Below, in pieces: positions 1 to 59,638 of a stretch of 59,638 nucleotides of DNA (the stretch's first letter is position 1; every line of letters starts with the position of its first letter). The notes under the pieces were generated by a model. It did not search any database. It was not told the origin of the DNA and saw only the letters and a program-made list of their open reading frames with translations. This stretch comes from a virus. Taxonomy: Duplodnaviria > Caudoviricetes. Both the position numbers and the translations under genes were made by a program. The DNA is taken from the IMG/VR virus record IMGVR_UViG_3300040529_000001, positions 1 to 59,638 of that record. The stretch is one strand, 5' to 3'.

Positions 1-99
1 GTGGCCGCGTTCGCGGCTGAGGCCGGGCTGATCATCGTCGATGGCCAGCGCAAGGTCACCCCGATGGGAAGCGTCTGGGCGTTCGGCGCGTACCCGTCC
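1..99. repeat. 99-bp terminal direct repeat (identical to 59540-59638), indicating a circular assembly overlap
   Basis: The first 99 nt match the last 99 nt exactly, and the ORF from 58994 reads in frame across the junction into 1..273. Confidence 0.97.
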
Positions 100-273
100 G
101 GGGAGGTCATCGTCACGGGTCAGACCACGGTCTGGCGCGCGCCGGAGATCTCGGTCTACTCCTCGTTTGAGAACGCGTCGAACGAGGTTGTCCTGGTGGC
201 CGAGCGCGCCTACTCGGTCGCTTTCGAGTGCTTCGCGGGTCGCGCGGAGTTCAACCCGTTGGAGGGTTCGTAA
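1..273 (+). CDS. 3' part of putative second (pentamer/minor) capsid protein; gene begins at 58994 and wraps the junction (~272 aa)
   Basis: In frame with ATG 58994. Its TAA stop overlaps the ATG (273) of the major tail gene, and it lies directly after the major capsid gene. Confidence 0.7.
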   Translation: MAAFAAEAGLIIVDGQRKVTPMGSVWAFGAYPSGEVIVTGQTTVWRAPEISVYSSFENASNEVVLVAERAYSVAFECFAGRAEFNPLEGS

Positions 274-965
274 TGGCGAATCTGCTGTGCGCTAAGCCCC
301 TTCAGGGGGAGACCGTGCGCGTCACGCGCCTGGACGAGTGCGGTAACCCGGAGTTCGGGGACTGTGCTTTCGCGGTGTCGGACGGCTACGTCTCGGTCAC
401 GCTGACCCCGGAGTCCGAGGAGGGGGAACGCTTCCTCCAGCGCAACGCCAAGGGCCGGGCCATCGTCAACCAGCGGAGCGCGCCGAGCCTCAACTGGTAC
501 GCGGTGTCGATGGTCTTCCAGGAGGTGGACCCCGAGCTGTTCACCATCATCACGGGTCTCCAGCCGTACCTGGACGACCAGGGCAACACCATCGGGTTCC
601 CCGTCACGGAGTCGGACTTCGCCACCGCGAACTTCGCTCTGGAGGCCTGGATGGGCAACGCCGAGGAGGAGTGCCTCCCCGGTGACACGTTCCCGTTCTT
701 CGGATACAACCTCCTGCCCTGGGTCGTGGAGGGCGCGCTGTCCGAGGACATCGTGATCACCAACGACCTGATCACCTTCACGGTGGTGGGCCGGACGCGG
801 AAGGGCACCCCGTGGGGTGTCGGCCCGTATGACGTGGTCCGGGACCTCAATGGCGACCCGTCGCCGCTGTTCACGGCTATCGCCAGCGACACGCACCACC
901 TTCCGATCTGGACCCAGCTTGCGCCGCCGGAGCCGGAGTGCGGTTGCCAGTCGCTCAGCTCCTGA
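273..965 (+). CDS. major tail protein
   Basis: TAATG coupling. The N-terminus ...GETVRVTRLDECG... and the DPELF motif are typical of actinophage (cluster-B-like) tail tube proteins; 230 aa. Confidence 0.8.
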   Translation: MANLLCAKPLQGETVRVTRLDECGNPEFGDCAFAVSDGYVSVTLTPESEEGERFLQRNAKGRAIVNQRSAPSLNWYAVSMVFQEVDPELFTIITGLQPYLDDQGNTIGFPVTESDFATANFALEAWMGNAEEECLPGDTFPFFGYNLLPWVVEGALSEDIVITNDLITFTVVGRTRKGTPWGVGPYDVVRDLNGDPSPLFTAIASDTHHLPIWTQLAPPEPECGCQSLSS

Positions 966-966
966 G

Positions 967-995
967 TGGACACCTCCCCGTCGAGCCTGTAAAGT
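967..995 (+). promoter_or_regulatory. SigA/HrdB-type promoter TGGACA-N17-TAAAGT
   Basis: Hexamers with a 17-nt spacer upstream of a cluster of three small ORFs. Confidence 0.6.
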
Positions 996-1037
996 AGAGG
1001 GCACGGCGGGGAGGTGCCCCGCTGGGGAGAGGCTGTG

Positions 1038-1220
1038 GTGAAGAAGAGCGAGAAGGCCGCCAAGGAAGCGTTGCGCAACCACCCCCAGGTCCAGGCGACG
1101 GATCACGTCATCCGGGTGACCAAAAAGGGCGCGGGGATGGAGTACAACCAGGGGCAGTCCATCAAGCAGGGGTTCGGCTCCGGCATCCGGGACGCGCTGG
1201 CGGCCCGGAAGAAGAAGTAG
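1038..1220 (+). CDS. small basic hypothetical protein
   Basis: GGAGAGG RBS, GC3-rich codons, downstream of a promoter. Confidence 0.65.
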   Translation: MKKSEKAAKEALRNHPQVQATDHVIRVTKKGAGMEYNQGQSIKQGFGSGIRDALAARKKK

Positions 1221-1224
1221 CGGC

Positions 1225-1356
1225 GTGCCCAAGAGGACGTGCCAGACGTGCCACGGACAGAAGACCATCCTGGTAGAGGTCAAGCCCGGTCAGTGGGAGC
1301 GGAAGACTTGCCCCGCTTGCAACGGTGCTGGTGAGATCCATACAGAGGTCATCTGA
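1225..1356 (+). CDS. 43-aa DnaJ-type zinc-finger microprotein (CxxCxG x2); not in ORF track
   Basis: Translates as MPKRTCQTCHGQKTILVEVKPGQWERKTCPACNGAGEIHTEVI; TGATG-coupled to the next ORF. Confidence 0.75.
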   Translation: MPKRTCQTCHGQKTILVEVKPGQWERKTCPACNGAGEIHTEVI

Positions 1357-1484
1357 TGGTCTGGAGGACGTGCCAGACGTGCAGGGGCAAGATGAAAGTT
1401 CCGGACCCTAAGAATCCCAGCCAGACGAAGGTCTGCCCCGCGTGTCGGGGCGAGGGCGGGGCGAACACTCAGACCACGCCCTGA
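1356..1484 (+). CDS. 42-aa DnaJ-type zinc-finger microprotein, tandem paralog; not in ORF track
   Basis: Translates as MVWRTCQTCRGKMKVPDPKNPSQTKVCPACRGEGGANTQTTP; shares the 19-bp GAGGACGTGCCAGACGTGC with the preceding ORF. Confidence 0.75.
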   Translation: MVWRTCQTCRGKMKVPDPKNPSQTKVCPACRGEGGANTQTTP

Positions 1485-1498
1485 CAATGAACTGTCAA

Positions 1499-1532
1499 CA
1501 GGCCCGCCGGGGATGTCTCCTGGCGGGCCTGT
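1499..1532. terminator. hairpin / intrinsic terminator
   Basis: Inverted repeat ACAGGCCCGCCGGGGA...TCCTGGCGGGCCTGT after the microprotein cluster. Confidence 0.6.
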
Positions 1533-1569
1533 TCTGTACGCTGAGCAGCAGAGCCCCGAGGAGGCCGCC

Positions 1570-1905
1570 ATGCCACTGAACACCGCCGGTATTACCGCCG
1601 TTCTGGAGGACGGTAACGAGGCCGTTGTCTGGGTCGCGGTGGGAAGCGGTCCGACCGCCGGGGACCAGACGTCCGCCCAGCGCCGCCAGCTCACCAGCAC
1701 GGTGGCCGCTGGCGTGATCACGGCCAACGGGCTGCCCTACTCGTACACCGGCACCCCGGCCGCTGGCGCCACCCACGCGCTGTTCTTCAGCGCGAACGCG
1801 GCCGGGACGTTCTACGGGTACGACGCGCTGACGGGGGACCAGGCGTTCAACGCGGCCGGAGAGTACGACATCACCGCGCTGACCATCACCGGCTCCAGCA
1901 CCTGA
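1570..1905 (+). CDS. putative virion structural protein (small tail/fibre-associated)
   Basis: GAGGAGG RBS; Ala/Gly/Thr-rich beta-strand protein within the structural operon. Confidence 0.65.
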   Translation: MPLNTAGITAVLEDGNEAVVWVAVGSGPTAGDQTSAQRRQLTSTVAAGVITANGLPYSYTGTPAAGATHALFFSANAAGTFYGYDALTGDQAFNAAGEYDITALTITGSST

Positions 1906-1918
1906 TCGGGGGCCGACG

Positions 1919-2842
1919 ATGGCCCAGACGCTGTTCACCTCCCAGGTCCCGGTCAGCCCGGACCTCAGCGACAACACGGTGTATTCCCTCGGGACGTACT
2001 TCACACCGGCCGTGGACGGCACCGTCACGCACATCCGCTGGTGGTTCCCCTCCACTCCCCAGCCCGGTGGCGTGCCGGTCAAGGCGGCGCTGTTCCGTAC
2101 CTCGGACAGCGCCAAGATCAGCGACCCCGTAGATGTGGAGTTCGCCTCCCCCGGGACGCTCAACGACTGGAACCAGGTGGCCCTCAGTCCACCGGTGGCG
2201 GTCCTGGCCGGGGTCACCTACTGCGCAGCGATCCGCACCCCGGGCCGATACCCGAACTCCGGCGGCGCCTCTTCGCCCTGGCCCATCACGAACGGTGACC
2301 TGAGTACCGGCCTCCAGGCGGGCCGGTTCAACGACATGGGCAGCCCCGGCGGCCCGGACGTCGTGTTCCCCACCAACAACTTCAACGACGGGTGCTACTT
2401 CGTAGACCTCGTGTTTGAGCCGGACGGCGGGACACCGGCCGAGGGCACGGTGGGCCTGGGCCTGGACCTCGCGGTGGCCGCCACCGGCGGCGCGGACGCG
2501 GAAGGATCGGCCGCCCTCGGGCTCGGCCTCGCGGTGGCCGCCAGCGGCACGGCACGGGCTCAGGGAGCGGTGGCCCTCACTCTCGGACTCGCACCGGCCG
2601 CCGCCGGGGAGAGAGCCTCTCAGGGCGCGGCGGCCGTAGGCCTGGGCCTCGCGGTGGCCGCCACCGGCGAGCGTGCGGCGCGCGGCGCGGCGGCCCTCGG
2701 GCTCAACCTCGCGGTGGCCGCCGCCGGGTCGAACGGTGAGGCCGGGTGCCCGGTGTCCCCGTGGCCCTGGACTCCCCGGGTGCTGACCGGATACCCCGAG
2801 ACAGCCCGACCTGTAAAGTCATTCCCAGGAGGGGATTGTTGA
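1919..2842 (+). CDS. DUF4082-domain virion protein with C-terminal Ala/Gly/Leu repeats
   Basis: YSLGTYFTPAVDGTVTHIRWW...WNQVAL...YFVDLVF matches DUF4082; about 5 repeats of LGLxLAVAAxG. Confidence 0.7.
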   Translation: MAQTLFTSQVPVSPDLSDNTVYSLGTYFTPAVDGTVTHIRWWFPSTPQPGGVPVKAALFRTSDSAKISDPVDVEFASPGTLNDWNQVALSPPVAVLAGVTYCAAIRTPGRYPNSGGASSPWPITNGDLSTGLQAGRFNDMGSPGGPDVVFPTNNFNDGCYFVDLVFEPDGGTPAEGTVGLGLDLAVAATGGADAEGSAALGLGLAVAASGTARAQGAVALTLGLAPAAAGERASQGAAAVGLGLAVAATGERAARGAAALGLNLAVAAAGSNGEAGCPVSPWPWTPRVLTGYPETARPVKSFPGGDC

Positions 2843-3654
2843 TGGCGGTTCCGTGCTCGTGGGATGTGGTCGTTCCGACCGATATGTGTTCGGGCTGGGC
2901 TGACTACCCCCAGGCCACCAAGGACACCGCGCTGTGGCTCGCCTCCACGTACCTGTGGGCCGCGACCGGGCGCCAGTACGGAGCTTGCCCGGTGACGGTG
3001 CGGCCCAGCCAGGGCGGTGGGGCCGAGCTGGTCTACCAGGACTTCCCCGTGGCGCCAGGTCACGCCGGTATCGGCGTGCCGGGCGGCCCGTTCCTGTTCG
3101 CTGGCCGCTGGTTTAACTCCGGGTGCGCCACCGCGTGCTGTGGTTCGTCCGCGTGCGCCGTGGTCCTGCGTGGCCCGGTGGCCAGCGTGGACGAGGTCAC
3201 CGTGGACGACGAGGTGATCCCTGCCAGCGCGTACCGAGTGGACATCACCGGCGGCGCGTGGCTCCTGGTCCGGGTCGATGGCGAGTGCTGGCCCGCGTGC
3301 CAGAACTTCACGGCCGACGAGGGCGAGGTGGGATCGTTCACGGTGACGTACGCCCTGGGCCGGGCGCTGCCCGAGGCCCTGGCTATCGCTACCGCCATGC
3401 TGGCCTGTGAGTACGCCAAGAGCATCGTGGGCGCGGTGTGCGCGCTGCCCGCCAAGATGACCCGGCTGTCCCGCCAGGGCGTGGAGATCGAGCTGGAGCC
3501 CGCCGACCCCGGGGACGGTAAGACCGGGGTCAAGTTCGTGGACGAGGTGATCAGCGCGCTCAATCCGAGCAAGCGCCGGAGCCCGCCTCTGTTGCTCTCG
3601 CTCGACCTCCCCGAGGCGTGCGACCGCATCACGGTGATCGGGACGGGGAGCTGA
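2842..3654 (+). CDS. head-to-tail adaptor
   Basis: Motifs ASTYLWAATGRQYG and CALPAKMTRLSRQGV; TGATG coupling; gene position. Confidence 0.75.
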   Translation: MAVPCSWDVVVPTDMCSGWADYPQATKDTALWLASTYLWAATGRQYGACPVTVRPSQGGGAELVYQDFPVAPGHAGIGVPGGPFLFAGRWFNSGCATACCGSSACAVVLRGPVASVDEVTVDDEVIPASAYRVDITGGAWLLVRVDGECWPACQNFTADEGEVGSFTVTYALGRALPEALAIATAMLACEYAKSIVGAVCALPAKMTRLSRQGVEIELEPADPGDGKTGVKFVDEVISALNPSKRRSPPLLLSLDLPEACDRITVIGTGS

Positions 3655-4202
3655 TGGCACCCGTTGCGGACCCCATGGTCATGCCACTGGCGCGCGAGCT
3701 GCTGGAGTGCTATGACCAGGAACTCCTGAAGCTGGCCAACCCTCCGACCTACGTCCAATTCCGCCCCGGCAACGTGGTGGCCCACCTCCTGAGCACCTCG
3801 CAGGATGAGTGCTGCGAGGGGCTGGCCTGGGTCCGGCCCGCCTCGTTCGTGCCCAGCTCGGGTGTGTTCCCCGTGCAGGACCCCCAGCCGATCCGGGGCG
3901 GGGTGAAAGCGTGGGCCGTGACCTTGGAGCTGGGCTACATCCGGTGCGCGCCGGTGGGTGATGAGACCACCATCCCCACGGCGGACGAGTGGGACGAGGC
4001 TGTCCAGGGCGTGATGGACGGAGCGGCGGCGATGCGGCGCGCGCTGTGCTGTTTCATCGACGCGAAACAAGGCCGGTCCGGCCGGGTTCTCGCCGGTACC
4101 TGGCAACCGATCGAGGTCCAGGGCGGCTGTGTCGGTGGGTTGATGCCCATCACGATCCAGGGTCCGGCGTGCGATTGCAGCGAGGCCGGGCCAGAGAGCT
4201 GA
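3654..4202 (+). CDS. putative tail terminator / head-tail completion protein
   Basis: Coupled to the adaptor gene; motifs CCEGLAWVR, LGYIRCAP and QGGCVGG seen in actinophage connector modules. Confidence 0.55.
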   Translation: MAPVADPMVMPLARELLECYDQELLKLANPPTYVQFRPGNVVAHLLSTSQDECCEGLAWVRPASFVPSSGVFPVQDPQPIRGGVKAWAVTLELGYIRCAPVGDETTIPTADEWDEAVQGVMDGAAAMRRALCCFIDAKQGRSGRVLAGTWQPIEVQGGCVGGLMPITIQGPACDCSEAGPES

Positions 4203-4217
4203 CCCGGCCACCGGCCG

Positions 4218-4376
4218 CTACTTCTCCCAGCGCCACCGGCTCGTGGTCCGGCGCACTCGCATGTGCCGGGCCTCGTCCGGGCACCCGCGTACCCCGCACG
4301 AGCACAGCGGGAGCGCCGCCGGACAGTTGATCCCGGAAGGGTCAGACCTATTCTCGGTGACTTCCTCGTTACCCAT
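4218..4376 (-). CDS. 52-aa Cys-containing microprotein, probably leaderless; not in ORF track
   Basis: MGNEEVTENRSDPSGINCPAALPLCSCGVRGCPDEARHMRVRRTTSRWRWEK fills the intergenic gap; minus-strand CTGTAAAGT -10 box lies 6 nt before the ATG. Confidence 0.5.
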   Translation of the reverse strand: MGNEEVTENRSDPSGINCPAALPLCSCGVRGCPDEARHMRVRRTTSRWRWEK

Positions 4377-4434
4377 GGTCGAACTTTACAGGCATTGCTT
4401 CCTTGATCACAAGCCCGAGAGGTAACCTCGCAGC

Positions 4435-4857
4435 ATGGTCGCGCACTCGCTCCGCATCAACCGTCCCGCCCTGCACGGGGAGGGTATGGACGCCGCGCGT
4501 AAGGCTGTCAACCGCGTGGTGCGCCGGACGTACACCCGCTCCCAGGTGCTGGTCCCCGTCGACAACGGGCCGCTACGGGCCAGCGGTCAGCCGGACCTGG
4601 CCAGCGACCGGGGTTCCCTGGTCATCGGTGGCGTCACCTACACGGCGGAGTACGCGGCGGCCGTGCACAACGGGCGGCGCGCGCTGACCATCCGGCCCAA
4701 GGGCAACCGGCCGAACGCGCGTCTCCGGTTCGTGGTGGACGGCCGGGTCGTGTTCGCGCGCTCGGTGCACCAGCCCGCGCGGGCCGGGCGCCCGTACCTG
4801 GCCCAGGCGCTCCGCGAGGTGGCCGCCCAGGAGGGGTTCACCGTCACCATCGGCTGA
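4435..4857 (+). CDS. HK97 gp10-like neck/tail completion protein
   Basis: Motifs PVDNGPLRAS, YAAAVHNG and PYLAQAL. Confidence 0.7.
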   Translation: MVAHSLRINRPALHGEGMDAARKAVNRVVRRTYTRSQVLVPVDNGPLRASGQPDLASDRGSLVIGGVTYTAEYAAAVHNGRRALTIRPKGNRPNARLRFVVDGRVVFARSVHQPARAGRPYLAQALREVAAQEGFTVTIG

Positions 4858-4889
4858 GATGTCCCCTCACCCTGGGGTATGGTGGCACC

Positions 4890-5309
4890 ATGACCGAACA
4901 GAGTGGGGAGGCTCCGGCTCAGGCCACGGTTGCCGTGATGCCGGAGCTGGAGATCGATTTCAAGGACCGCAAGATCTGGGTCAAGATGCCCAGCCCGGAA
5001 CAGCTCCTGGTCTGGAAGCGCACGCTGACCCAGCTCCAGGCGGCTGACGTCAAGGGCTGGAACGGCGAACAGGTGATGCGCGCCCTGGAGCGGACCCGGC
5101 TCATCATCGATTCCGTGCTCGCCCACCAGACGGACAAGGACTGGCTGGACGATGAAATGCTGGCCGGGACCATCGGCCTGATGGAGACCGCCGCCCTGAT
5201 CAACCTCACGGTGGAGGCGTTCGCCACCGCCGCCGAGCAGGAGGGCAACCGCGAGACCCGGCGCGCCGCCGCCAAGCCCACCAAGAAGGCGCGCCGGAAG
5301 ACCCCGTGA
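4890..5309 (+). CDS. tail assembly chaperone
   Basis: Size, position upstream of the tape measure gene, and NRETRRA C-terminal motif common in actinophage chaperones. Confidence 0.6.
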   Translation: MTEQSGEAPAQATVAVMPELEIDFKDRKIWVKMPSPEQLLVWKRTLTQLQAADVKGWNGEQVMRALERTRLIIDSVLAHQTDKDWLDDEMLAGTIGLMETAALINLTVEAFATAAEQEGNRETRRAAAKPTKKARRKTP

Positions 5310-5434
5310 ACTCCCGGGGCCGACGCACTCAGCGCCGCGCGGACGAGCGACGCGAGATCAAGCGGATACGCCGTGAGCGCGAGGCCCTCCAGCGAAGCTA
5401 TCGAGCCAAGAGGAAGAAGGCGACCAAGCCATGA
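5306..5434 (+). CDS. 42-aa Arg-rich microprotein; not in ORF track
   Basis: GTGA and ATGA 4-nt overlaps at both ends; translates as MNSRGRRTQRRADERREIKRIRREREALQRSYRAKRKKATKP. Confidence 0.55.
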   Translation: MNSRGRRTQRRADERREIKRIRREREALQRSYRAKRKKATKP

Positions 5435-5787
5435 TGTCCCTGGGCACCCCGCCCGATCCGTCCACTGTGCTGGGCACGCGCGAGCACGCGGAGCACCTGA
5501 CCAAGCTCCGGTTTCCGGCCGTCCGTGACGCCCTCCAGTGGCTCACGTTCGCCCACCTCCCCGAGGCGCTCCAGAACTACGCGCGGCCGTTCTACCAGAC
5601 CGCCGTGGAGCTGATCACCAGCATCAAGGACAGCCCCGAGCTGACCCACGCGCTGAACGGCCTCATCACGGCCAAGGACTGGGCGGTCCGTGCGGGCATC
5701 CGCAACGACACCGGCCGCGCCGGATCGGTGCCCCGGCCGCGCCAGGTCGTGCTCCCCCCGACGTTCAACGAGCCGAGGACCGACTGA
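5431..5787 (+). CDS. small helical-hairpin phage protein (possible Acb2/Tad1-like fold)
   Basis: The F.HLP..LQ....PF...A..L.....PE...AL..L..AKD.AVRA pattern belongs to a widespread phage family; the fold link is inference. Confidence 0.5.
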   Translation: MMSLGTPPDPSTVLGTREHAEHLTKLRFPAVRDALQWLTFAHLPEALQNYARPFYQTAVELITSIKDSPELTHALNGLITAKDWAVRAGIRNDTGRAGSVPRPRQVVLPPTFNEPRTD

Positions 5788-6179
5788 TGAGCATCGGGGA
5801 CGAGGAGTACCGGGTCACCACCCACGAGGGCCAGACGGTCCGTATCGATGTGCTGGCCAGCCACATCGAGGTCAGCGACGGCCACCACACGTTCGGCGAG
5901 CTGTACGACCACCGCCGCGCGCTGACCGCCGCACTGTGCCGGGCGCTCTCGCTGGACGCCTGGCGGAGCAAGGCCCACCACCCCGAGGACAGCCCGATGT
6001 TCGAGGGCGGGTACTTCATCGTGGGGGTCAACCTCCCCACCGGGCCGATCACGTACCACTACAAGCTCTCGCACTGGGACGACTTCGCGGGTGTGATCGA
6101 GCTGGAGCACGCGCCGAGGTGGGACGGCGCCATGCCCCCGGTGACGGTGGACCGGCTCCTGGAGTGGGCGAGGGCCTGA
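5787..6179 (+). CDS. WDGH-domain protein
   Basis: SDGHHTFGELYDHR...W.SK.H...GYFIVG...G.ITYHY...WDDF...APRWDG signature; TGATG coupling. Confidence 0.75.
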   Translation: MSIGDEEYRVTTHEGQTVRIDVLASHIEVSDGHHTFGELYDHRRALTAALCRALSLDAWRSKAHHPEDSPMFEGGYFIVGVNLPTGPITYHYKLSHWDDFAGVIELEHAPRWDGAMPPVTVDRLLEWARA

Positions 6180-6181
6180 CC

Positions 6182-6892
6182 GTGGAGGTGGACCCGCTCG
6201 CTTCCATGCGGTGCTGGGCCATTGAGCTGGAGCTGGGGGGCCGGACGTTCGACGTTCCGGCCCTCCCCGCTGTGGACTGGTGGCCGGTGCTGGTCTCCGG
6301 CGACCTCGCCCAGATCCTTGACTTTGTCGTGTCAACTCCGGAGGACCCGTTCAACCTGGACGATCTCTTGCTGGAGGGGAGGGTGACCCGGGACGAGCTG
6401 GCCGAATCTCTCTCGGACGCCATCGAGACCGCCGCCGGTCGCTCGTTCCACTCCGCGTTCGTGCTCGCCACGGTGGCAAACAGCCAGTGGGCGGCCGTCA
6501 ACGGCACGCTGGCCCGGCGCGGTTTCCGCTGGGACGAGCAACCTCTGGGCGCCGCCCTTGACGCGCTCTACGTCACGATCACCGAGGGGCTGAGCAAGGA
6601 GAACCTGGACAAGTTCCTGGCCATCTTGGAGAACGAGGCGCTGACCCAGAAGGGCAAGAAGCGCCAGCCCACCGAGCGCGTGATGACGGAGTTCGAGACC
6701 TTTGCCGGACCCCGGCCTAAGACAGGCGTGAAATCCACCGGCGCGCCGTCCGATAATGCACGCCCCAGAACTCAGCCACGGCCCCAGCGGCCCCGCCGGG
6801 GCGGCCCGTCGAACGCGCCCAGGCAGCTACCCGGGCCACCCGCTGAAAGTGGTCCGGGGGCCAGCCCCGGGAGCCCGCTGGGCGAGGCTTAG
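6182..6892 (+). CDS. putative second tail assembly chaperone (pre-tape-measure protein)
   Basis: Last plus-strand gene before the tape measure; helical; its 3' end overlaps an antisense gene. Confidence 0.55.
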   Translation: MEVDPLASMRCWAIELELGGRTFDVPALPAVDWWPVLVSGDLAQILDFVVSTPEDPFNLDDLLLEGRVTRDELAESLSDAIETAAGRSFHSAFVLATVANSQWAAVNGTLARRGFRWDEQPLGAALDALYVTITEGLSKENLDKFLAILENEALTQKGKKRQPTERVMTEFETFAGPRPKTGVKSTGAPSDNARPRTQPRPQRPRRGGPSNAPRQLPGPPAESGPGASPGSPLGEA

Positions 6893-7145
6893 CCAGCATC
6901 CGGTATTGGGCCTCGCCCTCCCCAGCCAGCGCGCTAGCGGCCACGCTGGCGAGCTGGCGGACGGGGATCTGGGCCAGGACCGTGGAGGTGACCGGGCCAC
7001 CGTCACGCGCCCACACGACCAGGCCCCGGACCCGGGGCCGGTCGGTCCTCTGGTCCAGGTATACGTCCACGGTCCACGGCCACTCAGGATCGACCACCTG
7101 AACCATGTCCCCGGTGTTCGAGAGCTGAGCGCGTGAGACATCCAT
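6717..7145 (-). CDS. HTH DNA-binding protein (DUF6214-like)
   Basis: C-terminal AVAEFWGVHYRTARRWI helix-turn-helix; minus-strand TAGGAT -10 box 6 nt before the ATG (leaderless). Confidence 0.7.
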   Translation of the reverse strand: MDVSRAQLSNTGDMVQVVDPEWPWTVDVYLDQRTDRPRVRGLVVWARDGGPVTSTVLAQIPVRQLASVAASALAGEGEAQYRMLAKPRPAGSRGWPPDHFQRVARVAAWARSTGRPGGAAGAVAEFWGVHYRTARRWISRLS

Positions 7146-7216
7146 CTGGCCATCCTAGCCGAGATGCCCCCTTGATCTGAGGGACAGTGACATCTCACGG
7201 CCCGTACGCTGACCAC

Positions 7217-10165
7217 GTGACAGATGTCGGTTCCGCCCGGGTAGAGGTCACGGGGGACGTACGCGACTTTGCCCGTAAGACCGAACGGGACCTTGACCGT
7301 GCATTGTCACGGATCAAGCTGGACCCGGTGCCGGTGGAGGCCGACCTGGACGCGGCCCGGCGCTCCGGTGAGCAGGCCGGGGAGGAGCTGGGCGACGGCA
7401 TCACCCGGGGAGCGGACGGCAAGCTCCGCGATTCCAAGGGCAAGTTCGTGGCCATGGGTGACCGGGCCGGGGCCGCCGCCGGTGACGCGGCCGGGAGGGC
7501 CGCTGGGAAGAACATCGGGCGGAGCCTCCAGAAGAACACCGACGAGAGCAGTATCCGCCGGTTCCTGGCGGGCCTGTTCGGCCGCACCGGCACCGACTCC
7601 GCAACGCTGTTCGCTAACTTCCTCACCAAGGGCATCCAGCGCATCCCGGCCCTGATCGGCCCCGCGCTGATCCCCATCGGGGTGGCGGTGGCCGGTGGAA
7701 TCGCGCTGGCCGCCGGGGCCGTGATCGGCTCGCTGCTGGGCGCGGCCATCACGGCCGGGGTGGGCCTGGGCGCGCTCGGGCTCGGCGTGGTGCTCCTGAA
7801 GGAGGAGCCCGCGCTGAAGGCCGCCGCCAAGCGGCTGACCGATTCGATGAAAGAGGAGTTCACGGCCGCCGCCCAGCCGCTCCTCCAGCCGCTGATTGCG
7901 GCCCTGGGCCAGTTCGAGCAATTGATAGGCCGCGTCGCCCCCCAACTGAAGGCCGCGTTCTCTGGGCTGGCCCCGGCTATCGCTCCCCTGACCGCTGGCC
8001 TTATCGCGCTGATCGAGAATGCGCTACCGGGGTTCGTGGACCTGGTCCAGGCCAGCGAGCCAGTGCTGGCCGCATTCGGTGGTGGACTCGCCAAGATCGG
8101 TACGGCAATCGGGACGATGTTCTCCACGATTGCGGACGCGAGCCCAGAGCTGGCGATCTTCTTTGACGACTTCTTTGATGGAATCAGTTTCCTGATCGTG
8201 AAGCTGGGCGATTTCATCGCCTGGGCTGGCCGGGCCTACGCTTCCGCCAAGCAATTCATTTCAGGGTTCGACTCCTGGCGAGAAGGTTTCGACTTCGCGG
8301 TTACCGCCATCCAGGGACTGATCAGCCGGGGACTTGATTACCTCGTCGCTAATCTCCCGACCATCATCGAAAAGATCATTGCTTTCCGCCAGCAAGTCAC
8401 GGAAGCCATTCTCAAAATGGTGACCGGGCTGGCCGACGCGCTCCCGACGATCATCCCCCAGATCGTCCAGGGCGTGGTCCAGCTCGTGACCGGCCTGGTG
8501 AACGCGCTGGTATCGAGCGCGCCCAAGATCATCACGGCCGCCGGTCAGTTGGTCAACGGCCTGGTGGACGGCCTGATAGCGGCCCTCCCGGTCCTGATCC
8601 CGGCCGCCATCCAGTTGGTCACCACGCTGGTGACGGGCCTCATCGGGTTGATCCCGATCATCATCCAGGCTGGCCTACGGCTGATCCAGGGTCTCGTGAC
8701 GGGCCTGTTGACCGCGCTCCCGACTGTGGCGACGGCGCTCACTCAGGCCATCCCCCAGATCCTGAGCGCGTTCATCTCGGCCGCGCCTCAGCTCCTGCTC
8801 CTCGGGATCAACATCATCACGGCCATCATCCAGGGCATCGGCCAGGCCATGCCCCAGATCGTGACTGCCATCCAGACTCAGGTCATCCCCACGCTGCTGG
8901 AGACGCTCTCGACTCAGGGACCGGCCCTGATGAGCCAGGGCATCACGATGATCCAGCAATTGATGGATGGGCTGACCAGCAACCTGGGCATCATCGTTTC
9001 CACGATCACGGGGACGATCATTCCGGCAATCGTGGAGTTGTTCCAGAACAACCCGCAATTCTTCCAGGCTGCCCTTGCCGTGTTTGAAACGCTGCTCCAG
9101 GCGTGGGCCGCCAACGTCGGAATCATCACCACGTTTATCACGGGGACTCTGATTCCCCAGATCGTGCAATTGTTCCAGGACAACCCCGGCCTGATCCAGG
9201 CTGGCCTTGACATGATCCTGACCATTGTCAACGCAATGGCTCAGAACGCGGACATGTTCATCAGCTTTATCTCGGACACGCTGATCCCGATCATCGTCCA
9301 AGCGCTGATTGACAATGGTCCGCAATTGGCCCAGGCCGCCATTATGCTGATCCTGGCGCTTAACCAGGCGTTCATTAAGGCCATCCCGTCAATCCTGGGT
9401 GCAATCTTCCGGATCAATTCCGCCATTATCCAGGGTGTCCTTCAGGTCATCGGTGGGATTATCGCGGCCGGTTTCCGGATCATGCAGAACTTCGGCCAGT
9501 CGATCGCCAGCGCCGGAATGAGCGCCGCGCGTAGCGCCATCAACACCGTGCGCGGCGCCATCATGAGCGCGGTCAGCTCGGCCGGTAACTGGCTGATCAG
9601 CACCGGCCGGACCCTGATCAACGGCCTGGTCTCGGGCATCCGTAACGCCATCAACACCGTGCGCTCCGCCATCACCTCGATCCGGAGCACGGTGACCGGC
9701 GCCCTGGCCGGTGCCGGGGGCTGGCTGGTCAGCGCGGGCCGCCAGATCATCGACGGCCTGATCTCCGGCATCCGGGCTGGGTTCGGCCGGGTCCAGGGCC
9801 TCCTCAACTCCTTGACGTCGATGCTGCCCGATTGGAAGGGTCCGGCCGAGGTGGACCGGAAGATCCTGCGGAGGTCCGGCCAGCTCGTGATGGACGGTTT
9901 CCGGGACGGCCTGGCGGACCGGCTCGAACCGATCCAGAAGACCCTGGGCCAGTGGACCGGTGACCTTCCCAGCTTCACCGGCTCCCCCAGCGCGGACCGG
10001 TGGACGGGCGGGTCCGGGTCGGATGACTTCTCCGGCTCCTCCTCGGGGATGTGCGTGACGATCGAGGCCGGAGCCATCGTGATCAACGGGCAGGGAGCGG
10101 AAGCCGGAGAGCGGGCCGCTGAGGCCATCCTGGAGCGTCTCGGCGCTGCTACCTTGGCACGATGA
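7217..10165 (+). CDS. tape measure protein
   Basis: About 980 aa, Ala/Ile/Gln amphipathic repeats, LRDSKGKF N-terminal motif, DWKGP C-terminal motif; GTG start 6 nt after a TACGCT -10 box. Confidence 0.93.
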   Translation: MTDVGSARVEVTGDVRDFARKTERDLDRALSRIKLDPVPVEADLDAARRSGEQAGEELGDGITRGADGKLRDSKGKFVAMGDRAGAAAGDAAGRAAGKNIGRSLQKNTDESSIRRFLAGLFGRTGTDSATLFANFLTKGIQRIPALIGPALIPIGVAVAGGIALAAGAVIGSLLGAAITAGVGLGALGLGVVLLKEEPALKAAAKRLTDSMKEEFTAAAQPLLQPLIAALGQFEQLIGRVAPQLKAAFSGLAPAIAPLTAGLIALIENALPGFVDLVQASEPVLAAFGGGLAKIGTAIGTMFSTIADASPELAIFFDDFFDGISFLIVKLGDFIAWAGRAYASAKQFISGFDSWREGFDFAVTAIQGLISRGLDYLVANLPTIIEKIIAFRQQVTEAILKMVTGLADALPTIIPQIVQGVVQLVTGLVNALVSSAPKIITAAGQLVNGLVDGLIAALPVLIPAAIQLVTTLVTGLIGLIPIIIQAGLRLIQGLVTGLLTALPTVATALTQAIPQILSAFISAAPQLLLLGINIITAIIQGIGQAMPQIVTAIQTQVIPTLLETLSTQGPALMSQGITMIQQLMDGLTSNLGIIVSTITGTIIPAIVELFQNNPQFFQAALAVFETLLQAWAANVGIITTFITGTLIPQIVQLFQDNPGLIQAGLDMILTIVNAMAQNADMFISFISDTLIPIIVQALIDNGPQLAQAAIMLILALNQAFIKAIPSILGAIFRINSAIIQGVLQVIGGIIAAGFRIMQNFGQSIASAGMSAARSAINTVRGAIMSAVSSAGNWLISTGRTLINGLVSGIRNAINTVRSAITSIRSTVTGALAGAGGWLVSAGRQIIDGLISGIRAGFGRVQGLLNSLTSMLPDWKGPAEVDRKILRRSGQLVMDGFRDGLADRLEPIQKTLGQWTGDLPSFTGSPSADRWTGGSGSDDFSGSSSGMCVTIEAGAIVINGQGAEAGERAAEAILERLGAATLAR

Positions 10166-10181
10166 CGGGGAGGTCTGAGTA

Positions 10182-13100
10182 ATGGGCTCGATCACTACGC
10201 TGCGTCCGTCCACCACCTCCTCGGGGGTGGGCTGGACGCCGAGCACGGGCACGCTCCACGGGGTCACCTCGGACGACTCCGATGCGACGTACGCGACCTG
10301 GACCGGCGCCGGTTCGCCCATGATCCTGGGCACGCCGGTGGATTCCCCGCCCGCTGGCGAGCGCCGCCATCAGGTCCGCATCCGCGCGCGCGGGGAGGAC
10401 GGTGACGCCTGGTGGGCCGTGCGCCTGGGCTCCGGTGCGCTGACCGCCGGGGCCGCCGCCCAGTTCACCGCCTCCCCGAGCACGGTCATCGGTTCCTGGG
10501 GGTTCGGCGCGCCGCCGGACGGCGCCACGATCCTGTCCACCTACGTCACGGGCGAGTCCACCGGCGTCAAGATCAACGAGCTGTATATCGACGTGGACTG
10601 TCGGGACGCCCCGACCTTCACGCCCCAGATCCTGGACGGCTCCGGCACCTCCACCGTCACGATCTCCGACACGGCCCAGCCCACCGTCCGGGCCAGCGCC
10701 ATCGACCTGGACGACCTGGCCGCCCATCAGTACCGGTACTGGGTCACGCTCAACGGTGCCGTTGTCTGGGACACCGGCATCACCTCGGGCTCCGCCATCA
10801 ACCGGCAGACCACCGCGCTGGACAACGGTTCGTACGTGGCCCACCTGATCCTCTGGAGCACGCTGGGCCAGAACACCGCCAACCCGAGCGCCGAGGAGAC
10901 GCTGGCCTTCACGGTGTCCGTGGGCCAGGTCCAGCCACCCCTCAACCCGACCGTGACGCCGCTGGCGGACAGCCCGTTCTACGACATCGAGGCGTGCGCC
11001 CCGTTCGTGGAGGATCTGGACGGTTCGGTGGGCTGGGTGGAGGTCCAGCGGGTGGACTGCCCGGTGGGTGGATACCTCACGCTGCCTGGGAACTTCGGTT
11101 CCTACGCGGGCACGCCCGATCCGGGCGTGGCGCTGACCGACCTCCAGGTGACGATCAAGGCTGGCCGGGACGACGACTGGCGCCCAGACAGCATCGAGAC
11201 CCTGGCATCTCACAGCGACACGGACCTGAACTTGCGGTCCTGGTTGGTCAGCGTGGCCCAGAGCACCGGCATCCCGTCGCTGACCTGGAGTGATGACGGG
11301 GTCCTGACCACGGACGTATCGGCTACCGAGCGGGTGCCGGTGGACCCGTTCGGCGTGATCCGGCTCCGGGTGCTGCTGGACACCGACGACGGGGCCGGGG
11401 GCTGGACGGTCACGTTCCAGTACCAGGAGACCGACGAGGGCGAGTGGCTCCAGCTCGGGGACGTGGTGACCAACAGCGGCGGGGGGACCACCTCGCTGTT
11501 CCCCGCCACCGGCGTGGAGATGATGGTCGGTGCCGATTCGGACGCTGGAGCACCGGCCAACCGGTTCACCGGCCGGATCTACACAGTGGAGGTTCGTAGC
11601 GGCGCGGCCGGGGCGGTAGCGGCCAGCCCGGACTTCACCAACCACCTGGAGGGGACAACCTCGTTCGAGGACAGCCAGGGCAACGTCTGGACGGTCTACA
11701 GCCCGGCCTCGATCTACTCACCCACCAGCACGGTGACCCTGGCCATGCTCGGCCCGCTGGCCAGCGACGAGTGTGCGATCTGGACGGACTACACCCTTCC
11801 CCGGTCCGGGGTCGGCATCACGTGCGACCACGCCCCGGTGGCCTGCTGTTCGTACTACCGGGCGCGCACCATCGGGCGCGAGGACGGGGACCTGAGGATC
11901 AGCAACTGGTCCGACGTGCCGGACCTCGGAATCCCCAGCGGCGTGATCGTGATGTGGCCCTCCACCGAGGGCACGATCCCGGCCGGATGGGACCGGGTCA
12001 CCGCGCTGGACGGCCGGTACCCCAAGGGCGTGCCGAACGCCACCACCCAGCCGGGCACCCTTGGCGGCGCGGCCACCCACACCCACGCGGTTCCGGCTCA
12101 CGCGCACGTCACCACCCACGGGCACGGCAACACCGGCAACACCTCCGCCGGGGTCGGCGCGGTCAACAGCCACGACGGGGCGGTGGGCACCACCGCCATC
12201 TTGTCCAGCCACGTGCACACCCAGACCAACACGGACCAGGTGGTCACGGACAGCGGTTCCACCACCCCGTCCATCACCTCGATCTCAAACGACACCGAGC
12301 GGCTGGAGGTGCTGTTCGTGGAGTCGGACGGCACCCCGGCCGGGGTGCCGGACGGTGCGCTGGCGCTGACCCCTGACATTTCACTGTCAGGATGGACGGA
12401 CTACACGGATGCGGCCAACCGTCTGATCAAGGGCGCCAGCGGTTCCAGCGGTGGAGCCACCGGGGCCAGCGCGGTGGACAGCCACGTCCACGCGCTCGGC
12501 GCACACACCCACACCGGAACCAGCCACACCCACACGGCTACGGCCTCCAGCGTGGCGTCCAACCGGTCGCTGTTCGCCGGTCCGACCACCGTGCTGTGGA
12601 CCAGCGCGCACAGCCACCCGATCACGGCCGCCGCCGCCGCGTTCGGGACGCTGGCCTCTGCCGGTTCGGCCAACACCGGCGCGGCGGCATCGTCGATGCT
12701 CCCCCCGTACCGCAACCTCCGGGTCAAGGAGAACACCTCCGGCGTGCCGGATCTCCCGGTGGGCCTCATCTGTGGCTGGCGTAAGTCGCTCGGCACCATC
12801 CCCGGCAACTGGCAACTCTGCGACGGGACCAACGGCACGCCGGACATGTTCGGCCGCTACCCCCGGGGAGCCACCGCCAGCATCGGCACGGCCGGGGGAT
12901 CGGCCGCCGCTCACAACCACACCCAGCCCACCCACGGCCACACCTCCAGCGGTCACACCCACACCAAGACGGTCGGATCGGCCGCCGCCGCCACGGCCGC
13001 CACCAGCGCCACCGTCACGGTCAGCGTGTCCACCGGGACGCACACCCACACGGCCGCCGCCACCGACACGTCCACCCCGGCCGTTACCGACCTGGCCGCC

Positions 13101-13598
13101 ACCACCGTGCCGAGCACCACCTCCGAGCCCCTGCACGAGGAGTTGGCGTTCATCCAGTTGATGGAGCCGCTCACCCCGCCGGACGACCCGTCCGTGTTCT
13201 GCCTGGACTGGGACGATGACGAGCACCTGATCCGCACCCTGGGGCCGGACGGCCCGATCTGGGCGCCGGTGCTGGGAAAATTCGAGTGGGTGGTGGACCG
13301 CGCGTTCACGGCCGCCACGGGGATCAACGGCGGACGGTTCGTCACCAGCGCGGAGCCGGGCGGCCGGAACCTGACCATGACCGCCGCCGTGGAGAGCGAG
13401 GCCGACCTGGCCCAGCTCCGCGCGGTGCTTGCTCGGCCGCTGGTCCTGATCAGCCCGAGCGACGCCAGCGAGGTCTGGGCGGCGCCGGTCAGCGAGTCCG
13501 TCCGGATCGTCAAGGTGGGCCGCATCCGTCAGGTCACCGCCTCGTTCGTCGGGACGGGGCCTCAGCCTCCCCCTCAACTGGCCGACGTGGGAGTATGA
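10182..13598 (+). CDS. minor tail protein with LamG-like insert, tail-collar modules and HxH repeats
   Basis: Follows the tape measure; collar motifs IPAGWDRVT..DGRYPKG and WQLCDGTNGTPDM; many H-T-H repeats. Confidence 0.85.
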   Translation: MGSITTLRPSTTSSGVGWTPSTGTLHGVTSDDSDATYATWTGAGSPMILGTPVDSPPAGERRHQVRIRARGEDGDAWWAVRLGSGALTAGAAAQFTASPSTVIGSWGFGAPPDGATILSTYVTGESTGVKINELYIDVDCRDAPTFTPQILDGSGTSTVTISDTAQPTVRASAIDLDDLAAHQYRYWVTLNGAVVWDTGITSGSAINRQTTALDNGSYVAHLILWSTLGQNTANPSAEETLAFTVSVGQVQPPLNPTVTPLADSPFYDIEACAPFVEDLDGSVGWVEVQRVDCPVGGYLTLPGNFGSYAGTPDPGVALTDLQVTIKAGRDDDWRPDSIETLASHSDTDLNLRSWLVSVAQSTGIPSLTWSDDGVLTTDVSATERVPVDPFGVIRLRVLLDTDDGAGGWTVTFQYQETDEGEWLQLGDVVTNSGGGTTSLFPATGVEMMVGADSDAGAPANRFTGRIYTVEVRSGAAGAVAASPDFTNHLEGTTSFEDSQGNVWTVYSPASIYSPTSTVTLAMLGPLASDECAIWTDYTLPRSGVGITCDHAPVACCSYYRARTIGREDGDLRISNWSDVPDLGIPSGVIVMWPSTEGTIPAGWDRVTALDGRYPKGVPNATTQPGTLGGAATHTHAVPAHAHVTTHGHGNTGNTSAGVGAVNSHDGAVGTTAILSSHVHTQTNTDQVVTDSGSTTPSITSISNDTERLEVLFVESDGTPAGVPDGALALTPDISLSGWTDYTDAANRLIKGASGSSGGATGASAVDSHVHALGAHTHTGTSHTHTATASSVASNRSLFAGPTTVLWTSAHSHPITAAAAAFGTLASAGSANTGAAASSMLPPYRNLRVKENTSGVPDLPVGLICGWRKSLGTIPGNWQLCDGTNGTPDMFGRYPRGATASIGTAGGSAAAHNHTQPTHGHTSSGHTHTKTVGSAAAATAATSATVTVSVSTGTHTHTAAATDTSTPAVTDLAATTVPSTTSEPLHEELAFIQLMEPLTPPDDPSVFCLDWDDDEHLIRTLGPDGPIWAPVLGKFEWVVDRAFTAATGINGGRFVTSAEPGGRNLTMTAAVESEADLAQLRAVLARPLVLISPSDASEVWAAPVSESVRIVKVGRIRQVTASFVGTGPQPPPQLADVGV

Positions 13599-13602
13599 AG
13601 TC

Positions 13603-16419
13603 ATGGCTGTAACCGACGTTCTCCGGCCCGTCTCCGTCCGCGAGGTGGGCGCCGGTACCGCCGTGCCATCGGGCACCCTGGCCACCGTCACCGCCGACGA
13701 CTCCGACGCGACGTACGTCGACTTCAACGGCCCGGACTTCAGCAACAACTGGAACCTGAGGGTGGGCTCTCACACCCCCACCACCGGCTACGAACGGCAC
13801 CAGGTCCGGGGCCGTATCCGGGTGCGATGCGACGCCGGGACGTGCACGGAGGACATCGACCTGGGCCGGGGGACCTCCGACTACATCACGTACAAGACCG
13901 TCGCGGTGACCACCACGTTTGCGGAACGGGTGAGCGACTGGACCCAGGACGCCGGGTATGGCCTGAACACGGTCGGCGCCCTGGCGGACCTGAACATCGG
14001 CGGGGGCTGGCCCCAGAGCATCGCCGGGGGGATGACCGAGCTACGCACAGCAGAGTGCTACATCGATGTTGACTGCCGGTTCCGCCCGGACTACTCGCCG
14101 GAGGTCCGCGACAACGCGGGGGTGGACCAGACCAGCGGCGTGGTCACCGACACCAACCAGCCGGTCCTGTATTTCGGCACGCCAGCTTATGACGGGCTCC
14201 CCCCGCTGGACTGGGCGGTCACGCTGCGGGACGCCACGCTGGCCACGGTGTTCTCCGCCTCGGGCTCCGGCATTCCGCCCACCCAGGTCCAAGTCACCTC
14301 GGGCCTTCCGGATGAGCCGTACACGGCGGAGTTTGTTGTCCGGTCAACCATCCGGGGCGCGGACCCGTTCGCCTACTCCGAGACGCTGTCCTTCTCGGTC
14401 CAGAACGTCATCCCCCCGCCCTCGCCCCCGCTGGTCAGCGTGTCGCCGGAGTTCGGCGGGTACCGGGTCACCTGGGAGAACCCCGGGGGTCAGGCATGGG
14501 ACAGTGATTACGTGGTGGCCGAGGTCTGGCGGGACGACTGCACCGGTTCCCAGCGGATCGCCACCGTGCCGAACGGGCTCAACGGTTCGTACCTGGACCT
14601 CGCCATTCCCCAGCTCGATCCCCAGCCGGTGCCGGGTCCTGACTGTGAAGTGTCAAGCGAGCCGTGCGACATCACCTACCGGGTCCGTTACCTCGGGTAC
14701 GTCTCGACGTTCGTGGAGCTGCCCGACACCATCCCGGCCGAGATGATCCTGGGCTGGCCGAGCACGGCCGCCAGCATCCCCTCGGGCTGGAGCCGGGTCA
14801 CCTCACTGGATGGGTTCTATCCGCGCGGCACCAGCGGCACCGGGGCGCCGGTCGCCACCGGGGGAGCAGCGAGCCACAGCCACACGACCCCGGGCCACGT
14901 GCACACCATCGGCGCGCACAGCCACAGCCTGGGCGGAAACACCGGCACGTCGAACAGCTCGACCACCAGCGCGCGGTTCAACGGCGCCAGCCAGCCCCAG
15001 GCCGACCAGCCTCACTCGCACGCGCGCCCGAGCGGCACCGGCTCGCACGCGGGTGGCAACTCCAGCACCACGGCGCCAGCCACCAGCTCAGCTAACAACC
15101 TCCCCCCGACGCGGGACGTCATCTGGATCAAGTCGGACGGCGCTCAGGCCAACTACGCCGTGGGGGTCCTGGGGTTCGCCACCGAGGCCGTGTCCGGCTG
15201 GGTCGATGACGCGTCCAGCTCGGGCCGGTTCCTGAAGGGGGCCGCCGCCGCTGGCAACGGTGGCGCCAGCACCGGCGCGGCCACGCACACCCACACCGTG
15301 AATGCCCACACCCACAACGGTTTCAGCCACGATCACTCCCTGGGCAACACCGGGCTCAGCAACCCGTCCAGCTCGCAGGAGGCCGGGTACGGCTCCAGCT
15401 CTCCGCGCTGGTTGCCGCGCCACACCCACCCGATGGACGTGGTCAGCGCGAGCACCGGTAACAGCTCCAGCGTGAGCGGGGGGACCACCAGCGCGGTCAA
15501 CCTGGAGCCCCCTAACCGCCGGTTGCGCGTGCTCCGGAACACCGGCGGGGGCACCCAGACCCGGATCATTGGGCTCTACACCGGCACGGTGGCCGCCCTG
15601 GACCCGCTCCTGACGTTGTGTGACGGGTCCGGGGGAACCCCGGACATGCGGACCTGGTTCGCCAGGGACAAGGGCTCGGACTCCGTCAACTCCACCGGCG
15701 GGTCCAGCTCGCACACCCACACGACCGGGACGCACACCCACGACATCGGCAACCACAGCCACGACACCAACGTGAGCACGAGCAATACCGGCTCGTTCGA
15801 GGCGCCCTCGTTCGGCGACCTCGGGGACAGCCCGACCACCGGGCATACCCACTCCAGCGGGTCCACGGCTTCAGCCTCCCCGAGCGTGGCCGCCAAGGGC
15901 TCCGGCACCACCAACAGCGTCAGCCACATCCCCGTCTACAAGGAGGTCCACTTCGTCCGGCTGGACGGAACGATCTCCGGCGGCCCGCTCCCGGTGCCCG
16001 AGCTGAAGATCACGGACTTCGCCAGCGCCACCGTGCCGAGCTTCACCCACGGGGACGACCTAGACCGGCTCTCCTCGTTCACGGACCGTATCGCGGTGGT
16101 CAGCGACCGGAGCCACGCGTTTCCCCGGCTGGTCTCCGACTCGCTCCCGCTGGACGGTGGGCTGCCCTCGGTCTCGACCTCGCTCGCCGGGGAGGACATG
16201 ACCCTGACGATGGCGGCCGTAGGCCTCCCGGCCATCAACCGGCTGGAGACGATGCTGCGCAATGACCGGGTCTACTGGTCCCCGATCGGCGGGACTCCGG
16301 GCTGGTACGCGCCGGACGGCTGGACCGTCAAGGCTCCGGCGCCAGACGTGAAGGTTCTTCAGGTGACGATGGTCCGCCAGCCCTGGCCGGTCACGCCCGA
16401 CCCGGAGGTGTTCCTGTAA
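13603..16419 (+). CDS. minor tail protein, paralog of the preceding gene (collar modules and HxH repeats)
   Basis: Shared LRP..S...GTL..VT.DDSDATY N-terminus, IPSGWSRVT and LCDGSGGTPDM collar motifs, His/Ser/Thr-rich segments. Confidence 0.85.
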   Translation: MAVTDVLRPVSVREVGAGTAVPSGTLATVTADDSDATYVDFNGPDFSNNWNLRVGSHTPTTGYERHQVRGRIRVRCDAGTCTEDIDLGRGTSDYITYKTVAVTTTFAERVSDWTQDAGYGLNTVGALADLNIGGGWPQSIAGGMTELRTAECYIDVDCRFRPDYSPEVRDNAGVDQTSGVVTDTNQPVLYFGTPAYDGLPPLDWAVTLRDATLATVFSASGSGIPPTQVQVTSGLPDEPYTAEFVVRSTIRGADPFAYSETLSFSVQNVIPPPSPPLVSVSPEFGGYRVTWENPGGQAWDSDYVVAEVWRDDCTGSQRIATVPNGLNGSYLDLAIPQLDPQPVPGPDCEVSSEPCDITYRVRYLGYVSTFVELPDTIPAEMILGWPSTAASIPSGWSRVTSLDGFYPRGTSGTGAPVATGGAASHSHTTPGHVHTIGAHSHSLGGNTGTSNSSTTSARFNGASQPQADQPHSHARPSGTGSHAGGNSSTTAPATSSANNLPPTRDVIWIKSDGAQANYAVGVLGFATEAVSGWVDDASSSGRFLKGAAAAGNGGASTGAATHTHTVNAHTHNGFSHDHSLGNTGLSNPSSSQEAGYGSSSPRWLPRHTHPMDVVSASTGNSSSVSGGTTSAVNLEPPNRRLRVLRNTGGGTQTRIIGLYTGTVAALDPLLTLCDGSGGTPDMRTWFARDKGSDSVNSTGGSSSHTHTTGTHTHDIGNHSHDTNVSTSNTGSFEAPSFGDLGDSPTTGHTHSSGSTASASPSVAAKGSGTTNSVSHIPVYKEVHFVRLDGTISGGPLPVPELKITDFASATVPSFTHGDDLDRLSSFTDRIAVVSDRSHAFPRLVSDSLPLDGGLPSVSTSLAGEDMTLTMAAVGLPAINRLETMLRNDRVYWSPIGGTPGWYAPDGWTVKAPAPDVKVLQVTMVRQPWPVTPDPEVFL

Positions 16420-17492
16420 TGCCGACCCGCTTCAGTTCGGCGCGCCACCAGGCCGCACTCTCGATCCCCACGGGCTACCGCCGGTTCTCCCGCTTCACGC
16501 TCTCGCGCGGCGGGGTGACCCAGGAGCTGGAGCCGGTGGGCGGATCTCTGACCCAGGACGTGCGCCGGAAAGCGCGCTGGGACGGCCGCCTCTCGTTCGC
16601 CGGTGACGAGCTGATCCCCCGGCGGCCGGGCGACCTCCTGACCCCGTTCGGCACCCGCGTGGATGTGGAGCTGGGCCTGGAGCTTCTTGACGGTTCAGTG
16701 TCAACCGTGCCGTATGGGTCCTACGAGATCGCCTCGTCCAAGACCCGGGTGGAGGCCGGGACTCGCCTGGTGGACGTGAGCCTGATCGACCTCTCGGACC
16801 GGGTGGAGCGCTACCGGTTCGAGGGGATGTTGTGGGTGGCCAACGGCTCCGACCTGGGCGCCATGATCAACAAGGTGATCAACCACCGCACCGGCCGCAA
16901 CCCGAACGTGGGGGTGGTCGGAGCCACGCTCGGGGCGGAGCGATTCTTCGGCATCGACCCGGAGACTCCGCCCTGGTCCGAGCTGCTGGACGTGCTGACC
17001 AGCTTCAGCCGGACGGCCTGGTATGACCGCACCGGTTCCATCACGGTGGGCACGCTGGTGCCGGACCCGGCAACGGCCTACCCGCTCGATCAGCTCACCA
17101 GCTTGTCCGCTGATTTCGACACCCGGCCCCCGAACGTCATCGTGGTCCGGGGCGAGACCCTGGACGGGCATACCCCCACGGTGGCGTACGCCTACGACAC
17201 GGACCCCTCCTCGCCCACCTACGCGGGCACCGGACCAGGGACCAGCCCGTACGGCCGCGTCACGGAGTACTTCTCCTCCCCCCTGGTTCAGACCTTGCCC
17301 CAGTGCCAGGCTGCCGCTGACACGATCCTGGCCAACCGGGTGGGCGCCGGTGCGACTTACACCCTCGTCCGTCCCTACGATCCGACCATCACGGCCGGGG
17401 ACGTGGTGAGCTTGGACGGTCAGGCCCTCGCGGTGGACGCCGTGACCCTCAACCTCGCCGGGGACACGTCACTCCAGGTCCGGGAGCTGTAA
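16419..17492 (+). CDS. minor tail / baseplate hub protein (DUF5047-like)
   Basis: TAATG coupling; motifs LLTPFGTRV..ELG and DTDPSSPTY..GPYGRV.EYFSSP. Confidence 0.75.
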   Translation: MPTRFSSARHQAALSIPTGYRRFSRFTLSRGGVTQELEPVGGSLTQDVRRKARWDGRLSFAGDELIPRRPGDLLTPFGTRVDVELGLELLDGSVSTVPYGSYEIASSKTRVEAGTRLVDVSLIDLSDRVERYRFEGMLWVANGSDLGAMINKVINHRTGRNPNVGVVGATLGAERFFGIDPETPPWSELLDVLTSFSRTAWYDRTGSITVGTLVPDPATAYPLDQLTSLSADFDTRPPNVIVVRGETLDGHTPTVAYAYDTDPSSPTYAGTGPGTSPYGRVTEYFSSPLVQTLPQCQAAADTILANRVGAGATYTLVRPYDPTITAGDVVSLDGQALAVDAVTLNLAGDTSLQVREL

Positions 17493-18002
17493 ATGATCGA
17501 CTACCTAAAGTTGCTGGACAAGATCAACCCCAGGCCAGACGGGGAGGACAAGATCCGGCTACGGACCGGCACGGTGACCACGGTCAACGCTGACGGAACC
17601 CTTGACATCACGATGTCAGACGGGGTGCTCCTGCCGAACGTGAACAAGCTCGCCACCGCGTACGCGCCCGCTGGCGCGGTGGTCCAGATCATCGTGTTCC
17701 GGGGCGCCATGCTGGTGATCGGCGCGGTGGGTACGGCCGCTGTCAACGGCCCGATGACCAAGACCGGCGCCACCTCCACCGGTCCGTCTGGCCTCACCTC
17801 GTTTACCACGGCGGTGGCTTTCGGCGTGACCTTTCCGGCCATCCCGAACGTGCACGTCAATCTGAACGGCGGCGCCGGTGCCACCGCGAGCTGGAACGAA
17901 CGGGCCATCAGCGTCTCCACCACGGGCTTCACGATCTTCGGATACGGCCCGGCCGCCAGCTTCACAGCGTCGTATCAGTGGACCGCCATCTACGCACCGT
18001 AA
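17493..18002 (+). CDS. minor tail protein (OB-like N-terminus, H-type-lectin/gp53-like C-terminus)
   Basis: RLRTGTVTTV N-terminus; VAFGVTFPAIPNV...VSTTGFTI...YQWTAI C-terminus. Confidence 0.7.
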   Translation: MIDYLKLLDKINPRPDGEDKIRLRTGTVTTVNADGTLDITMSDGVLLPNVNKLATAYAPAGAVVQIIVFRGAMLVIGAVGTAAVNGPMTKTGATSTGPSGLTSFTTAVAFGVTFPAIPNVHVNLNGGAGATASWNERAISVSTTGFTIFGYGPAASFTASYQWTAIYAP

Positions 18003-18011
18003 GGAGACCGG

Positions 18012-18296
18012 ATGCCCATCAACCCCATCCCGACCTCGGGACAGCGCACGTGGAAGATCAGCGTGGCCGGGCCGGACAACGTGGAGTTCACGGTGGAGGC
18101 GTATACCGCGACTTCCACCGAGGGCCAGGCCGACGCGGCCACCCAGTCCTTGATCAACCACCTGGCCCAGTGGCCCGATCTCGTGGAGATCGGGTACGCG
18201 CAGAAACAGGCGGTGGAGGTCTACGCCATCACCCCGGACGTCCCCCCGGTCCCCATCGTTGACGCGGCGCCAGGAAAGTCCGGTAAGTCACGCTGA
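18012..18296 (+). CDS. hypothetical protein (tail fibre-associated)
   Basis: AAGGAG RBS; last gene of the tail operon. Confidence 0.65.
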   Translation: MPINPIPTSGQRTWKISVAGPDNVEFTVEAYTATSTEGQADAATQSLINHLAQWPDLVEIGYAQKQAVEVYAITPDVPPVPIVDAAPGKSGKSR

Positions 18297-18299
18297 AAG

Positions 18300-18434
18300 C
18301 GGGGGGACTGGGGGGAGCGGGGGGACACCCATCGACTCCTCAGGTTCTGACGACGTTGTGTCTTGCGGCGCGCGTAACGCGTATATAGGGGGCGGGGGCT
18401 GGACGGTGTCCCCCCGCTCCCCCCAGTCCCCCCG
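18300..18434. repeat. G6/C6 inverted-repeat element copy 1 (perfect 30-bp arms); candidate replication origin
   Basis: CGGGGGGACTGGGGGGAGCGGGGGGACACC (18300-18329) is the exact reverse complement of 18405-18434; core shared with the copy at 49148. Confidence 0.85.
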
Positions 18435-18479
18435 ACCCTGGCCCTGACGGAATGCCCCCTCATCCGGTACGCTCAGGAC

Positions 18480-19133
18480 ATGACAGCCGCGCCTACTTGG
18501 TCGATCCTGGTCCCGACCCTGGGTGAGCGTCGCCCATTGTTCGAGCGGCTGATGGCCGGGCTCCTGCCCCAGCTCGATCCGTACGTGGGCCGGGTCCAGG
18601 TGGTGGGCTGGCACAACGACGGTTCGCCCTCGCTCCCCAAGATCCGCCAGGCCATGGTCCTGGGGGCCACCACGGACTATGTCTCGTTCGTGGACGATGA
18701 CGACCTGGTCAGCCCGTACTACGTGGCCGAGGTCGTCAAGGCGCTGGAGACCCGGCCGGACTACGTGGGGTTCCAGGTCCAGTGCTACTCGGACGGCGCA
18801 CCCACGGCGGTGTCCCACCACTCCCTGGAGTTCCGGCGCTGGCGCAACCTCCCGACCCACTACGAGCGGGACATCTCGCACATCAACCCGATCCGGACCG
18901 CGCTCGCCCGCAAGGCTGACTTCACGCTGGCGGGCCGCCGCGCCGAGGATCGGGCCTGGGCCGATCAGATCCGCGCACGGCGCCTCCTGCGCAGCCAGGT
19001 GGTCATCCCCAGGATCATGTACCACTACCTGTACGCCCCGAGCGGGAGCCGATGGCAAGTGCCCAGGAGCATCCGCCCCGGGGAGCGCTCGGCCATCACC
19101 AGCCCGCACTTCACCTGGAGCCCCGATGCCTGA
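18480..19133 (+). CDS. glycosyltransferase, GT-A fold (family 2-like)
   Basis: WSILVPT N-terminus, DYVSFVDDDD motif, AEDRAW; leaderless start after a TACGCT -10 box. Confidence 0.88.
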   Translation: MTAAPTWSILVPTLGERRPLFERLMAGLLPQLDPYVGRVQVVGWHNDGSPSLPKIRQAMVLGATTDYVSFVDDDDLVSPYYVAEVVKALETRPDYVGFQVQCYSDGAPTAVSHHSLEFRRWRNLPTHYERDISHINPIRTALARKADFTLAGRRAEDRAWADQIRARRLLRSQVVIPRIMYHYLYAPSGSRWQVPRSIRPGERSAITSPHFTWSPDA

Positions 19134-20967
19134 CCTGGCCATCCTCGTCCCGACCCGGGGCCGCCCCGAGAATATCCGGAAGGTCATCAGCGCCTGGGAC
19201 TTCACGAACGCGTGGGACCACGCGGACCTGATCCTGGTGGCCGATGCTGACGACCCGGAGATCCAGGGTTACCGGGACGTGGTGGCGCTGACCAAGCACC
19301 CGGACACCGAGGAGGAGCTGGTCAAGCTCGCCATCATGGACGAGTGGCAACCGATGGTGCACAAGCTCAACCTGGTGGCCGACGTATATGCCCAGACCAG
19401 GGGATACTTCGCCCTCGGGTTCGCCGGTGACGATCATCTCCCCCAGACCATCAACTGGGCCAAGCGGTATCTGACCGTGCTCCGCGAGCTGGGCACCGGC
19501 ATGGTCTACGGGGACGACGGATACCAGGGCCGCAAGCTCAGCACTGAGTGGGCCGTGACCTCGGACGTGGTCCGCGCGCTGGGCCGGATGGTCCCGGCGC
19601 CGGTGGAGCACATGTATTGCGACAACTCCATGATGGACCTGTTCGGCGCGGCCGGTGCGCTGAAGCACCTCCCCGAGATCCGGATCGAGCACATGCATCC
19701 GGTGGCCGGAAAGGCCGAGCGGGACGAGCAGTACGACCGGGTCAACCACCGGGACCAGTTCAGCAAGGACCGCCGCTCATACGAGCGCTGGCGGAACCTG
19801 GGCCGCGCCGCCGATGTGGCCCTGGTCCGCGACCTCAGGAAAGGACGTCCCGACGTGAGCACCGATCCAGCCCCCCGCGTTCCCCGGGCCATTCGCGTCA
19901 TCGGCTCCGGGCCGCGCCGCGTTGAGCGCTCCGGCCCGAGCGCCAACCGTCCCGCTCGGACCCCTCAGCCGGACCGGACGCCCCGGCACTTCCGCAACGT
20001 CCGCGCGGCCACGCCCGAGGACATCATGATCACCTTGGCCGACTTCGCCACCCAGGTCCCAGCGGACCAGGAGATCGTGGAGCTGGGGGTGTTCTGCGGC
20101 CGGACTGCCTTGCAAATGGCCTGGGGAGCGAGCCTGGGCAACGGCGCGCACGTGACCGCCATCGACCCCTGGGACCTCCCTGGCAACGTCTACAGCCCCC
20201 CGTTCACCGATGCGGAGTCGCGCACCTGGGCGCATCACTGGGTCCAGAGCCTGGGCTACTCGGAGAAGATCACGCTGGTGCACGGATTCAGCCACGAGGT
20301 GCCCTGGTCCGGACCGCCGGTGGGCCTGCTCTACGTGGACGGGGACCACACCAAGGAGGGCGCCAAGCGGGACATGGTGGTCTGGTCCGAGCGCCTGGCG
20401 CCGGGGGCCATCATCGCCGTGGACGACTACGGGCACCCGGACTGGCCGGGCGTGGGCGAGGCCGTGGACGAGCTGGTGGCCGAGGGCGTGCTGGAGACCA
20501 TCGAGATCTTCCATGACCGCCTGGCCGTGACCCGGCTGACCGAGCGCCAGGAGTGGGCGATCCTGGGCCACGCGGGTGAACCGACCCCCACCACGGCCGA
20601 GCTGATCGAGGAGGCGAACCAGTACCAGCCGGACGGTGTGGTCCACCCCCCGGTCACCGCCATCACGAGCGAGGGTGTCTCCCTGGAGCCGGACACGGCC
20701 GCCCTGGAGGCGGAGTGGGAGCGGGTGGACCCCGAGGGCGTGGCCGCTCTCCGCGAGTCGGGTGCTGCCCTTGTCAGTGAAATGTCAAAGCGCGCGGTGG
20801 TCTCGATCGGTGAGGCCATCCAGGTGGAGGGCACCCGCGCGGGCCAGTCGATCGAGGAGCTGAACACCGTCCAGCTTCGGGCGCTCGCCAAGGTCCGCGA
20901 GATCGTGCTGGGCGCGCGCAAGGACAAGCGGGCCGACATGCTCCAGGCGCTCCGGGACGGCCGGTGA
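19126..20967 (+). CDS. fusion of GT-A glycosyltransferase, class I SAM methyltransferase (Methyltransf_24-like) and a C-terminal Rho-N/HeH-like domain
   Basis: AILVPTRGRP...FAGDDH...MVYGDD (GT); IVELGVFCGRT...AIDPW...LLYVDGDH...IAVDDY (MTase); IEELNTVQLRALAK...KRADMLQAL (HeH). Confidence 0.82.
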   Translation: MPDLAILVPTRGRPENIRKVISAWDFTNAWDHADLILVADADDPEIQGYRDVVALTKHPDTEEELVKLAIMDEWQPMVHKLNLVADVYAQTRGYFALGFAGDDHLPQTINWAKRYLTVLRELGTGMVYGDDGYQGRKLSTEWAVTSDVVRALGRMVPAPVEHMYCDNSMMDLFGAAGALKHLPEIRIEHMHPVAGKAERDEQYDRVNHRDQFSKDRRSYERWRNLGRAADVALVRDLRKGRPDVSTDPAPRVPRAIRVIGSGPRRVERSGPSANRPARTPQPDRTPRHFRNVRAATPEDIMITLADFATQVPADQEIVELGVFCGRTALQMAWGASLGNGAHVTAIDPWDLPGNVYSPPFTDAESRTWAHHWVQSLGYSEKITLVHGFSHEVPWSGPPVGLLYVDGDHTKEGAKRDMVVWSERLAPGAIIAVDDYGHPDWPGVGEAVDELVAEGVLETIEIFHDRLAVTRLTERQEWAILGHAGEPTPTTAELIEEANQYQPDGVVHPPVTAITSEGVSLEPDTAALEAEWERVDPEGVAALRESGAALVSEMSKRAVVSIGEAIQVEGTRAGQSIEELNTVQLRALAKVREIVLGARKDKRADMLQALRDGR

Positions 20968-21707
20968 GGCTCAGCGCCAGCATCATGGCGCACCCGGACC
21001 GGGGGGAGGAGGTCACCAAGCTGGTGGCCGCCCTGGACCGCCCGGTGACGGTCTACTGGGACAGCGAGGGCAAGCCCTCGGGCAACGGTGACCGGGTCTG
21101 GCGCACGGCGCGCGGTGGCTGGTCCGTGGCCGACCCGGATGCGGACTGGCACGTCCTCATCCAGGACGACGCGCTCCCGTGCCCGGACTTCCTCGCGGGC
21201 CTTGAGCGCGCGCTGGCGTTCGTTCCCCAGGACGCGGTGGTCTCGCCCTACCTGGGCACCGGCCGGAACGTGCCGATCCGCTGGGAGGCCATGGCGAACG
21301 CGGCCGAGCGGGCCGGGGCGCCCTGGGTCCGCTCCACGAAACTGATGTGGGGGGTGGCTATCGTCCTCCCCGTGGCGCGCATCGGGGAGATGATCGACTA
21401 TGCCGACCGGCGCGCCGGGGTGCCCGATGACATGCGCGTGGCCGGGTGGGCGGAGAAGACCAAGCGGGAGGTCTGGTACACCTGGCCCTCCCTCGTGGAC
21501 CACGCCACCGTGCCCAGCCTGACCAAGCACAAGGCGCGTGAGCGGGTCGCGCGCCGCTGGCACTCCGGCTCCGCGCTGGAGATCAATTGGACCGGTCACG
21601 CTGTGACTGATCCAATGTTGGCCAGGCGCAACCCGGACCGGTCTGGGCCGAGCCGGGTACGCTCCCGGCAACGACTCCTTGCGGAGGAAGGTAGGAATGG
21701 TGCGTGA
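20964..21707 (+). CDS. glycosyltransferase (GT-A, actinophage type)
   Basis: Motifs IMAHPDR, WHVLIQDDALPCPDF and YTWPSLVDH; GTGA overlap. Confidence 0.78.
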   Translation: MRLSASIMAHPDRGEEVTKLVAALDRPVTVYWDSEGKPSGNGDRVWRTARGGWSVADPDADWHVLIQDDALPCPDFLAGLERALAFVPQDAVVSPYLGTGRNVPIRWEAMANAAERAGAPWVRSTKLMWGVAIVLPVARIGEMIDYADRRAGVPDDMRVAGWAEKTKREVWYTWPSLVDHATVPSLTKHKARERVARRWHSGSALEINWTGHAVTDPMLARRNPDRSGPSRVRSRQRLLAEEGRNGA

Positions 21708-21976
21708 GCAGGCGAGCACTACCGCCCCTCCAGCGGGACGTTTTGTTCCTGGCGCTCGGAGGAGCGTGGGGCAGCTACATCGTGTTCACGGCGGGTCCGT
21801 GGCCGCTGATGCTGATCTCCAGCGCGACGATGCTGGGGCCTGGCTTTCTGCGGCTCTGGCTCTCACGGCCCGGTATCGCGGACAGTCTCTCGTCGGGGCC
21901 ATCGGGGCCGGTGGGGCCGTCGCTCTCCTCGTCGTCTACGTCATCAGCGCTGGACCCTGGAGCTGAGCCCGGATGA
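21704..21976 (+). CDS. small two-TM membrane protein
   Basis: Two hydrophobic segments with a Ser-rich tail; GTGA and ATGA overlaps. Confidence 0.6.
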   Translation: MSRRALPPLQRDVLFLALGGAWGSYIVFTAGPWPLMLISSATMLGPGFLRLWLSRPGIADSLSSGPSGPVGPSLSSSSTSSALDPGAEPG

Positions 21977-22305
21977 GAAGGGCGATCCGCGAGCCGATGT
22001 CCCGCCCCGTCTGGATGGTCCTGGTGTCCTGGGGCATGGCGGTGCTGGTGATCTCGGGACTGCTCTCGGCCTGGATCTGGAACAACGACCGCCAGCAGGA
22101 GGCCGAGAACCGCAAGGTTCAGCGCGAGCAGGACCAGGCTATGTGCGTGATGCTCGACCTGTTCACCGCCGGGCCGCCGCCGGTGGACGGTCCGGCTGGT
22201 GACCGGGGACGGGTGATCCTGAAGGCGATGCAGGGATACCAGCGGACCCTCCATTGCGAGGACTTCGCCGAAGAGGGTCCGGTCACCCCCCGGCCGCGCG
22301 ACTAG
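21973..22305 (+). CDS. single-TM membrane protein (possible lysis accessory)
   Basis: N-terminal TM, then a coiled segment and two Cys. Confidence 0.65.
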   Translation: MRRAIREPMSRPVWMVLVSWGMAVLVISGLLSAWIWNNDRQQEAENRKVQREQDQAMCVMLDLFTAGPPPVDGPAGDRGRVILKAMQGYQRTLHCEDFAEEGPVTPRPRD

Positions 22306-22326
22306 GCGCCTTCTCCACCGTCCACT

Positions 22327-22355
22327 ACGTTACAGCCTTGACTGTGAAGTGTCAA
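22327..22355 (-). promoter_or_regulatory. promoter/operator TTGACACTTCACAGTCAAGGCTGTAACGT
   Basis: TTGACA-N17-TAACGT with a TGAC-N8-GTCA palindrome; 27 bp identical to 22929-22955. Confidence 0.75.
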
Positions 22356-22362
22356 CGGCAAA

Positions 22363-22393
22363 ACGGCCCGCACCCCTCGGGGTGCGGGCCGTG
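22363..22393. terminator. hairpin terminator between convergent genes
   Basis: ACGGCCCGCACCCC-TC-GGGGTGCGGGCCGT, with a T-run on the minus strand. Confidence 0.75.
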
Positions 22394-22401
22394 CTGGTGG
22401 G

Positions 22402-22875
22402 TCAGCGCTTGCGCGCGACCCAGACCAGGCCGTGGAACACGGTGGTGTGGCGCTGGTCCCAGACCTGGCCCTCACCCACCATGTGGATCTTCATTCCGCC
22501 ATCCTCCGGCCGGGAGCCCGCCACGACGTAGAGCGCGCTCTGCTCCGAGTCGGTGATCAGGTCACCGTCCTGGACGGAGGTCGCCAGCACGGCCTCAATC
22601 TCTCCGTGGGTGGTGCCCACGGCCTGGTCCAGCCGAGCGGCCACCGTGCCGTTGAACCGGTTGTCCACCGGCGCCACGGTGGCCTCCACCCCGCCGTTGG
22701 TGTCCAGCTCCCACGCCGAGGTCCGGCCCAGGGAGGCGAACGCCAGCGCCGTGTCCGCCAGTGCGAACGTGGCCGGGCGGGCCTCGTTCACCAGGGTCTG
22801 GCAGACCAGGCCCGCCTCGTTGCGCTCGGCAACGAAGATCGAAACACCGGTGATGGTGGCGGTGGTGACGTTCAT
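22402..22875 (-). CDS. hypothetical protein
   Basis: GGGAGG RBS, own promoter, GC3 bias. Confidence 0.75.
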   Translation of the reverse strand: MNVTTATITGVSIFVAERNEAGLVCQTLVNEARPATFALADTALAFASLGRTSAWELDTNGGVEATVAPVDNRFNGTVAARLDQAVGTTHGEIEAVLATSVQDGDLITDSEQSALYVVAGSRPEDGGMKIHMVGEGQVWDQRHTTVFHGLVWVARKR

Positions 22876-22925
22876 GGTGGCCTCCCTGGCCTCAGCTCGG
22901 GGCGTGTTCCCCGGTGCTGAGAACT

Positions 22926-22954
22926 ACTTTACAGCCTTGACTGTGAAGTGTCAA
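22926..22954 (-). promoter_or_regulatory. promoter/operator TTGACA-N17-TAAAGT
   Basis: Consensus hexamers plus the palindrome. Confidence 0.8.
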
Positions 22955-23016
22955 CACGTCTCGGCCTGGGAATCCTCGCCTTGTCATCAGAGAAGGCGTG
23001 CCTGTATAGTCGCGTC

Positions 23017-23289
23017 ATGACGATGAGAGAAGGTGAGACCGTGACGACCCAGGAAGAGCAGACCCCCGAGAGGTTCGTGGGCTACGGGCCAGCGGCCAAG
23101 TACCTGGGCCTGAAGCGGAACACGCTCTCCAGCTACGTGGCGCGCGGCATCGGCCCCACGGCCGAGCCGGAGCGCGAGGCCGAGGGCCAGTACAACCTCC
23201 CGGTGTTCACGCGGGAGAGCCTGGACGCCTGGAAGCGCGACCGGCCCGGCCAGGGCGCGCGGACTGACCTGGTGTCGTCCGCTGTGTGA
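23017..23289 (+). CDS. MerR/AlpA/excisionase-like HTH DNA-binding protein
   Basis: AAKYLGLKRNTLSSYVARG..P.P...W...RPGQGARTDL; leaderless from TTGTCA-N18-TATAGT. Confidence 0.82.
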   Translation: MTMREGETVTTQEEQTPERFVGYGPAAKYLGLKRNTLSSYVARGIGPTAEPEREAEGQYNLPVFTRESLDAWKRDRPGQGARTDLVSSAV

Positions 23290-23312
23290 CCCCCGCCTGA
23301 GGCGGTGCTGGA

Positions 23313-23348
23313 GCGAGAGCCCGGGGAGGTGGCCCCCCGGGCTCTCGT
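23313..23348. terminator. hairpin between convergent genes
   Basis: CGAGAGCCCGGGG...CCCCGGGCTCTCG. Confidence 0.65.
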
Positions 23349-23352
23349 GCGT

Positions 23353-23559
23353 TCAGGCCCCGTTCCCGGTGATGCCCGCCAGCTCGTCCGCGCTGACCCC
23401 GTGCCGCATGGCGGCCAGGATCTCCTTCAGCCGGAGGTCGTAGAGGCTGGCCAGCTTGCCCGCCTCCAGCTCCCCGGTGGTCGCCTCCAGTGCGTTGATC
23501 TCGCCGGTGGCCCAGGCCACGTTCTGGGTGGCGATCTGGGCGAGGGTGGCTGCCTGCAT
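23353..23559 (-). CDS. hypothetical protein
   Basis: AAGGAG RBS; promoter at 23608-23636. Confidence 0.7.
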   Translation of the reverse strand: MQAATLAQIATQNVAWATGEINALEATTGELEAGKLASLYDLRLKEILAAMRHGVSADELAGITGNGA

Positions 23560-23607
23560 GTCCGGCTCCTTCTGTCTGGCGGGGCCGCTCCCCCGCTCGT
23601 GAGACCA

Positions 23608-23710
23608 ACCTTACAGGCATGACTGTGCACTGTCAACTTCCCAGCCGCTTTGTGGTCTACCTCACAGGCACGGCTTCAGGGTTGACAGTGAACAGTCACG
23701 CCTGTAATGT
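23608..23710. promoter_or_regulatory. divergent promoter pair, each with a TGAC-N8-GTCA operator over its -35 box
   Basis: Minus strand: TTGACAGTGCACAGTCATGCCTGTAAGGT (23636-23608). Plus strand: TTGACAGTGAACAGTCACGCCTGTAATGT (23682-23710). Confidence 0.85.
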
Positions 23711-23752
23711 TCTCCATATCAGCAGCGAGGCACACGGACGAGGGAGAACGAC

Positions 23753-25297
23753 ATGACCGCCAAGGGCAAGATCAACGCAGCGAACGTTCAGGTGGGCGAC
23801 CGGGTCATCATGAAGGTCTACCGCCGCGAGGTGGAGGCGGACCGGGACGCGCTGGACTTCCTGGAGCTGGACTACGCGGTCGGCCCGAGCAGCACCAAGA
23901 CCGGCGAGGGTGTCCAGGTCGCCCGGGTGATCAGCAAGTCCTACGTGATCGTTGCCGGTGGCGGTTTCCACCGCCGGGACCGCCGGGTCTACCTGATCGA
24001 GACCTCGGTGGGCAAGTTCGAGGCGTCCCCGATCCAGACCATGATCCTGGCGCCGGAGGACACGGCCGGAATCAAGCGGGCTCACGTGGAGGCCCTGGAC
24101 GAGAACAAGCGCCAGGACCGGGCGGCCACCCCGGCCGAGGTCGAGGCCACCACCGAGGCCGACGCGCTCCGGACCGCCACCGAGGCCGCTCGGGTGGCCC
24201 CCACCCAGACCGAGGCCGCCGAGATCATGGCCGCCGCCATGGGCCTCCCGGTGGAGGCGCTGGCCTCCTGGGTCGCCACGAACTGGACCGGCCCGGCCGC
24301 TCAGGAGGACGAGGAGGACGAGGAGGCCCCCGAGGCCACCCCGGCCACCGAGGAGATGGGCGAGCCCAGCTCGACCGCCCAGGCCGCCGAGCTGGACGAG
24401 GACGATGAGAACGGAATGCACCCGGAGTGCGAGGCCAAGGGGTGCGACCTCCCCGAGGGCGCGCCGGAGTGCCGCCGGTGCGGCGCGGAGCCGCTGGTGA
24501 TCGAGGACGAGGACTTGACACTTCACAGTCAAGACGGTAAGGTTGACAACATGAACGAGACGAGCGAGACCCAGACCCCCGCCGAGACCACACCGGCCGA
24601 GCGCCACACCGGCTCCAGCGTCGTGAAGCTGATCGAGAAGGTCTGGGACCGCATCCGGGCCGACCACCCGGAACTCCCGGAGGTCGTGGTCACGACCGGC
24701 TCCGGCGAGGGCGTGAAGTGGGGCCACTTCCGGGCGGATAGCTGGAAGCTGGAGGGCACGGACGGCCGGTTCCATGAGTTCTTCCTGGCGAGCGAGGCCC
24801 TGGCCAAGGGCGCCCACCAGGTGCTCCAGACCACGATCCACGAGGCGGCCCACACGATCAGCAAGGCCCGGGGGATCAAGGACACCAGCCGTCAGGGCCG
24901 CTGGCACAACGCGGAGTTCAAGAAGGCGGCCGAGGAGCTGGGCCTGGAGCACAAGGGCAGCAAGGCCCACGCCTCCCACGGGTTCTCGTTCGTCACCCTG
25001 ACCCAGGCCACCAAGGACCGGTACGCGGACCTCCTGGCCGAGCTGGACCAGGAGCTGAAGCTGACCGGCCTCCTCCCGTTCTGGCTGGGTGGCAAGGACG
25101 AGGAGGGCGGAGAGGACGAGCAGGGCGGCGAGAAGATCACCGGCAAGCCCAAGGGCGAGGGCAACGGCACCAAGAGCGGCCCGCTGAAGGCCACGTGCCA
25201 GTGCGCGGAGCCGGTGATCATCCGGCTCAGCCAGAAGGTGCTGGACATGGGTGTGGTCAAGTGCACCGACTGTGACGAGCTGTTCCGGGCCGCCTGA
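23753..25297 (+). CDS. multidomain protein with C-terminal SprT-like zinc metalloprotease domain
   Basis: TTIHEAAH...DTSRQGRWHN..FK..AEELGL and a C-terminal CxC...CxxC; acidic low-complexity linker. Confidence 0.75.
   Translation: MTAKGKINAANVQVGDRVIMKVYRREVEADRDALDFLELDYAVGPSSTKTGEGVQVARVISKSYVIVAGGGFHRRDRRVYLIETSVGKFEASPIQTMILAPEDTAGIKRAHVEALDENKRQDRAATPAEVEATTEADALRTATEAARVAPTQTEAAEIMAAAMGLPVEALASWVATNWTGPAAQEDEEDEEAPEATPATEEMGEPSSTAQAAELDEDDENGMHPECEAKGCDLPEGAPECRRCGAEPLVIEDEDLTLHSQDGKVDNMNETSETQTPAETTPAERHTGSSVVKLIEKVWDRIRADHPELPEVVVTTGSGEGVKWGHFRADSWKLEGTDGRFHEFFLASEALAKGAHQVLQTTIHEAAHTISKARGIKDTSRQGRWHNAEFKKAAEELGLEHKGSKAHASHGFSFVTLTQATKDRYADLLAELDQELKLTGLLPFWLGGKDEEGGEDEQGGEKITGKPKGEGNGTKSGPLKATCQCAEPVIIRLSQKVLDMGVVKCTDCDELFRAA
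24515..24543 (+). promoter_or_regulatory. intragenic promoter/operator driving a leaderless in-frame ATG at 24551
   Basis: TTGACACTTCACAGTCAAGACGGTAAGGT-N7-ATG. Confidence 0.78.
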
Positions 25298-25313
25298 GCG
25301 GTCCGCCCCCGGC

Positions 25314-25369
25314 AAGGCCCGATCCCAGTGGGATCGGGCCTTGACACTTTGCAGTGATGACGGTAATGT
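25314..25369 (+). promoter_or_regulatory. hairpin immediately followed by promoter TTGACA-N17-TAATGT
   Basis: AAGGCCCGATCCCA-G-TGGGATCGGGCCTT overlaps TTGACA at 25341. Confidence 0.75.
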
Positions 25370-25409
25370 AATGGACGGTGGGAGAGGCCCGCCGGTTGGG
25401 GAGGTAGAG

Positions 25410-25787
25410 ATGCGGGACTGGTATGAGGATCTGGCCGACACGATGGCCAAGAGCCCGGACCTGGACAAGGTCCAGGAGGCGCTGGTCAAGGAGCGCGTGA
25501 TCCGCGAGGTGATGACCAAGAGCGGAGAGCCCCGGGACATCGTGGTGGAGATGATCGAGGCCATGAAGTCGATGGCGGACGAGGCCGTCCTGGACCTCAT
25601 GGAGGGCGAGCCCACCACGCTGCGGGCGGCCCTCCAGCGCTACGTGGACGCGCTGCCCGACGCCTACCCCAACCAGGAGGAGGCCACGGGGTGGGCTCTG
25701 GAGGTCACCAACGACCTGGCGTCCATCCTGGGCTACCCGTACCCCGGTCCGTGCAAGAGTCCGTGTGAGGCCTGCTCTCCGGCCTGA
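25410..25787 (+). CDS. hypothetical helical protein
   Basis: GGAGGT RBS, GC3 bias. Confidence 0.7.
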   Translation: MRDWYEDLADTMAKSPDLDKVQEALVKERVIREVMTKSGEPRDIVVEMIEAMKSMADEAVLDLMEGEPTTLRAALQRYVDALPDAYPNQEEATGWALEVTNDLASILGYPYPGPCKSPCEACSPA

Positions 25788-25854
25788 GCAGGGCGGATAG
25801 GTTTCTTCCTCCCCGGGGTTGCACACTTTGCAGTCGGTACGGTAAGGTATCTCT

Positions 25855-25993
25855 TGTAAGGCAGCGAGGCAGGGAACGGAAGTGCTAGGGGAAGAGCCCG
25901 AACGAGGGGCCAACCCGAAGAGAGGCTCTCGGGCCTCCTGCCCCGTCGACTGAAGAGCAGGGCTAAGACCCCAGCGTCCCTCGCTTCCTTACA
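25855..25993 (+). ncRNA. candidate structured ncRNA or cis-regulatory leader (~139 nt)
   Basis: Starts about 7 nt after the TAAGGT -10 box (25843-48). The 5' TGTAAGG-C-AGCGAGG pairs with the 3' CCTCGCT-T-CCTTACA, with nested internal stems and no credible ORF. Confidence 0.6.
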
Positions 25994-26023
25994 CCCCAGC
26001 AGGCCACAACAAGGAGACGCGAC

Positions 26024-26338
26024 GTGAAGAAGATCGTGACCGCCGTTCTGGTGGGCGCCCTGGCCATCGGCGGGATGTCCGGGTGCGTGAGCGACAAGCG
26101 CCAGATCGACCAGAGCGAGACCGGCTCGTTCCGGATCGAGGGGACGTCCTGGTACGGGTTCTGCCAGGGCCGGAACGCCTTCATCTGGGTGCCGAGCAAG
26201 TACGACTCCGACCCGGACGAGCTGGAGGCCGTCATCTACGACGACTACCGCTGTGTCAAGGACATCAACCCCGGCACGCCCTCCAGCTCCAGCAAGCCCG
26301 ACACCGACCCGGACGGCCTCCTGGACGACGAGGACTGA
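26024..26338 (+). CDS. lipoprotein
   Basis: MKK + hydrophobic stretch + lipobox MSGC; AAGGAG RBS. Confidence 0.78.
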   Translation: MKKIVTAVLVGALAIGGMSGCVSDKRQIDQSETGSFRIEGTSWYGFCQGRNAFIWVPSKYDSDPDELEAVIYDDYRCVKDINPGTPSSSSKPDTDPDGLLDDED

Positions 26339-26384
26339 CCCACCGCCCACCCAGCCAGACCGAACAGGAAGGGGGCCGCACCCG

Positions 26385-26948
26385 ATGCGACTCCAGGTCA
26401 ACATGATCGAGCTGGACGAGGAGCGCTGGGCATACCTCCAGGCCAACGTCCATACGGAGTACGAGATCCCCGAGGGCGCGAGCCGGGTCTGTATGACCTT
26501 CATCTACGGGGAGGAGGAGCGCCACGTGGAGATGACCACGGGCGCGTTCCTGGGCCTGCTGATGGGCCTCGGGATGGTTGGGGTGACGCGCGAGCTGCGC
26601 AACGCCATGGCCAAGCTGCGGCCGGTGGACCTCCCCACGTTCCTGGACCAGGTCCGGCGCTCGGCCGACCCGGCGCGGCCGTTCCTGCCGACCCCGGCCA
26701 TGGTGCGGAACCTCAGCTCTCGGGAGGCGGCCGACCTGGTCAAGCTGCTCAACCAGCCGTGCGAGCACGACTCGCCGGTGACCGGCTACCAGGAAAGCCA
26801 GTTCGACGGCGCGCCGCCGGTGCGCACCCACAAGGACGGGTGCCAGAGCTACGGGCCGTACGCCAAGCCCGAGCAGGACGGGCCGCCGCTGGCCGAGAAC
26901 CTGGACCCGGCAACGGGCCGGTACACCGTCGACCCTGACAAGGCCTGA
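26385..26948 (+). CDS. hypothetical protein
   Basis: RBS and GC3 bias; within the operon. Confidence 0.7.
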   Translation: MRLQVNMIELDEERWAYLQANVHTEYEIPEGASRVCMTFIYGEEERHVEMTTGAFLGLLMGLGMVGVTRELRNAMAKLRPVDLPTFLDQVRRSADPARPFLPTPAMVRNLSSREAADLVKLLNQPCEHDSPVTGYQESQFDGAPPVRTHKDGCQSYGPYAKPEQDGPPLAENLDPATGRYTVDPDKA

Positions 26949-26951
26949 CAG

Positions 26952-27458
26952 ATGACTGTCAAGGTGTCCGGCCTGGACCTCTCGATCACGGCCACCGGCG
27001 CGGCGCACACCTCCACGGACGGGGAGTACGGCTGCACCCACGTGATCAAGACCAAGGGCACCAAGGATGACCGCCTGGTGGTGATCAAGAACCAGGTGTT
27101 GACCTACACCCGGGGCTCCGAGCTGGTGCTGATCGAGGGCTACCTGAACAAGTCGATGAGCGCTGGCATCACCGGCATGGTCCACGGGGCGGTCCGGTCG
27201 GCCCTGATCGAGGCGGGCACGCCGTACGCCACGATCCCCCCGGCCAGCCTGAAGAAGTACGCCACCGGCAACGGCTCGGCGGACAAGACAGCCATGGCCC
27301 TGGCCGCGTTCAAGCGCGCCGGGGAGGAGTTCAAGGACGACAACCAGTGTGACGCCTGGTGGTGCTGGGTGGCCTTGCGGGACAAGCTCGGTTCCCCGCT
27401 CTTCACCCTCCCCGCCATCAACCGGGAGTCACTGGCCAAGATCAAGATGGAGGCGTGA
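26952..27458 (+). CDS. ruvC: RuvC-like Holliday junction resolvase
   Basis: Catalytic pattern GLDLSITATG, VLIEG, LKKYATGNGSADK, DDNQCDA. Confidence 0.9.
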   Translation: MTVKVSGLDLSITATGAAHTSTDGEYGCTHVIKTKGTKDDRLVVIKNQVLTYTRGSELVLIEGYLNKSMSAGITGMVHGAVRSALIEAGTPYATIPPASLKKYATGNGSADKTAMALAAFKRAGEEFKDDNQCDAWWCWVALRDKLGSPLFTLPAINRESLAKIKMEA

Positions 27459-27844
27459 TGACGAGCATCGAGAGGCGTAAGGCCGATCTCCGAGCGGAGA
27501 TCGAGACGGCCCGTGCGGCGCTGGAGAGCGACCTGGCGCGCAAGGAGCGGTACCTGGCCGCCCTGGAGAACATGCCCCCGTTCGAGGATCTTGCGAACGG
27601 CACCGTGATGGCCTTGGTGGTCACGTACGGCCGGTCCCGTCCCTACGTGGTCATCGGCTACAAGGTCCGGGGCCTCTGGTACGCCACCGGGGACAAGAGC
27701 CCGAACGGGGTCAGCTCGGACTCCCTGGCGGAGTGGCTGGTCTCGTCCGGCCGCCGCCTGGAGCGGGCCGAGGTGCTGGCCGAGATCGAGGCCGTGACCC
27801 TGTCCGTGGTGGACCTGGGCGCCCTCCTGGAGGCCCGGGGATGA
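27458..27844 (+). CDS. hypothetical protein (paralog of 29939-30268)
   Basis: TGATG coupling; GTV.....Y...K..G.WY.TG..P.....L..WL pattern. Confidence 0.7.
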   Translation: MTSIERRKADLRAEIETARAALESDLARKERYLAALENMPPFEDLANGTVMALVVTYGRSRPYVVIGYKVRGLWYATGDKSPNGVSSDSLAEWLVSSGRRLERAEVLAEIEAVTLSVVDLGALLEARG

Positions 27845-28980
27845 CCGAGCCCGCAATGGGCCAGGTGGAGCGTCACCTGGCCCGTTCCGGGGGGCGCCTG
27901 GCGTGCCCCCACCCACCGCACCGATTCGCCGAGGTCCCGAACAGCCCGGCCTCGATCATCCTCCCCGAGTGTGCCGGTCGTGAGCGCTGGCTGGCCGCGC
28001 GCCAGGAGGGCATCGGCGGGTCCGAGGTGGGCGCGCTGGTGGGGATCTCGGACTACGAGACTTCCTGGTCCGTCTGGAACACCAAGAAGCGGGGCGGTAA
28101 GGATCTGTCCGCGCTGGCCGCCGTGGAGTGGGGCCACCGGCTGGAGGACGTGGTGGCCCAGAAGATTGCCGAGGAGATCGGCATGGTGTCGCGGTTCGGC
28201 GGTGGCCTCTGGGCGCACAAGGAGAAGCCGTTCCTGAGGGTCACGCCGGACCGGTTCGCCACCAAGCCCAGGAGCTGGAAGGCTCAGGCGCTGATCGAGT
28301 GCAAGACCGCCGGTGACGGGGACGAGTGGGAGTCCGGCACGATCCACCCTGGCGGCCGGGGCACCGGCTCCGCTCCGCTCAGCTACCAGGCTCAGTGCCA
28401 GTGGCAGATGGGGATCATCGGTCTGCCGGTGGCCTACCTCGGGTGCCTGGTGATGGGCCGGGAGCGGGAGTTCTTCGTGGTGGAGATCCACTTCGATCCG
28501 GAGTGGTTCGCCGAGCTGGCGGCAGAAGCCGAGCGCTTCTGGTTCGAGAACATAGTGGGCGACGAGCCCCCGATGCACGATCTCCGGCACCCCAAGACTG
28601 AGGAGATGCTGAAGGGTCTCCACCCGATCGTCGTGAAGCCGTCCACCGACCTCCCCGAGGACGCGTTGGACATGCTCCGGGACCTCCAGGAGGCCAAGGA
28701 CGCCGTGGCGAAAGCTGAGGCTGACCTGGACGCCATCAAGAACTTCTTCAGGCTGTGGACCGGTGACGCGGCCGAGGGATACGTGCCCCATCCGGACGGC
28801 AAGAAGGCTCTGAAGATCACCAGTTACCCGGTCGTGAAGTCCACCCGGATCGACGTGGACGCGCTCAAGACCAAGTACCCGAAGATCGCGGAGGAGCTGA
28901 CCGTCAAGGGCCAGTACCGGCGGTTGAACATCACCATCCCCAAGACCCTGAAAATGAAGTGGGCGGCCGAGAAGGCTTGA
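27841..28980 (+). CDS. YqaJ/RecE-like (lambda-Exo family) exonuclease
   Basis: Motifs WLAARQEGIGGSE, WGHRLE, TPDR, IECKT and YQAQCQWQM. Confidence 0.92.
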   Translation: MTEPAMGQVERHLARSGGRLACPHPPHRFAEVPNSPASIILPECAGRERWLAARQEGIGGSEVGALVGISDYETSWSVWNTKKRGGKDLSALAAVEWGHRLEDVVAQKIAEEIGMVSRFGGGLWAHKEKPFLRVTPDRFATKPRSWKAQALIECKTAGDGDEWESGTIHPGGRGTGSAPLSYQAQCQWQMGIIGLPVAYLGCLVMGREREFFVVEIHFDPEWFAELAAEAERFWFENIVGDEPPMHDLRHPKTEEMLKGLHPIVVKPSTDLPEDALDMLRDLQEAKDAVAKAEADLDAIKNFFRLWTGDAAEGYVPHPDGKKALKITSYPVVKSTRIDVDALKTKYPKIAEELTVKGQYRRLNITIPKTLKMKWAAEKA

Positions 28981-29025
28981 CTGTGAAGTGTCAAGGTTGC
29001 TACCTTGACGGGTTGGCTGTAAGGT
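28977..29025 (+). promoter_or_regulatory. operator (28977-28994) followed by promoter TTGCTA-N17-TAAGGT
   Basis: Palindrome TTGACTGTGAAGTGTCAA, then the promoter hexamers. Confidence 0.7.
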
Positions 29026-29031
29026 AGGAAC

Positions 29032-29310
29032 CGCGAGCCGAGAAGGACCCCCTATCGGCGAGCACTCCGGGCGCTTCGCGGAGCCCGGCTCCCTGGATAG
29101 GCAGTTGTCAGCCCCTGGTGCACCAGCGGGCCACCGTGGTTCGAGTCCACGGCAGGGTGCGAGCGGTCCGAGGTTCGCCCACGACCGGTCCGATCAACTC
29201 AAGGCGGACGCCCTATTGCGACGGGGTTAAGAGGTCGATGCACTGGCTCGGTCGGGCGAGGCTAACCGTCGATTGTCGGGATACAGACCCGGCCGAGCTG
29301 CACCAACAAC
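29032..29310 (+). ncRNA. candidate multi-domain structured ncRNA containing a tRNA-like element (29088-29162)
   Basis: Non-coding gap after a promoter. Contains a UUCG hairpin, a T-arm CCGTGG-TTCGAGT-CCACGG, acceptor-like GCTCCCTG/CAGGGTGC, and a long GCTCGGTCGGG/CCCGGCCGAGC stem. Confidence 0.6.
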
Positions 29311-29356
29311 TCACTCACTGGCTAGCTCACTAGCTACCGCACAAGAGGAGGCCCTC

Positions 29357-29836
29357 GTGGCCCGCACTGCCAGCACGAACGCCACCCCCCAGGACGACGT
29401 GGACGAGATGTTCGGAAAGGCCCCCGTGGCCACCTCGGACGACGATTTCGCGGGGGTGGATGACCTCCTGGGCACGATCGAGGAGGACGACTCCGAGGGT
29501 TGGGTGCCCTCGGAGAAGGGCGAGGCTATCGCCGGAATCGTGGTCAAGGTGGGCGAGACCCGCTCGGACTTCGCCAACGACGGGGACGACCCGATGGTGC
29601 CCACCGTGACCATCCAGGTGCGGCCCACGGCCGAGCAGAAGGCCGAGGGCAAGCCCGGGGACAAGTTCCGGGTGATCGGCTACGGCGCGGTCCTGAAGCG
29701 CGAGCTTCAGGACGCGAACCCCGAGGTGGGGGACATGATCGGTGTCAAGTACTTCGGGGAGAAGCCGATCAAGAAGGGCCGGTTCCAGGGCAAGATGTAC
29801 AAGCACTTCGGTGTGGTCGTCCGCAAGAAGTCCTGA
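29357..29836 (+). CDS. putative single-stranded DNA-binding protein (OB-fold)
   Basis: GAGGAGG RBS; W.P..KGE.I.G.V...LKREL..ANP.VGD.I.VKY.GEK...YK.F.V; acidic N-terminus; follows the exonuclease. Confidence 0.6.
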   Translation: MARTASTNATPQDDVDEMFGKAPVATSDDDFAGVDDLLGTIEEDDSEGWVPSEKGEAIAGIVVKVGETRSDFANDGDDPMVPTVTIQVRPTAEQKAEGKPGDKFRVIGYGAVLKRELQDANPEVGDMIGVKYFGEKPIKKGRFQGKMYKHFGVVVRKKS

Positions 29837-29938
29837 CCCGAGGACACACCCTCTGGGCCGCCCGGCCCGTCCCCGCTGCGCTTCAGCGGTTGAAAGGCCG
29901 GGCGGCCCTCCTCGTCTCTCACTCCGAAAGGTTGACGA

Positions 29939-30268
29939 ATGGATGTCAAGTTCAAGCTGGACAGCCGGAAGGTCCCAGACGGGACCGTCCTCACGTTCGG
30001 CATCAGCTACGAGCGCGACCCGGGCGCCAGCCCCCAGGCTGAGCGGAAGGTCTTCACCTACGCCATGCTCAAGGCGGGTGGGTTCTGGTACGTCACCGGC
30101 GGGGGCAAGGTGCCCACGGCCGCCGGGTGGGGTGCCGTGGAGCGCTGGCTGGAGCGGGACGGCCGGGTGGTCGAGTGGGTCAACGCGGTGGCTCAGACCG
30201 TGACGCTGTGGCCGCTTCCTCCCTCCCCCGAGGGCACGGCGGGCCAGCCCGCCAAGGTCCAGGTTTGA
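29939..30268 (+). CDS. hypothetical protein (paralog of 27458-27844)
   Basis: GAAAGG RBS; the ATG lies inside an operator palindrome. Confidence 0.7.
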   Translation: MDVKFKLDSRKVPDGTVLTFGISYERDPGASPQAERKVFTYAMLKAGGFWYVTGGGKVPTAAGWGAVERWLERDGRVVEWVNAVAQTVTLWPLPPSPEGTAGQPAKVQV

Positions 30269-30301
30269 CACCTTGCAGTCGTGTCGGGTAACCTCGCAGC
30301 C

Positions 30302-30673
30302 ATGACTACACCTGAGCACGACCACGAGGCCGGTTGCCTGATGTGCGCGGTTCGCGCGCTGACCGAGGGCGACCCGGCAGCCACCTGGACACCCACTCAG
30401 CCCGGACAGACGATCTCCGGCGTGGTCCTCCGGATGGGCACCCTGGCTACCGACTTCGGACCGGTGCCGTTCGTGGACCTCTGGCAGGGAGGGACCGGCC
30501 GGGTGCGGGTGAAGGCCTACGGCTCTCCTCTGCGGCACGCGCTGGACGGGGCCGCCGCCCAGATCGGTGACCGGCTCCAGGTCTGGTACGACGGGGAGAA
30601 GATCCTGGAGTCCGGGCGGTTCAAGGGGCGCCCGTACAAGGCCTTCAGCGTGAACGTCCAGCGCGGGCACTGA
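30302..30673 (+). CDS. second SSB-like OB-fold paralog with N-terminal His/CxxC
   Basis: Aligns by eye with 29357-29836 (GEK....GRF.G..YK.F.V.V); leaderless from TTGACA-N18-TAACCT (30265-30294). Confidence 0.6.
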   Translation: MTTPEHDHEAGCLMCAVRALTEGDPAATWTPTQPGQTISGVVLRMGTLATDFGPVPFVDLWQGGTGRVRVKAYGSPLRHALDGAAAQIGDRLQVWYDGEKILESGRFKGRPYKAFSVNVQRGH

Positions 30674-30678
30674 GCACG

Positions 30679-30740
30679 AGGCCCGGCCCTCCCCGGGGCC
30701 GGGCCTTCCGTTTGACACTTTGCAGTCGTCACGGTAAGGT
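30679..30740 (+). promoter_or_regulatory. hairpin plus promoter TTGACA-N17-TAAGGT
   Basis: AGGCCCGGCCC...GGGCCGGGCCT, then TTGACACTTTGCAGTCGTCACGGTAAGGT (30712-30740). Confidence 0.75.
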
Positions 30741-30771
30741 GACAGGACACAGCGAGAGAGGACCACCGGAG

Positions 30772-32454
30772 ATGCTGAACCTGAGGGACTACCAGGAGCG
30801 GGCGCTGACCAACATCGAGACCGCCGAGCGCGAGGGCGTGCGCCGTCCGCTGGTGGTCCACCCGACCGGCACCGGCAAGACGGTCACGTTCGGCGCGGCG
30901 GTGGACCGCCGCCGGGGCAAGGGCCGGTCGCTGATCATGGTCCACCGGGACGAGCTGGCCATGCAGACCATCGAGAAAATGAGCTGGCAGGCTCCCGAGC
31001 TGTCCACCGGCCTGATCAAGGCGGAGTCCAACGAGGTGGGCGCGGACGTAGGGATCGTGTCCGTCCAGACGGGGAGCCGGGACAACCGGCTGGCCCAGAT
31101 CCTGGCCAGCCAGGAGAAGTACGGGGCATTTGGAACCATCATCGTGGACGAGGCCCACCACGCACCGGCCCCGAGCTGGACCAAGATGCTGACCGGGCTC
31201 GGCGCGTTCAACCCCTACGGCCCGCTCGCCATCGGCTTCACTGCCACCCCCGAGCGCGACAACGGAAAGACCCTCGGGGTGTGGGAGAAGGTCGTGGATT
31301 TCATGTCGATCCGCGAGGCCATCTACAAGGACTACCTGGTCCCGATCCTCCCGGCCGTGGTGGTCGAGACCCGGATGGACATGACCCAGGTCCGCAAGAC
31401 CGGCGGGGACTACTCGGACGGTGACCTGGGCCGGGAGCTGGAGGAGTCCGGCGCCATCACCCAGATGGCGGACGCCGTGGTGGAGCACGCCCGAGAGCGC
31501 AAGGGCGTGGCCTTCCTCCCCACGGTGCGGACCTCCGAGCTTCTGGCGGAAGCTCTCCGGGCGCGCGGCATCCGGGCCGAGCACGTGGACGGCACCACCG
31601 AGACCACCGAGCGAAAGGCCATCCTGGCCCGGCTGAAGACCGGCGAGACCCAGTGGGTGACCAACTGTGCGGTCCTGACCGAGGGGTTTGACGAGCCCTC
31701 GCTGGAGGCCGTGCTGGTCGGTCGGCCCACCAAGTTCCACGGGCTCTACGTCCAGATGGTGGGCCGGGGGACGCGGCTGCACCCGGGGAAGAAGGACCTT
31801 CTGGTCATCGATGTGGTGGGCGCCAGCCAGCGCCACGAGCTGATCGGCGTGGTGGACCTCGGGCTGGACCTGGACGACCCCCGCAAGAAGAAAGAGGAGG
31901 GCGAGGAGACCGAGAAGCTGGCGTGCCCCACGTGCGATGAGCCGTGCGACGTGCCCGGCCACCGGTGCCAGCTCTGCCACCGCTACCTCCCCGCCAGCAA
32001 GACCGCCACCGGTGACGTGAGGCACGACAACTGTCAGGCGCGCGTGGCGGGCAAGGTCGACGTGTTCGGGGCCTCTCGGCTGTCCTGGTTGCCAGTCGGC
32101 CCGGCCTGGGTCCTGGGCGCCGGTAAGGAGGTCGTGGTCATGGTCCCCGAGGGGATCGACACCTGGAAGCTGGCCGCCTACGAGGGCGGCCGGTTGCACG
32201 TGCTCCACAACGCGCTCCCGAGCGACTGGGCTATGGGCATCGGAGAGGACCGGGCCAAAGCCTTCCAAAAGCTGGCGGAGCGCTCGGCCCGCTGGCGTAG
32301 CCAGCCCGCCAGCCAGCTCCAGAAGTCTCGCTTGTTGCGCGAGGGTCTGCCCGAGGGCGCCCTCCCCCGGGTGCGGACCGCCGGTGAGGCGGCCGACCTG
32401 GTGACCCGCATCCAGGGCCGCCGCGCGGTCCGGAAGCTGGGAGTTCAGGTCTAG
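30772..32454 (+). CDS. SF2 DNA helicase (ResIII/Irc3-like) with Zn-binding insert
   Basis: Motifs LRDYQ, PTGTGKT, DEAHH, TATP, LTEGFD and QMVGRGTR. Confidence 0.95.
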   Translation: MLNLRDYQERALTNIETAEREGVRRPLVVHPTGTGKTVTFGAAVDRRRGKGRSLIMVHRDELAMQTIEKMSWQAPELSTGLIKAESNEVGADVGIVSVQTGSRDNRLAQILASQEKYGAFGTIIVDEAHHAPAPSWTKMLTGLGAFNPYGPLAIGFTATPERDNGKTLGVWEKVVDFMSIREAIYKDYLVPILPAVVVETRMDMTQVRKTGGDYSDGDLGRELEESGAITQMADAVVEHARERKGVAFLPTVRTSELLAEALRARGIRAEHVDGTTETTERKAILARLKTGETQWVTNCAVLTEGFDEPSLEAVLVGRPTKFHGLYVQMVGRGTRLHPGKKDLLVIDVVGASQRHELIGVVDLGLDLDDPRKKKEEGEETEKLACPTCDEPCDVPGHRCQLCHRYLPASKTATGDVRHDNCQARVAGKVDVFGASRLSWLPVGPAWVLGAGKEVVVMVPEGIDTWKLAAYEGGRLHVLHNALPSDWAMGIGEDRAKAFQKLAERSARWRSQPASQLQKSRLLREGLPEGALPRVRTAGEAADLVTRIQGRRAVRKLGVQV

Positions 32455-32555
32455 GCTTGCCACCAGACCGGCATGGCTGTAAGGTAGCGATTCCGGGGAC
32501 ACGGGAGGGACCGAAAGGTCCCCCCGGTCCCCCCACAGGACGGGGAGGTCCGAGA

Positions 32556-33260
32556 ATGATCCGCACGTTGGAAGAGGTCCAGGGGTCGCGTCTCGCGGTC
32601 AACATCCGAGAGGTGGCGTTCGCTGGAAATGAGCTGACGGTCCGGCTCACGATTGACGGTTCACTGTCAACCGTCCCGCTCGGCGGTCAGGAAGAGCGGC
32701 TCTACACGGCCGAGGAGGTGGGCAACCTCCAGGCTGGAGAGGCCGAGCTGGTCAGCGCGCCGTTGCGGCGCCAGGTGGCCGAGCTGGAGGCCGAGGTGGA
32801 CCGGCTGAAGAAGGGCCACGTGTGCACCAGCTCGTGCAAGCCGAACGCGCACGTGGCCTTCACCGGCCGCCAGCGGCTGGAGGAGCTGGAGCGCCAGGTG
32901 CACGACGAAACCGAGCGCGCGGACAACCTGGAGGACGAGCGGAACCGCTTGGCTCGCCGGGTGGCTGAGCTGGAGCGTTCGCTGAGTCGCTCGATCGACC
33001 GGGAGAACCGGATGGAGACCGAGCGCGCCGAGCTGGACGAGACGCACCGGCAGAGCCTGGCGGCCCGGGACCGTCTCCTGGGGAGCGCCACCACCCGGAT
33101 CAGGTCGGCCCGCGAGCTGCTGACCACCCCCGAGGTGGCCCAGGCTCGCCGGATGGATTGCTCCCGGACGGGCACCACGATGGGGTACGCCATCGGGGCC
33201 GCTCTCCGTGTCTTGGAAGGTCCCCCCAGTCCCCCCACCGATGAGACGTCACAGGCGTAG
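32556..33260 (+). CDS. coiled-coil hypothetical protein
   Basis: GGAGGT RBS; promoter TTGCCA-N17-TAAGGT at 32457-32485; heptad pattern. Confidence 0.72.
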   Translation: MIRTLEEVQGSRLAVNIREVAFAGNELTVRLTIDGSLSTVPLGGQEERLYTAEEVGNLQAGEAELVSAPLRRQVAELEAEVDRLKKGHVCTSSCKPNAHVAFTGRQRLEELERQVHDETERADNLEDERNRLARRVAELERSLSRSIDRENRMETERAELDETHRQSLAARDRLLGSATTRIRSARELLTTPEVAQARRMDCSRTGTTMGYAIGAALRVLEGPPSPPTDETSQA

Positions 33261-33331
33261 GGTCGACAGACGGAGCCGGGCCGGTCCCTGGAGGACCGGC
33301 CCGGAGTACAACGTGAAAGGAAGACCGAACT

Positions 33332-36300
33332 GTGACCGACGATAACACGACTTCTCCGGTGACCCAGGGGCTGACCGACGAGCACAAGGCGTTCCTGACC
33401 ACCCAGGCGGTGGACGTGGACCTGGCGCTGGCGCTCGGGGTGCGATCCCTGGTGACCCGTGCCGACAACCCCCAGGAGGGTGTCTGGGGCAACTGGGCCA
33501 ACCACCCCGCCATCCTCTTCCCCTGGACCAGCCCGGACGGCCGGGTGGAGTTCCAGGTGCGCCCGGACAACCCCACGGCGGACAGCCGGGGACGGGACCG
33601 GAAGTACGTGTTCCGCAAGGACATGACCCCCGTTCTCTGGGAGGTCAAGAAGGGCAACCAGGCGGGCCACGTCCTGATCGTAGAGGGCACCAAGCAATGC
33701 CTGGCCGCCGCCAGCTACGCACCGGCCGGGGTCACCGTCTACGGGATCGCCGGGTGTCGCTCCTGGCAGATCGACGGACAGCCGATCCCGGACCTGATGG
33801 CGGTGGACGGCCGGGACGTGGTGATCGTGCTGGACGCGGACGCGGCCGAGAACCCCCAGGTGTTCGACGCCGGGACCGCGCTGGCTGAGGCCCTGGTGAT
33901 GGAGGGGGCCACCAAGGTCTTGTTCGGTCGCCTCCCCGGGGGAGGTAAGTCAGGCCTGGACGATGTGCTGGGCGCTCGCCCGGCCGACCGGCGCCAGGAC
34001 TTCCTCCGGCGCCTGATCGCTCAGGCCCGGCCCAAGCCCGCCGACACCAAGCCTAAGGGCAAGCGCCAGGAGAAGGGCGCGCCGAGGGCCGATGACGGCC
34101 GGGTCACCATCGTGGTCAACCGTGACCGGCTGAGCGTCATCAACGACCTGACCGGCGCGCTGTTGTCCCGCTGGAACGCGGTGGAGCTGTTCTGCCACGG
34201 TGGCGTGATCTCGCGGCGCAAGGTCACCACGATGGCGCCGGTGGACCGGGGATCGTTCCACGACCTCATCCAGGAGACCGCCATCACGGTCAACGAGAAC
34301 GAGGGCGCCAACGGCACCACCTACGGCTACGCCTGGCCGGACCCCGGCACGATGGCCGCGACCCTGAGCCGGGCCGACCACTTCGCCCAGCTCGACCGGA
34401 TCAGCCGCGCGCCGTTCGCCCGAGAGGACGGAACGATTGCGACCGAGCCCGGCTACGACGAGGCGACCCGGACCATGCTCATGCTGGACGAGGTGTTCAC
34501 CGGGCTGAAGGTGCCCGAGGAGCCGACCCCCGAGGAGATCACGGCCGCTCGGGAGTTCCTGCTGACCGAGTGGCTGGGTGACTTCCCCTTTGACAGCGAC
34601 GTGGACCGGGCCAACGTGCTGGCCCTGATCGTCACCCCGGCCATCCGGGGCATGGTCCCCAAGGTGCCGCTGGCGGTGGTCGACGGCCTCCAGATGGGCG
34701 TGGGTAAGAACCTCCTGGCGGACAGCATCCTGACCGTCTACACCGGCACGGCCGCCGAGCCCATGAACTGGGTACCGGACGCGGACGAACTCCGGAAGCA
34801 GATCACCGCCGCGTTCCGCACCGGCGCGGAGTTCTTCGTGTTCGATGAGGCCCACACTGTGGAGGGCGCGCCGCTGGCCCAGGCCCTGACCGCCGCCACC
34901 TGGCAGGACCGCATCCTGGGTGTCTCGACCATGGCGAACTTCCCCAACGTCATCACCTGGATGTCGCTGGGCAACAACGTCCAGGTGCGGGGCGACCTCA
35001 CGCGCCGGGTCTACCGGATCGCTCTGCGGCCCAAGTACGCGGACCCCCAGGACCGCAAGGCCGAGACCTTCCGGCACCCGGGCCAGTCCGGCCTGGACCT
35101 GTTGAGCTGGACCCGCCAGAACCGATGCGAGCTGATGGCCGCCATCCTGACCCTGGTGAGAGCATGGTTCGCCCAGGGCCAGCCCCGGCCGACCCGGGGA
35201 GTCTCGTTCGGTTCGTTCGAGGTCTGGGAGAAGATCACCGGCGGCATCGTGCAGACCGCTGGCCTGTCCGGGTTCCTGGACAACCTGAAGGTCTGGCGCT
35301 CGGAGTCCGATTTCGACACCCAGTACTGGGCCGGTCACCTGGGCTGGTTGCGAGAGACGTTCGATGACGAGCCGTTCCGAACCGCCCAGGTGCGCGAGAA
35401 GGCCATGGGTGACCCGGCCGGGTATCTCGCTCCCCCCAAGCTGGACGACCCCTCGGACAAGGGGTACGGCAAGAGCCTGGGGGAGGCCTACTCCCGGCTC
35501 CGGGGGCGCCGGTACAGCGGACTGTGGATCGAGCGCACCGGGGCCGCCCACGGGCATGTCAGCGTGTGGCGCGTGTTCCAGGAGGACGAGGACGAGGCGA
35601 CCGAGGAGAACCCCACGCGCGAACCCACCCCGCCGCCGGTGACGCCGGAGCCCGAGCGGCCGGAACCGGCGCCGGAGAACGAGCACGCGGAAGCGCGCGG
35701 TCCGGCGCTGGAGGACACGGACGGGGAGGGCCACGAGGAGGTCCGGCCGGGGGTGACGATCGAGATCGAGGGGCCGGTGGACCCCGAGCTGTTCAAGATC
35801 CTGACCGGGTATGAGGTTGACAGCGACACGTCAACCATCCAGGTGGCTGATGTCGTGACGTTCGACCTGGAGACCGGCGACGCGGGCGACCTCTACAAGA
35901 GCGGACCGGGCTACGTCCGGATCGGGGCCACCGCCGCTGACGATGAGGACGTGGTCCCGTACGACGGACCCGGCACCAGCGTGCCCCGCCAGGTGGCCGC
36001 CGACATCCGGATCGGCCGCACCATCACCGGCCACAACATCATGGCGTTCGACCTCCCCGCGCTGGTGAACGAGGGCGCCATGACGATGGCCGAGGTGCAC
36101 GAGCTGGCCGCCGCCGGTCGCCTGTTTGATGCCCTGCTGGCCGCTCGGTTCCTGGACCCGCCGATGGCCCGGGACAAGGGCGTGGACATGCAGCGCAAGT
36201 ACGACCTGGGCACGCTCGGCGTGACGCACGAGCTGGGCGACAAGCTCAGCGACGTGTCCAAGACCCTGGCCAAGAAGTACGGGGGCTGGGGCGCCATCCC

Positions 36301-37630
36301 GATCGACACCAACGACCCGGACCCGGACCGGGCCGCTGATGCGGTGTCGTTCCAGGGCTACATGGTCCAGGACGTGGAGCTGAGCCGGAGTCTGCACGCG
36401 GTGCTCCTGGAGAAGCTCGGCGGGACCGTGCCGGAGTACCTGGTGCGAGAACACCGGGTCGCGGCGCTCGCGGCACAGATCAGCCACAACGGGTTCCTGG
36501 TGGACCAGGAGCTACTGGCCGAGCGGGTGGCCGGGGTGAACCAGCGCAAGGCCGAGAGCCTGTCCTGGCTGGCCGAGCACGCCGGGGTGCCGCTGGAGAA
36601 CGCCAAGGGCGTGGCGTACAAGAGCCCGCTGGCGAGCCGGGGAGGTAAGGACGCTCTGATCAAGGCGCTGACCGAGGCCGGGGCAACCAGCCTCTGGCGG
36701 ACCGGAATCAGCAAGGATCTGGACACCTCGGGAGACCACATGCGGCACCTGGCCCAGGAGTACGGGCACCTCCCGGCGGTCCGCGAGATCGCCAAGAACG
36801 TCTATCGGATCGTGGGCGCGCGCTCGGTCTACCAGACCGTTTCGGATCACACGTGCCCGGACGGCCGGGTCCACCCGAAGATCGGTTTCGAGCAGGCCAC
36901 CGGCCGCTGGTCCGTCACCTCCCCGGGGCTGACCGTGCTCGGCAAGCGCAACGGTCGGCACGTGGAGCGGGCCATCCTCCTGCCCGACCCGGGCGAGGTG
37001 CTCCTCTCGGTGGACCTCTCACAGGTCGACATGCGCGCGGTGGCGGGGCTCAGCCAGGATCAGGGCTACATCGAGATGCTGAAGCGGGACGACCCCCACA
37101 CTGAGCTGGCCGTGGCGCTGTTCGGCGCTGCCTCGTTCCGCGAGGAGGCGAAAGCCATCGGGCACGGCTGGAACTACGGGGAGTCCCTGAAGAGGATCAG
37201 CACGGAGAACGAGATCGACCCGTCGATCGTCCGCAAGTTCGATACGTCGATGCGTGAGCGCTTCCCCCGGCTGATCGAGTGGCGGGACGAGGTCCGCGCG
37301 CTGGCGGAGTCCGGCGCCCTGCTGGACAACGGTTTCGGTCGCCTCATGCGGGCCGACCCCCAGCGGGCACACACCCAGGGTCCGGCGCTGAAGGGTCAGG
37401 GCGCGGCCCGGGACCTGATGATGACCGGACTCCTCCGGCTCCCCGCCGAGATCCACCCGATGCTCCGGGCTCAGATCCACGATGAGGTGGTGGCCAGCGT
37501 GCCGATCGAGCGCGCCGAGGAGATCGGGCGCACGATCGTGGAGGCCTTCACGTTCGAGTGGCGGGGGGTGCCGATCATGGCGGATGTGAGCCGGGCTGGT
37601 ACCGACTGGAGCAAGTGCTACGAGAAGTGA
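33332..37630 (+). CDS. polA: fusion of TOPRIM-type (DUF3854-like) primase, P-loop helicase, 3'-5' exonuclease and family A DNA polymerase
   Basis: IVEGTKQ...LDADA...GLDD (TOPRIM); GVGKN / FVFDEA (P-loop); FDLET, GHNIMAFD, YMVQDV (ExoI-III); TGRWS, DLSQVDMR, REEAKAIGHGWNYG, QIHDE (Pol A motifs). Confidence 0.92.
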   Translation: MTDDNTTSPVTQGLTDEHKAFLTTQAVDVDLALALGVRSLVTRADNPQEGVWGNWANHPAILFPWTSPDGRVEFQVRPDNPTADSRGRDRKYVFRKDMTPVLWEVKKGNQAGHVLIVEGTKQCLAAASYAPAGVTVYGIAGCRSWQIDGQPIPDLMAVDGRDVVIVLDADAAENPQVFDAGTALAEALVMEGATKVLFGRLPGGGKSGLDDVLGARPADRRQDFLRRLIAQARPKPADTKPKGKRQEKGAPRADDGRVTIVVNRDRLSVINDLTGALLSRWNAVELFCHGGVISRRKVTTMAPVDRGSFHDLIQETAITVNENEGANGTTYGYAWPDPGTMAATLSRADHFAQLDRISRAPFAREDGTIATEPGYDEATRTMLMLDEVFTGLKVPEEPTPEEITAAREFLLTEWLGDFPFDSDVDRANVLALIVTPAIRGMVPKVPLAVVDGLQMGVGKNLLADSILTVYTGTAAEPMNWVPDADELRKQITAAFRTGAEFFVFDEAHTVEGAPLAQALTAATWQDRILGVSTMANFPNVITWMSLGNNVQVRGDLTRRVYRIALRPKYADPQDRKAETFRHPGQSGLDLLSWTRQNRCELMAAILTLVRAWFAQGQPRPTRGVSFGSFEVWEKITGGIVQTAGLSGFLDNLKVWRSESDFDTQYWAGHLGWLRETFDDEPFRTAQVREKAMGDPAGYLAPPKLDDPSDKGYGKSLGEAYSRLRGRRYSGLWIERTGAAHGHVSVWRVFQEDEDEATEENPTREPTPPPVTPEPERPEPAPENEHAEARGPALEDTDGEGHEEVRPGVTIEIEGPVDPELFKILTGYEVDSDTSTIQVADVVTFDLETGDAGDLYKSGPGYVRIGATAADDEDVVPYDGPGTSVPRQVAADIRIGRTITGHNIMAFDLPALVNEGAMTMAEVHELAAAGRLFDALLAARFLDPPMARDKGVDMQRKYDLGTLGVTHELGDKLSDVSKTLAKKYGGWGAIPIDTNDPDPDRAADAVSFQGYMVQDVELSRSLHAVLLEKLGGTVPEYLVREHRVAALAAQISHNGFLVDQELLAERVAGVNQRKAESLSWLAEHAGVPLENAKGVAYKSPLASRGGKDALIKALTEAGATSLWRTGISKDLDTSGDHMRHLAQEYGHLPAVREIAKNVYRIVGARSVYQTVSDHTCPDGRVHPKIGFEQATGRWSVTSPGLTVLGKRNGRHVERAILLPDPGEVLLSVDLSQVDMRAVAGLSQDQGYIEMLKRDDPHTELAVALFGAASFREEAKAIGHGWNYGESLKRISTENEIDPSIVRKFDTSMRERFPRLIEWRDEVRALAESGALLDNGFGRLMRADPQRAHTQGPALKGQGAARDLMMTGLLRLPAEIHPMLRAQIHDEVVASVPIERAEEIGRTIVEAFTFEWRGVPIMADVSRAGTDWSKCYEK

Positions 37631-37689
37631 TCCACCGGCGGGGGCCGAACCGGCCCCCGCCGCCCTGACAGTGCACAGTCAACCTGGAG

Positions 37690-38772
37690 ATGACGATGAC
37701 CGACCGCAAAGCAGACGCCACGTACCACCCCGGCTCCACGCCGGAGAACCCCTTGCCCATGCGCACGCCGATGGGGGCCCTGGCTGCCCACGGACAGCTT
37801 CCTCCCGACGACCCGCCGGACCGGATGGTCTACGAGGGCCCCGGCCCGGCGCCGTGGGCGACCCCCGCCGAGCGCGCGCTGGCGGTCCAGCACGGATGGA
37901 CCGGCAAGCCCAGCAAGCTCTCCATCCTGGGCTGGGTGGCCATGATCCTGGCCGCCGCGTCGCTGGTGTTCGGTTCGATGGCCGTGATGTCCCTGACAGG
38001 TAATGACGTCGCACCGGCCCCGGTTGTCCAGCCGGTCACCGTCACCACCACGGGGACGTGCGAGAAGAAGCTGGTGGGCGAGTACGGCCTGGTTGCCACC
38101 ATCACCGCCACCAACCTCTCCAGGGAGAACCAGAGCGGCCAGGTATGGGTCCAGTGGCCGGTCACCGGCGACTCCCCCCAGCGGTTCGTCAAGCCGGTCA
38201 CGCTCACTCCGGGCGAGGCCGTGGAGTTTCCGGTGAACCAGGCCATCCCCGCCGAGCGCTGGTACCGCACCGGCATGTGCACCCACGGGTGGGAGCCGAC
38301 CGTCAAGCCCAACGGGATGGCGCCGGTGGCTTTCTCGATCTCCTGGGGCCAGCCCAAGGTCACTCCCCCGAACCGTCGCGTGATCGAGGTGGTGGACAAG
38401 ATCGCTCCGAAGGAGTGGCGCGTCAGTGCGGCCGTGAAGTGGCTCGACCGCTACACGGCCTCGGACATGCGCCTGGTGAGCCGGTGCACGAGGAAGGCCT
38501 ACCGGTGCATCACCGTGCGCCAGGGCCGGGTGGACGGTCCCGTGGGCTGGTCCCAGGGCTCCACGATCACCGTCGACACCGGCAAGGCCAACAGAGGCAC
38601 GCTCCGGACCTGGTACCGCTACGACAAGAACCGGACCTGGTTGCTGGTGCACGAGCTGGGCCACCAGCACGGGCTCGCCCACGCGGGGAGCGGCAACCTG
38701 ATGAGCGAGCACGTCAACCGCTACAAGATGACTCTGACCAGCGGGCAGCGCGCGACGCTGCGCAAGAGGTAA
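37690..38772 (+). CDS. membrane-anchored protein with C-terminal metzincin (matrixin-like) metalloprotease domain
   Basis: TM helix, HELGHQHGLAH zinc motif and NLM Met-turn. Confidence 0.72.
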   Translation: MTMTDRKADATYHPGSTPENPLPMRTPMGALAAHGQLPPDDPPDRMVYEGPGPAPWATPAERALAVQHGWTGKPSKLSILGWVAMILAAASLVFGSMAVMSLTGNDVAPAPVVQPVTVTTTGTCEKKLVGEYGLVATITATNLSRENQSGQVWVQWPVTGDSPQRFVKPVTLTPGEAVEFPVNQAIPAERWYRTGMCTHGWEPTVKPNGMAPVAFSISWGQPKVTPPNRRVIEVVDKIAPKEWRVSAAVKWLDRYTASDMRLVSRCTRKAYRCITVRQGRVDGPVGWSQGSTITVDTGKANRGTLRTWYRYDKNRTWLLVHELGHQHGLAHAGSGNLMSEHVNRYKMTLTSGQRATLRKR

Positions 38773-38939
38773 CCTGACAGGCGCGGCCTACCCGTACGGG
38801 CCGCCCCGCCCGAGGCCCGGCCAGGCTGACTCCCCGTCCCCTGGCCGGGCCTCGGTGCGTTGACAGATGATCTGTCGATCTCTTCACCGCCATGGCGTCC
38901 AGGTCGTGATGCCCCCCGACCTCCAGCTAGGATGACACC

Positions 38940-39659
38940 ATGCGGAATTACATCAGGCTCGGGCCAGAGAACAACCCCGGCGGCGCGCGCTGGTGTACCG
39001 ACGAGGGTCACAAGCGGCTGGAGTGCACGAAGAACCGGAGCAAGGGCCGGGGCCAGTGCCACGCCCCCGCCATCCGGGGACTGGCCACGTGCAAGATCCA
39101 CGCGGGCCACCGCACCGAGGTAGCGCGAGCCAAGGGAGAGGCCCGGATCACGGCCTGGTCCGCCACCGGCAAGGGTGCCGAGACGATGGACTACCGGATG
39201 GCCGTGCTCGGGGTGCTTCAGATGAGCTGGCTCCGGCTTGCCGCGTACTCCGAACTCCTGCGGCGCCAGGTGACGAACGCCGAGCACCAGCCGGACCCGG
39301 ACGGCCTGGACGCCGGGGGCGAGACCAAGGAGTCCGGCCTGATCGGCTACCGGTTCGGGGCCGCTGGCAAGGACGGGAACATCTACGCCGTGTCCGAGGA
39401 GGTCCGGGCGCTGGTGGGCCTGGAGGCGGCCGAGCGGGACCGGGTGGTCAAGTTCGCCAAGACCGCCCACGACATGGGGATCTCCGACCGGCTGACCAAC
39501 CTCGCGGAGCGCTGGGGGGACATCGTGGCGACCCGGATCACGCTGATGTTGGACGAGCTGGCGCTGAGCCCCGAGCAGACCGCCAGGGTTCCGGCCCTGC
39601 TCCAGGCTCACCTGGGCTCGATCGACATGGGGGCCATGAGCGGGGAGACCCCCAAGTGA
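38940..39659 (+). CDS. terS: terminase small subunit (putative)
   Basis: Overlaps the TerL start; N-terminal C..C..C..H (HGGxSTG-like) motif and ERDRVVKFAK.A..MGI..R motif. Confidence 0.7.
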   Translation: MRNYIRLGPENNPGGARWCTDEGHKRLECTKNRSKGRGQCHAPAIRGLATCKIHAGHRTEVARAKGEARITAWSATGKGAETMDYRMAVLGVLQMSWLRLAAYSELLRRQVTNAEHQPDPDGLDAGGETKESGLIGYRFGAAGKDGNIYAVSEEVRALVGLEAAERDRVVKFAKTAHDMGISDRLTNLAERWGDIVATRITLMLDELALSPEQTARVPALLQAHLGSIDMGAMSGETPK

Positions 39660-41125
39660 TCGTTGACCTGGCTGGCAAGGTGCTGTCCCGCTCCCGGCTC
39701 ACCCGGTGGCGGGACTCGCCGGTGGCCTGGGCGGACGAGTGCCTGAAGGTCAACCTGACCGGCTACCAGGGGGAGGTGTTGAACGCTCTCCCCGTCCGGC
39801 GGCGCGTCGCGGTGCGCGGCCCGCACGGCCTGGGGAAGTCGTTCATGGGCGCCGTGCTCGTGAACTGGTTCGCCACGACCCGGGACCTGGCCGGGCGGGA
39901 CTGGAAGATCATCACGACCGCCAGCGCGTGGCGCCACCTGGAGGTCTACCTGTGGCCTGAGATCCACAAGTGGGCTGGGCGGATCGACTTCACCACGCTG
40001 GGCCGCGCGCCGTTCAATCCCCGGTCCGAGCTGCTGGACCTCAGGCTGAAGCTGACGTACGGCGCGGCCACCGCCGTGGCCAGCAATCAGCCGGAGCGCA
40101 TCGAGGGCGCCCACGCCGAGGAGCTGCTCTACCTCCTGGACGAGGCCAAGATCGTGCCCCCGGCCACCTGGGACTCCATCGAGGGCGCTTTCTCGAACGC
40201 TGGCCTGGACACCCCGGACAACGCGTACGCGTTCGCCATGAGCACCCCCGGGCCGCCGTCCGGCCGGTTCTACGACATCCACCGCAAGGCCCCCGGGCTG
40301 GAGGACTGGTGGACCCGCCACGTGACGCTGGACGAGGCGATAGCCAGCGGCCGGATCTCGCGCCAGTGGGCGGACCAGCGGCGCCTCCAGTGGGGCGCGG
40401 ACAGCGCGGTCTACCACAACCGCGTGCTGGGTGAGTTCCACGCCAGCGACGAGGACAGCGTGATCCCTCTGGCCTGGCTGGAAGCGGCCATTGAGCGCTG
40501 GCACGACTGGGACCGGGCCGGGCGGCCGTCGATGGGCGGGCCGCTCTGGACCGGTGTCGACGTCGGGCGCGGTGGTGACGAGTCGGTCCTGGCCCACCGC
40601 GACGGGCCGGTGATCTGGCTGGAGGGTCACCGCAAGCGGGACACGATGGCCACGGTGGGGATGCTCCAGGGCCTGGACGGCCGCGCCATCATCGACGTGA
40701 TCGGCGTGGGCGCCGGAGTCTACGACCGGATGCGCGAGATGCACACCCAGCCGCTGGCCTACGTCGGCTCCGGCAAGACCACGGTTCGGGACCGGTCCGG
40801 CAAGTACGGGTTCGTCAATGTCCGATCGGCCGCGTACTGGCACCTCCGCGAGCTGCTGGACCCGGAGTACGCCCCGACGCTGGCGCTCCCCCCAGACGAC
40901 CTGATGATCAGCGACCTGACTACTCCCACCTGGGACATCACCACCGGTCTGCCCCCGAAGTACAAGGTGGAGACCAAGGAGGACGTGGTGGCCCGGCTCG
41001 GTCGATCCCCGGACCGAGGTGACGCGGTGGTCATGAGCATGTGGGCCGACCGGCACCAGGGCTCCGGCACGTTCGCGGCGCCGGTGGGCGTGATGCCGAC
41101 CACCGGGCTGTCCCCCCTCGGTTGA
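39656..41125 (+). CDS. terL: terminase large subunit
   Basis: Walker A GPHGLGKS, Walker B LLDEA, STP, nuclease GVDVGRGGDES and SPDRGDA. Confidence 0.95.
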   Translation: MIVDLAGKVLSRSRLTRWRDSPVAWADECLKVNLTGYQGEVLNALPVRRRVAVRGPHGLGKSFMGAVLVNWFATTRDLAGRDWKIITTASAWRHLEVYLWPEIHKWAGRIDFTTLGRAPFNPRSELLDLRLKLTYGAATAVASNQPERIEGAHAEELLYLLDEAKIVPPATWDSIEGAFSNAGLDTPDNAYAFAMSTPGPPSGRFYDIHRKAPGLEDWWTRHVTLDEAIASGRISRQWADQRRLQWGADSAVYHNRVLGEFHASDEDSVIPLAWLEAAIERWHDWDRAGRPSMGGPLWTGVDVGRGGDESVLAHRDGPVIWLEGHRKRDTMATVGMLQGLDGRAIIDVIGVGAGVYDRMREMHTQPLAYVGSGKTTVRDRSGKYGFVNVRSAAYWHLRELLDPEYAPTLALPPDDLMISDLTTPTWDITTGLPPKYKVETKEDVVARLGRSPDRGDAVVMSMWADRHQGSGTFAAPVGVMPTTGLSPLG

Positions 41126-41170
41126 CCGTGCATCGTCACGGTTGACACCTTGCAGTGATGACGGTAATGT
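41122..41170 (+). promoter_or_regulatory. tandem operators plus promoter TTGACA-N17-TAATGT (leaderless ATG 41178)
   Basis: TTGACCGTGCATCGTCAC, then TTGACACCTTGCAGTGATGACGGTAATGT. Confidence 0.78.
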
Positions 41171-41177
41171 ATCGCTC

Positions 41178-41336
41178 ATGGCTGAGGACAAGAACACACA
41201 CCCGGGGTTCCGCGTAGACCCCCGGGCCACCCACGGACCGCACACCTGGGGCAACGGCCCCAAGCCCAGGAGCAAGACCCTGCTGGGGAAGGTCATCGAC
41301 AAGATCGAGGACATCCAGAAGGGCAAGAAGTCGTGA
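41178..41336 (+). CDS. small hypothetical protein
   Basis: Leaderless start; GTGA overlap with the next gene. Confidence 0.65.
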   Translation: MAEDKNTHPGFRVDPRATHGPHTWGNGPKPRSKTLLGKVIDKIEDIQKGKKS

Positions 41337-41878
41337 ACTCCAGCCAGTACAACGGCCTGATGGTCGTACTCCACCAGATCCTGGGGCGGATGCCAGAGCC
41401 CCCAGCCGCCGCTCCCAAGCCGCTGACCGTGCACCACCTGGACGGGACCAGCACGACCACCGGCCAGGTTGTCCTCGGGAGACGTCCTCCGATCGTGGCG
41501 ACTCCTCCGGCCATGCCGCCGGTGCGCACCGGGTGGCCGCACGAGCGATACGGCCCGGCGCCGGTGGCGTCGATCTCCCGGGACCTGGACGGCACCGTGA
41601 CCAAGACGGCGGCCGGGGGCCGCCAGCGAGGTGAAGACCCGGAGACGACCGGTGCGCGCCAGGCGCTGTCCACCGTGCTCCAGGCACTGGACGGCTGGGT
41701 CCAGGGCGCCAAGGAGAACCACGAGGCCATGGGCCACCGGGGCGAGAACACTGGCTCCGAGTGCTGGCGCACGTTCGCCCCGAGCGACTTCCGGAACATG
41801 ATCAACGACGCGGCCACCGAGCTGGGCCTGGCCACGTTCCCCGCACCGACCGAGCCCGAGGAGGACAAGGCACTATGA
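41333..41878 (+). CDS. hypothetical protein
   Basis: Coupled overlaps on both sides. Confidence 0.65.
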   Translation: MNSSQYNGLMVVLHQILGRMPEPPAAAPKPLTVHHLDGTSTTTGQVVLGRRPPIVATPPAMPPVRTGWPHERYGPAPVASISRDLDGTVTKTAAGGRQRGEDPETTGARQALSTVLQALDGWVQGAKENHEAMGHRGENTGSECWRTFAPSDFRNMINDAATELGLATFPAPTEPEEDKAL

Positions 41879-42318
41879 GGTTTCCTAACCGTTGGACCGT
41901 AGGTGACTGGACGTTCTACGAGATCGAGGACCACGGGTTCACCGGCGAGAACGAGGGCCGCCCGCTGTTCGCGTTCGGTGACGGGTCGCTGGTGGAGAGC
42001 GGGAGTCGGGCGGGCCAGCCCAAGTTCGGCGAGCTGTACGCCAGCCTGGACCGGGCGATCATCGCTGCGGTGGGCGAGAAGTACACCGGGCCGCGCGGCG
42101 CCGGGGGCACCGGCGTGGGCACGGCGGCCGACTGGTTCGCCCGGATGATCGGCATGGACTCGCTGGTGGCCGTGGACTACTCGTCCGGCCAGAAGGCGCT
42201 GACCGAGGCCTACGTGGAGACCCGTCAGCATGACGGGCCGGTCTACCGCCGGGTCCGAGCGATCAACGATGAGCTGGCCAAGCGTGGCCTAGTTCTGGCG
42301 ACGATGAATCACGGGTGA
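41875..42318 (+). CDS. hypothetical protein
   Basis: ATGA overlap; GGAGG RBS. Confidence 0.68.
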   Translation: MRFPNRWTVGDWTFYEIEDHGFTGENEGRPLFAFGDGSLVESGSRAGQPKFGELYASLDRAIIAAVGEKYTGPRGAGGTGVGTAADWFARMIGMDSLVAVDYSSGQKALTEAYVETRQHDGPVYRRVRAINDELAKRGLVLATMNHG

Positions 42319-42328
42319 CCCTCCCCGG

Positions 42329-42357
42329 TTGACACTTCACTGTCATGGCTGTAAGGT
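42329..42357 (+). promoter_or_regulatory. promoter/operator TTGACACTTCACTGTCATGGCTGTAAGGT
   Basis: Consensus hexamers plus the palindrome. Confidence 0.8.
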
Positions 42358-42407
42358 TGTCTCCAGCAGCACGGAACAACTCCACAGAGCAGGAAGGCCC
42401 ACCAGCC

Positions 42408-42584
42408 ATGACCGAGATCAACCTGGACGTGCGGACCTCCACCAAGAGCGGCGCCGAGGTCGACGCGATCGAGCACCGGCGGGAGCTGTGCTGGAGCCGG
42501 GGCGAGGTCCGCCACGTGAAGCGGGCGATCAACCGCCGGTTCCGCCGGGAGACCCGCCAGGCTCTCCGCAGCGTCCGCAACTGA
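42408..42584 (+). CDS. 58-aa Arg-rich protein
   Basis: Conserved GGAAGGCCCACCAGCCATG start motif; terminator hairpin at 42596-42628. Confidence 0.7.
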   Translation: MTEINLDVRTSTKSGAEVDAIEHRRELCWSRGEVRHVKRAINRRFRRETRQALRSVRN

Positions 42585-42672
42585 GCCACCCACCCGAGAG
42601 CCCCGGACCGAGAGGTCCGGGGCTTCTCCGTGTCGCTGAGCGGGTAGACCATGGGTCCTGGAGGTGGTCGGC

Positions 42673-42861
42673 ATGGTATCGAGTGCTGGCGGACGCAAGG
42701 GCTACGTGGCGAAGTCTCGCCACCGGACGTACAAGGCCCTGAGGCGCAAGGGGATGAGCAAGAGCAAGGCCGCGCGGATCAGCAACGCGGGGGTGACGCA
42801 CGGCCAGCGGAGCCGGATGGCACGCAAGGCCGCGCGGACGCGGCGCTCTCGGCGGGGCTGA
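42673..42861 (+). CDS. small basic protein (DUF7218-like)
   Basis: YKALRRKGMSKSKAARISNA motif; GGAGGT RBS. Confidence 0.7.
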   Translation: MVSSAGGRKGYVAKSRHRTYKALRRKGMSKSKAARISNAGVTHGQRSRMARKAARTRRSRRG

Positions 42862-42899
42862 AGCTGTTACTGTGAAGTGACAGATGGGGAGGAGGCAAC

Positions 42900-43052
42900 G
42901 TGGCAGGAGACCCGCACCCGAGCCCGAACGAGGACCCGGAGAACCACATCGGCGAGAAGATCCCAGACCCCTGGGATGACGACGATCAGAAGGACTGGAC
43001 GACGTTCAACCTCATGATCACCGCACCGGCGCCGGGCGAGGTGAGCGGTTGA
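42900..43052 (+). CDS. 50-aa acidic peptide coupled to the endolysin; not in ORF track
   Basis: MAGDPHPSPNEDPENHIGEKIPDPWDDDDQKDW...; GGAGGAGG RBS; TGATG overlap. Confidence 0.7.
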   Translation: MAGDPHPSPNEDPENHIGEKIPDPWDDDDQKDWTTFNLMITAPAPGEVSG

Positions 43053-43939
43053 TGGCGGCCGTGCTGACCAAGGGCCTGACCAGGGTCCGGGCGGAGTTCA
43101 ACGAGGTGTTCAGCACCCGGGACAAGGCCACCGATGGCTGGCTGGGCGACTCGTCGCACTCCAGCGGAACGTCCGGGCACAACCCGGACCGCACCGGCCG
43201 CGCCGAGTACAAGGACGGGGACTCGCTGGACGAGGTCCGGGCCATCGACGTGGACAAGGATCTGGTACCCGGCTCGTCCGTCGACTGGATGGAACGAGTG
43301 GTCCAGTTCCTGGTCAAGAAGGCCAGGGCCGGGGAGTACGTCCCGTTTCGGTACCTGATCTACAAGCGCCGGATCTGGGCTCGCTCCACGGGCTGGGAGA
43401 CGCGCGCCTACACCGGCGCCAACACGCACGATGAGCACCTGCACGCCAGCGGCGACTACACCCAGACCGCTGACAACTGGAACGGCACGCTGGGCCTGGC
43501 CTCGGTCCGGGGCGCTGGCGGAGGAGGAGTGGACACCATGCTGGTACGCAAGGGCGACAAGGGTGAAGAGGTCACGTTCTGGCAGTACGTGTTGGCCGAC
43601 ACCGGCAACTCCCCGGGCGCCATCGACGGGGACTACGGCCCCAAGATGGAGGCGGCCGTCAACGCGAGCCGAAAGAGGTTCGTTCCCACCACGGGGGCCG
43701 CCGCGTCCATCACGGGCTGGCACGGGTTCCGGCTCCTGGCCGCCCTGGCCGACAAGCGGGCCGGTACGGACGGCGCGGCCGGTGCACGTGGCCCGGCTGG
43801 TCCGGCCGGTGGCCCCGGCCCCGCTGGCCCCAAGGGCGAGACCGGCCCCAAGGGTGACCCGGGTACCCCCGGAGCAAACGGCGCGCTCACCGGCACGCTG
43901 AACATCCAGGGCGGCACGCTCAGCGTGACGACCCCGTAA
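43052..43939 (+). CDS. endolysin (Zn-peptidase-like catalytic domain, peptidoglycan-binding domain, collagen-like tail)
   Basis: DGWLGDSSH...SGHNPD...VRAIDV...HDEHLHAS; PG-binding VRKGDKGEEV..WQ..L...IDGDYGP; about 14 Gly-X-Y triplets; adjacent to a holin. Confidence 0.82.
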   Translation: MAAVLTKGLTRVRAEFNEVFSTRDKATDGWLGDSSHSSGTSGHNPDRTGRAEYKDGDSLDEVRAIDVDKDLVPGSSVDWMERVVQFLVKKARAGEYVPFRYLIYKRRIWARSTGWETRAYTGANTHDEHLHASGDYTQTADNWNGTLGLASVRGAGGGGVDTMLVRKGDKGEEVTFWQYVLADTGNSPGAIDGDYGPKMEAAVNASRKRFVPTTGAAASITGWHGFRLLAALADKRAGTDGAAGARGPAGPAGGPGPAGPKGETGPKGDPGTPGANGALTGTLNIQGGTLSVTTP

Positions 43940-43953
43940 AGGAGGACGACGGG

Positions 43954-44313
43954 ATGAAGATCTTCGGACGCGAGCCCGCGCTGTGGCTGGCTCTCATCGG
44001 CGCGGTGCTCACGTGGGGAGCGGGTCTCGGCCTGGACTTCCTCAACGCGGGCCAGGCCGTGGCCATCACCACGGCGCTGACTGGCATCGTCACGGCGCTG
44101 TTCACGCGGCCGTGGGCGCCGGGTCTGTTCGTGGGCGCCGTGGGTGTGGTGGCGTCGCTGTTCGCGGAGTACGGGATGCACTGGTCCGACGCGGCCGTGA
44201 CGGGCGTGGGCGGGATCATCCTGGCCGCGTTCGCGCTGTTCGGCATCCGGCCCCAGGTCACCCCGGCGGCTGACCAGGCGCCCACCGCGCTGAACAGCGG
44301 CCAGATCCGCTGA
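43954..44313 (+). CDS. holin
   Basis: MKIFGREPA start, about 4 TM segments, RPQVTP C-terminal motif, directly after the endolysin. Confidence 0.85.
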   Translation: MKIFGREPALWLALIGAVLTWGAGLGLDFLNAGQAVAITTALTGIVTALFTRPWAPGLFVGAVGVVASLFAEYGMHWSDAAVTGVGGIILAAFALFGIRPQVTPAADQAPTALNSGQIR

Positions 44314-44319
44314 CCTGAC

Positions 44320-44355
44320 ACAAGAGCCCCCGGCCGGTTGGTTGGGGGCTCTTGT
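44320..44355. terminator. bidirectional hairpin terminator
   Basis: ACAAGAGCCCCC...GGGGGCTCTTGT between convergent genes. Confidence 0.75.
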
Positions 44356-44364
44356 GCGTCCGGG

Positions 44365-44610
44365 CTACTTCTTCTTGTTCTTCTTGGCCAACCGCTCCAG
44401 GTGCTCCCGGGAGGCCTTGTCCTTCTCCGCCTGGGTCTTCCCCTGGGTCCGGGCACCCCCCTTGACCTTGGTGCCGTCCGCCGTCCGGGTCTCCAGCCGG
44501 ACCCCGTCGTGGATGTCGCGCCGGGTGTGTCCGTTGCCGGTCTGTGGTCCCTGGGGGGACAGCCATCGGTCCGAGCTGGCCTGGTCGGTGCGGTATCCCT
44601 TGGTGGCCAT
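44365..44610 (-). CDS. small basic hypothetical protein
   Basis: GAGGAG RBS; promoter/operator at 44651-44679. Confidence 0.7.
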   Translation of the reverse strand: MATKGYRTDQASSDRWLSPQGPQTGNGHTRRDIHDGVRLETRTADGTKVKGGARTQGKTQAEKDKASREHLERLAKKNKKK

Positions 44611-44650
44611 GACTCCTCGTCTCCAGCGGCACCTTGCCGCTCTGGGTCTT

Positions 44651-44679
44651 ACATTACAGTGTTGACTGTGAAGTGTCAA
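44651..44679 (-). promoter_or_regulatory. promoter/operator TTGACACTTCACAGTCAACACTGTAATGT
   Basis: Consensus hexamers plus the palindrome. Confidence 0.8.
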
Positions 44680-44962
44680 CCTCAGCCGGGCGCCGGTACT
44701 TCACCCGCTCCACCAGGCCGATCCAGTGCCAGCGCACATACCGGCGCCACCACCACTCCCACGTCCTCACGTCCGCCGTGCCCTCCTGATCGTCGCTACC
44801 GTCCGGCCCTCCCGTGGGTACCCCCGGACCTCGTGCACGCCGTGATAGTGCCAGAGGAAGAGCTGGACGAGCCGGGGCCGCCACCAGCCCCGGCCCGGCC
44901 CAGATCCCGGTGTCACTTCTTCTTGTCCCCGGGGCTGGTGCCGGAGCCGTTGGATTCGGTGG

Positions 44963-45124
44963 TCACTTCTTGCCCCCGGAGCCGGTGCCCCCGCCGCTCT
45001 GGTTCGCGTCACGGCCGGAGCCCTTCACGCGGCCAGGGCCGGTGCCGGAACCGCCGGAGCCGGTGGCCTTGCCGTGGTTGGAACCGTCCTGGCCCCGGCT
45101 CGGGCTGCCCTTGTCCTTGGCCAT
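44963..45124 (-). CDS. Gly/Ser/Lys-rich microprotein
   Basis: MAKDKGSPSRGQDGSNHG...; TGATG-coupled to the upstream gene. Confidence 0.55.
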   Translation of the reverse strand: MAKDKGSPSRGQDGSNHGKATGSGGSGTGPGRVKGSGRDANQSGGGTGSGGKK

Positions 45125-45456
45125 CAGGCTGCCTCGGTCTCGGCCGTGCGCCAGGTGGTCACCCCGTTGGGGGCGTCGGTCACGATGGCCTGGAGCCACT
45201 TGGGCAGGCTGCCCAGCTCGGAGCCGTACCAGCGCTTGCTGTCCCGGACGGCGTCCGAGGTGCCCCCGGACTTCAGCACCAGGTAACCGCTCAGGCTGAC
45301 CCGGCTCACCGTGCCGTCCGCCAGCGTGATGGACACGTGGTCCGGCCGGAAGATCCGGGGCTTGCGGTGATAGGTGGTGATGTCCAGGTCCGGGACGTCC
45401 TCCAGGTCCACCCGGATGACCCTGGTCAGGTTGTCCTTGACGACACTGCCGCGCAT
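45124..45456 (-). CDS. hypothetical protein
   Basis: GGGGAG RBS, GC3 bias. Confidence 0.7.
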   Translation of the reverse strand: MRGSVVKDNLTRVIRVDLEDVPDLDITTYHRKPRIFRPDHVSITLADGTVSRVSLSGYLVLKSGGTSDAVRDSKRWYGSELGSLPKWLQAIVTDAPNGVTTWRTAETEAA

Positions 45457-45532
45457 GTCTGCTCCCCTCGTCCCCGGTCCTGTCCGCCGGGGGTATTGCC
45501 AACCTAGCAGTCATGACGGTAACGTGCAACCC

Positions 45533-45733
45533 ATGGCGAAGCTACTGGTTCAGCACGACGAGGACCCGGAGATCTCGATCATCCTGGAGTACGTGGCCCC
45601 GGGGACACCGGGCCGTGCCCGGGGTTGGCACGGCTCCTGCACTCAGTGCGGGCGGCCGATGCACCGGTGGGCGCAAGGGCGGGCCGTTGAGGACGCTCAG
45701 GCGCACGTGGACGGCCACGAGAGCGCGCTGTAG
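45533..45733 (+). CDS. small Cys/His Zn-binding hypothetical protein
   Basis: Leaderless from TTGCCA-N18-TAACGT; CTQC...H...H. Confidence 0.65.
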   Translation: MAKLLVQHDEDPEISIILEYVAPGTPGRARGWHGSCTQCGRPMHRWAQGRAVEDAQAHVDGHESAL

Positions 45734-45795
45734 AGACGACCACGGCCCCTCCCTGGCGAGGGGAGGGGCCGCAACCTGACAGGAATGAGGACGAC

Positions 45796-46497
45796 GTGAG
45801 CAACCACCGCCAGCGTACACAGAGAGGCCCGTCCCTGGTCTCGATCGTCGTGACCGGCGCGGCCACCCTGGCCGTGATCATCCTGGCCTTCTGGGTCATC
45901 ACCGGCCCGGTCACCGATCAGCGGCACCTGACCGGGGGCCTCCTCGGGATCGTGCTCGGGGTGCTGATGACCAGCCAGGTGGTGGTCAGGGTGACCGAGC
46001 GCCAGATCGTCACCGATGAGCTGAGAGCGGCGGCCGACCGGGCGCGCCGGGAGCGCGTGCTGAACACCGGGACGTGGCTGGGTGACCAGCCCAGCCAGGA
46101 GCTGACCGTGCGCTGGGACGGCGCGGCCCACCGGTACCTGGTCCAGGGCTGGACCGGCGCGCCGCCGTACCTGGCCCGGGAGCGGGAGTGGACGGACAGC
46201 CTGGACGAGCTGGCCGAGATGCTGACCGACATCGAGCGGGCTGGAGAGTTGCGGCCGATCGAGGACGAGGGCACGCGCATGGTCCGTGCCAGGCTGGCGC
46301 TGCCCGGATGGGACGACGTGGCCGAGCCGGACCCGGTGGCGACCCAGCCCACCGGTACGGAGCCCGCCCACCTCCAGCGCGTGCCGGTGCCGTTGCGCGG
46401 TGAGTACGACGGGCCGACCCGCAACCTGAGCGAGCAGGCCAGGAACCTGACCCGCCAGGCGCGCCGGGTGCGCAACGACTGGGGCGACCGCCCTTGA
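45796..46497 (+). CDS. membrane protein (2 TM)
   Basis: Two N-terminal hydrophobic helices; GAGG RBS. Confidence 0.7.
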   Translation: MSNHRQRTQRGPSLVSIVVTGAATLAVIILAFWVITGPVTDQRHLTGGLLGIVLGVLMTSQVVVRVTERQIVTDELRAAADRARRERVLNTGTWLGDQPSQELTVRWDGAAHRYLVQGWTGAPPYLAREREWTDSLDELAEMLTDIERAGELRPIEDEGTRMVRARLALPGWDDVAEPDPVATQPTGTEPAHLQRVPVPLRGEYDGPTRNLSEQARNLTRQARRVRNDWGDRP

Positions 46498-46510
46498 CAT
46501 TGCACTGACA

Positions 46511-46573
46511 AGGCGGGCCGTGGAGACGCGGTCCGCCTTTTTGCTTGACACCTTGCAGTGATGACGGTAAGGT
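46511..46573 (+). promoter_or_regulatory. U-tailed terminator plus promoter TTGACA-N17-TAAGGT (leaderless ATG 46581)
   Basis: AGGCGGGCCG...CGGTCCGCCTTTTT, then the promoter at 46545-46573. Confidence 0.78.
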
Positions 46574-46580
46574 AGGTCGC

Positions 46581-47153
46581 ATGACGATGACGAACCGATA
46601 CGACCCCAGCCGACCGGAGCACGCGGTGATGTGCTCCCGACTGAAGTGCTCCGGAGAGGACGTACCGGTCCACCAGGCCGGACAGCACCTGGACCAGCGC
46701 TCGGAGTTCTACGACGGGCCGGACATCCAACTGGCCGCCACGTCGATGTACGTGCGGACCAGCGCTCGGAAGATCATCCGAGAAGCACCGGCGCTCACCG
46801 CCGAGGTCGTGGACCTCGTGACGTACGTGGACTTCCTGGGTGACCAGGCGACCCACGCCCGAACCGACAGAGATCGGTCGGTCCGAGAAGCCAGCGCACG
46901 AGCCCTGGACTGTGACGCTCACGGGGAGGTCATCAGGGGTCTGGAAGCTCAGGTGACCGCGTTCGATTCGGCTCAGCGCCGGGCGGACGCTGGACGGTTG
47001 GCCCTGCTGGGGCTGACGTTCGCGGTGGACGAGCTGGTCCGCCAGCACAAGGACGGACAGCTCCCGGACCTCACCGTGGACAAGCTGGTCAAGGCCCTGG
47101 CCGATGCCGTCAAGAAGACCCACGCGGCGCACGATCGGGCGTGGAAGCGATGA
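46581..47153 (+). CDS. hypothetical protein
   Basis: Leaderless start; ATGA overlap with the next gene. Confidence 0.7.
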   Translation: MTMTNRYDPSRPEHAVMCSRLKCSGEDVPVHQAGQHLDQRSEFYDGPDIQLAATSMYVRTSARKIIREAPALTAEVVDLVTYVDFLGDQATHARTDRDRSVREASARALDCDAHGEVIRGLEAQVTAFDSAQRRADAGRLALLGLTFAVDELVRQHKDGQLPDLTVDKLVKALADAVKKTHAAHDRAWKR

Positions 47154-47398
47154 GCCGGGGATACCTCGCCAAGTGCTCCAGCCGGAACAAGCCGAAGAAG
47201 AGCTACCCGACCCAGACTGAGGCTGAGGCCCAGCGCTGGAGCCTGATCAACGCGGGCATCTGGCGGGCCGACAAGACCAACACCTACTTCTGCTCCCAGT
47301 GCGGGGGCTGGCACGCGGGCACCATGGGCCGGTCCAACCGGGGCAAGGGCCGCAAGGTGACCGCCAAGAACACGCCTCGATTCCTGGCCACGCAGTGA
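47150..47398 (+). CDS. small Zn-finger protein
   Basis: C...K.Y...EA...YFCSQCGGWH motif. Confidence 0.7.
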   Translation: MSRGYLAKCSSRNKPKKSYPTQTEAEAQRWSLINAGIWRADKTNTYFCSQCGGWHAGTMGRSNRGKGRKVTAKNTPRFLATQ

Positions 47399-47862
47399 AC
47401 GTGAACAGGATGGAGACGGTCCAGGACGTGCTGGACTTCGTGTACCCGGTAAGGACCGATGTTCCACTAGCCAGTCCTTACCAGGGGACTGGCGATACCT
47501 CCCCTGAGCAGGGCAAGGCTCTGGCACGGCGCGGCACCACGAACCGCAACGCCCGGGGAGGCAGCCCCGAGAGGCGGCGCCGCCGGGAGTGGCTGGTGGC
47601 CTGCTTCCGGGCCAACCGGGACGTGATCGTGATCGAGCTGTTCCACGGCCCGATGGCCGTGGAGGTGGATCTGGGCACCGAGGGCGCCCAGCCCGCGTGC
47701 CGGTGCTACCGGTGCGGCGCGCTGCTCACGGTGGACACCGTAACGGTGGACCGGATCAAGCCCGGGTGCCAGGGCGGCACGTATCGGCGGGACAACATCC
47801 GGCCCGCGTGCGGTCCGTGCAACAGCGAGACTGGCGGCGCGACGAGGGGGAGGAAGCGATGA
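47395..47862 (+). CDS. HNH endonuclease-like protein
   Basis: CYRCG...TVDRIKP...GG.Y...NIRPACGPCN. Confidence 0.8.
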   Translation: MNVNRMETVQDVLDFVYPVRTDVPLASPYQGTGDTSPEQGKALARRGTTNRNARGGSPERRRRREWLVACFRANRDVIVIELFHGPMAVEVDLGTEGAQPACRCYRCGALLTVDTVTVDRIKPGCQGGTYRRDNIRPACGPCNSETGGATRGRKR

Positions 47863-48167
47863 GCAACCGCTGGCTGTACAAGGGTCCGGCCGTGCCGTAC
47901 GTCTGTCAGATCAGCGGGCCGTGGGACGAGGTGCGAAAGACCCGGCTCCCCGCTCAGTGCTGTGGGCTGAAGGCCGATCAGATCTACCGGTGCGAGCAGA
48001 TCGCGCCGCCGGGTCACCGGTGCCAGGTCAACGACCACACGATCCTGCACGAGCGCATGGGTAACGGCTACTCGTGCTCGGCGGTGGAGGTGTGGCTGGC
48101 GGAGCGCGGTGGGCTCGGGGGGTGGATCAGGGCCGGGTCTACCTCGTTCACGACAGTGGGGCTGTGA
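47859..48167 (+). CDS. Cys-rich hypothetical protein
   Basis: ATGA and GTGA overlaps. Confidence 0.6.
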   Translation: MSNRWLYKGPAVPYVCQISGPWDEVRKTRLPAQCCGLKADQIYRCEQIAPPGHRCQVNDHTILHERMGNGYSCSAVEVWLAERGGLGGWIRAGSTSFTTVGL

Positions 48168-48337
48168 GCGCCCAGGGAGGGCGGCGCAACGGTGCCTATG
48201 CCTGGGTGCCGTTGCGCCTGGCCCAGGACTGCCCGAGGTGTGGGGAGAGCCGGGGCCGCCGGTGCGGCCGGATGGTCGGGGATCAGTGGCTGGAGATGCA
48301 GGGCACGCACGCCGAGCGACGGAGGAAGAGGACATGA
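48164..48337 (+). CDS. small Zn-finger protein (CPRC...C...H)
   Basis: 4-nt overlaps on both sides. Confidence 0.6.
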   Translation: MSAQGGRRNGAYAWVPLRLAQDCPRCGESRGRRCGRMVGDQWLEMQGTHAERRRKRT

Positions 48338-48555
48338 GCGACGAGAGGAAGACCGGCGCTGAGGCGCTGGTGGAGCACCTGGTGGAGTGTCGAGACGTCA
48401 CGGCCGCCGTGGTGGTCGACGGCAACGCGGACGAGCTGGTGGCCAAGATGCTGGCCGAGGGCTGGACGTTCGAGGGCACCGAGCACGTGGAGGGCAAGCG
48501 GGTCCGCTACCTGGTCCCCCCGCCCGGATGGATGCCGGAGGTGCCCCGTGGCTGA
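48334..48555 (+). CDS. hypothetical protein
   Basis: ATGA overlap and RBS. Confidence 0.65.
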   Translation: MSDERKTGAEALVEHLVECRDVTAAVVVDGNADELVAKMLAEGWTFEGTEHVEGKRVRYLVPPPGWMPEVPRG

Positions 48556-48763
48556 CAAGAAGAAGCCCAAGCCCCGCAACCAGGAGTGCCCGGAGTCGGT
48601 CAGCGGGCACCGAGCGGGCACCGATGGGTCGTGCGTCTGGTGCAAGAAGCGCAACGTGGGCCGCGCCATGGCCAGGCCTCGGACCACCGAACAGACCGAC
48701 CTGGGCCAGGAGTACCGGCGCCACTATGACCCGGACTACGGCACGCGCAAGGACGACACGTGA
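48548..48763 (+). CDS. small Cys/His hypothetical protein
   Basis: GGAGGT RBS; C...H...CVWC. Confidence 0.6.
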   Translation: MADKKKPKPRNQECPESVSGHRAGTDGSCVWCKKRNVGRAMARPRTTEQTDLGQEYRRHYDPDYGTRKDDT

Positions 48764-48996
48764 TCGTGGTGACCCCGGCGCGGTTTCTGGCGGCGCTGGA
48801 CGAGGCGGTGGGCACGGGCGAGGAGCCGGACGGACTGTGCGCGGACCGGAGCGAGCACCGTGCACACCTTCACGATTCGGCGAGCCTGGGCCGGTTCTGG
48901 TGCACGGCGGATCAGTCCCAGCGGGAGCCGTGGCGTAGCGAGCGGCGGCGCGCGGCCCGGACCGATCCATCCAGCGACCCGCCGAGCCCCCGCTGA
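48760..48996 (+). CDS. hypothetical protein
   Basis: GTGA overlap. Confidence 0.55.
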   Translation: MIVVTPARFLAALDEAVGTGEEPDGLCADRSEHRAHLHDSASLGRFWCTADQSQREPWRSERRRAARTDPSSDPPSPR

Positions 48997-49147
48997 TCGA
49001 GACCTGGCCACCTCCCCATACGGCGTACGGCTCATGGACTGTGTGCCACCGCACGGAACGCGCGTCATACCATGACTAGCCAAAAGGACTATTGACGCAC
49101 CCTGGGGAGCGTGTGGTACTCGCGCACGCGCGCGGTCCGTGGCATTG

Positions 49148-49281
49148 CCGGGGGGACTGAGGGGACCGGGGGGACCGTCTCTCTATACACGTATCAAAAA
49201 AACTTGCCTTGCGGCGCGCGTACACGCGTATAGGGGAATAGGGCTGGAGGTGGTCCCCCCGCTCCCCCCGGTCCCCCCCGG
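49148..49281. repeat. G6/C6 inverted-repeat element copy 2; candidate replication origin
   Basis: Arms CCGGGGGGACTGAGGGGACCGGGGGGACC / GGTCCCCCCGCTCCCCCCGGTCCCCCCCGG; core TTGCGGCGCGCGTACACGCGTATAGGGG; A7 tract. Confidence 0.8.
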
Positions 49282-49399
49282 GGGGTGTTCTAAGGGTGGC
49301 ACCTTCACGCCGGGGCAAGAACGGTGCACGTTTCGTTGCCGTACGCCTGTAAGGTAGGGGGCGCGCCGGGACCGCCCCGGCCGCAGGAAGGAGCACGTG

Positions 49400-49756
49400 A
49401 TGCGCAAGTTCTTCGCGGCGCTCGCCGTGGCCCTGGCGCTCGTCGCCGGGTCGCTGGTGGCGTCCACCCCGGCCCAGGCCGTGGGCTCGTGTCAGAACGG
49501 CTGGATCTGCTTCTGGAACACGTCCAGCTCCACCTCGTCCATCTGGTCGATGGACAGCGCGGACACCTCGCCCGGTGAGTGCCACGTCCTCCCCAGTGCT
49601 GCCACGTCCTACATCACGAACAAGGGCGGGTACTACTGGAGCCTCTACACCGGCTCGTTCTGCCAGACCTGGCCGGTCGGCACGCTCTACCCCGAGACCA
49701 GCGGCGGCATCGGCGCGCCCTGGAACAACAACGCTCGGAGCTTCAAGCGCCGGTGA
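49400..49756 (+). CDS. secreted peptidase-inhibitor I36 / beta-gamma-crystallin-like protein
   Basis: Sec signal ending in AQA; CQNGWICFW...SYITN...LYTG..C...WNNNARSFK. Confidence 0.72.
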   Translation: MRKFFAALAVALALVAGSLVASTPAQAVGSCQNGWICFWNTSSSTSSIWSMDSADTSPGECHVLPSAATSYITNKGGYYWSLYTGSFCQTWPVGTLYPETSGGIGAPWNNNARSFKRR

Positions 49757-49839
49757 CAGTGCACTGTCAGCCCGGCCCCGGTGCGCGCCTCACGGCCACC
49801 GGGGCCGAGATGTCCCCTTGACCCCGTAGGATGTGGCAC

Positions 49840-50151
49840 ATGACGATCCCGGCCTGGCTCCAGCTCCTGATCTACGCCCTGGCCGTGATGCGCCTGGACG
49901 GCCTGATCCGAGCGGACGGCATCACCGAGGACGCGCGAGACACGCTCCTGGGCTGGCTGGACAACCGGCCCAAGACCCTGGGCGCGTTCGTGGCCGAGCT
50001 GATCCAGTGCCCCTGGTGCGTCTCGATCTGGGTCGGGGCCGTTGCCGCTCCCCTGGTCTGGTTCTTCGGAGACCACCCCGTCATGCTGATACCGGCGCTC
50101 ATGCTCGCCTTCTCCCAGGTCACTGGGATGTCGCACAACCTGGGGAGGTAA
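49840..50151 (+). CDS. DUF1360-like membrane protein
   Basis: LAVMRL..LI..D.I...R...ELIQCPWCVSIWV motif; directly upstream of the portal. Confidence 0.75.
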   Translation: MTIPAWLQLLIYALAVMRLDGLIRADGITEDARDTLLGWLDNRPKTLGAFVAELIQCPWCVSIWVGAVAAPLVWFFGDHPVMLIPALMLAFSQVTGMSHNLGR

Positions 50152-50157
50152 CCGCCC

Positions 50158-52116
50158 GTGGCTCTCCGTCGACCGCGCGCCACCACGATCGAGCGCGACC
50201 CTGACCCGTTCGGCAACAGGCAAGTGGAGCGCCGGACCGCGCTCGCTGGCGCCACCGCCATGGTGGAGCTGGGCGAGGGCTCCTCGTGGGCCACCTGGAA
50301 GTTCGGGAACACGACCTGGCAAACCGAAGGTTGGCGCCTCTACGACATCGTTGGTGAGCTGACCAAGCTCTCCGGCCGGGTGGGTGACTCGCTGTCCCAG
50401 GCGCGCCTCTACGTGACCGAGGTGGACGAGACCGGCGAGGAGCAGGGCGAAGTCCAGGACCAGGCGATCCGGCGCCTGGCCGCCGTGCCGCTCGGCACCG
50501 GTAGCCAGCGGGACGACAACCTCCGCCTGGCGGGGATCGATCTCGCGGTGGGTGGCGAGTGCTGGATCGTGGGCGAGGGCGCGGCCACCAACCCCGAGAA
50601 GGCCGAGGGCTCCTGGTTCGTCGTGACCGGCGCGGCGATCAAGCGCCTGGGCGACAAGGTCACCGTGACGCGGCCCATCCAGCGCGGGGGGAGCAAGCTG
50701 GAGCTGGAGGACGGTAAGGACATCCTCATCCGGTGCTGGCGTCCGCACCCCAACGACACCAACCAGGCGACCTCATTCACGCGCTCGGCCATCGTGCCGT
50801 TGCGGGAGATCGAGCTGCTGACCAAGCGGGAGTTCGCCGAGCTGGACTCGCGGCTGACCGGCGCTGGCATCATGTTCGTCCCCGAGGGCATCGACTTCCC
50901 CCGCGACGAGAGCGACCCGCCCGGCCTGGCTGGGTTCATGGCGTACATGCAGCGCGCCGCCGCCGCGTCCATGCAGAACCAGGGCCTGGCCAGCTCCATG
51001 GTCCCGATCATGGCGACCATCCCGGACCAGCTCCTGGAGCACATCGACAAGATCCGGCCGCTGACCTTCTGGTCCGAGCTGTCCGCCGAGATCGCACCGA
51101 TGAAAGACAAGGCCATCGGTCGCGTGGCGAGCATGGCCGAGATCCCGGCCGAGGTGCTGACCGGTATCGCGGACGCCAACCACTGGACCGCCTGGCTGAT
51201 CTCGGACGAGGGCATCCGGTGGATCAAGGGCTATCTGGGCCTGGTGGCCGACGCGCTCACGCGGGGGTTCCTGCGGCGCGCCCTGGAGTCGATGGGCAAC
51301 CCGAACCCCGAGCGCTACGCGTTCGCGTTCGACACGTCCAGCCTGGCCGCCAAGCCCAACCGCCTGGACGAGGCGGTCCAGCTTCATGACCGCTTCCTGA
51401 TCAAGGACGAGGAGGTGGTGAAGGCCGGAGCGTTCAGCCCGGACCAGATGCCGAGCATGGCCGAGCGCGCGGCCCAGATCGTGCTGAAGCTGCTCACCAC
51501 CCAGCCGGACCTGATCCTGGACCCCGAGGTCCAGCGGCTCCTCGGGCTGCCCAACGTCAAGAGCGTGGGCCTTCCGCCCACGGCGGACCAGAACGCGGAC
51601 GGTGGCGACCCGGACGCGGACGACCCCGAGGCAATCGAGCAGGGGCCGCCGAACGGCGGGGAGGACCCGGACCAGCCGGACCAGGCGCGCGCCATCACGG
51701 CCGCCCTGGACGCGCGCATCCGGGAGCTGACCGCTGTCCGCGTGGTGGCTCCTCCCTCCCCTGAGGTCGTGTTCAACGCCAGCGCCAAGCTCATGGTGAT
51801 GCGCGCCCTGGAGCTGGCCGGAGGTCGGCTCACCACGCCACAGGAGCGCCGGGGCCGCTGGTCCGACGTGCCGCGCCACGAACTCCACCACCACGTGGGT
51901 CCGATCCCGCTGGAGAAGGCCAACCGGGTGACCGAGGGCGCCTGGAACCACGTGGCCCTGGTGGCCTCGGACCTCGGGGTGAACGCGGACGACCTGGGCG
52001 CCCTGCTCTCCGGATACGTGATCGAGCTGCTGACACGCGGTATCCGCCACCACGATGACCTCCTGTACGCCGCTCTCACGGTGGCGAACCGGGGCCGGGG
52101 CATGGTGGAGGCGTGA
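50158..52116 (+). CDS. portal protein
   Basis: WQTEGWRLYDIVGEL, WRPHP, SRLTGAGI, IPAEVLTG..ANHWTAW; 652 aa, upstream of the head genes. Confidence 0.88.
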   Translation: MALRRPRATTIERDPDPFGNRQVERRTALAGATAMVELGEGSSWATWKFGNTTWQTEGWRLYDIVGELTKLSGRVGDSLSQARLYVTEVDETGEEQGEVQDQAIRRLAAVPLGTGSQRDDNLRLAGIDLAVGGECWIVGEGAATNPEKAEGSWFVVTGAAIKRLGDKVTVTRPIQRGGSKLELEDGKDILIRCWRPHPNDTNQATSFTRSAIVPLREIELLTKREFAELDSRLTGAGIMFVPEGIDFPRDESDPPGLAGFMAYMQRAAAASMQNQGLASSMVPIMATIPDQLLEHIDKIRPLTFWSELSAEIAPMKDKAIGRVASMAEIPAEVLTGIADANHWTAWLISDEGIRWIKGYLGLVADALTRGFLRRALESMGNPNPERYAFAFDTSSLAAKPNRLDEAVQLHDRFLIKDEEVVKAGAFSPDQMPSMAERAAQIVLKLLTTQPDLILDPEVQRLLGLPNVKSVGLPPTADQNADGGDPDADDPEAIEQGPPNGGEDPDQPDQARAITAALDARIRELTAVRVVAPPSPEVVFNASAKLMVMRALELAGGRLTTPQERRGRWSDVPRHELHHHVGPIPLEKANRVTEGAWNHVALVASDLGVNADDLGALLSGYVIELLTRGIRHHDDLLYAALTVANRGRGMVEA

Positions 52117-52934
52117 CCGGCCCGGTGTGGGACGGCAAGGGCCGTGACCCCTGGTTGCCCCAGCGCCTGGACGCGCGGCTGGAGGCCGCCACCGTGGAGC
52201 GCGACATCCGGGCGGCCGTGTGGGCGGCGCTCTCGGACTGGCTGGTCCAGCTCTCGCGGCGCATCTTGCGCGGTGACGGGCGCCCGGACATGGACGCCGT
52301 GTGGGCCATGGTCCCGATGTGGCGGGACGCGGTGGACCTGATCTTGCGCGGCGAGATCCTGAAGGCCATCGGCCTGGCGTTTGAGAAGCTGCTGGGTACG
52401 GACTACCGCTGGACCCAGCGGCCGTTCGTCACGGCCTACCTGGCGGAGGTCCGTAACCGCCTGGTGCGCATCCCCGAGGAGGTCTACGACCTGGTAGCCG
52501 GGGAGGTGGCCAAGGGGGTCAACCTCGGGGAGTCGATCCCCAAGCTGGCCGCCCGCATTGACAGTGTCCTGTCAACCACCGGGTCCGAGCGCTGGCCGAA
52601 TCGCGCCACGGTGGTGGCTCGCACCGAGACCATCGGCGCGCTGAACGCTGGCCGGGCCGACGCGTTCCGGGCGGTAGCCGCCGACGCGGACGAGGAGCTG
52701 GAGATGTTCTGGCTGGCGACCGATGACAGCCGGACCCGGCATACCCACCGCGAGGCCGAGGGGCAACGCGTCCCCGTTGGGTCCGCGTTTGTCGTGGGTG
52801 GTCACGAACTCCGGTTCCCCGGCGACCCCAGCGGCCCGCCGCAGGAGGTCATCCAGTGCCGGTGCACCATGCTGCTGGTGGAGCCCGGGGAGTCCGTCGA
52901 TCTCAGCAACCGCCAGATGCGCCGGTCCCGGTAG
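52113..52934 (+). CDS. MuF-like minor head morphogenesis protein
   Basis: Motifs ARTETIGALN, WLATDDSRTRHTH and FPGDP.GPPQEVIQCRC. Confidence 0.9.
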   Translation: MTGPVWDGKGRDPWLPQRLDARLEAATVERDIRAAVWAALSDWLVQLSRRILRGDGRPDMDAVWAMVPMWRDAVDLILRGEILKAIGLAFEKLLGTDYRWTQRPFVTAYLAEVRNRLVRIPEEVYDLVAGEVAKGVNLGESIPKLAARIDSVLSTTGSERWPNRATVVARTETIGALNAGRADAFRAVAADADEELEMFWLATDDSRTRHTHREAEGQRVPVGSAFVVGGHELRFPGDPSGPPQEVIQCRCTMLLVEPGESVDLSNRQMRRSR

Positions 52935-52956
52935 CCTGGTCCAGGAGGAGGAAGTC

Positions 52957-54390
52957 ATGGGTACCAAGTTCCGGACGATGCTCGCGCCGATCGGTCTCTC
53001 CACGGGGGACGGCCGCCGGTTCGCTGACGGTGGGATCACGCTGGCGGACCTCCCGTTCTCGTTCGAGTGGGTCCGCTCCCGCGAGGGTGGCCACGATGGC
53101 GCCGTGGCCGTGGGCGCCGTGCAGGAGGCGGCCGTCCTGAGCGTCAAGGACGCGCTGGCCGGTGGCTGGGTGGACGCGGCCGACGCCAAGGGGATGGACC
53201 CCAAGATGACCGCCGTGTGGGCGCGCGGAACCATGTTCGATGACGTCGACCGCGAGGCCATGCCGCGCCTGGCCGAGGACGTGGCGGAAGCCATGCACCT
53301 GGCGTCCAACGGCACCCTGGGGCCGAGCGTCGATCTCGACTCGTTCGAGGGCGTGCCGGTCATGGAGGGCTCGGACGAGCCGGTCACCTGGGACGTGATC
53401 GAGGCCTACTACGAGGAGCACGGCGAAGAGCCCAAGCTGGAGCTGTTGATCACCGAGGGCCGGGTACGCGCCGCCACCCTGGTCTCCATTCCCGCGTTCG
53501 CCGAGACCTCCCGGCCGTTGCGCATGGACGAGCCGACCGACGAGGGCACCGAGGCCGCCGCCGAGCACGCGGCCGAGACCACCGAGCTGGCCCACGCCCT
53601 GGTGGCCAGCGTGGCCGCCCCGGCGCGCCCGGTGGTGGACGCGTTCGCCCTCCCCGTCCTGGACGGCCCCACGCCGATCACGTGGGACTGGGAGAACGGC
53701 CGGGTGTTCGGCCACATCGCTACCTGGTCCACGTGCCACGTCGGGTACGCGGACGTGTGCGTCACCGCGCCGCGCGACGAGTCCGGCGCCTACGCCTGGT
53801 TCAACCGCTTTCCGGTGGAGACCGAGGACGCGGGCACGGTCTGGGCGGGCCGGATCACGGTGGGCGGACGGCACGCCGGTCTGTCGCTGAACGCCAGCGC
53901 CGCCATGAGCGCCTACGACACCAAGACCACCGCCGCCCACGTGCGCGCCTACTCGGACGAGCACGGGATCGTGGTGGCCGGTCCCATCGTGCTGGCCGCC
54001 GACTCGCCGGACCGCGCGGTCCTGGACCGGCGCAAGGTGTCCGGCGACTGGCGCGAGACCCCCGAGGGCCTGAGCCTGGTGGAGGTGCTCGCGCTGTCCC
54101 CGGGGCCGCGCCAGCACGCGGAGCCGGGGTTCCCCATCCCCGGGACCTTCTCCGTGGCGGGCCGCCAGACCGCGCTCACGGCCGCCCTGGGTCCGGACCC
54201 GGACGGACTGACCCTCCTCCGCGCTCGGCCGCCCGTGGTGGACGTGGACGCTCTGGCCGCCGCCCTGGAGCGGCGTCAGGACGAGCGCGCCGCGCGCACC
54301 GAGGCCGCCGCCGAGCTGGCCGCCCTGATCGAGACCGAGACCAACAAGGAGCGCGCCGCCCTGGCGAGCGTGCTCGGACAAGGGGAGTAA
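52957..54390 (+). CDS. capsid maturation protease
   Basis: Motifs STGDGRRF, GHDGAVAVG, PSVDLD, ATLVSIPAF, GRVFGHIA.W..CH and SGDWR. Confidence 0.8.
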   Translation: MGTKFRTMLAPIGLSTGDGRRFADGGITLADLPFSFEWVRSREGGHDGAVAVGAVQEAAVLSVKDALAGGWVDAADAKGMDPKMTAVWARGTMFDDVDREAMPRLAEDVAEAMHLASNGTLGPSVDLDSFEGVPVMEGSDEPVTWDVIEAYYEEHGEEPKLELLITEGRVRAATLVSIPAFAETSRPLRMDEPTDEGTEAAAEHAAETTELAHALVASVAAPARPVVDAFALPVLDGPTPITWDWENGRVFGHIATWSTCHVGYADVCVTAPRDESGAYAWFNRFPVETEDAGTVWAGRITVGGRHAGLSLNASAAMSAYDTKTTAAHVRAYSDEHGIVVAGPIVLAADSPDRAVLDRRKVSGDWRETPEGLSLVEVLALSPGPRQHAEPGFPIPGTFSVAGRQTALTAALGPDPDGLTLLRARPPVVDVDALAAALERRQDERAARTEAAAELAALIETETNKERAALASVLGQGE

Positions 54391-54392
54391 CC

Positions 54393-54539
54393 ATGGGATG
54401 CGCGTGCAAGAAGGGCAAGAGCGGGACGTTCAAGGTCAAGTTGCCGGGTGGCCTGGAGGTCAGCAAGTCCAGCGAGTCCGCCGCCCTGGCGTTCGCGGCC
54501 AAGCACCCCGGCGCCAAGGTGATCAAGCCCGCCGCCTGA
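54393..54539 (+). CDS. 48-aa MGCxC microprotein (DUF7196-like); not in ORF track as such
   Basis: MGCACKKGKSGTFKVKLPGG...; GGGGAG RBS; typical of head modules. Confidence 0.7.
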   Translation: MGCACKKGKSGTFKVKLPGGLEVSKSSESAALAFAAKHPGAKVIKPAA

Positions 54540-54593
54540 CAGCGGCGCGCGGCCCTCGGGCCGCCCTGGGTTCCCCCGTGCCCAGGATGCGGA

Positions 54594-54624
54594 GAAGGCC
54601 CCCACCGGTTCGGTGGGGGCCTTC
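54594..54624. terminator. hairpin terminator between convergent units
   Basis: GAAGGCCCCCACCG-GTT-CGGTGGGGGCCTTC. Confidence 0.75.
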
Positions 54625-54633
54625 CTCGTCCCC

Positions 54634-54855
54634 TCAGGCGTAGTGCTCCACGAACAGCGGGAGCATGTCGTCCGGGTTGACCGGGGGGACCGCGCGCCAG
54701 CGGCCCGCCGCGTCCACCACGATGCCCCGGGGGTGGACCGCCATGCAGTCACCGCCGCAACCGCCCTCCACCGGGCACTGGGCCGGGGTGTTGCTGGAGC
54801 GGTTGGCGTGGAAGTCGGCGGACCATGCGCTCTGGTGTGCGTTCCCGTTGTTCAT
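54634..54855 (-). CDS. small Cys-containing hypothetical protein
   Basis: Leaderless from promoter/operator 54862-54890. Confidence 0.65.
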   Translation of the reverse strand: MNNGNAHQSAWSADFHANRSSNTPAQCPVEGGCGGDCMAVHPRGIVVDAAGRWRAVPPVNPDDMLPLFVEHYA

Positions 54856-54861
54856 GAGTCA

Positions 54862-54890
54862 ACCTTACCGTCTTGACTGCGAAGTGTCAA
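54862..54890 (-). promoter_or_regulatory. promoter/operator TTGACACTTCGCAGTCAAGACGGTAAGGT
   Basis: Consensus hexamers plus palindrome, preceded by a hairpin at 54897-54923. Confidence 0.8.
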
Positions 54891-54934
54891 ACGCAGGAGG
54901 CCCGGCCGGTTGGCCGGGCCTCGCTCGTGCTGGG

Positions 54935-55273
54935 TCAGTCAGCCATCCCGGCGAATGCCTCGCGCTGCCAGTCCGCGTACTGGAAGTCCATGGCTCGCTC
55001 TTGGTCCGCTGACATGTAGTGCTGGGGGCCGTGGCAGAGGTCGAGAGACAGACCGTGCTCGCACAGCGGGTGCACCAGGTCCCAGACCAGCGTCCAGTCC
55101 TGGGGGATGTCCGCGTAGCTGGAGCCCTTGTCGTGGTTGTCCACGGCCGCCTCATACACGTGGGCCGCTCCCACGAACCGGCGGAGGTAGGCCAGGGCCT
55201 GGGGCTCCGTGCTGAAGCCGACCCGGCGCGCCCGGCTCTCGGTGCCCTGCTGGATGTAGAAGAAGATCATCAT
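54935..55273 (-). CDS. hypothetical protein (CEHGLS..LC.GP.HY motif)
   Basis: GGGAAGGACCACCAGCCATG start motif; promoter at 55324-55352. Confidence 0.72.
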   Translation of the reverse strand: MMIFFYIQQGTESRARRVGFSTEPQALAYLRRFVGAAHVYEAAVDNHDKGSSYADIPQDWTLVWDLVHPLCEHGLSLDLCHGPQHYMSADQERAMDFQYADWQREAFAGMAD

Positions 55274-55323
55274 GGCTGGTGGTCCTTCCCGGGAGCGGGG
55301 GCCGTGCGCCCCCGACACCCAGA

Positions 55324-55352
55324 ACATTACCGCCTTGACTGCAAAGTGTCAA
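55324..55352 (-). promoter_or_regulatory. promoter/operator TTGACACTTTGCAGTCAAGGCGGTAATGT
   Basis: Consensus hexamers plus the palindrome. Confidence 0.8.
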
Positions 55353-55354
55353 CC

Positions 55355-55633
55355 TCAGTGATAGTCCAGACCCACCAGGTCACAGAACGCGCGGTCCCGC
55401 TTGCTCGTGCTCGGGTGCGCCAGCGCCCAGTCACAGGTCCCGGGGCCGCCCTCTATCGGCGGGTACCCGTCACAGAAATAGTTGCCGTTGTAGACCACCG
55501 GTTCCTGGCCGCACGCCGGGCACATCACCGCGCCAGACCGGCCCGCCGGGGAGACGATGCGCCCCTGGCGGCCATCCCGGTGCGCTGTGGCCTCGTCCTC
55601 CCACCAGCGGGCCGGGCGCGCCGTGGTGCTCAC
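55355..55633 (-). CDS. Zn-ribbon hypothetical protein
   Basis: CPAC..VVYNGNYFC...C; GTGA overlap. Confidence 0.65.
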   Translation of the reverse strand: MSTTARPARWWEDEATAHRDGRQGRIVSPAGRSGAVMCPACGQEPVVYNGNYFCDGYPPIEGGPGTCDWALAHPSTSKRDRAFCDLVGLDYH

Positions 55634-55938
55634 GGCGCGACCTTCCGGACCTCGCGCTGGAGCCACCGGCACCCGGCCGCCCAGACGTACCGCTCCTCCA
55701 GCCCCCCGCCCACCACCGGGGTCCACTCGAACGGCACGTGGCGCCAGCTCGTGAGGAGGTAGTCCGGGACGAACGAGGTATAGCCGGTGTTGCCCCCGAA
55801 CTCCTCCAGCGCCACGTTCACGCCGCGCCAGCCCGAGGTCCGCCAGCGCGAGTCTCGCTGGACCCGCCCCTGGACCCGGAGCGCGCTGGAGCCGTTGGTG
55901 ATGGTGGAGCCCACCTGGACCACCAGCGGCGCGCTCAT
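55630..55938 (-). CDS. hypothetical protein
   Basis: ATGA and GTGA overlaps. Confidence 0.6.
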   Translation of the reverse strand: MSAPLVVQVGSTITNGSSALRVQGRVQRDSRWRTSGWRGVNVALEEFGGNTGYTSFVPDYLLTSWRHVPFEWTPVVGGGLEERYVWAAGCRWLQREVRKVAP

Positions 55939-56219
55939 CCGGCCACCACCGGGAGGTGGACCCAGACCCAGCCATCGGCCGGAATCGGCACGGTCTCCAC
56001 GCTGACCCCGTCCACGCGGGCCACGCGCCACTGGCGCCAGGACGAGGGCTCCTCCACCTTCTGGCCCTCCACCTCCTCCACGATGATGTGCTCCGTCACC
56101 GCGCCGATCCACTGGCTGGGCCGGGGTCCGTTCGCCCCGATCGGGCTGACCACGAGCATGTCCCCGGTGGCCACCAGGGCGGCACTCACGCGAGCCGGGC
56201 GGATCTTGATCTCTTCCAT
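55935..56219 (-). CDS. hypothetical protein
   Basis: AGGGGAG RBS; overlap with the next gene. Confidence 0.62.
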   Translation of the reverse strand: MEEIKIRPARVSAALVATGDMLVVSPIGANGPRPSQWIGAVTEHIIVEEVEGQKVEEPSSWRQWRVARVDGVSVETVPIPADGWVWVHLPVVAG

Positions 56220-56272
56220 TGCTGCTCCCCTGAGGGTTGTGGGCGGGAGCCTCGCGGCCCCCGCCCGGTCGG

Positions 56273-56980
56273 TTACTTGCTGGCGCAGATCGGGCCGATA
56301 CCGGCTGCCCGGCTCGCCTCGTCCGTCAGGGTCCGGCCGCACCGGCCGCACTCGCCCAGCTCGTGGCCGTAGCGGATCATGGCCGCCTGGGGGTCCTGGG
56401 CGATCAGGGCCACGATCTCCCGGATGCGGGTCACGTTGCGGACCGCGTGCCACTCGTCGCTGGCCTGGATGTCCAGGAACACGAACCCCGGGCGACCGCC
56501 GTTCTTGACCTTGAAGAACTTCAGCGTCCCGTCCTCCTCCACCGCGTACCGGCCGTCCGCAACCTCCGCCATCGGGGCGGCCGGGGCCTTGCGGGCCGCC
56601 GCCTGGCGGAGTTCGCGCTCCTTGCCGATCAGCCGGGTGATCCAGTCGCTGGCGTTGCCCTGGCGGCCCGGGGTCCACAGTCCGCGCTCGGTCATCCCCA
56701 TGGTCCAGCTCGCAGCCTTGCAACCGGTCTCCAGGTCCAGCTCCCCGATCTGCTTGATCAGCTTCTCCATGAGCTGGGCCTGGGGGACGGTGCGGAGGTC
56801 GGCAACCTTGTCCGCCGGGACCAGGTTGAGGAGGTCATCCTGACCGGCCTCGGTGGCCAGCGCCGCCGCGTCGTCCCGGTAGTTGCGGCCGTTCGAGCCG
56901 ATGGCGGAGTGGAAGGTCTGGAGGAAGCGGGCGGTGTGGGGGTTCCGGGTGTAGTTCCGCTCGATCGTCTGGGTGCTCAT
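56273..56980 (-). CDS. DUF6011-domain protein
   Basis: C-terminal CGRCGRTLTDEASRAAGIGPIC; conserved start motif. Confidence 0.82.
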   Translation of the reverse strand: MSTQTIERNYTRNPHTARFLQTFHSAIGSNGRNYRDDAAALATEAGQDDLLNLVPADKVADLRTVPQAQLMEKLIKQIGELDLETGCKAASWTMGMTERGLWTPGRQGNASDWITRLIGKERELRQAAARKAPAAPMAEVADGRYAVEEDGTLKFFKVKNGGRPGFVFLDIQASDEWHAVRNVTRIREIVALIAQDPQAAMIRYGHELGECGRCGRTLTDEASRAAGIGPICASK

Positions 56981-57024
56981 GGCTGGTGGGCCTTCCCGTT
57001 CGGTGTGCCGTGCTGACAGGACAA

Positions 57025-57053
57025 ACATTACCGTCCTGACTGCGAAGTGTCAA
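57025..57053 (-). promoter_or_regulatory. promoter/operator TTGACACTTCGCAGTCAGGACGGTAATGT
   Basis: Consensus hexamers plus the palindrome. Confidence 0.8.
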
Positions 57054-57179
57054 CACCCGGGGAGGAGGACATCTGGGTCCGGTTGGCCGCCCCGGTGCTA
57101 CCCTGACGCTTGACACGCCAGCGTCAGGTCTCGGCCCGGCTGGAGGTCGATCAGCCCCCGACCGACTGAAGGCGGACCC

Positions 57180-58895
57180 ATGTACACGTTCCCGTTCGAC
57201 ATCCCGGCGGACCTGGGCGCCCTCAGCGCCGAGGAGTTCGCCGCATTCGTCGCCACCGTGCGGACCCACGCTCAGGCCACGCTCAGTGACCAGGCGTCCA
57301 CCCCCGAGGCCCTCGTGGCCACGCGTGAGCTGTTCGCCAGCGTCACCGCCGAGGACACCCGCCGGACCGAGCTGGCCACCCAGGCCGACGCCGCGCGCGC
57401 CGAGCTGGCCGCCGGTCTCGCCCCGACCGAGCCCGCGCCGGTCCCCGAGCCCACCCCGAGCCCCACGCCGGTCCCGGCGCCGGAGCCGGGCGGCACCCCG
57501 CCGGTCCCAGCCCAGCAGGCCAGCACCCTGGACCCGGCGCCCGAGACCCCGGCCGAGGTCCACGCGGTCATGGTCGCCAGCGCGGACGCCCCCGGCGTCC
57601 ACGGTGAGCTGGCCTCGTTCGCGGCGGCCGGTGAGCTGATCGAGCGTCGGCTGTCCAGCTACTCCACCAGCACCGCGCGGCGCGGCAACATGGCCGACCG
57701 GACCATGGGCAACAACCGGTTCGTGGTCGGTGGCCAGTCCTTCACGCGGCACGGCGGCATCCAGTTCCAGCGCCAGTTCCCCGCCGAGCTGCGGATCACG
57801 GACGGCAAGAACGCGCTGGCCGTGCTCGACTACGCGACCTCGGAGAAGCGCCTCCCCGGCGGTTCCCTCGTCGCGTCGATGGAGCACCAGGTCCGGCCGG
57901 TCAGCGAGGGTGGCCTGGGCAAGAGCCTGACTGCCGCCGTGGGCTGGTGTGCGCCGTCCGAGACGATCTACGAGCTGTGCGCTCTGGAGACGCTGGACGG
58001 AATGCTGGACATCGCCGAGGTCCAGGCGACCCGGGGCGGCTTCTTCATCCCCGAGAACGGCGGCCCCAACTTCTCCACCATCTACGACTCGATCGGGGAC
58101 GACGGTGACGTCATCCTGACCGAGTACGACGTGGAGAACGGCGTCGAAAAGGTCTGTGTCGAGATCCCCTGCCCGGACTTCGTGGAGGTCCGGCTGGACG
58201 TCGCGTACGTCTGCATCACCGGCTCTCTGCTCCAGCGCCGGGGCTACCCCGAGGCCGTGACCCGCTTCAGCCAGGGCGCCATGGTCGCGCTGGCCCACAA
58301 GGTCAACGAGTCCGTGATCGCGCGCATCGTCGCCGGTTCCGGCGCCCCGATCACCATCGCCCAGGACGCCAGCGGTGACGACGCGGCGAGCGCGCTGCTC
58401 TCGGCCGTGGAGCTGGCGATCGAGGACATGAAGTACCGGCACCGCATGGGCCGGGGCGCCACGATCGAGATCGTGCTCCCCGCGTGGGTCATCGCCCCGA
58501 TCCGGGCGGCCCTCGCCCGGCGCCAGGGTGTGGCCGCCATCAACGTGACGGACGCGGAGATCCTGGCCGCGTTCACCACGCGCAAGGCCGTGCCCCGGTT
58601 CGTCTACGACTGGCAGGACGCGTACTCCGGCCTCTCCGGCGGCCCGGGTGCCCAGACCGCCATCACGGCGTGGCCCGCTACCGTCCAGTTCCTGGCCTAC
58701 CCGGCCGGTACCTGGGTCAAGCCGGTCCGCGACGTGGTCAACCTGGACACCGTCTACGACAACGCGCTGCTGACCCAGAACCAGTACACGGCGCTGTTCC
58801 TGGAGGACGGTTTCAACGTCCTCAAGATGTGCGCGGACTCCCGGCTCTACTCGGTGACCATCGACGTCTCCGGCGTCGTCGGTTGCTGCCCGTAA
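57180..58895 (+). CDS. major capsid (hexamer) protein with N-terminal scaffold-like region
   Basis: 571 aa; helical and Pro-rich N-terminus; SLTAAVGWCAPSETIY, KVCVEIPCPDF..VRL and YDNALLTQNQYTALF motifs of cluster-B-like capsids. Confidence 0.88.
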   Translation: MYTFPFDIPADLGALSAEEFAAFVATVRTHAQATLSDQASTPEALVATRELFASVTAEDTRRTELATQADAARAELAAGLAPTEPAPVPEPTPSPTPVPAPEPGGTPPVPAQQASTLDPAPETPAEVHAVMVASADAPGVHGELASFAAAGELIERRLSSYSTSTARRGNMADRTMGNNRFVVGGQSFTRHGGIQFQRQFPAELRITDGKNALAVLDYATSEKRLPGGSLVASMEHQVRPVSEGGLGKSLTAAVGWCAPSETIYELCALETLDGMLDIAEVQATRGGFFIPENGGPNFSTIYDSIGDDGDVILTEYDVENGVEKVCVEIPCPDFVEVRLDVAYVCITGSLLQRRGYPEAVTRFSQGAMVALAHKVNESVIARIVAGSGAPITIAQDASGDDAASALLSAVELAIEDMKYRHRMGRGATIEIVLPAWVIAPIRAALARRQGVAAINVTDAEILAAFTTRKAVPRFVYDWQDAYSGLSGGPGAQTAITAWPATVQFLAYPAGTWVKPVRDVVNLDTVYDNALLTQNQYTALFLEDGFNVLKMCADSRLYSVTIDVSGVVGCCP

Positions 58896-58993
58896 CCCAC
58901 CCCCTTGACCGGTCCCCGGTCCCTGGCTACGCCCCGGCGTGAGTTCAGGATCAACCGACCGGGGACCGAACCACCTGAGGAGGTGAGACACGG

Positions 58994-59638
58994 ATGGCAC
59001 TGATTCCCGGAATGACCGTCCCGGCGCCCGAGCGGCTCCGGCGCCGGTATGGCCTGTTCGACGCGGCCAGCGGTCCGCTCGATCTCCCCGCACACGGGGA
59101 GGGCGGTGGGCTCCGGTTCGTGCCGGTCTCCTGCGGCCAGTCGCGCGCCTACGGCGTGGCTTGCTACGGCACCGGCGAGGGTGAGACCCCGGCCCCCGTC
59201 AAGCCCCTGGACGGGGACGTGGCTGAGGTCGAAACCGGCGTGTTCGTCGCCCTGGCCACGCTGAACTGTGGCGCGGTGGGCTATCGGACCAGCGAGTATG
59301 AGGCCAAGGTCCGGCGCCGCCTGGAGGACACCGAACAGGCGTCTGTCGAGGAGGCCCTGTGGACCGGTCTGGACTTCGAGGACAACGCGCTGGGCATCCT
59401 CAACCTTGACGGTGAAGCGTCAAGCATCACGGCCGACTACGACCCCGGTCTCATCACGGACGTGGTGGGCGCCCTGGAGCGATACGCCTACACGACCCAG
59501 CAATACGGGAACCAGGCCTACATCCACGCGCCGGTGGAGGTGGCCGCGTTCGCGGCTGAGGCCGGGCTGATCATCGTCGATGGCCAGCGCAAGGTCACCC
59601 CGATGGGAAGCGTCTGGGCGTTCGGCGCGTACCCGTCC
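58994..59638 (+). CDS. putative major capsid pentamer / minor capsid protein (5' part; continues at 100..273)
   Basis: GAGGAGGT RBS; MALIPGMTVPAPERLRRRYGLFDAA...; open to the contig end and in frame with 1..273. Confidence 0.72.
   Translation, partial: MALIPGMTVPAPERLRRRYGLFDAASGPLDLPAHGEGGGLRFVPVSCGQSRAYGVACYGTGEGETPAPVKPLDGDVAEVETGVFVALATLNCGAVGYRTSEYEAKVRRRLEDTEQASVEEALWTGLDFEDNALGILNLDGEASSITADYDPGLITDVVGALERYAYTTQQYGNQAYIHAPVEVAAFAAEAGLIIVDGQRKVTPMGSVWAFGAYPS

Follow-up and report, generated by a model that had tools for sequence, protein, structure and literature searches.

A dispersed palindromic site network under strong selection, over promoters and inside genes of a phiAsp2-like soil phage

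Two described systems come closest to the palindrome network reported here. The stoperators of Cluster A mycobacteriophages are asymmetric and found in temperate phages, whereas the present network is symmetric, a contrast that the initial annotation of this DNA drew fairly. Cluster O mycobacteriophages carry a 17-bp dyad repeat, with 34 copies in Corndog as given in an extract of PMC4351075. The window, by which we mean the whole stretch of 59,638 bp that was analysed, derives from a soil phage related to the Actinoplanes phage phiAsp2 and holds about 30 copies of an 18-base palindrome.

TGAC-N8-GTCA is present in 28 exact copies against 0.94 expected (sd 0.93, max 4), the latter being the mean of 100 dinucleotide-preserving shuffles, none of which had as many as 28; under a second-order Markov control, 100 runs averaged 1.02 copies and never exceeded 4. 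The initial annotation had claimed a genome-wide network of at least 27 copies, and this stands, with 28 found where about one is expected: all 27 listed positions are exact, the number given being the base that precedes TGAC (true start +1), and only the site at 59407 had been missed. Its seven near-matches are likewise all one-mismatch sites (20772, 25342, 30266, 30713, 41143, 46495 and 46546), a group not enriched as a class (16 observed vs 26.4 expected). The geometry is strict, as N8 accounts for 28 copies and each other spacing from N0 to N14 for 0-3, and when the arm letters are permuted in all 24 ways, TGAC yields 28, GATC 8 and the others 0-4. The arms extend to T...A as had been described, with T at 40 of 56 symmetrised flanking positions, and the full site is an 18-bp dyad, TTGAC-N8-GTCAA. 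By our reading of their placement, ten sites are promoter-type, ten intragenic, four lie over stop codons and one over a start codon, with one further dyad, at the promoter of the capsid operon, lying at about +1. These data support a dispersed palindromic network under strong selection, over promoters as well as inside genes.

The left arm had been thought to provide the -35 box in about half of the copies, which is not far off: ten of 28 dyads supply both the -35 box and the spacer of promoters almost identical to one another (TTGACA-N17-TAAnGT), covering -35 to -18 with the centre at about -26.5. An eleventh, at 28978, was returned by a looser rule and not accepted as of that kind. The ten promoter-type sites are:

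22327-22355, minus strand: TTGACA, 17-nt spacer with right arm GTCA, TAACGT; between convergent genes, directed leftwards into antisense of 21973-22305
22926-22954, minus strand: TTGACA-N17-TAAAGT, for the leftward 157-aa gene (22402-22875); also picked up by a generic sigma-70 scan
23608-23636, minus strand: TTGACA-N17-TAAGGT, for the leftward 68-aa gene (23353-23559)
23682-23710, plus strand: TTGACA-N17-TAATGT, heading the rightward early operon (gene start 23753)
24515-24543, plus strand: in frame within ORF 23753-25297, read as L-T-L-H-S-Q-D-G-K-V; an ATG lies 7 nt past the -10 box, and the dyad is exact in 6/6 aligned relatives
42329-42357, plus strand: TTGACA-N17-TAAGGT
44651-44679, minus strand: TTGACA-N17-TAATGT, for the leftward 81-aa gene (44365-44610)
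54862-54890, minus strand: TTGACA-N17-TAAGGT, for a leftward 73-aa gene
55324-55352, minus strand: TTGACA-N17-TAATGT, for a leftward 130-aa gene
57025-57053, minus strand: TTGACA-N17-TAATGT, for the leftward DUF6011 gene (56273-57028)

Across 12 genomes, 106 promoter-type sites have TTGACACTTCACAGTCAnGnC(T/G)GTAAnGT in common, and the exact promoter 17-mer occurs on 89 IMG/VR stretches. A generic E. coli-type promoter scan picks up one of the ten, missing most because the -10 box is TAAnGT. Our promoter calls are based on conservation and the TANNNT rule of actinobacteria, and on this reading the ten are probably strong sigma-A-type promoters. Among the seven near-matches, five belong to this promoter family as well and differ mainly at one right-arm base; since they carry an altered right arm, that arm is dispensable for a promoter as such. 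This second class comprises:

25341-25369, plus strand: TTGACA-N17-TAATGT, right arm GTGA, one mismatch
30265-30294, plus strand: TTGACA-N18-TAACCT, right arm GTCG, one mismatch
30712-30740, plus strand: TTGACA-N17-TAAGGT, one-mismatch dyad, preceding an SF2 helicase gene
41142-41170, plus strand: TTGACA-N17-TAATGT, right arm GTGA
46545-46573, plus strand: TTGACA-N17-TAAGGT, right arm GTGA

Outside promoters, the sites occupy gene junctions and gene interiors, mostly in the long late operon. Overlaps of stop and start codons at 26946 and 29933, intragenic copies and rare A/T-ending codons were all borne out. The dyad also abuts the -35 box at two promoters besides the promoter-type and capsid ones. 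The junction features, with dyads unstranded, are:

1482-1497: exact dyad, intergenic, without a -10 box; GC-rich hairpin directly after
26946-26961: exact dyad, left arm containing the TGA stop of ORF 26385-26948, with the ATG (26952) of a RuvC-like gene (assigned from PHROG 159) at its centre
28978-28993: exact dyad, left arm being the TGA stop of a RecE/YqaJ-like gene; ends 3 nt before the -35 of a TTGCTA-N17-TAAGGT promoter (28997-29025)
29933-29948: exact dyad with the ATG (29939) of a 109-aa gene at its centre; this TTGAC-nn-ATG-nnn-GTCAA arrangement is common to six genomes, window included
37666-37681: exact dyad after the polymerase-gene hairpin, before the ribosome-binding site of gene 37696-38772
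41123-41138: exact dyad, left arm being the TGA stop of a large terminase-like gene; ends 3 nt ahead of the second-class promoter at 41142
46495-46510: one-mismatch dyad, right arm GACA; 13-bp-stem terminator (46510-46539) directly after
49754-49769: perfect 16-base palindrome preceding the block of portal and head genes, left arm being the TGA stop of ORF 49397-49756, hairpin after; identically arranged at the pas2 stop in phiAsp2
57096-57126, plus strand: capsid-operon promoter with extended -10 box TGcTACCCT (57096-57104), kept in 15 relatives; the exact dyad at 57111-57126 begins 6 nt past the -10 (about +1 to +16) and is found in 9/11 motif-rich relatives, motif-poor relatives having a hairpin of other sequence at its position

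Within genes, the following unstranded sites were compared with orthologous positions in up to 11 motif-rich relatives:

6319-6334: exact dyad inside the ORF ending 6892, in frame xTT GAC ... nnG TCA Axx; exact in 10/11
7294-7309: exact dyad inside a 992-aa tail gene (7187-10165); in 6/11
12374-12389: exact dyad inside a 1138-aa tail gene (10182-13598); in 5/11
14640-14655: exact dyad inside a 938-aa tail gene (13603-16419); in 9/11
16688-16703: exact dyad inside a 357-aa tail gene (16419-17492); in 8/11, the phiAsp2 counterpart at the same offset, +269
17603-17618: exact dyad inside ORF 17493-18002; in 1/11, and therefore young or fortuitous
20772-20787: one-mismatch dyad, left arm TGTC, inside a methyltransferase-domain gene (19126-20967); phiAsp2 and G002 have an exact copy at the equivalent position
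32654-32669: exact dyad inside ORF 32457-33260; exact in one of the two relatives with an aligned position (G005 yes, G006 no), no orthologous position being reached in the other nine
35818-35833: exact dyad inside a 1432-aa DUF3854 and family-A DNA polymerase gene; exact in 1/8 aligned, with a phiAsp2 dyad about 84 nt (by offset) from the equivalent place
52559-52574: exact dyad inside a MuF-like head-morphogenesis gene, the best-conserved intragenic site; exact TTGAC-N8-GTCAA in 11/11, absent in 5/5 motif-poor relatives (G016, G003, G017, G018, G009), swapped for GC-rich synonymous codons in the last four and partly in G016
59407-59422: exact dyad inside an ORF across the window ends (58994-59638, then 1-273); in 2/11

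A codon-preserving shuffle and conservation in related phages had both been put forward as checks on the intragenic copies, and both came out in their favour. Eleven intragenic sites stand against a mean of 0.53 and a maximum of 3 in 300 synonymous-codon shuffles, and positions are kept in the 11 related phages. Third-codon identity to the window is 79% in the arms (n=292) vs 57% in the flanks (n=1480) for these 11, and 38% vs 52% for motif-poor relatives; where the network is missing, identical residues are encoded by GC-rich codons. Selection thus acts on the DNA rather than the protein at intragenic sites. Sites are carried by 10 of the 48 peptides that permit the 16-mer and by 7 of the 11 that permit the 18-mer. 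Permissive codon contexts are thus nearly saturated, which suggests that site density itself is selected for; a structural or marking role would fit this as well as regulation does.

The network is restricted to the phiAsp2-like phage lineage. Twelve related records hold 16-36 copies, two hold 7-8 and 15 hold 0-3, with control-pattern counts of 0-3; phiAsp2 has 36, and G028, a 32.6-kb fragment, 13. G016 retains the early/replication module, with five promoter-type sites and only 3 others; G003 has 3 sites, 2 of them promoter-type, and structural genes that nest among those of motif-rich phages; G017 and G018 have 1 site each, neither promoter-type. No single gene's presence pattern matches the network across the relatives. 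A scan of host genomes, suggested earlier, revealed no enrichment in the sampled bacterial genomes: the 26-base promoter pattern is absent from representative genomes of 185,579 species, and TTGAC-N8-GTCAA occurs 0-8 times per genome, similar to the control, in 301 Actinomycetes-class genomes, the single count of 8 stemming from a repeated element.

Inner left and right positions are complementary no more than by chance (172 unique non-promoter sites), as predicted for two independently read half-sites. A hairpin reading of the dyad was rejected because the half-sites vary independently. Half-site independence and strict spacing would instead fit a dimeric DNA-binding protein, and to this extent the dimeric binder first proposed is consistent with the data. 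We give even weight, for and against, to the preferred reading, in which the sites would constitute the operator network of a dimeric, phage-lineage-specific regulator governing transcription genome-wide. Here, a sequence-specific protein of the phiAsp2-like lineage would bind the 18-bp TTGAC-N8-GTCAA as a dimer or two symmetric monomers, the approximately 28 exact and 7 near sites acting as one network. Since dyads lie over or adjoin promoters, occupancy would block initiation at most phage promoters; as an analogy with stoperators suggests, elongation could be hindered too, with global damping or a timed shut-off of phage transcription, possibly a carrier-state silencer, as the outcome. Protein binding at the sites, repression by the binder and the binder's identity are points that we infer.

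Both HTH proteins first proposed as binders are weakened by G003. They are, together with the promoter of the former:

23017-23289, plus strand: excisionase/MerR-like winged-HTH protein, 90 aa, candidate binder
22981-23010, plus strand: its promoter, TTGTCA-N18-TATAGT, without dyad
6717-7145, minus strand: basic protein, 142 aa, pI 11.2, C-terminal HTH, within the tail gene block

The 90-aa protein is our tentative best candidate. It matches Pfam HTH_17 below the cut-off (E=7.2e-5, 23.4 bits against 27) and PHROG 597 'DNA binding protein' (E=1.9e-18), and its gene is flanked by four sites within 1.4 kb, the densest cluster, the dyad of 22926-22954 lying about 27 bp upstream of its promoter's -35 box. 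All 14 genomes with promoter-type sites share its HTH helices, and G017 and G018, which lack such sites, have different ones; in G003 the HTH and wing motifs are almost unchanged (two conservative substitutions) and the network is lost. The gene's promoter is kept in several relatives, G003 included. A leaderless mRNA is predicted from the 6-nt distance between the -10 box and ATG 23017, and an RNA-library contig, as contig evidence only, starts at 23018. Next in line would be an unrecognised product of the early/replication module. The 6717-7145 protein is an unlikely binder: its HTH (Pfam HTH_23, E=0.0012, below cut-off) is near-invariant in 16/16 relatives, including five motif-poor ones (G003, G017 and G018 among these). 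Apart from this weak C-terminal HTH, searches for other DNA-binding domains with Pfam (60 ORFs) and PHROG (30) found none.

The description of the genome as apparently lytic agrees with six-frame searches that found no integrase, serine recombinase or ParB, and with a search of 185,579 species, one genome each, that found no close prophage relatives. As a caveat, an extract of PMC3094311 cites the paper isolating phiAsp2 as an example of pseudolysogeny. Among known systems, stoperators were invoked originally; the palindromes of Cluster O, then overlooked, are a closer palindromic precedent.

The dyad TGAC-N8-GTCA occurs in 28 exact copies in the window, as compared to 0.94 expected and 1.02 in a second-order Markov control. 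All 27 positions listed in the initial annotation are exact sites, to which we add a copy at 59407, and each of its seven near-matches carries a single mismatch. Spacings other than N8 yield 0-3 copies each, and rearranging the arm letters in the 23 other ways gives 0-8. As a class, sites with one mismatch show no enrichment in the window (16 observed, 26.4 expected), thus the network consists of the exact sites together with a few specific variants. The site extends to TTGAC-N8-GTCAA: in a symmetrised count of the window's 28 sites, T precedes TGAC in 40 of 56 half-sites and A follows it in 33 of 56, and 199 non-promoter sites from 12 genomes display the half-site preference T-TGAC-A-(C/G)-T-(G/T). 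The copies are spread over the whole genome with a largest gap of at most 5.1 kb, although by a rough estimate their spacing is not clearly more regular than chance would give. Ten are located in promoters, five on stop or start codons, three in other intergenic positions and ten inside ORFs. Another dyad, GATC-N8-GATC, is present 8 times in the window, and 13 and 15 times in the related phages G004 and G020, respectively (2.1 expected in each); it may be either another dyad signal, of lesser strength, or a by-product of how often GATC is used.

The window, at 59,638 bp and 69% G+C, constitutes a complete virus record of IMG/VR. A 99-bp repeat at both ends (1-99 and 59540-59638) is situated within an ORF that spans the ends, and the record is thus a circular assembly cut at an arbitrary place, rather than bounded by physical genome ends. 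The nearest named relative is the Actinoplanes phage phiAsp2 (58,638 bp), with 78.6% nucleotide identity over patches and a shared gene order; its annotation begins at a different start point. The gene map below is approximate, being derived from third-position G+C phase and ORFs, with a Pfam scan of 60 ORFs and a PHROGs scan of 30.

Approximate gene map of the window
Late block, rightward, long (25 kb): portal, MuF-like, capsid and tail genes, then a set of glycosyltransferase, methyltransferase-domain and glycosyltransferase genes
22.3-23.7 kb, switch region: short, with divergent small genes
Early block, rightward: RuvC-like, RecE/YqaJ-like, SF2 helicase, and 1432-aa DUF3854 plus family-A polymerase genes
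Following the early block in the map: terminase and lysis-like genes
44.3-45.5 kb and 54.6-57.0 kb: two groups of small leftward genes

Several of these genes deserve a separate remark. At 33332-37630 a single 1432-aa ORF fuses a DUF3854 domain, which we take to be Toprim/primase-like, with a family-A DNA polymerase domain. The neighbouring early proteins of 29357-29836 and 30281-30673, for which the Pfam and PHROG scans returned no family match, have a common C-terminal motif, G-R-F-x-G-x-x-Y-K-x-F, and look like paralogues. The stretch 18480-21707 encodes a family 2 glycosyltransferase, a 613-aa Methyltransf_24-domain protein and a second glycosyltransferase-like product, and is kept in relatives that have no dyad network.

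Ten copies of the dyad are of promoter type, in which TTGACA is followed by a 17-nt spacer, with the right arm GTCA at a fixed place within it, and then by TAAnGT.

Dyad sites and associated promoters in the window
22339, 22938, 23620, 44663, 54874, 55336 and 57037, minus strand: seven leftward promoter-type sites
23683, 24516 and 42330, plus strand: three rightward promoter-type sites
25342, 30266, 30713, 41143 and 46546: five second-class promoters, members of this family whose right arm is altered at one base
26946, 28978, 41123 and 49754: sites whose left arm is a TGA stop codon
28978 and 41123, among these: sites that adjoin the -35 box of a downstream promoter
29933: site centred on a start codon
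57111: late (capsid-gene) promoter site, occupying about +1 to +16 and starting 6 nt past an extended -10 box (TGcTAnnnT) that is conserved

Each leftward promoter-type site precedes a small leftward gene, with the exception of 22339, which is aimed antisense into 21973-22305. Across 12 genomes, 106 promoter-type sites, counted by a looser rule (TANNNT at 16-18 nt, which in the window also admits 28978, a site we do not accept as promoter-type), have TTGACACTTCACAGTCAnGnC(T/G)GTAAnGT as their consensus, in which most positions exceed 90%. The -10 hexamer of actinobacteria follows the rule TANNNT, and the sites display the sigma-A (sigma-70-type) arrangement, with a -35 near TTGACA, a 16-18 nt spacer and such a -10. 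A generic TATAAT-based scan accepts one of the ten (the 22954 promoter) as well as a separate promoter of the gene at 23017-23289; our promoter reading is founded on the actinobacterial rule and on conservation. Comparable SigA-like promoter calls are used in the Cluster O paper, in the part of it that concerns promoters (PMC4351075). As the second-class promoters have an altered right arm, the promoters of this family do not need this arm, which would thus be an added operator half.

The promoter family is also encountered inside and between genes. The first ORF of the early block, 23753-25297, reads in frame through a complete promoter, yielding the peptide L-T-L-H-S-Q-D-G-K-V, with an ATG 7 nt past the -10 box. 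Four relatives (G002, G004, G005 and G013) have one or two such in-frame promoters, while phiAsp2 instead has the separate genes pas41-43; long early ORFs with in-frame promoters may really be several leaderless genes. At 46495-46573, a one-mismatch dyad is followed by a strong terminator (46510-46539, a 13-bp stem and a T run) and then by the second-class promoter from 46545.

Regarding the non-promoter sites, ten are inside ORFs, and the 29933 site has the arrangement TTGAC-nn-ATG-nnn-GTCAA, which the window shares with five other genomes. At the start of the capsid operon, a hairpin and a second GC-rich inverted repeat (57111-57150) come directly after the -10 box. The hairpin is retained in motif-poor relatives with other stem sequences, e.g. 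CCAGAC/GTCTGG, which suggests that the late mRNA may carry a conserved 5'-terminal RNA structure.

The initial annotation had suggested comparing the motif with a codon-preserving shuffle and checking the conservation of the copies inside genes in related phages, and both checks come out in favor of the network. The window has 11 intragenic sites, compared to a mean of 0.53 and a maximum of 3 in 300 synonymous shuffles within each gene, and exact copies are present in the motif-rich relatives at 52559 (11 of 11), 6319 (10 of 11), 14640 (9 of 11) and 16688 (8 of 11). All but one of the 11 have the reading frame xTT GAC nnn nnn nnG TCA Axx. Among peptides that permit the 16-mer in this frame, 10 of 48 carry the dyad, and among those that permit the full 18-mer 7 of 11, thus the density itself looks selected. 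The motif-poor relatives have the same residues at the intragenic sites, with GC-rich codons instead. Third-codon identity to the window is 79% in the arms vs 57% in the flanks for motif-rich relatives, and 38% vs 52% for motif-poor ones. Judged by this choice among synonymous codons, selection is acting on the DNA at the intragenic sites.

We then consider where the network occurs. Of 30 IMG/VR records of related phages, 12 contain 16-36 copies (36 in phiAsp2), G028, a 32.6-kb fragment, has 13, G016 8, G029 7 and the other 15 0-3, where a control pattern gives 0-3 copies over the 30 records. The exact promoter 17-mer is found on 89 stretches of the viral collection, on roughly 55 contigs, and those of the contigs already encountered in this comparison belong to the present phage group. 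A search of representative genomes from 185,579 species gave no copy of the 26-base promoter pattern, and one distant relative only of the window capsid. In 301 Actinomycetes-class genomes, TTGAC-N8-GTCAA occurs 0-8 times per genome vs 0-5 for the control, the single count of 8 being a repeated element; the sample includes three unpublished genomes (G293, G066 and G062), of which the result is independent. The dyad is hence not enriched in these 301 genomes, a sample outside which the true host genus may lie. Motif density is thus a property of the phage lineage, not of the sampled hosts.

The relatives that have few sites are informative as to what accompanies the network. G003 has only three sites and has lost the conserved intragenic ones; its whole early/replication module is replaced, and in a four-protein tree its structural genes nest among those of the motif-rich phages. 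G016 has kept the early/replication module and five promoter-type sites, with only three other sites, and its structural genes are from a motif-poor branch. The network co-occurs with the early module (primase-like/PolA fusion, SF2 helicase, RecE-like and RuvC-like genes), and no gene was found with a presence pattern equal to that of the network. A search of the motif-poor relatives for a substitute palindrome or repeated 10-mer returned none. In two of them, G017 and G018 (loci L113-L115 and L160-L162), 10-mers of the type CCCTGGCCGA or CACCCTGGCC are present 14-16 times each, and may reflect either some other dispersed motif or a repeat in coding sequence.

How is the dyad read? Among 172 unique non-promoter sites, the inner pairs are complementary no more than permutation expects (observed/expected 0.41/0.45, 0.31/0.31, 0.51/0.48 and 0.28/0.30), and the commonest dyad variant pairs in the 4-bp arms only. 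With no excess of inner complementarity, the two half-sites would thus be read independently, as by a protein dimer. On the basis of sequence, we hold it an evenly balanced proposition that a dimeric, lineage-specific DNA-binding protein reads the dyad and regulates transcription. Bound to sites centred at about -26.5 in the consensus promoters, or over +1 to +16 in the late one, such a protein would exclude RNA polymerase, and at the junctions and inside the 25-kb late block it could act as a roadblock, in the manner shown for stoperators in the relevant part of the Cluster A work (PMC9283540). The promoters with a weakened right arm (25342 and 30713), which drive recombination and replication genes, would be the first to escape.

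RNA data were available for a close relative of the window phage, in the form of contigs from two soil metatranscriptome runs of one study. These cover 22555-22892, 23018-23361, 23337-23585, 24603-25151, 25406-27977, 28596-28964 and 29146-30291; being assembled, they prove neither transcript ends nor levels, and uncovered stretches (late genes, polymerase) do not signify silence. The 345-nt contig at 23018-23361 extends from the predicted +1, at the predicted leaderless start of the gene at 23017-23289, to a hairpin/terminator past this gene. Contig joints at promoter repeats are possibly assembly effects. The interval 26008-26362 is skipped in contigs of close relatives from all four runs examined, thus representing an insertion/deletion difference among close relatives; it contains the ORF 26024-26338 for a 104-aa protein with a lipoprotein-like signal peptide.

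As to lifestyle, no tyrosine integrase, serine recombinase/resolvase or ParB was detected in six frames of the window, and no integrated close relatives were found among the representative genomes of 185,579 species. A Propionibacterium acnes phage paper lists, in its passage on pseudolysogeny, the phiAsp2 isolation paper among the examples (PMC3094311). We infer that a global silencer would make sense in a phage with a non-integrating carrier state. Extending the dimeric-regulator reading, we tentatively advance as possible that this non-integrating lineage has a symmetric counterpart of stoperators: a single small dimeric regulator would silence nearly all promoters, that of the late capsid operon included, with roadblocks in almost every permissive codon context. 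This would allow quiet persistence as an episome or carrier state without integrase or partition genes, and an exchange of the dependent early module, of the kind seen in G003, would lead at once to decay of the network.

Rather unlikely, in our assessment, is that a phage protein binds the dyad in a non-transcriptional role, i.e. that it organises, marks, replicates or protects the genome, with the promoter overlap being secondary. Genome-coating phage proteins are exemplified by phi29 p6 and SPO1 TF1, and the dyad could serve such a protein or be an entry point for replication or recombination proteins. The occupation of 7 of 11 permissive 18-mer contexts, with a density that looks selected, the spread over the genome with no gap above 5.1 kb, and the company of the early module, with loss of the network in G003 where this module is replaced, all favor such a role. 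Furthermore, the Cluster O authors, in their discussion of an analogous repeat, thought a transcriptional role unlikely (PMC4351075). Nevertheless, ten sites are in a fixed promoter register and one is at the late promoter's +1, in G016 the replication module is accompanied by almost no dispersed sites, and the gaps are, by the rough estimate, not clearly more even than random.

It is unlikely that the dyads have no dedicated binder and are derived from promoters as a -35 box and spacer, functioning as decoys for RNA polymerase/sigma-A, as weak entry sites or as patches of homology for recombination between mosaic modules. Indeed, each half-site resembles the TTGACA -35 box, many sites are exactly on gene junctions (26946, 28978, 41123 and 49754), contigs of relatives end or join at promoter repeats (possibly assembly effects), and recombination between repeats is inferred in the Cluster O paper's treatment of them (PMC4351075). 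Yet the intragenic sites arose in place, through synonymous changes at orthologous codons and not by insertion of promoter copies, and the right arm is at the exact distance even where there is no -10 box. Moreover, G003 lost its sites by drift to GC-rich codons, but still uses host RNA polymerase.

We find it quite improbable that the dyad is bound by a protein of the host, be it a transcription factor or a nucleoid protein, whose sites the phage has accumulated. That none of the phage genes follows the network in its presence pattern leaves room for a host factor, as does a comparison that covers sampled genomes and may miss the host's own. Against it are the 0-8 copies vs 0-5 for the control in the 301 Actinomycetes-class genomes, a comparison in which the host genus is possibly unsampled, and the phages G003 and G017/G018, which have the structural genes of motif-rich phages without the sites, if the host group is common to them as we infer. 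Finally, a hairpin in RNA or single-stranded DNA, as a processing, stability or priming signal, has very little probability: the 57111 copy does coincide with a 5' hairpin, the stem sequences of which are different in relatives, and the 49754 copy could form a 6-bp stem, but the inner positions have no excess complementarity, the commonest variant pairs only across the 4-bp arms, the arm sequence is fixed rather than co-varying, and promoter copies are upstream of their own transcription start.

Returning to the dimeric regulator, the initial annotation had put forward two candidate binders, and these give the only two DNA-binding signals in the Pfam (60 ORFs) and PHROG (30 ORFs) scans. The first, the 90-aa HTH protein of 23017-23289 (plus strand), with Pas39 as its phiAsp2 counterpart, is putatively of the excisionase/MerR-like winged-HTH type. 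It matches Pfam PF12728 (HTH_17) with E=7.2e-5 and 23.4 bits, where the curated cut-off is 27, and PHROG 597 with E=1.9e-18; its best match among solved structures, RdfS, is not significant (E=0.4). The gene is located where the sites cluster most densely (four within 1.4 kb), and its promoter is conserved and dyad-free (TTGTCA-N18-TATAGT), with the -10 box ending 6 nt before the ATG at 23017, whereby the gene appears from its sequence to be leaderless. The HTH helices are identical in all 14 genomes with promoter-type sites, and differ in G017 and G018, which have none. The candidacy is thereby strengthened by the site cluster and the helix pattern, but weakened by G003, which keeps the HTH and wing almost unchanged with only three sites. 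A homodimer prediction gave 0.09, the mark being 0.42, from a 15-sequence alignment with two copies, and counts neither way. Within the dimeric-regulator reading, we would grant the HTH_17 protein roughly one third of the weight as the putative binder. The second candidate, a 142-aa protein (6717-7145, minus strand), has a weak C-terminal HTH that is nearly invariant in 16 of 16 relatives, including the five motif-poor ones, and is for this reason unlikely to be the binder. No gene matches the presence of the network. Either this network needs something beyond the HTH protein, or its function is tied to the early module.

Other proteins were also assessed. A 125-aa acidic protein (25410-25787) was at first the best presence/absence match, and was dropped on account of its pI of 4.3 and of a core homologue in G003. 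The methyltransferase/glycosyltransferase block was rejected as a motif-directed modifier, since G003, G017 and G018 keep the genes without the motif. For the 109-aa protein of 29939-30268, whose start codon is in a dyad, a Foldseek search of the PDB with an AlphaFold2 model (mean pLDDT 82) yielded no match at E<=0.001, and a PDB sequence search nothing significant. The N-terminal half of ORF 23753-25297 obtained protein-atlas scores of at most 0.79 to clusters without names, and its conserved N-terminal domain is present in only six relatives.

To our knowledge, genome-wide site networks of phages are known in detail only for the Cluster A mycobacteriophages, and the palindromic repeat of Cluster O has stood unexplained since 2015. 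Our literature search found no description of the present dyad network; the 2004 phiAsp2 genome paper, outside this search, could mention the repeat. The lineage constitutes a cleaner case, with the dyad in a fixed register of about ten strong and near-identical promoters, a site at the late-operon start, sites in synonymous codons, natural 'knock-outs' of the network (G003, G016 and G017/G018) and a cultured member, phiAsp2, on Actinoplanes. It thus opens to direct test the identity of the protein that reads such networks, and their effect, whether the silencing of transcription, the organisation of DNA or both. For high-GC actinomycetes, the promoters and operators could furthermore offer a compact set of tools for regulated expression.

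Among established systems, the temperate Streptomyces phage phiC31, which has an integrase and a known repressor gene, carries many inverted repeats of about 17 bp (CIRs) near early promoters and terminators that are bound by the c repressor. Both are multi-copy inverted repeats of actinophages, but phiC31 is temperate and its CIRs are intergenic. Lambdoid operators are dyads that overlap the core promoter and are read by an HTH dimer, in a handful of copies clustered at the immunity region, unlike the window's approximately 30 sites that reach into structural genes.

Cluster A stoperators, as described in the portions of the source on these sites, are asymmetric 13-mers recognized by the L5 gp71-type repressor, a monomer with two domains, and have one orientation relative to transcription (PMC9283540). 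The likeness comprises more than 20 copies of one short site over a phage genome of about 50-60 kb, copies in promoters, short intergenic spaces and gene junctions, and a proposed block of both initiation and elongation (PMC9283540). In contrast, the window site is an 18-bp dyad with independent and equivalent half-sites, so that arm orientation is undefined and the site is not an asymmetric 13-mer. Ten copies are deep in ORFs and kept by synonymous-codon choice, a six-frame search of the window gave no match to an integrase, resolvase or ParB, unlike the temperate Cluster A phages, and no cluster-A-type repressor (HTH plus stoperator domain) was recognised in the Pfam scan of 60 ORFs.

The Cluster O repeat is a 17-bp dyad of 7-bp arms and a 3-bp spacer with 34 copies in Corndog, four of these near promoters; in the sections of the paper that treat it, the authors doubted a transcriptional role and proposed dimeric binding, with no known binder (PMC4351075). 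As far as these sections go, both are dispersed palindromes with invariant arms and a variable centre, at about 30 copies per genome, intergenic and in ORFs, with positions mostly conserved in relatives, occasional loss by single or synonymous changes, and absence from host or bacterial genomes (for the window network, within the sampled genomes). The Cluster O genomes carry SigA-like promoters, leaderless genes and a leftward gene for a DNA-binding protein in the structural operon, as the window would by our reading, and their O-methyltransferase and two glycosyltransferases are resembled by the 18480-21707 block (PMC4351075). The window site differs in its sequence, its 5-bp arms and its 8-bp spacer, as well as in having 10 of 28 copies in a fixed promoter register, one at the +1 of the late promoter and two adjoining -35 boxes. 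Aggregated, this kind of feature is already known; the present network is set apart by its sequence and geometry, its fixed integration in about ten promoters and the late promoter, the near-saturation of permissive codon contexts, and its natural loss in relatives.
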